A stretch of DNA of 27,544 nt from Seison nebaliae (Eukaryota): the NCBI GenBank assembly GCA_023231475.1, contig JALJEE010000561.1, positions 62,001 through 89,544 of the forward strand, in the 5' to 3' direction. The translations under genes were made by a program, and so were the position numbers. The notes under the pieces are model-generated. The model made no database searches, was not told where the DNA came from, and saw only the letters and a program-made list of their open reading frames with translations. Below, one piece after another: positions 1-27,544 of the stretch; position 1 is the first letter of the stretch; each line of letters opens with the position of its first letter.

Positions 1-1241
1 GATAAAATTCAAACGATAACTATTCCGATTTTGGTGGATGATTTGAAGAAACGTCAACGAACATTCGACCAACAAAAATATCAATCATCTGGTGCAGCGA
101 TTGAAATCAATGGATGGTTCTTCAGTCCTGACACGATTCGACATACGGTCAATTTCCGTTATCTCTCCCAATACCATTGGATGAAATGTACGTGTTTCAT
201 TAATCTATTCGTAGAATTGGATGTGAAGATAATGGATCGATGGAATTATTTCTCTAATCATCCATTAATTCCATTCATTGAACAATCATCAAAGAAAGGA
301 AATAATGAAGGTGATGATGATGATTATTATGATGATAATAATAATAATACGTCGTTCAAAGAAAAAAAACCAGAAAATTGTTTATTTTGTTCGGTGGAAG
401 AGAATTGGAATAATCAAATATCGACAGGAGGAATTAGTTGTCAATTGAAATCGATATCAGTGAGAATTTTAGTACCATCATCATCGATCTCGTTGGATCG
501 GTCGGGATGGTTGAATGAAGAAGAGAATGAGGAGAGAGGAGATGATGAGAGGAAGAATAAGAAATTTGAGGAATTGAAAGAAATTATGAAATTCCAATCT
601 AGATGTCCATGGTTATCATATGATGATAATTGTCAATCATATTTCCTTCTCTTCTTCCAACACATCAATTTGACAGTGAAATATAATTCAGAAGATAAAA
701 TTTTCATTTGTAAATCGAAGCAAATGGAGAAATGTTTAGAAAAGAATAAGTTGAATGATAAATACTATAAATTATTACCCATGAATGAGATGATTGTTGA
801 GATGGAGAAAACTGAAGTTCATTATTATCAATTAAATAAATCAAATAAATTTAAACGGACGACATCATCATCATTCTCATCGGAATTACAAGAGATTGAG
901 AAGAAATTAATGAATGAAGGACGACATCTACTTTTGAAATTGGATGGATTCGAAGAATTATTACCTACCGTTATCTTCCAATTCAATTCTCTTCCACAAC
1001 ATCAACTTTTCAATCAAAAATTCAATATTCATTCTCATAAACATATGACGATGACATTAATCGATTTTACGAAAGGAATTCGTCAACGACACAATTCATC
1101 GAATGATAATGATCATTATTTTCAACGACAAACATCATATACAAACGGTCAATTGAAGAATACACTTCAATGTCATGAAACGAACGAATATTTACCATTC
1201 CAATTTGAATCAATGAACAACAACAACAATAATAATGGGAC

Positions 1242-1273
<32 letters not shown>

Positions 1274-4200
1274 GAATTAATAATCGTCAATTGAATGATA
1301 ATGGAACATTTCCATTGCTCAATTCGTTTACATTTGATCAATTGTTGAATTGGAGAGAACGATCATCATCGATCTGGTTAAGAGATCCAACAGAGAAAAT
1401 ATCAAACAATCGTTATCGAACTCCATCAAAGAATATATCATTGAACAATTATCATACCGGTTCATTATCCACATTAAATATCCAATTACCGATGTTGTTG
1501 TTATTTGTGGGGAATGGAGAGACGTTGAATAAATTACAAATTGATTTTATTGATCGATTAATATCGTTTGAATTGAATGCTAATAGATTCGTATCGATTA
1601 TTTTCGAGAAATCTCCTATAAAAAAACGACCACTAATCACTTCTGATTTTGATATGGAACGTTCATCTATGTTCTATTCGACTGTCGATACAATGGCACA
1701 ATCATCCTCTTCCACTTCTCTAATGTCGACAACATCATCCAATTCTTCTCGATCGACAATGAGAAATATTTGTGATAATACATCATCATCTCCTATATCG
1801 TCCAAATCATTTCCACGTAACAATTTACCATCGAATTTTCAATTGAACATTTCCATCATGAAAAGTTGCGATATCATTCTCGATCTGTTCGATGAAGAGA
1901 AGAAGAAAAAGAATAAGGAATTCCTTTGGTTCGATTTCAAATCATTAGAAATGACTTTAGTCGATTCATTCAGTTGTGATCCACGATTGTCATATATCGC
2001 CGTTTCGGCACTCCAACCGAGAATGAGAAAAATTTATCGACATCTGCCAAATCAACCTCATTTTACCACAACCGATTATTCATCGAAGAGACGACAATCG
2101 TCATATGATGATGAGATGTGTGAAAGTATGAAAGGATCATATCGATCATCTCATGTGGATGGAAATGGTAAATTGATGGAAGAAATGAAATTATCAATAA
2201 ATAAAAAATCATCGATGGTGATCGATGGACATAATCGATATCGGAAGAAAGATTCTCAATTTATTGAACTTATTTTAGAATCACATCGAGATTCACAAAT
2301 TTCGGTGTCATTAAGAATCTTCTCCAATCTTCATACGACGTCAATGGATGGAGAGAAATATTCATTGAAATTAGAGAAGAAAAATAAATTAAATTTGTTA
2401 TTGGATGAAATGAGAATGGAAGAAAATGATGAATTCATTTCAAAAACAGGAATCGAAACGAGAAAGAAGGAATTGAATCGAATGAAGAATATCATTCATT
2501 TGGCTCTCAATCTCTCTTCTTTAAAATTCCATTTACATTTAACTCATATCGATTCGTTTTGGTTAATGGAAATTATCGATTATTTCTCTTGTCAAACCAT
2601 CGACAGTAATAATAAGATAAATGAAGAGAATAATAATGATGAGAAAAAGAATAAAAGTAAAAGGATTGAAAAGAAGAAGAATGAAAATAATTCAGAGATT
2701 TATATGAATATAAATTCGACGAATTCGGTCGTTTATTACAAACCGTTATTTATCGAACCATCGATGGAAACGAAATTATATTGGAAATCCATTTCCTTCA
2801 AAGCACTTTTACATGACGATGATGAACCGATCAATTTTGATGCGTTTATTGATCGATTACAATTTCTCTTATCACTTAATGGAAGTGGATCGTATGTGAA
2901 GATGTTGGAATCAGTTGGATTATCATTCCATATGACGATTTGGAAGAATGAGGAGAAAATGAATGGAATGAATGAGAAATTGAAAGAGCATTTATTAAAT
3001 CATCTCTTTCAACAAACATTCGATAATGATAAATTATTTTATGATGATAATGAATTGGAGATGGAAAGAGAATTGATCGAATTACTTATTCGATCTTTCC
3101 TCCAATATCGATATCGATTATTAAACAATTCTCTTCAATCCTCTTCTAATTCATCCCTTCTCGGCATATCACTCAACGACTCACAAACCTCTTTTTATTG
3201 TTGTTGTGATTCGATGTATTATCTCATCCAATTCTTCGCCTATTCTTCACATTATGGAGATTTCCAATTTTGTCATCCATCATCACCAATACCATCACCA
3301 ACACCACAAATCAAATCGCATTCGTCTGATATGTCAAATTCCACCTTCTCCACCAACAGACAAGATAGAATTAATCTCTTATCATCTCTCCATCATAAAG
3401 ACAGCAATCGAAATTTAACTGAATTGAATGAAGAGATTCGACGAGCAACTGACGATCATCCAATTTCATTCAATTCTCAATCAGATAATCAAATGACATC
3501 ATCCTTTCAATCGACAATAACCACAGAAACGATGATTGATCTGCGAGAACGATCCATCGAAATCTCTTCCGAAATATATCATAATAATGATGTTGATGAT
3601 AATGATGATGAAGATGATGTGATATTTGATGAAAGTAATTCAATTTCTAATTTTAATGATCAAAATTTAATAATTGATAATCCAAACAAATTAATTGATT
3701 ATTATGATTATTTGAAAGATAATAATGAGGATGATGAAGATAATATGAGTCAGTTCCAAGGTGATATCAGTGAAATTTTCGAACATAATTACGATCATAG
3801 TCAATCTCGAAAATCATCAATTTCACCATCATTATCATCGCCTAAGAGAATGAAGGAAGATATCGATATTAATTTATTGGAAGTAGATCCTCAATATTCG
3901 GCATATGATGATCATATAAATTATGAAGAGAATGATCTTAAATCTAATGAGAATAAGAGTCCTCTCATCGATGACGATTATAATTTTGTCGATTCCCAAT
4001 GGATCCTTCCACATTTGAATGGCAGTGAACAATTAATTCATCGACATGTCCAAATGATTCCATTGGTGATAGATGAGAATTATTTGGAAACATTCAAAAA
4101 AAGAACAACATCAACGACCATCACATCAGTATTGAATGATGGAAATGAATCAAGAGATAAATGCAATTCTTTAAATACCATACAACAATATCATATGACG

Positions 4201-6071
4201 AATTTATTGACGAAATCGAGATTTCTAGAACGTCAGAAATTCATGTTGAATCATTTAATGAATCATTTCAATTTTGAAGAATGGAAATTAAATAATTCCA
4301 ATCAATTGAATGATGTGACTAATCTCCAATTGAGTAGTAATTGTGGGGAGAGAACAGTGTTAAAATTGGCATTAGCAGTTAAAGATTTCTCTTGTTCTTT
4401 CGTCATTTTCGATGGATATGATTTTGATATATCAGAAAAGATTTATAATTGTAAGAAACGTTCCTCTATTCCATCTACTCGCGATATGAATAATTATTTT
4501 CGAATTCATCTATCTCGTTTTTATCTCTCATATCAACAATATGATATTGATCGATATTATCGATTATTCTCCAATGATATCATGCAAAAATTTTCGAATC
4601 GATTAGGAAAATGTTCGAATGGAACATTGATTTCTGATAAGAAATCGTTGGAAAAGATTGCAAAGAAATATTCTCACATAATCAAACATTTTCATGATAT
4701 TGATCAGAATAATGATTTGGAGGAAGATGTTTATATTCATCAAATCGATTCGAGTAATGTCCAATTATTGAAATATTTAATATTTCTCGATGAAATTTGT
4801 GAGTTGATGAAGGATATTCCATTCAAAGATTGGCAATGTCTCCATATGAATTGTGGTGACATAAACATCACACATAATAAGAATCCATCATCTGGAAATG
4901 TTTCATCATCTGAATTTAATAATTGTAAGTCTTTATCTATTCTGTCCATGTTGACATCAGATAAGATACCATTCTCTCATCAAATGAATGCCATCCATTT
5001 CAAATTGGAAGCGACAACCATCAACGAACAATATAACGATAATGATCGATCATCTGATTTGGATTCGAATTTGAGTCTCAATCAAAATCCATCTAATAAT
5101 ACTCAATCTGATACTTGTGAATTACAAATTCGTTTAAGTATTCGTCCACTTTATCTCGATTTGAATAAAGATATCATCGTTTTCATTCTAACACTCATCA
5201 ACAATTTGAATCGATGTCATGCTCATTTTTCCAAATTCACGTCATCTCTTAATCAACAATCATCTGAAAGAGAAAGAATCAATTCCACCACCACCACCAC
5301 CACCACCACCTCATTCGGACGAACAATGAATGATCAATCTCAATTACTCCAATCGATACCAATGGAAGTAAAGGAAAGAATTCCATCAAATACTTCATCT
5401 GGAGTAACTGCCACTTCATCAACTCTATTCATCAAACGAGTTATCATCGCTCCTGCCATCTATTTACGAGTTGATTATTCGTCTAATATTCTCGAAACAG
5501 TTCAACGACATTCCGCTATCCTCACTAAATCATCAGGAAAAGTGGACGATCAAAATGACGATAATCGAGACAATTCAACCGATTCGACGATTCAGCGAAT
5601 AAAAGACAATAATGACATTTTAGATGATCAGCCACTATTAATGAAGATTCTTCTCGATTTAGCGAGTGTACATGGACTCTATTTGGAATTGATACGAATC
5701 GATGACAGGTTTATTATTTTTTTCTTTCCATTTCTATTCAAATGAATTTTAGGAGTGGATTCAAATCATTCGATTTGATGTTAAATTCTATTCTAATGAA
5801 ATGGAAAGATCACATTCAACAGAATCAAAGTGTAAAAATCGTTCAAAGTGTATCGGCCCTAAAACCATTTTTTCAAATCGCGTTCGGAATCCACGATCTT
5901 CTTGCCAAACCATTAAGAGACTCACAAACAAACGAGACAATTTTAGGTCAATTTATTCAGAATGTCCGATCAATGGCAGATCAGGCCGGTGTCGCTCTAT
6001 ATGGAGCAGGAAATTCTTCGTGTAATTCGGTGGCGGATCTGGTGGATAGTTTTCGACGAACGATGTTTTAA
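1..6071 (+). CDS. ATG2: Autophagy-related protein 2 (bridge-like lipid transfer protein), 5'-incomplete; exons 1-5708 and 5753-6071
   Basis: The frame is open from base 1. Motifs occur in ATG2 order: CCCDSMYYLIQFFAYSSHYGDFQ (CAD region), DDDYNFV (LIR-like), VKDFSCSFVIFDGYDF, RDMNNYFRIHLSRFYLSYQQY, IRLSIRPLYLDLNKDIIVFI, LFIKRVIIAPAIYLRVDYS. A 44-nt GT-AG intron (5709-5752) joins in frame to SGFKSFDLMLNSILMKWKDHIQQNQ, matching the C-terminal WLxDIxxNQ block. About 2008 aa lie within the window. Confidence 0.88.
1216..1272 (+). repeat. AAC/AAT trinucleotide tract encoding poly-Asn in ATG2 (N7-GT-N10)
   Basis: Seen directly in the sequence. Confidence 0.95.
5287..5310 (+). repeat. (ACC)8 microsatellite encoding poly-Thr in ATG2
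   Basis: Perfect (ACC)8, seen directly. Confidence 0.95.
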
Positions 6072-7185
6072 TTCTTTCCAACATTTCAAAATCTTTCTAA
6101 TCAAACTCTCTATAAACATTCATTCGGATCATCCGGTGTCCTATCACAATATTCGTTTATCTTTATACGAAAAAATTTACTGCATTTCTTTCTCATACGA
6201 GAACAGGAGAAAAGAGCGTCAAAATCGTTCTAACATTCATAATATCTTCCTTTTTATTTCTCTTTCAAATCCCTCCCGCCTCGGATACTCGTATTATAAG
6301 AATTTTATTATTATCATATTATTAGCACATATTCTTTCGCAATCAATATGTCTTTCTCTTTTATTCACTTGAATTTCTTTTTCCTTCTAAATTTTGATTC
6401 AAAATTAAAAAAAGATAAAAATTGAGAGAAAAATAAAATTTATTAAAATTATCATTAAACTTTTAAAAAAAATCTTATTGAGAAAGATCTCAAGATGGTT
6501 ACTCATATGAATAGAATGATTGGAAATGAATGGCATGACTCATGACAATTAGAAAGCGGAGAACATTAAGAAGAGAAATGGTTTCAATAAATAAAATTCG
6601 TCATAAGATTTAGAAAGAATTTGAAAGTGACATCGATAAATCATTGAAGTGATGAACATATATAATAATTAGACTTCGAGGCAGGTATTAAAAACGGAGA
6701 AGATCAATAAAAAGAATGTTGTCGTCTTCATTTGTCGGAAATGAGAGAGAGAGGATTGATATAAGAGAGAAGAAATTTCTGATCATCACAATTGAAGTTT
6801 TGATTTAGTGAATAAACTTCTTAATAAAATTTCGATAAAGTCAAAACTTAGTCGAAACCTTCAAAAAACGATAAATGATGACGTCAGATGATAAAAGTAA
6901 TTCTTCATAATCGATTGTGTCTTATCATTCGATAGATATCCTTCTTTCTCATCAGAATTAATTTTTCTTTTCTTTCATTTGTATTCAGGGCGAACTTCAT
7001 TTCATCGTCGTTCGATGAGTTTTGAGAATGTTTGATCGATTCATTCGTCATCGATCGAGTAAATAAATAAACAACAAAAAAATAAATTTAGTTTTGTTGT
7101 GAGAGAGTCTCATTTCTAATTTGTCTCCAGTAGAATTAGTTTTTTTCCTGAAAATCTTTTCATTTCCATCGAAAAAGAAGAAAAT

Positions 7186-9087
7186 ATGTCTGATACAAAA
7201 GAGAAGAAAGGTCTGAAGAAATCGGATTCGAAAACACGTGTCAAATCATCGTCGACTGCTCGACGATCGAGTAATTCTTCTCGTCGAAGTTCCGTCTCCA
7301 AATCGAAGGGAGGAGTCAAAGTAAAAGAGGATTTGCAACGGAAAGAATTGATTACATCGATGTTGAAGCAATTGGGCGAACTGGATTTCGAATCAAGAGT
7401 TTACACATTTCAACAATTCCTCACTTTCTTCCAAATGCCTCATTTGATTAAAGTGGAACAGAGTTGGAGTGATGTCGTACAACCGAAACAAAATATTTTC
7501 TTCGATTCATTCTTCGAACGATACGTCATTCTCGCCACTAATCAGAATGAGAAGAAAAGTGATACAAAATTCTTAATTCCCGATTGGTATCCGGGCGAAT
7601 TTAAAATTCTTTCATCTAAGCCCAAATTGAGAAAACGATATTGGGTGTTCCAAGGAGCATTCGAATTATATCGATTCGAATCGATGTTTCCAAGAAAGAT
7701 TCGTGTGCTTGATGACACAGTAGCACATATTCGATCGTCATCTGGAGGTAGTGGGAAAACGGAATGGAAGAAAGTTTTGTTGAGAAGGAATGCCTATTTG
7801 TATGCGACAAAGATCGATACGAGAGTTGATGAGAAGAATAATAAAGAAGATTCGTTTGTTCTTAAAGATAAACAAGGTAACTGTTTCATTGTACCACCAT
7901 CCGTACCGATGAGATGGGCAACTGAAATTAAAGACGAAGAATTGTCTCCCGCTTATCAATCGAATGAAGGAACATTCACTTTACCTGAATTGTTGGTGAG
8001 ATATGAATTCCCATTAGATCTCGAATTGACTTCTGGTCCACCAATTACTGAAGTACCGAACTTTTCAAAAAAATTACGTTTCCATGCATATGCCATCGCT
8101 AAATCAATCATCTCAGTTGTCGTCAATGATAATGGTGATGGTGTTCTCACCGAATTAGCACCAAGTATCAAATTCTCTTTATTCTCTCCAAAGTTCTTCT
8201 ATTTTCATTCATCTTGTAAATTATTAACAACTTTTCTCTTTCAATAGATGTCTCACTGCTGGAGCTGCTCAACAACAACAACAACAACAACAATTAGAGA
8301 AAGATCATCAGAATAAAGATGAAGGAAAGAAGGGAAAGAATGGGAAAGAGAAGAAAGATAAAGATCCGAAAAAAGAAGAACAAGAATTGTTGGCACTCCA
8401 AAAGAAATTGTTCGAATACAATCAATTAAGATCGAAATTGTTACAAGCTTATCATAACTGGATTGAGAATTATAAAATTCTCATCTTACCAGCAACTGAA
8501 GCTCAAGTTAGATATATTCTTCTAATTCTTTTCTTCTACTCATATTTCCCCATAGTTAACGGCAGTAGAGATGTCGTTCCATGCCAGTGAGAAGTTGAGG
8601 AAGACGGAAGAGAAAGGAGTGGAGGATACATATTCAGTCAAGTTCAAACAACCAGAACAATCGAACATTTCTCTAAATCTTCCCAGAAATGATACGATGG
8701 AATTTGTTGCTTCGTTTCCAGGTTTAAACATTCTCTTTCAACATTAATCGAAATATCTCTTTATCAGACGATTCATTCGGTGACGATGCTGATTATGATG
8801 ATGATGATTTGGAGGAGAACGACAAATCGAAAGATCGTAAAGATAAATCACGAGATCGATCAGCTCGAATTCGTTCTCGTAGTCGCAGTCGAACTGATCC
8901 GACACGTGTCAAATTGTCCACAGCCGCTTTACATGCAGCGTTAGTAAATTTGATTGATTATTTCATTTGAATTATGTTTGTGTATAGTGGTGGAACGCCG
9001 GCGACAAATGAGGAGATGTTCAATGCAGTTCCGGATAAAATATACACGACGAAAGAGTCGAAAGAAAGTAAAGAATCGAAGAAATAA
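7186..9087 (+). CDS. CABIT-domain protein (GAREM/Themis/Serrano family), about 567 aa; exons 7186-8192, 8248-8506, 8556-8721, 8768-8939, 8988-9087
   Basis: FLIPDWYPGEFKIL, MFPRKIRVLDD and TFTLPELLVRYEFPLDLEL parallel GAREM motifs as I recall them (IPVHYAGQFKLL, AFPERVYVMED, HTIRNIVEKTRLPVNV). Four GT-AG introns of 46-55 nt join the pieces into a 1704-nt open frame. The last donor has a GTA alternative at 8944 that gives a shorter tail. Confidence 0.75.
8270..8293 (+). repeat. (CAA)8 microsatellite encoding poly-Gln
   Basis: Perfect (CAA)8 in exon 2 of the CABIT gene. Confidence 0.95.
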
Positions 9088-9440
9088 AATGGAAAGATTA
9101 GAAGGAAATTAATTAACTAGATGATTTATTAGAAACAAAATTTACCATCATCTATTGTCGTTATGAATTGTGTGGCGTGACAAGTAAAGATGTCGCGTGA
9201 ACGATTTATAATGATGTCGTTGAGTTTATTTCATTGAGTTATCTCCAGTTTTATGGAATTTTTATTAGTTAAAATAAATTCAGTGAAAATTATTGGATGG
9301 AAAGAATGTCGAACCATAAAAATTAGTTAACTAATGGAAAAGGTGATTGAAGAGAGATGATTTCCTAAAAGAAAAGATTTCTAATAAAATTCCGCTGTAA
9401 GAATTAACTCGATGTTGTGATGGAAGTTTCAACTTTTCAA

Positions 9441-10892
9441 TTATAAGAGATAATCGAATTCTGATAAAATATAAACATTATTTGATGACATATATCTTCT
9501 GGCATTTTTTGAATTTGGTTTCTCTTCGATCATCGATCGGATCTCATTCTCATTTGTAAATGAGGAGAAGGAAGCGACAGACGACGAATTATTTGACGAG
9601 TCGTCATCGGATAATGATGATGATGAATTGGTTGAATCATCATTCGAAGAATTATTAGAAAATTGTCTTTTATTTCTACGAATAGTGTTATTGTTATTAT
9701 TGTTACTGTTATGGAATGAGAGTGTGGATGAATAAATACTTTTTTGTTTGTTCACAGGTATTCTTGTTGATTGTTTATAATTCTTTGTTAATTTCGGACT
9801 ATTATATGATCGTTTTACATTTAACGAATGACTTCTCAATTCATTATTTTTATTATCATTATTCTTCTTCATATACGTCCCACCCGACAATTGACTTCGG
9901 GATGATTGGATTTTATAAAGATATTGTTGTTTCGTTGGTGTTTGTTGAGGAGTTGGCGTTCTCGTATGAATGATGAGTGGTGGCAAATAATATTTTTGAT
10001 CATCACATTTCTGACGTGCAACTTTCCCTCCTCCATGTCGACTTTCCTTTCTTCGTTGACTATTTCCTGTTTTTAAATATTTCTCATAATCATCTTTCGA
10101 CGACTTCTTCATTTTCTTTTCATTTCTGCAAATTGAGCGATTGGAAGACGTTGTTGAATCAACATTACCACGATAATCTGAAGAAGATGATGAATACGAA
10201 CATGGTGACGATGGAGACGAAATTAATTCTATCGTTTTCTCTTTCATTCGATTTGGCAACATCTGTTCGATGGAATTTAATCGTTGGAGAATTTTGTCAT
10301 GCTTATTCGCCAAATTCTGCAGATGATTCCTCATACTATCTACTGGACGACTACTCGTTAAAGATCTCATTGTTTGGCTAGTTCGTATCGATAGATCAGA
10401 AGATGATGTTGACGTTATCGAATGTCGACGATATGAATCGGTCACTTCCTTCTTCATTGTCGTAGTTAAGTATTGGTTGAAGGATTTGGATGGATTATTC
10501 ATATAATTCCGCTCGCTATAATTTGAATTTAGAGAATCGTTCATGGAAATTTGAGGAAGTAGAGAACGATCAGTTTTCGCCGAAGCTACGATTAATGTGC
10601 GTTGATGTATCAGTTGACGAATGTTTGAACTTTTCGAAGAATTCTTATGGGAATATCGATTCAATGGGGAAATTGAGTCATTTCCCAATTGTTCCGATTT
10701 CTTCAACATATTCTTCTTTTTCAATTCTGAAGTACTTTGTAAATTCTTCCATTTCTCCTCTTCATGTTTCCGAAGTGATTTCGATAGACGAATTCGAGAC
10801 TCTTCCGAATTATTTCTCTTCTTATTTCCAACCGCTTTTTTAGAACGGTCTGTTGATCGATAAGTCGACGATTTCGTTTTCATGGTATTCAT
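9441..10892 (-). CDS. Uncharacterised Ser/Lys/Asn/Arg-rich protein, 483 aa, probably disordered with one short coiled coil
   Basis: A 1452-nt ATG-to-TAA ORF in AT-rich DNA with codon style like the neighbouring genes. Heptad-like segment MRNHLQNLANKHDKILQRLNSIEQML. No family recognised. Confidence 0.7.
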   Translation of the reverse strand: MNTMKTKSSTYRSTDRSKKAVGNKKRNNSEESRIRLSKSLRKHEEEKWKNLQSTSELKKKNMLKKSEQLGNDSISPLNRYSHKNSSKSSNIRQLIHQRTLIVASAKTDRSLLPQISMNDSLNSNYSERNYMNNPSKSFNQYLTTTMKKEVTDSYRRHSITSTSSSDLSIRTSQTMRSLTSSRPVDSMRNHLQNLANKHDKILQRLNSIEQMLPNRMKEKTIELISSPSSPCSYSSSSSDYRGNVDSTTSSNRSICRNEKKMKKSSKDDYEKYLKTGNSQRRKESRHGGGKVARQKCDDQKYYLPPLIIHTRTPTPQQTPTKQQYLYKIQSSRSQLSGGTYMKKNNDNKNNELRSHSLNVKRSYNSPKLTKNYKQSTRIPVNKQKSIYSSTLSFHNSNNNNNNTIRRNKRQFSNNSSNDDSTNSSSSLSDDDSSNNSSSVASFSSFTNENEIRSMIEEKPNSKNARRYMSSNNVYILSEFDYLL

Positions 10893-11996
10893 TTCCTTCC
10901 ACCAAATTAATTATCTATCTAAATTGTTACTGCTCGCTGGTCAACACGAGAGTAGTTAACATCGGATAAGTATCGTCAAAAAGTTCATAAACATCTAAAG
11001 AAATTTTCTAATAATTTCCATCATTCGTACCCAAATTTTCCGTTAATTGTCATACGGGAAAGTGAGGGAAAATAGCGTAAAAATCGAAACATAAATAAAT
11101 TGATATAATTGAACGTGAGGAGAAAGGTAATAACGATTTTCTTCCATAAACACATACTTACTTCCAATTCTCATGTAACATATACTTCTGTCGGACGAAT
11201 GGAATTATTTCAAAAATCTTACATAATATTATTAATATGCAATTTTGATATGCACAGATAAATTAAAAATCATTAATTTCATTCTCCTCCCCGCTACAAA
11301 ATACGAGACGACTTTTCTCTTATTTATTCTAATTTTCTTTCCTTTTCTTTTTTTGAACGATAAAACTTTTCACTTCGGAATAAGTCAATTCTTAAAAGTT
11401 TTATGCGCAGAAAATAGATTGGAGAAGAAAGTATGGAAGGTGTTTATTTATGCAGTGCGAAGGACTGCGCATAGGCCCTTCCAATGTTAAACATTGAACA
11501 AAGTTTCTCTAAAGGAAAATATCTGAAATTCATGCACTTCCCTATTGTCATAATTAGAAGAGGAAGTTGATTAGCCACTAAATATTTTCATCTTTTGACT
11601 ACCCTCCATTTGCAGTCATTTGGAGAAGGGAATAAACTGATATTCTCGGAAAATTCCGTTTTACCTTTAAGCATTTTCCGATCGAAACGTATATTTATCT
11701 ACGTAAACAAATCAAAAGTTACGACGGGAAATTTTCAAGAAAGAATCTCGAAAGAAAAATTCTCATTATTAACGAATCACTTGAACCTTTTTTTCCTATT
11801 GTCGTCATCTTATTTTATAAATACTCTATAAACATCGAATAAGAGAGACGAGTTTTTTCTTATCAGTCCAACGAAATATGACACGAAAAATTAAATGACG
11901 AATAAAATTTCAAATTTATATTTAATAATTTCATTGAATTTGTGATAATTTAATAAAAATTTTTAATTTTAATCAAATATAAAAATAAAGACGGAA

Positions 11997-13037
11997 TCAA
12001 TTGGATAATGTGAGAGGGGAAGGAAGCGATTGTGGATGTCTTGTCGATAGGAGTCCACTCCAAGTAATGGATAGGAGTTGAAGATCGGATGAATGTGAAT
12101 TGTCGAAAAAAGATAAAACGAATTTCTTATGAACAGTTGTAGCTAATCTGCCGAATGCTGATAAGAAATTTGATCGTAGTTTTTTCATTTCATTCCGTTT
12201 GAGACATCGAACGATAGCATATGAGTGAGAAAATTTGGGCGATTGTTCATAAAGTAAGTAATCGCCACCGAATTTCATACCATCTGTCACATAGTTACCG
12301 AGATTGCGATAATGGAAATAAGTTGCCAATCGACATTGTTGTGTTTCGTCCGTTGGACGAGAGAATAAGAGATTTGTTCGATTACGACAAAGTTCCTGAT
12401 TAGTCAAATATCGAAAGAGAACTGAATAATTCGCTTGTGTAATTTGTGATGGATGTTCAATGGAATCATTCAATTGTTTCGAGTTTTTTCGTTGATGGAA
12501 ATCATCGGCGATGCGTCGATTTAACCAATTGGTTAAATTGTTCATTTTTCCTCTCTCAATCTCTAATTGAGATTGAATTTGGAGGTCAGTTGTGTCGAAG
12601 GAATTGATGGAATAAAGTTGAATGTTCCATTTATGTTGATTTTCCATCAAATAATGGAATTCTTCAATCAACAGACAAATGGGTGAAATATTCGTTATGA
12701 CTTGACTGGACGCTTTTGAAAAAACTCCGAGATAAGCTTGAGTACTAATATGACATTTGTCTTCCAGATATCGAATAGAATTTCCATCGAAAATTAATGG
12801 GAGAAATTCTTCGATTTCTCCTTCTTTCTCCTTAATAATTGAGAGATGAATACGACAAATATTATCATTATTCTCTTCAATCAAATATTCAATTTTTTCT
12901 TCTTTTGAATTATCATTCTCTAACTCATTTGTAGTTTCTTCTAACGAATTTCCATCTTTTATTTTTTCTATTTCAATATTCTTTTCTTCAACGGATTTAT
13001 TCGATATCGTTTTCCCACTTTCCATCTCATTCTCCAT
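11997..13037 (-). CDS. TSEN34: tRNA-splicing endonuclease subunit Sen34, 346 aa, single exon
   Basis: Catalytic domain YVTDGMKFGGDYLLYEQSPKFSHS...AFGRLATTVHKKFVLS with the Tyr/His/Lys triad. The N-terminal block IFDGNSIRYL...SPICLLIEEFHYLME matches Sen34 (PLxLxPEE) rather than Sen2. Confidence 0.9.
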   Translation of the reverse strand: MENEMESGKTISNKSVEEKNIEIEKIKDGNSLEETTNELENDNSKEEKIEYLIEENNDNICRIHLSIIKEKEGEIEEFLPLIFDGNSIRYLEDKCHISTQAYLGVFSKASSQVITNISPICLLIEEFHYLMENQHKWNIQLYSINSFDTTDLQIQSQLEIERGKMNNLTNWLNRRIADDFHQRKNSKQLNDSIEHPSQITQANYSVLFRYLTNQELCRNRTNLLFSRPTDETQQCRLATYFHYRNLGNYVTDGMKFGGDYLLYEQSPKFSHSYAIVRCLKRNEMKKLRSNFLSAFGRLATTVHKKFVLSFFDNSHSSDLQLLSITWSGLLSTRHPQSLPSPLTLSN

Positions 13038-13328
13038 TAGGTATGTTGTGACGAATTAGTTGATTGGAAGGAGAAAGAAAGTGGAAAAATGGGAAATTGG
13101 AGAAAGATTTTGTAAGGGACATATTGATGGGGGGGGGGGAAGGAAAGCTAAACAATTTAAAAAGTGAAAGAGACGGAGATGATGAAGAGTAGAATGAAAG
13201 AAGAGAATTTAAAAAAAAGATGAATGTCATTGGAGTGTGATGAATGGAGTGTGTAAATGTGAGTGGTGGGAAGGTTAAGCTTTTGTCCATCCGTCGTCAT
13301 CATTTCAAATGAGAAATGTTGTGATAAA
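13038..13328. promoter_or_regulatory. Probable bidirectional promoter and 5' UTRs of TSEN34 and COG6, with a G11 run at 13129-13139
   Basis: Divergent start codons are 291 bp apart. Promoter function is inferred from geometry only. Confidence 0.55.
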
Positions 13329-15761
13329 ATGAAAAATTCAGAAGAAATGAAGAATAGTGAGATGAAATTGTCGAATGTAAGATTGAAGGAGAATTTCGAT
13401 GCGATTAATGATCGAATAATTCGAATTCTTGAAATGAATTTAAATGACGATACATATCAGAATTTATTGGGATCGATTCATCATTGTTTAACGACAACGG
13501 ATGAGAGGAAAGGAGCAGGAGATGAATTGACTGATCGAGAAATGAAATGTTCATATATGAAGAAATATTTCTGGCAGAATAATAATAAGATGGTGGAGAA
13601 TTTATTGGAGAATGTGCAACCGTCGTTGGAGGTGATTGAAAGATTGGAATTGAAGTTCGACGGATTATTAGAGAAAGTGGATGAAATGGAATTCAGTCTC
13701 ACTAAATCTAAAGAGAATTCGAGAGAATTGATAAGTCAAACGACTGAATTGCAGAAAAAATATAATGAGAAGTTGTTGGAGGATCAATTATTAACTTCAT
13801 ATCAACATCGTTTCTTGTTGAATGAGAAGGAGAAATTGATTTTGACACAATTGAACGATAAGAATGAGAAGTTGTGTGAGGAATTCTTCCGAGTTTTCGA
13901 GAAGATTGAACGAATTCGGAAGAACTCGAAAATCCTGTTGCAATGTAAAGAAACGGTAGCGGCCGTTCAAATCATGGAGGAGATATCACATCATTATGAA
14001 TTGGCAAACGAAGAATTGTACAAATGGGTTCAGAATCGTGTAACACGATTATCACAAGAAGAGATTATTGATATTTCGAAAGATTTGGAGAATGCTCTCG
14101 AAATGATGTTGAATCGACCAATTCTATTCTATCATATCATCAAAGAATATGGTCGTACGAGAGGGAAAGAATTGTTAAATTGTTTCGTGAAACGATTAAT
14201 CGATTCGAATCGACAACAAATCGATTCGTTCAATTCATCCAATCCAGATCATAAATTAGATATCGTTCGATTTACTTCCGACGTTTTCGCTTGGTTACAT
14301 CAGACCATCGCTACGGAACGTGAGAATTCTCTCACTATTCTCAAATCAGTTCGTTGTCGTGACAAGTTATTGAGCGATAATGAATTGACAAAGAATTTAT
14401 TCTATTTCAATTCCATTTCTCAACATCATGAGAGAGAAGAAGAGAAGAAAGAAGGAAAAATAGAAGAGAAAGATTATTTCATTCAATTATCAATTCCATC
14501 AAATCAATTCGTTCTCTTAATTCTTGATACAGCAACGTCATATTTATCGAAAGTATTTAATGGGAAATTGAGTAAATTATTCATTTCTCCCATTTACTCT
14601 TTACCATCTATTCATTATCAATTAATTCAAATATTTTCCTTCTACATTCAAACACTCACTAATCATTTACCTTATCATTCTCAATTGATGATTACCATTC
14701 GTGATCTCTATTTGTTTGTGAGGAATATTTTCAAGAATACCATCCATACGGAAGCCACTCGAATTATGGGCAATTTTTCTAATAAGAACATCAAATCGAT
14801 GGTGACTGAACGAATTATTATTGATCTACAACCACCAGATGAATATCAGTCATTTTTAACATCATTCGGTCTCATGATTTATAAACCGACTATTGTCAAA
14901 TATTCTCGTACTCTCTCCATCTTCAATGGAACGGAGGATGACGAGAAGAATGGCATCTTATATGATGCCAACAAAGAAATAATTTCAATTCTAAAGAATG
15001 TTACACAAACTCTACTTTCTGCCATCAATTTAGGAGCGACACAATTAACTCGCAAATCCGATATCAATGTCTTCACACTCAATTGTCTCATTCCATTGAA
15101 GTATGCAATCTCGATGTACGAACGACATTCGTCCAAACATACTCAAGAGATTATGGATATGATGGAAGCGCGAATCTCAACTGAAATCGAAAGTTTAGCG
15201 AACGAACAAGTCTCTCAAATACTCATCATTTGTCAACTGTCTGAAATTTATAAATATGTTTTGGTTAATAGAAAAAAAAAAGGTTTAGACAAACAACAAT
15301 TAGACGAAGAACAATTAGATGAAGAACAATCAAACGACATACCAAAAATGACTTACATTGATCAATTGTTTTCTGACGAGAAATATCGAAAACAACTTCG
15401 TATTACATTCTCGAAAATACGATCCTTCTTCATCACACCATCCAACTTATTTCTTCCTTGTATTCTGAAGTTACGTGACGAACGAATCAGGTTTAATTTT
15501 TTTTTATTATAATTATTATTTGTTTATATTTCTCATATTTCTCTCCCGTCCAAATATTTTAGAACTGAAATTCTAGAGAAATCTTTGAAAATCTTCGAGA
15601 ACGTTTATCGTCTAATTTATTCGTATTTAATGATGACAAAGGATAATGATAATGGAGATGACGAATGTAAAACGATAAATCTTTTTATTGAGTATTTAAA
15701 TGAGAATAATTTACGAATATTATCAATCGATGAAATGAGCGATTGGTTCAAAAGTAAATGA
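13329..15761 (+). CDS. COG6: Conserved oligomeric Golgi complex subunit 6, about 786 aa; exons 13329-15490 and 15563-15761
   Basis: N-terminal coiled coil, ANEELYKWVQ, LNRPILFYHIIKEY and DIVRFTSDVFAWLHQTIATERE (cf. DPLRYVGDMLAWLHQ). The first in-frame ATG is at 13329; the ORF track's start at 13263 is GTG. A 72-nt intron (15491-15562) restores the frame to a TGA at 15759-15761. Confidence 0.9.
15285..15329 (+). repeat. 15-nt tandem repeat x3 in COG6 (LDKQQ/LDEEQ/LDEEQ)
   Basis: ttagacaaacaacaa ttagacgaagaacaa ttagatgaagaacaa. Confidence 0.85.
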
Positions 15762-15991
15762 TGAAGCGAAGTATATAAGGAAGAAGAAATTGAGAAGAAT
15801 GTTGTTGCAAAAGAAAGACAAGAAATTATTAGAAAGATTTATGCGATGGAAAATATGACGATAATGAAAATTATTAAAATCTATTTAAAAACAAAAGAAA
15901 AGAAGAGACTGGATAAAAAAGCGGATGTTATTGTTGTTAAATGATTGAAAAGAAAATAAATAATATTTCCATTAAACATCTTCTAATTATC

Positions 15992-18900
15992 TCATGTTTC
16001 AGATGATAATGTATACCATTCGGTAGTCATTTGATTCAGATCCAATTTACTCAAATCAATAATCGTCTGTCCCAGAAACTTTTGTTCATTCGACATAAAT
16101 GAACGATCATTATTTACTGTCACTTCCAACTGTTTCTTTGTCGCATCCATCAATGACAATTGCCATTCAAATCTAAAAGGGGAATGGAATATTTAAAATT
16201 CTGAAATAAATTCTCTTTAAAAAATTTAACTGATCTTCGAATTCTGGATCGAGATTATTTCGAATAACAACCGATTTCCGTTTCTGAGTACGTTCAGGTA
16301 ACAAATATAATTTGACATATGGATCAGATAAATTATCTTTATCTACATTCCTCAAATTTCTACATTTATGAATGACTACTTTCAATTTACTTCGTTCCAT
16401 AATATAACCGACACTAATTTGAATTTTGCCCCAACCTAAATCTTGATTAGAATTTGGTCGTTGTCTCAACGACGGATGTTCCTCTTCTAACAATCGATTA
16501 TTTGGTGACACATCACCATTATTATTATCTATATCAACATTTTCTGGAAGAATGTGTTGATCATCAAAATTCTTCTTGTCTATCGAGTTTGATTCGTTAA
16601 AGGACAATCCTTCATCTTCCGTCAAAGATGATTGTGGAGATGATGCTTCACTCTCCAACACCATAATCTTCAACCAAATCTTTAAGAATATTTTTGCATT
16701 ACCAACAGAATTTCCTGAATCATTCGTTATATCAAATGGACGTTCCATCGTCATATTTGGTCGATTGAGGAGAACGTTAATGGGAATTTGGACGGATCCA
16801 ATTCCTTCAGCTGGTTTATAATTCATTAAAGAGATTGTGAAATTTTGAGTTTCGCACGACATTACTAGAAATTGGAAGGTCTTATTCCAAGCCGGTTTCG
16901 TCGTTGACGCTTTAAACGATGTCTCTTCCGTTTTCTGTCCGACTTTCAGAAGACAATATGGACTTGGTTCCATTACATTATTATTTGCATCTGAAGTCAT
17001 CTGAAGAAGAGTTTTTATGAAATAAACTTTCATAAATAAATCAAACAGGAACGCCTTGAGCATAATCTACATGAACGAACAAGACTGCACTCGCTTTCGA
17101 CAGTTGACCCGATTTGTCCTGGAAAAGTCATTTTAAGCGATTAATAAGAAAAATTTATAGAAATTATCATTCACAATTCCAGAAAGTATAGCGACTAGCA
17201 AGAATGTTGAGAGATTAAAGAAGGTTGAAAGTTGCGAAGAGAATAAAATTGGAACAAGAACAACAATCGAATTCTGATCAACTAAAAAGAAATGTGGAGG
17301 AGAACTCGATTATGATGGATTAGAAGAAGAGAATTAAATTCTGATGATTCTCTGAAGAGAAATTAAATTGGAATGAATTGGAAGAAAGAGAATTGAACAT
17401 CAGCAAAATTTAAAAAAGTTTAAGCACAGACGTATTGAAGAACGGATAGCGAAAGAAGAAGAGGGGCAAGAGCAGAAGAAACAATTCACATTTTCTAATT
17501 AAACATGGCCAGATGAAAGCGAAAGAGAAAAGGATAAATAATAAATATTTGTTGAAATTCTTTAACCAATTGGTCAGATGCGTCGATCTAAAATATCAAG
17601 AGATAAATAAGATAATATATTAAGATTATTTAAAATGTGTTTGTATATTAGGAGAATGGAAAGGACAAATGGAGGAAGGAAAACATAATTATTAATAGGA
17701 CTCCAAATTCCCGTTAATAGGAACATTTAAAGATCAATTTAGCTGAATGAGGATCAGGAGAGAATTATTGAACCTTAGCATAGTCTAACGAATTAGACGA
17801 TAAGTTGTACCAATACGATTTTAGATGTAACATTCCAGTCAACGTATTCTCCAAAGGAATCCACTTCGATAACATTAAATATTGGATAGAATTGAAGAGA
17901 TAATTAAGAAAGTAACTGAATCGAAAACACCTTGATCTTTCAATGTTTTCACTGAGAGACTGACATCACCTAAAGCGTCATCTTCATCAGCATCCTTGTC
18001 GTACATATTCAATTCGAGACGAGCACCATTCTCATCTTGAATGATGGCTTCATAAATCGAATTCCAAACTGGTGACAATGTCCTCTTTTGTGTATGTGTT
18101 CGGAAATATTTATTTCCAACTAACAAATTCGAAAAAAAAAGTATTCGAATACATTAATTCACAATACTTAATCATTACGAAAGACGTTAACATCGAATTT
18201 TAACATATGGATCCGATTTGGCTCCAAATCCAATATCTTGTTTCCTCAATTCTTTCGCTTCAACCACTTCGATACGTAACACTCCCTATCAAATTCGAAT
18301 GAATATAATTAAAATCATCTCATAAATTTACTAACAGCACATAAATGATATTCCAAATCGGAAAGATCGATATCTTTGAAAATTGGAATTGTGTATCGAT
18401 TGGGCAAAACGAATAATGAATCGAATGTATCATTGACTTGTGTCAGAATCGTATCACTATTAGTTTAAATAAATATGTTATTTGAATGGAAATATGATAA
18501 ATGGAAGTTTAAACGTTATGCCTGGTACGCTAAGTGCATTGGCAACATCAGTAAAATCGAAATTGATATCCTTTCATAATTCAAATATGATTTTGAAGAA
18601 AACTTTTAATTTTCATGAAAAATTTAAATAGAACCGGTGATTGAAGGAAGAAAACGGTAATTCCACCAAACAACGGCATCCGTTTACATAACGGTTTCAA
18701 TACAATACGAATATTACCATGTAATTGTAAGTTTTTTATACCAGCCGTTATTCCTTTCACTTTACATTTGATACGAGCGTCACCTGCATATCTGAAATGT
18801 GGATAAGAAAATAAAAAACTGAATAAAAACCATAAAAATTATGAAGAAATTTCTAACAGAATTTCTGTATCGATTAGAATTTCATTTCTTCGTACATTTT

Positions 18901-19495
18901 CTGTGTAGGTTTTGAATCCTCCAAATCTTGGTGGCTGAGAAGAAATGAATGAAATGGAAATGATAAATATATCGAACAATGTCGCCCAAATCAATTTTTT
19001 CGAAAGAGAATTCTTGTAATTGTGCGTGAGCATTTTGGATGGCACTCTCTACGAAATTCCTCATAATTTCTGTCATATAATCCCCGAAATATGGCCATGC
19101 TTGTTTAATGATATTATTAAACCATTCGGCACGTTCCTTGTCCGGAAAATAGACCCATGCAGGAACTTCATGTAAACGTGCAAGAATTGCATCCTTCTCA
19201 TTCGTCATTAAATTCTGTGCCATAATTCGTTTCTCTTCATTATTCTTACTTCTCTTCTTCTCCCAGATATAGAGTAGTGATGCTATTAAAATCCATGCGA
19301 CACTGAAATTGAAATATCCTGGAAAGGAATTAAATTCCATCAAATTAAATCATTCAACTACCAACCTAACAACCAGACGACAAGAACGAGAATAGTTATT
19401 CGGAAGTAATTCTGGATAATTTTCATCACATAATTATTGTTCGAGCCTTTGCCTCGTATCGACGTCAGATAATTGCCTGGATTGGTTGAAGACAT
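15992..19495 (-). CDS. ESYT2: Extended synaptotagmin (ESYT2/3-type: hairpin anchor, SMP, three C2 domains), about 770 aa; exons 19495-19366, 19318-18978, 18934-18858, 18791-18635, 18570-18515, 18456-18336, 18285-18192, 18119-17917, 17863-17774, 17587-17567, 17118-17047, 17000-16231, 16172-15992
   Basis: Hydrophobic ILVLVVWLLGYFNFSVAWILIASLLYIW; SMP start VPAWVYFPDKERAEWFN; C2A GVLRIEVVEAKEL...SDPYVKI...YDKDADEDDALG; C2B EPSPYC; C2C LSDPYVKLYLLP...TTEWYTL. Twelve GT-AG introns give a 2313-nt open frame. The paralogue number is nominal. Confidence 0.92.
17567..17587 (-). other. 21-nt phase 0-0 micro-exon (IDASDQL) of the E-Syt gene
   Basis: On the minus strand: atattttag|ATCGACGCATCTGACCAATTG|gttaaag. 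It is in frame and lies inside an otherwise 655-nt intron. Confidence 0.6.
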
Positions 19496-19623
19496 AATTT
19501 TCTTCAAGAGAAAATTGTCCAAACACCAAAATTGTTTCGGAAGAGAATTTTCGAAAAAACCTAATTCTTTTCGATGAAAAAGTATAAACTTTATTTCTTT
19601 TTCTCTTCTACCTTTTAGATATC

Positions 19624-20675
19624 TTTTTTTTTTTTTTTATTAAGACGCGGAATCCCTATAGGTTAAAGCATAAAGAAAATCAATAAGAGAAGAATAATTG
19701 TTGCTGGAAATAAACTCACGACCACGAGACAACTCATCCCTCAGATGAATAGGAATAAATGATTCGAGATTAAAATTGTTAACTAAAGCGTCCAAATCTT
19801 TCGTAGAGGTGGGATATAATAAAGCATAATATTGACAGAAATATTTTGTAGGACTGTTGAATTGTTCACATTCTGCATATGTCGGATGAGGAAAAGAAGA
19901 TATGTTAATATCGGAAACGATTGACAGATACCTGTTAGCGATTAGCAATAGGAAAGAAGAGATGCCCATTAGGCAGAACATAAATGCTCGATTAAAGGGA
20001 CGTTTACATCCGAGTAAGATGTGGCAGCACCGATTGTATGCTCTATCCATAGAGCTCATGGACTGTATGGAAAATGAAATAGATGTCTGAATTCCTTAAA
20101 AATCCGTGCAGAATGTACGAAATAGCTGGATTTTCATGTCGATTGAGAATAGTTTACACCGATGGTGAAAGGAATAAAACGCTCGGATAAATTTTGATCT
20201 GAGCTTGTCAATGGACGATGAAGACTTCAAACGATTATCGATTCTACATCCGAGGAAAATGAGATCATTGTAGACTATTTCACGAAGTTCCGAATAGCGA
20301 GGGAAAATGGTTCGATTAGTTATGACTTTGCACTTTCTGGCATTACATTCAATTCCGCATTGGCTCATTCTTCTCACTACTACATCATAAACCGTTTTCA
20401 GGTTTTTTGATGATGTTTGCGAGGATGACTATATCATCAGCATATGGAAGAACTGCGGGATAATTATAATTTTCCAATGAAAAAGAGAATCGGTTATTGC
20501 AAGGAATTATTACATCGTCAAGTATTTTCCCAAATATCCAAGGGGCGAGGATGGAACTTTGACGTACACCTTTATTGATTACATATTCCTTTCCAATTTG
20601 CCCATTTATTTTTATTCGATCAGTAGAATCTTTCGATAAATATCGTATATATCGTAATAAATAGAATGATTTAAG
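19624..20675 (-). mobile_element. 5'-truncated, inactivated non-LTR retrotransposon (LINE): RT C-terminal half and poly(A) tail
   Basis: The minus strand reads RIKINGQIGKEYVINKGVRQSSILAPWIF...LPYADDIVILA (YADD at 20433-20444), then a 1-nt frameshift near 20403-20420, then GIECNARKCKVI...LIFLG...IQLFRTFCTDF, an in-frame TAA at 20096-20098, continuation in the same frame to a stop at 19640-19642, and A15 at 19624-19638. Confidence 0.9.
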
Positions 20676-21217
20676 TTAGTAAATTATTTATTTTTATAGT
20701 TAATCACTCGATGGTATGTGTCGATGAGAGGTAGATATGTGAACTCCCATATCTTTTCCCCCATACATACAACGAATAAGTTGATTACATAAGAAATTGC
20801 TAATAATCATCAACTCTCAATGTTTTTGTTCTTCGATTCATTCACTGCATAACTTCCATCATTCAATAGCGAATAGATGAAGAGTTACATTTTCATCTTT
20901 TTCTTTTTTCAAATAAATATATTATTCAAATTGTTGGCAAATTACATAATAACTGATAGAAAAATTTTTTTCTTTAATTTTCTTAAATTTGTTTTATTGA
21001 AATAAAAATCCAGATTATAAATAATTTCCATTGTAAAATGGGAATTTAAATTGATGGAATTTAATAAATTTATTTTCATAATGATAATTCGATAATGAAA
21101 CGAGAGAATGAATTCAATCACATTTTTTTCTTATTAGAATTTCTTTTCTTGTTTTTCAGTTCAGAAAGTTATGAATTCAGTTCTCATTCTCTAATTTGAG
21201 GAGGAAATGAGAAGAAA

Positions 21218-21667
21218 ATGGTATTGAATAGAATAAATAAAATTTATCCTTTTCTCTACAAATCATCTTCACTCTTCCATCGAACAATACATCTACAATC
21301 GTCATTGATGAAAGAACGATTGGCAAATTTGAAGATTAGTGAATCGGCAAGAAATTATATTGAAAATGAATTGAAATTGACTAATAATGAATATTTACGA
21401 ATTCTTATCGATAGTGGCGGTTGTTCAGGATTTCAATATAAATTTGAAATTATTAATGAAAACGAACGGAATGACGATGATCTCCTTTGCAAATTACATG
21501 ATAATGATAAGAGAATATCGATAATTGTTGACGAGATTTCTCATGATTTGATCAAGGGCTCTCTACTCGATTATCAAAAGGAAATTATTCGGAGCGGATT
21601 TGTCATCGACAAAAATCCACAAGGTGCCACTAACTGTTCATGTGGCGTGTCGTTCAGTTTGAAATAA
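21218..21667 (+). CDS. ISCA2: Mitochondrial iron-sulfur cluster assembly 2 homologue (A-type carrier, HesB family), 149 aa
   Basis: LRILIDSGGCSGFQYKF and NPQGATNCSCGVSFSLK, with EIIRSGF typical of ISCA2. The basic, acid-free N-terminus resembles a mitochondrial presequence. Confidence 0.93.
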   Translation: MVLNRINKIYPFLYKSSSLFHRTIHLQSSLMKERLANLKISESARNYIENELKLTNNEYLRILIDSGGCSGFQYKFEIINENERNDDDLLCKLHDNDKRISIIVDEISHDLIKGSLLDYQKEIIRSGFVIDKNPQGATNCSCGVSFSLK

Positions 21668-21877
21668 ATTCTTCAAAAAAAACTCTCTTAAATAGAAGAG
21701 AACAAATCGAATCAATCACTTCCACAATCAACAAATAAATATAAGATATTTAACTTCCCTAAGGATGTTTATTGGTGAAATTCGAAAGTTTTCTCTGTCA
21801 AAATATCTTCATGTCGATTTATTTAATTCTAATAAAAATTTTTATTTCAAATTCCTATTTTTACTATTCACTGAAAA

Positions 21878-23956
21878 TTATCGCCGATCTCGAAAGTAAC
21901 CACCATCTCCATTCCAGTATTTCGTCCAACCTGGTAAATTGAATTTGGAATGTCGATTCCGAATCTCATGTTCATTTTCGATAGATTCATCTGTAAAATC
22001 TGTGAAGAGTATTAACATTTTAAAAGAGGAAAAATTCATTAACCTCCCAAATGGTTATGATAATTTGTTAGTTCATTCAAGTTCATCATCGACCCTTCTG
22101 GTGATCGGATATTAGTAAATTCTTTATGAATACTATTTTTCAATGGAGGCGGTTCTAAAATGTACGTTGTCTGACGTATATGTTCCTCATGTTTTCTGGA
22201 AATGGAATTCTTTTCGATTAATTCTATTCCGTCTTCATTCTTCGGTAAGACAATTATCGGGGATTTTTGTATGTCGTTTAACTCTGTTGAATTGACATTT
22301 GATTCTAATAAAATCTTCTCGGGACGTAATCCGTTGTTGACGGAACTATTGTCTGATTTTGGAGATGGTGGAGTCGTCGGTTTAGGAGGAGGTTGTGCAG
22401 TAACAGATTTGGATGGAATTTGTATTTTGATTTTTTCTTCTTTCCCATTATCTTTCGCTGCCAAAAGTAATCTTTTACTAATGTTATTCTTTGGAATTTT
22501 ATCTTCTGGCATCTTCTCGAAATCTGAAAAATGAATGACACAAATTAAACAAACCATAAAAAACGATAACTATTCAACGATGCATCATAACAAATTTTAT
22601 TTGGCGCTATACGATTAAAACGATTAGCATGTTCCGGAGGCAATAACGACATATCGAAATTTTTATATTTTCCCGTAGTTCCACCATAACATCCCAGACA
22701 TGCACAACATGTGCCGCAACAACGTTGAGACGAGCAAGATCCTTTTTTAGAAAAATAAATAAATAAAAATTTAATGTAGGTAAAATTTTCTTTTTTCAAA
22801 AATATCGAACCATATGGTCCGATTAGACAATCATTTTGACTTCCACATCGTCGGCAGAATGAATAGTTCCTGCATCTCGAACAATGCCAAACTAGCCAGC
22901 CAGGACGCCAACAACAATAATATAACAGAATAAGAAGTAGTAAACCACCAATAATACCTGTGGGATGAATGAGAAGTAGAAGTTGGAAGAATTATGGAAA
23001 GAGTACCGCAAATTAGATAAATTAAGAAATAATTCGGTCTTGGTTTCAAATTCGGATCGACAGTACTGGTAGAAGTGGTAAAGAATTCCGTTACTTGTCC
23101 CACTACCAAGTGAGAAATTTTATCATTTTCATAGAACAATCAAGTGAACCTCGACAATTTCCTGGAAAAACACCGATCAAATCACCATATTGGTCATCAC
23201 CACAATTGGGACTGAAAGCTGAGTCGCATCTCATTTGTGCATCGATACATCGACGAGAAAATGGTTCGCAAGAAAATTGACTGAATAATGTTGTGTCACA
23301 TTGTCCGATATGGTATGAGAATATATCGATAGCGAATGTTAATTTAGCATTGGAAGCACTTTCATGATCGATCGAGAATGAAATTAGAAAAAATTTAGTA
23401 ATAATCATAAAAAAACCCCATATATACGATGATTCTGAATTTCCTGTTATTTCGTCCATCTCTAATTGGAGAAACATTGGGAGCACTACCACATACCTTC
23501 CCATAAACGCTAGCTGATAAATTGTTTCAAAGATGTTGATAAATGAAATTAACTTGAGTCCGAGTTGAATGCAAGTGTGTCATCGTTCATTTGGAGAACT
23601 TCCACGTTGGCAACATCGCAATTATCATTGGGAGTGAGAACCAAACTAAATTTATTTGGTAGTAACTCATCTTTACGAATGTTAATTTCCGTCAACTCAT
23701 CATAATATCCTAGTGCCCATTCTCTTTTCAATTCAATATTTATTGTACAAATGGCTATTCGATTAATCGTACCAGAAATTGAGAAACCCCAATCAGCCTC
23801 ATATGTCTCCTCGTTGTTATTGGCACAAAGTGTTGATAAATCGACTAAGAATAATTATTAAAAATATGTAAATTATCGAATAGTAGAACTTATCTTAAGG
23901 GCATCAACTGAATAATGGACGAATACGAATAGGCAGATATAAATTGAGATAATCAT
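21878..23956 (-). CDS. Type I membrane protein (signal peptide, CUB-like region, LDLa-like module, TM helix, Cys-rich juxtamembrane segment, disordered tail), about 559 aa; exons 23956-23890, 23844-23554, 23513-23417, 23358-23150, 23102-23007, 22957-22811, 22741-22571, 22523-22044, 21999-21878
   Basis: Signal-like MIISIYICLFVFVHYSVDA; a four-Cys region ending KVCG...FRIIVY; six-Cys CDTTLFSQFSCEPFSRRCIDAQMRCDSAFSPNCGDD...GNC; TM YFLIYLICGIIGGLLLLILLYY formed across a splice junction. Eight introns of 40-69 nt give a 1680-nt open frame. The CUB call is weak. Confidence 0.72.
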
Positions 23957-24886
23957 TCCAAATCATGAAAGAAGGAATGTTTCAGGAAAAAGGTAGTTTG
24001 AAAGAAAAATTAATTTTCTACAATTATTCTCCCGTTCTAAAGTTCTAAACATTCAAAAATTTGCCTTCGTCAAAATAAAACACTTGAATTTATTAATTTT
24101 TAGGTAAATTACCTAATTGACTCATCTTAATAATGAGAAGAATGGACTTGAATTATTTTGATGGAAAGTATTAGGGGAGATGTGTAGAAAACAAAATTTG
24201 CCTCAAACAAATTTCATTTCTGAAAGTTATTCTTAAAGGAAAATTTCTATTACGAAATTATTATTAGATTTCCTACTTTAAACTCTCAAAATTTTCAATT
24301 TCCAAATTTTGATGATTCTCTTTCGGATTGTTATCAATCATAATAAGAACAATTTATTTGTTATATATCTTATTCCGTACACAGGAAATTATGTGACTCT
24401 ATTAAATATTTCTTTCCAATATCAAAATTTGGAAGTTTCAAATAACTTTTCAAATGTCATAAAACATAGAATTTACTCGTTCATTAACTCATTTGACTGG
24501 AGACAAAATGTCATGATATTTTTTATCGTGAATTATTCCATATTATTCATGTTTATCCCGACGGGCATGTTACTTAAAACTTACAACTCTTACAACTTGT
24601 AAGACAGATAACAATTTCACAGTTCTATCAATCAACAATTTTCTATTCCGGAAATTAAACAATTCCCGACATTGTTTGAATCAAATTATACTTTGTCATT
24701 TTTCGATAATGATTTTTATTGAAATTATGAGAAAAATAAATGTAATTTTAAATTTATCGGAATAAAGTTAACTGTTAATTAATAAGTGGATGGAGGGATT
24801 ATAATATTAGATCTTGTTCACATTATTATTGTGAATGCATTCAAAATTTATCTTCGTTCACATTTTATGTGGAGTGATTGGATTGT

Positions 24887-26707
24887 TTACAAGGAGTGCA
24901 ATATGAAGAAGAATTGTTGAATAACTATGTTGTCGCATGGATGAAGATCGGCTTTACAAAACAATTCAGTCATCTCATAAAAATTTAAGAATATGAATCT
25001 TCGTTTTACATCCTCATTTTCGTGCTGTAACAACAACCATAAATAATAGAGAAATCGAGAGTTCATGAATTGCAGGTACTCCGTGCCCAATTCCAGAGCC
25101 TGTTTCATATAAGAACTATAAGGTGTATTTAGGTATTGAGCGCCTATATGTTTCCGTGGTTGCTTACCGGCACCTTTATACAGAACCTTAATGTGAGGTA
25201 TCTCTTTAAGTAGTTGAACCACCATGGCGGTTAAAGATTGAAGACGTTTCATGTAATATTGATAAGAGACGGCTGCTGGATGATTATCATAGTTTATAAC
25301 GATAACATGTGGAATCGGTTGTTTGTTTCGATAATCTGTCATGATATTTTTCAGATAATATTCAATATCTTTATGTATATCAAAATCTGTCGCATGACGA
25401 ATTGGTGGTCCATGAAGTTGATAAGTTAAATTGAAATGTAAACCGAATATATCTCGCGCAACGATATTGGTGTGAGCTTTCGCATCTACCCATTGAATGA
25501 TCTGCAATCTGAACAATTTGTAGAAAATGTGAATGAATTGTCGAAGGGTAGAGTCTCCAATGAACAAGATATTTCGACCTTTCACTTGGTCTCGAATGTA
25601 TGGATTGAGAGCAATCGTCTTCACATTCTCCAAACTTTCCGCACTATAATTTAAGATTACACGGGTGAAGTTCTCGTAGAATTCGTACCAGTTCTCAAAT
25701 GTTGTTCCGTCATTCACGAAATAGGTACAATGTTTGAACATCCACAAATTGTTAATATAGAATCCTTGGGAGAGTATGTCGTTCATAAAAATTCGATAAA
25801 GATTTCGAATCGAATCATTATGACTGATATTCGGATAGAAGTTCTCAATTCTCATTCCGCTATAAAACGTGTTACATAAAGGCACTTTAATACGTTTCTT
25901 CCTTTGAATGTTTCTCTCCGTCTGATTATCTTCTACGACCTTAAAATGTTTTTTAGAATTTTCAAAAAAATATTTATTGGTAAAATATCGTTGATATTGG
26001 TGAGTTTCTTTATTGGAAATCGGTCTCATATTTTGCACGTAAACGAATTTTCGATTGGTATGACAATAACCATCCACTTTCTCACAATAGAATTGACTGT
26101 ATTCCGTACTTCGATTACAGTACATGCTGTTCCATTTTGGGTATACTGTTACGCTACAGATTGCCTTCCTATCATTTTAAATTTTACTAATCTAATCGAA
26201 TGGATTATCGAAGACAAACTTGCGGTTTCTTGAGGCTGGAATGTAAAATTCATATCGCTCTACCAAATACCATTTAAATATAATATCTAACACTTCATTG
26301 GGAAGCCAATTTGTTTGCTTTTCATAAACAGTTCTACGAAAACAATTTTCGATATTTAAATACTTACAAACATAACACTCCTCCAAAGCAGACGCAGAAG
26401 AATGTAATTTTATGGAATAATTTTGCTTATTTGTTTCTTCCAATAAATCAAAAGATTTTGGATAAATAATTTCTCTGGCGAGTTTGGAAGAATTGATAAG
26501 TTTAGTGTCTTGCATTGAAAATTGTTTGTCGTCAAATTTGGAAGAATTGATAAGTTTAATGTCTTGGATCGGAGATTGTTTATTATTAAGTTTGGAAGAG
26601 AAAATTGTAATATTCGAGTATGGAAACCAATTGGTAAAATAATAAAGAAGTATGATTAGTAGAATAATGACGATATATAGCCGCCTGTAACATTTGGGAA
26701 ATTTCAT
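24887..26707 (-). CDS. NXPE-family (neurexophilin/PC-esterase) type II membrane protein, about 589 aa; exons 26707-26220 and 26168-24887
   Basis: N-terminal signal anchor LYIVIILLIILLYYF; Cys block ICSV...YCN...FYCEKVDGYC; ILFIGDSTLRQF (GDS at 25550-25558); HGPPIR; YEMT...DLHP. A 51-nt intron (26169-26219) joins the two ORFs in frame. Confidence 0.85.
26481..26599 (-). repeat. 54-nt (18-aa) tandem duplication in the NXPE stalk, about 2.2 copies
   Basis: Units 26481-26534 and 26535-26588 encode KQSPIQDIKLINSSKFDD and KQFSMQDTKLINSSKL. Confidence 0.9.
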
Positions 26708-26810
26708 TTTCTTTGATAAAATAGGAAATTTCGTCAGAAATTTTATAATATTTCATCTGTTGTTCCGTAGATCTCATTCAAAACTTGTTTGCAAGGTCGG
26801 TTAATTTCAC

Positions 26811-26861
26811 TTACATCATTATAATGATGTAATCATCGGTTTTGAATGAATTCATTCAAAA
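26811..26861. repeat. Two adjacent perfect 22-bp palindromes
   Basis: ttacatcatta|taatgatgtaa (26811-26832) and ttttgaatgaa|ttcattcaaaa (26840-26861). Confidence 0.9.
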
Positions 26862-27262
26862 AAAACAAATTACATATACGATGAATAGTAATCTCTATTG
26901 ATACTGAATAATAGTCGTTAGAAAATGAACAGATATCCAGATTGAATGAACAATTGTCTTCAGTTGATGAAGTTTGTTAATTAATCGATTATTTGACGAC
27001 GATTTTTAAATCTATTTTTCTCGTTAGAACTATGAGAAAGAGCTTGAATTGGGCTATCTAACGGTATGCTCCTTTAAGCGAATAGTCGAAATGTCGAATA
27101 GGGTGACCCTATAGTATAGGGTCTACTATTAGTCTATACTGAAATAGGTAGGCAAGATGATTGTTATGGTTACGGGTTAACTACCGGGTTAAATATTGAC
27201 ATTATAATAATTATATAATATATAATATATATTATATATTATACTATATTGTATACTATATA

Positions 27263-27345
27263 TATGGTATGTATTTTCTATATACAATTCTGTATAAAAA
27301 ATTATTAAATATATATAGAATTGTATATAAAAAATACATATCATA
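27263..27345. repeat. 34-bp inverted repeat with a 15-nt loop inside a TA-rich tract
   Basis: 27263-27296 pairs with 27312-27345: 31 Watson-Crick pairs, 2 G-T pairs and 1 C-A mismatch on the plus strand. Confidence 0.9.
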
Positions 27346-27544
27346 CAATATATTGTATTAACGAGTTTTTTCGCTTTTCGACGACAATATAGAAGAAATA
27401 CGACGAGGAAGAAATGGCTTCTCGATTCTCTGAAATTCACAAAACGCTTCGGGACATTATTGAATCGAAAAGTGTTTGTATTTCGAATGATCGTGAGGAT
27501 GTAGTAATGAATACTTCTTCTAACGACATAGATCTTCCAAATCT

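What the first reader, a model, noticed from the sequence alone, without database searches (positions are those of the whole stretch)
5709..26219. Rewritten 5' splice-site code: 26 of 27 introns begin GTT
Seen: donor hexamers are ATG2 GTTTAT; CABIT GTTCTT, GTTAGA, GTTTAA, GTTAGT; COG6 GTTTAA; E-Syt GTTGGT, GTTCGA, GTTAGA, GTTCTA, GTTTAA, GTTAGT, GTTAAC, GTTACT, GTTCAA, GTTAAA, GTTTGA, GTTAAA; CUB/LDLa gene GTTCTA, GTTAAT, GTTTTT, GTTCAC, GTACTC, GTTCGA, GTTATC, GTTAAT; NXPE GTTTGT. Position +4 is unconstrained and +5 is G in only 9 of 27. Many donors are forced by nearby stops, phase and protein homology (e.g. 18191, 22043, 23553). Even if T made up 45% of intron bases, 26 of 27 would have a chance on the order of 1e-8. 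Established: the U2-type consensus is GTRAGT, with +3 opposite U1 nucleotide 6 and +4 to +6 later read by the U6 ACAGAGA box; +3 T is a minority class in animals, although Entamoeba uses GTTTGT. Inference: this lineage has a divergent spliceosome, for example U1 with a 5' end of AUACUAACC, or altered U6, U1-C or PRP8 contacts. I do not know whether this has been described for this organism.
Basis: partly seen in the sequence, partly recalled or inferred. Interest (0 to 1): 0.9.

Follow-up and report, generated by a model that had tools for sequence, protein, structure and literature searches.

The report
Animal introns that begin GTT
In this stretch of DNA from the marine rotifer Seison nebaliae, 26 of 27 introns begin GTT rather than the usual GTA or GTG, which likely reflects a lineage-wide change in how its splicing machinery reads intron starts, probably through an altered U1 RNA that is still untested.

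Summary
Confirmed. The window encodes proteins deposited as Seison nebaliae (Rotifera). 26 of 27 donors begin GTT. 23 of the 27 are backed by published RNA-seq transcript alignments (22 GTT, 1 GTA), each with one possible GT-AG placement; these include a 21-nt microexon that the deposited protein lacks. Unused GT dinucleotides nearby are followed by T only 24 of 49 times. One intron could be traced in relatives: 28 unspliced gene calls, rotifer-like by a quick tree, break at the same codon, and 26 imply GTA/GTG there. So an old intron was rewritten. +5 G is enriched (9/27) and +6 G is absent (0/27), so the reading register is unshifted and only +3 has flipped. The likeliest mechanism is a U-to-A change at U1 nucleotide 6 (about 50%). 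Seison's snRNAs could not be read, so this is untested, and genome-wide extent is inferred from six genes. Printed precedent: Entamoeba (GUUUGU, co-evolved U1); this scan also noted GTT(T) donors in Bonamia. Ten literature searches found no animal case. Unlike Entamoeba, these genes are intron-rich and +4 to +6 are loose.

The parts
   Evidence: open-frame model only; alternative GTA donor at 5668 is frame-compatible
8193..8247 (+). CABIT-domain gene intron 1, GTTCTT..TAG, 55 nt, phase 2; position shared with other rotifer-like genes
   Evidence: model equals P0009; 28 unspliced relatives break at the same codon
8507..8555 (+). CABIT intron 2, GTTAGA..TAG, 49 nt
   Evidence: transcript alignment; P0009
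8722..8767 (+). CABIT intron 3, GTTTAA..CAG, 46 nt
   Evidence: transcript alignment; P0009
8940..8987 (+). CABIT intron 4, GTTAGT..TAG, 48 nt
   Evidence: deposited protein P0009 only; GTA at 8944 is frame-compatible with weaker acceptors
15491..15562 (+). COG6 intron, GTTTAA..TAG, 72 nt
   Evidence: open-frame model only; COG6 by Pfam
16173..16230 (-). E-Syt intron, GTTAAA..TAG, 58 nt
   Evidence: transcripts; P0001
17001..17046 (-). E-Syt intron, GTTTGA..CAG, 46 nt
   Evidence: transcripts; P0001
17119..17566 (-). E-Syt intron after the microexon, GTTAAA..CAG, 448 nt
   Evidence: two transcript isoforms
17567..17587 (-). 21-nt alternatively spliced microexon of E-Syt, absent from the deposited protein
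   Evidence: included in isoforms i2 and i7, skipped in i8; fills a 6-column gap against P0003
17588..17773 (-). E-Syt intron, GTTCAA..TAG, 186 nt (655 nt, to 17119, when the microexon is skipped)
   Evidence: transcripts; P0001
17864..17916 (-). E-Syt intron, GTTACT..AAG, 53 nt
   Evidence: transcripts; P0001
18120..18191 (-). E-Syt intron, GTTAAC..TAG, 72 nt (retained in one isoform)
   Evidence: transcripts; P0001
18286..18335 (-). E-Syt intron, GTTAGT..TAG, 50 nt
   Evidence: transcripts; P0001
18457..18514 (-). E-Syt intron, GTTTAA..TAG, 58 nt
   Evidence: transcripts; P0001
18571..18634 (-). E-Syt intron, GTTCTA..AAG, 64 nt
   Evidence: transcripts; P0001
18792..18857 (-). E-Syt intron, GTTAGA..CAG, 66 nt
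   Evidence: transcripts; P0001
18935..18977 (-). E-Syt intron, GTTCGA..CAG, 43 nt
   Evidence: transcripts; P0001
19319..19365 (-). E-Syt intron 1, GTTGGT..CAG, 47 nt
   Evidence: transcripts; P0001
22000..22043 (-).
   Evidence: transcript; P0008
22524..22570 (-). P0008 gene intron 7, GTTATC..CAG, 47 nt
   Evidence: transcript; P0008
22742..22810 (-). P0008 gene intron 6, GTTCGA..AAG, 69 nt
   Evidence: transcript; P0008
22958..23006 (-). P0008 gene intron 5, GTACTC..CAG, 49 nt: the one GTA donor
   Evidence: transcript; P0008
23103..23149 (-). P0008 gene intron 4, GTTCAC..TAG, 47 nt
   Evidence: transcript; P0008
23359..23416 (-). P0008 gene intron 3, GTTTTT..AAG, 58 nt
   Evidence: transcript; P0008
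23514..23553 (-). P0008 gene intron 2, GTTAAT..CAG, 40 nt
   Evidence: transcript; P0008
23845..23889 (-). P0008 gene intron 1, GTTCTA..TAG, 45 nt
   Evidence: transcript; P0008
26169..26219 (-). NXPE-family gene intron, GTTTGT..TAG, 51 nt (one isoform spliced, one unspliced)
   Evidence: transcript; NXPE4_C by Pfam

Best explanation
Seison nebaliae's ordinary short GT-AG introns in this window start GTT, likely a lineage-wide rewrite of position +3, and the most likely cause is a predicted U-to-A change at nucleotide 6 of U1 snRNA that would pair with the new +3 U. Shown: the GTT sites are the ones spliced; +5 G is still favoured and +6 G is absent, so the reading register is the normal one; one intron is old and starts GTA/GTG in most relatives' gene calls. 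Inferred: the pattern holds genome-wide; existing introns converted one by one; U1 (or the main U1 copy) changed to match; U5, U6 and the U6 methylation work much as usual, since +4 U is not favoured and +5 G tends to stand in when the exon ends in a pyrimidine.
For: 22 of 23 transcript-backed donors are GTT; models equal three deposited proteins. Unused nearby GTs: T in 24 of 49. +5 G 9/27 against 6.6% background (p 4e-5), +6 G 0/27. With a canonical U1 end (read from L006) +3 pairs in 1 of 27 donors, and true donors are barely told from 70 nearby unused GTs (AUC 0.56 by pairs, 0.63 by energy). 15 GTRAG sites in the gene bodies, two of them GTAAGT, are not used as donors in the models. Orthologous intron: 26 of 28 unspliced relatives imply GTR. 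+5 G in 5 of 7 donors after a pyrimidine against 4 of 20 after a purine (p 0.02, one of two splits tried). Precedent: Entamoeba and Mastigamoeba have U1 ends that match atypical donors (bioRxiv 10.1101/2022.06.08.495308). U1 genes with exactly this A6 end exist in eukaryote-like metagenome contigs.
Against: Seison's U1, U5, U6 and splicing proteins were not read, so the mechanism has no direct evidence. The same preprint reports standard U1 ends in most lineages with atypical donors: 69 Saccharomycotina, Giardia, Trichomonas, Thecamonas, five Mamiellales, the last with a pyrimidine at +3. It also notes that +3 U can pair with the unchanged U6 ACAGA. Even with the A6 end, mean pairing is only 6.6 of 11, and its better AUC (0.74) is circular. 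No canonical-donor species was run as a control for the AUC. The sample is six genes on one contig; the comparison with relatives is one intron, read indirectly from protein tails, with related rows. In L006 the A6 U1 is the weaker-scoring copy beside a canonical U1, so such variants can be minor paralogues.
Confidence: 0.5

Rival explanations
1. U1 is canonical and tolerates a U-U mismatch at +3; the +3 U is selected later, by a G-U wobble with the unchanged U6 ACAGA box, by a changed U6, or by changed proteins (U1-C, LUC7, PRP8, SNRNP27K).
For: Most lineages with atypical donors keep a standard U1; U6 ACAGA can pair with donor positions 2-6 including +3 U; +5 G is read by U6 as well as U1, so its enrichment does not single out U1.
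Against: A wobble or tolerance would allow +3 U but does not by itself explain the near-exclusion of +3 A/G (1 of 27), which a canonical U1 pairs best; perfect GTAAGT sites at 4925 and 26367 are not used in the models (26367 lies in a transcript-covered exon).
Confidence: 0.3
2. U1 snRNP is lost or marginal, as reported for Cyanidioschyzon, and donors are found by intron length, the 3' end and U5/U6 pairing, with GTT fixed by U6.
For: Weak U1-type signal outside +1 to +3 (-1 G 12/27, +4 A 11/27); introns are short and uniform (median 49 nt); Seison lacks about a third of BUSCO genes (PMC8351084 passages).
Against: The genes are intron-rich, with 19 different hexamers in 27 donors and an alternatively spliced microexon flanked by 186- and 448-nt introns; the U1-less case is a reduced system.
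Confidence: 0.08
3. A canonical U1 reads these donors in a register shifted by one base, or with +3 bulged out (Roca and Krainer type; recalled, not read).
For: Bulging +3 raises mean pairs from 5.6 to 6.2.
Against: Both registers put U1 C4 opposite +6 and predict G there: 0 of 27; G is enriched at +5 instead.
Confidence: 0.04
4. The introns are recent insertions of a mobile element whose end is GTT.
For: None direct; only 1 of 27 positions could be compared with relatives.
Against: No intron pair shares more than 12-16 AT-rich bases; the one traceable intron is shared in place and phase with bdelloid-like and monogonont-like genes.
Confidence: 0.04
5. Composition, annotation bias or a local oddity: T-rich introns or a self-trained gene finder make GTT look fixed here, but the genome is ordinary.
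For: Intron interiors are 50% T; one contig only.
Against: Transcript junctions, not predictions, give 22 of 23; unused GTs give 24 of 49; P at most 1e-5 under the harshest background; short-intron lengths in the window match 73 gaps elsewhere in the transcript table (median 49 in both).
Confidence: 0.04

Closest known systems
Entamoeba GUUUGU(U) donors with co-evolved U1 (Roy and Bowser, bioRxiv 10.1101/2022.06.08.495308; read: abstract, Introduction, Results parts 1-2 of 3, section 22)
   Same: Near-fixed U at +3 of GT-AG introns in place of A/G.
   Different: Entamoeba is intron-poor with a homogeneous hexamer (88-90% GUUUGU), +4 U and +5 G fixed, and U1 changed at two positions. Here: an animal, 27 introns in 9 genes, 19 hexamers in 27 donors, +4 U under-represented, +5 G in a third; U1 unread.
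Mastigamoeba (modified U1) and Mamiellales GYGCGY donors (standard U1), same preprint
   Same: Intron-bearing lineages with atypical donors; Mamiellales have a pyrimidine at +3.
   Different: Different motifs; they show that compensation in U1 can be present or absent.
Standard U2-type GTR..YAG introns of animals (consensus as stated in PMC12766944, passages)
   Same: GT-AG ends, pyrimidine-rich 3' end, 23 of 27 YAG, leaning to -2 A, -1 G and +5 G.
   Different: +3 is T in 26 of 27 instead of A/G.
Shifted- or bulged-register 5' splice sites (Roca and Krainer; recalled, not read)
   Same: Donors begin GTT.
   Different: Those are a minority class with G at +6; here GTT is the rule and +6 G is 0 of 27.
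Bonamia ostreae GTT(T) donors
   Same: Nearly all introns reported to begin GTT.
   Different: A protist with 19-32-nt introns and a +4 T preference; not an animal.

Membership tests
U2-type spliceosomal introns | GT..AG termini, removed from mRNA | tested here: met
   27 of 27 GT-AG; 23 donors seen spliced in transcript alignments
U2-type spliceosomal introns | pyrimidine-rich 3' end with YAG | tested here: met
   13 TAG, 10 CAG, 4 AAG; T at -6 in 20 of 26
U2-type spliceosomal introns | purine at +3 (GTR consensus) | tested here: not met
   1 of 27
U2-type spliceosomal introns | removal by the U1/U2/U4/U5/U6 spliceosome | not testable with these tools
   no Seison snRNA in the window, no genome held
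U12-type (minor) introns | donor xTATCC (motif as in PMC3033335 passage) | tested here: not met
   0 of 27 donors
Entamoeba-type transformed donor with co-evolved U1 | near-fixed +3 U | tested here: met
   26 of 27; 22 of 23 by transcript
Entamoeba-type transformed donor with co-evolved U1 | fixed +4 U and +5 G, homogeneous hexamer | tested here: not met
   +4 T 7/27, +5 G 9/27, 19 distinct hexamers
Entamoeba-type transformed donor with co-evolved U1 | massive intron loss | tested here: not met
   27 introns in 9 genes of the window, 1.4 per kb of coding sequence; window only
Entamoeba-type transformed donor with co-evolved U1 | complementary change in the U1 5' end | not testable with these tools
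   Seison U1 was not obtained
Shifted/bulged-register donors | G at +6 rather than +5 | tested here: not met
   +6 G 0/27, +5 G 9/27
Introner-derived introns | mutual sequence similarity | tested here: not met
   only 12-16-nt AT-rich matches among 27 introns
Introner-derived introns | lineage-specific positions | tested here: inconclusive
   1 of 27 testable, and it is shared with relatives

The most novel reading that the evidence does not exclude
Seison nebaliae is the first animal known to have rewritten its 5' splice-site code genome-wide, converting thousands of old introns from GTA/GTG to GTT together with a matching change in U1 snRNA, without the intron loss and signal homogenisation that accompany such changes in protists.
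Probability: 0.45. Interest if true: 0.88.

Novelty: new variant of a known kind. Interest (0 to 1): 0.76.

Why it matters
The purine at +3 is treated as a constant of animal splice donors and is built into aligners (PMC12766944). An intron-rich animal that has flipped it shows that the donor code can change while many introns with loose signals must keep being spliced. Earlier cases are mostly intron-poor protists, where change is explained by having few substrates. Public Seison genome and RNA-seq data make the key test (read U1, U5, U6; build the logo) a small job, and rotifer relatives give a short path on which to date the switch and to ask whether snRNA or introns changed first. It also warns that standard splice models will mis-score this lineage.

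Tried and rejected
No whole genome held, so no genome-wide logo. Sequencing runs: no RNA holder listed; the four runs laid on 7000-26900 were contigs and showed no intron-sized joints, which says nothing about splicing. Rfam found no snRNA in the window. No E-Syt relatives in prokaryote or viral contigs. Of 20 metagenome matches to the variant U1 motif, 15 had no Rfam hit and are treated as chance; no exons with introns were identified by eye in the three U1 loci read, so their donor usage is unknown. No unspliced acanthocephalan gene call turned up, so the switch is not dated against Acanthocephala. The careful tree did not finish; a quick tree was used. A tally of short gaps that GMAP wrote as deletions versus split introns (67:6 outside the window, 18:3 inside, counted by hand from 3 of 400 parts) is similar in both sets; reading it as low donor scores rests on my recall of GMAP's rule and has no control species, so it is a hint only. 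No branch-point consensus emerged (YTRAY in 14 of 27, scattered). The -1 G versus +5 G split was not significant (p 0.22). Rejected: shifted register, U12 type, introners, base composition.


Full report
Identity. An E-Syt exon of the window is 100% identical to a protein deposited as SNEBB_008442 of Seison nebaliae, a seisonid rotifer. Two more window genes match SNEBB_008444 and SNEBB_008438. No whole genome is held.

The observation. I built exon models for six genes. Three equal the deposited proteins letter for letter. Deposited models are predictions, so I looked for RNA evidence. Supplement 2 of PMC8351084 is a GMAP table of Trinity transcripts assembled from RNA-seq. I read parts 1, 124 and 125 of 400 and searched the held text, which is cut at 19,906 rows. 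All 41 held rows for one contig were seen; those in range fit the window with a constant offset of 62,000. They give 24 junctions with 23 distinct donors: 22 GTT and 1 GTA (23006). For each, only one equivalent placement has GT/GC-AG or AT-AC ends. GMAP's site model, where it has one, is MaxEnt-based (PMC12766944 passage), so by inference any bias runs against GTT. Four donors lack a spliced transcript in the held rows: 8193 and 8940 (agree with P0009), 5709 and 15491 (frame only; each has one GTA or GTG alternative that keeps the frame). The cut part of the table may hold more.

More than chance. T follows GT in 36% of coding GTs, 39% of all window GTs and 47-53% of GTs inside introns. Unused GTs within 30 nt of a donor are GTT in 24 of 49 (Fisher p 1.3e-5). 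The 95% interval for the donor share is 0.81-1.00. P(26/27) is 6e-11 to 9e-7 and P(22/23) is 3e-9 to 1e-5 across these backgrounds.

Anatomy of the signal (27 donors). -2 A 14; -1 G 12; +3 T 26; +4 A 11, C 8, T 7, G 1; +5 G 9 (background 6.6%, p 4e-5); +6 G 0. There are 19 different hexamers. Acceptors: 13 TAG, 10 CAG, 4 AAG. 25 introns are 40-72 nt; two are 186 and 448 nt. Three things follow. First, G at +5 and never at +6 means the normal register; a shifted or bulged canonical U1 predicts +6 G. Second, +4 U is not favoured; loss of U6 methylation favours +4 U in worms, humans, plants and fission yeast (PMC11347140 passages), so that route looks unlikely (inference). Third, +5 G is commoner after an exon ending in a pyrimidine (5 of 7 against 4 of 20, p 0.02; the -1 G split gave p 0.22), a trace of the usual exon-side versus intron-side compensation. 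Only +3 has flipped.

Old introns or new? The 27 introns share no more than 12-16 AT-rich bases. For one intron I could look at relatives. Databases hold single-ORF gene calls that run through exon 1 of the CABIT-family gene and on into the intron. The intron splits a codon after its second base, so the next residue reads intron bases +2 to +4: Tyr, Trp or stop means GTA/GTG, Ser GTC, Phe/Leu GTT. Among proteins P0009-P0062, 28 relatives break off at that codon, while spliced members go on as Cys-Leu or similar: 10 Tyr, 15 stop, 1 Trp, 1 Ser, 1 Phe. Left out: full-length spliced members and 10 short N-terminal fragments without the anchor. In a quick tree (the careful search did not finish), 9 of the 28 group with Adineta ricciae (9 of 9 GTR), 18 with Brachionus plicatilis (17 of 18 GTR), and one fragment was not placed. 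That these calls are unspliced genomic readings is inferred from the shared break point; the rows are related and it is one position. It still shows an intron older than the split of these groups that starts GTR in relatives and GTT in Seison. No unspliced acanthocephalan call was found.

Mechanism. In the standard pairing, donor +3 faces U1 nucleotide 6 (established knowledge; Rfam consensus). A canonical U1 end taken from L006 pairs at +3 in 1 of 27 donors and separates true donors from 70 nearby unused GTs poorly (AUC 0.56 by pairs, 0.63 by duplex energy). An A6 end pairs in 26 of 27 (AUC 0.74 and 0.72, circular by design). No canonical species was run as a control. Fifteen GTRAG sites in the gene bodies, two of them GTAAGT, are unused in the models. 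A scan of metagenome contigs for the A6 end gave 20 matches, of which 5 are full U1 genes by Rfam: the variant exists in nature, though in L006 it sits beside a canonical copy. Seison's own snRNAs lie outside the window and were not obtained, so the mechanism is untested. I put U1 compensation at 0.5, a canonical U1 with selection by U6 or proteins at 0.3, U1 loss at 0.08, and shifted register, introners and artefact at 0.04 each.

What is known. Roy and Bowser (bioRxiv 10.1101/2022.06.08.495308; abstract, Introduction, Results parts 1-2 of 3 and section 22 read; supplements not seen) report GUUUGU at 88-90% of Entamoeba introns with a matching U1, a different match in Mastigamoeba, and standard U1 in yeasts, Giardia, Trichomonas, Thecamonas and Mamiellales. 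They tie transformed donors mostly to massive intron loss. Seison differs: an animal, 27 introns in 9 genes of this window, loose +4 to +6. The Seison genome paper has no passage on donor consensus or snRNAs in the terms searched. Also seen as passages or one section: PMC10125929, PMC10639083, PMC12766944, PMC3033335, PMC10599564; none mentions this in what I saw. Ten searches found no report for Seison, rotifers or another animal; the library lacks most subscription journals, and large comparative supplements were not checked. This scan had no notes on this genome but noted GTT(T) donors in Bonamia and minority shifted GTT classes in two other genomes; a search for an animal case returned nothing. 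I did not test those notes.

Verdict. A real, transcript-backed and probably lineage-wide change of the 5' splice-site signal in an animal: a new variant of a kind known from Entamoeba. Interest 0.76.

Noticed in passing
L001:1080-1240, L011:343-503, L002:2888-3048, L018:347-507: Full-length U1 genes (Rfam 138-141 bits) with A at position 6, in two versions whose flanks are about 80% alike, in repeat-rich eukaryote-like contigs; the organism and its donor usage are unknown. A possible second lineage with a changed U1.
   Followed up: partly
L006:1155-2553: A 2.9-kb unit whose ends overlap by 26 nt, holding U2, a canonical U1 (121 bits), an A6 U1 variant (85 bits) and, by eye, a third U1-like copy across the ends.
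   Followed up: partly
window 17567-17587 (-): 21-nt alternatively spliced microexon in E-Syt, missing from the deposited protein.
   Followed up: yes
window 17864, 18571, 22742, 23359 (-): 4 of 27 acceptors are AAG, all transcript-backed.
   Followed up: partly
window 19616-20943: High-copy repeat (contig depth 185-1030 against 8-25 elsewhere) with a reverse-transcriptase fragment at 20388-20675 (RVT_1 26.5 bits, under the cut-off); covered by unspliced transcript rows.
   Followed up: partly
window 12000-13055 (-) and 21308-21667 (+): Single-exon genes: a tRNA intron endonuclease subunit (PF01974), head to head with COG6, and an Fe-S biosynthesis (IscA-like) protein (PF01521).
   Followed up: partly
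window 9444-10910 (-): Single-exon, Ser/Lys/Arg-rich ORF of about 480 aa with no Pfam hit, covered by an unspliced transcript.
   Followed up: no
window 7186-9087 (+): The CABIT-domain family found here returned only rotifer- and acanthocephalan-named members among its named hits.
   Followed up: partly
window 27237-27360: AT-rich hairpin, 34-nt arms 91% complementary.
   Followed up: no
window 17160-17500 (+): Short open stretches with coding-like composition on the strand opposite the 448-nt E-Syt intron; perhaps a gene remnant.
   Followed up: no
P0045, P0018: Two relatives' gene calls imply GTT and GTC at the orthologous intron, so a +3 pyrimidine occurs at low frequency in other rotifer-like genomes.
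   Followed up: partly
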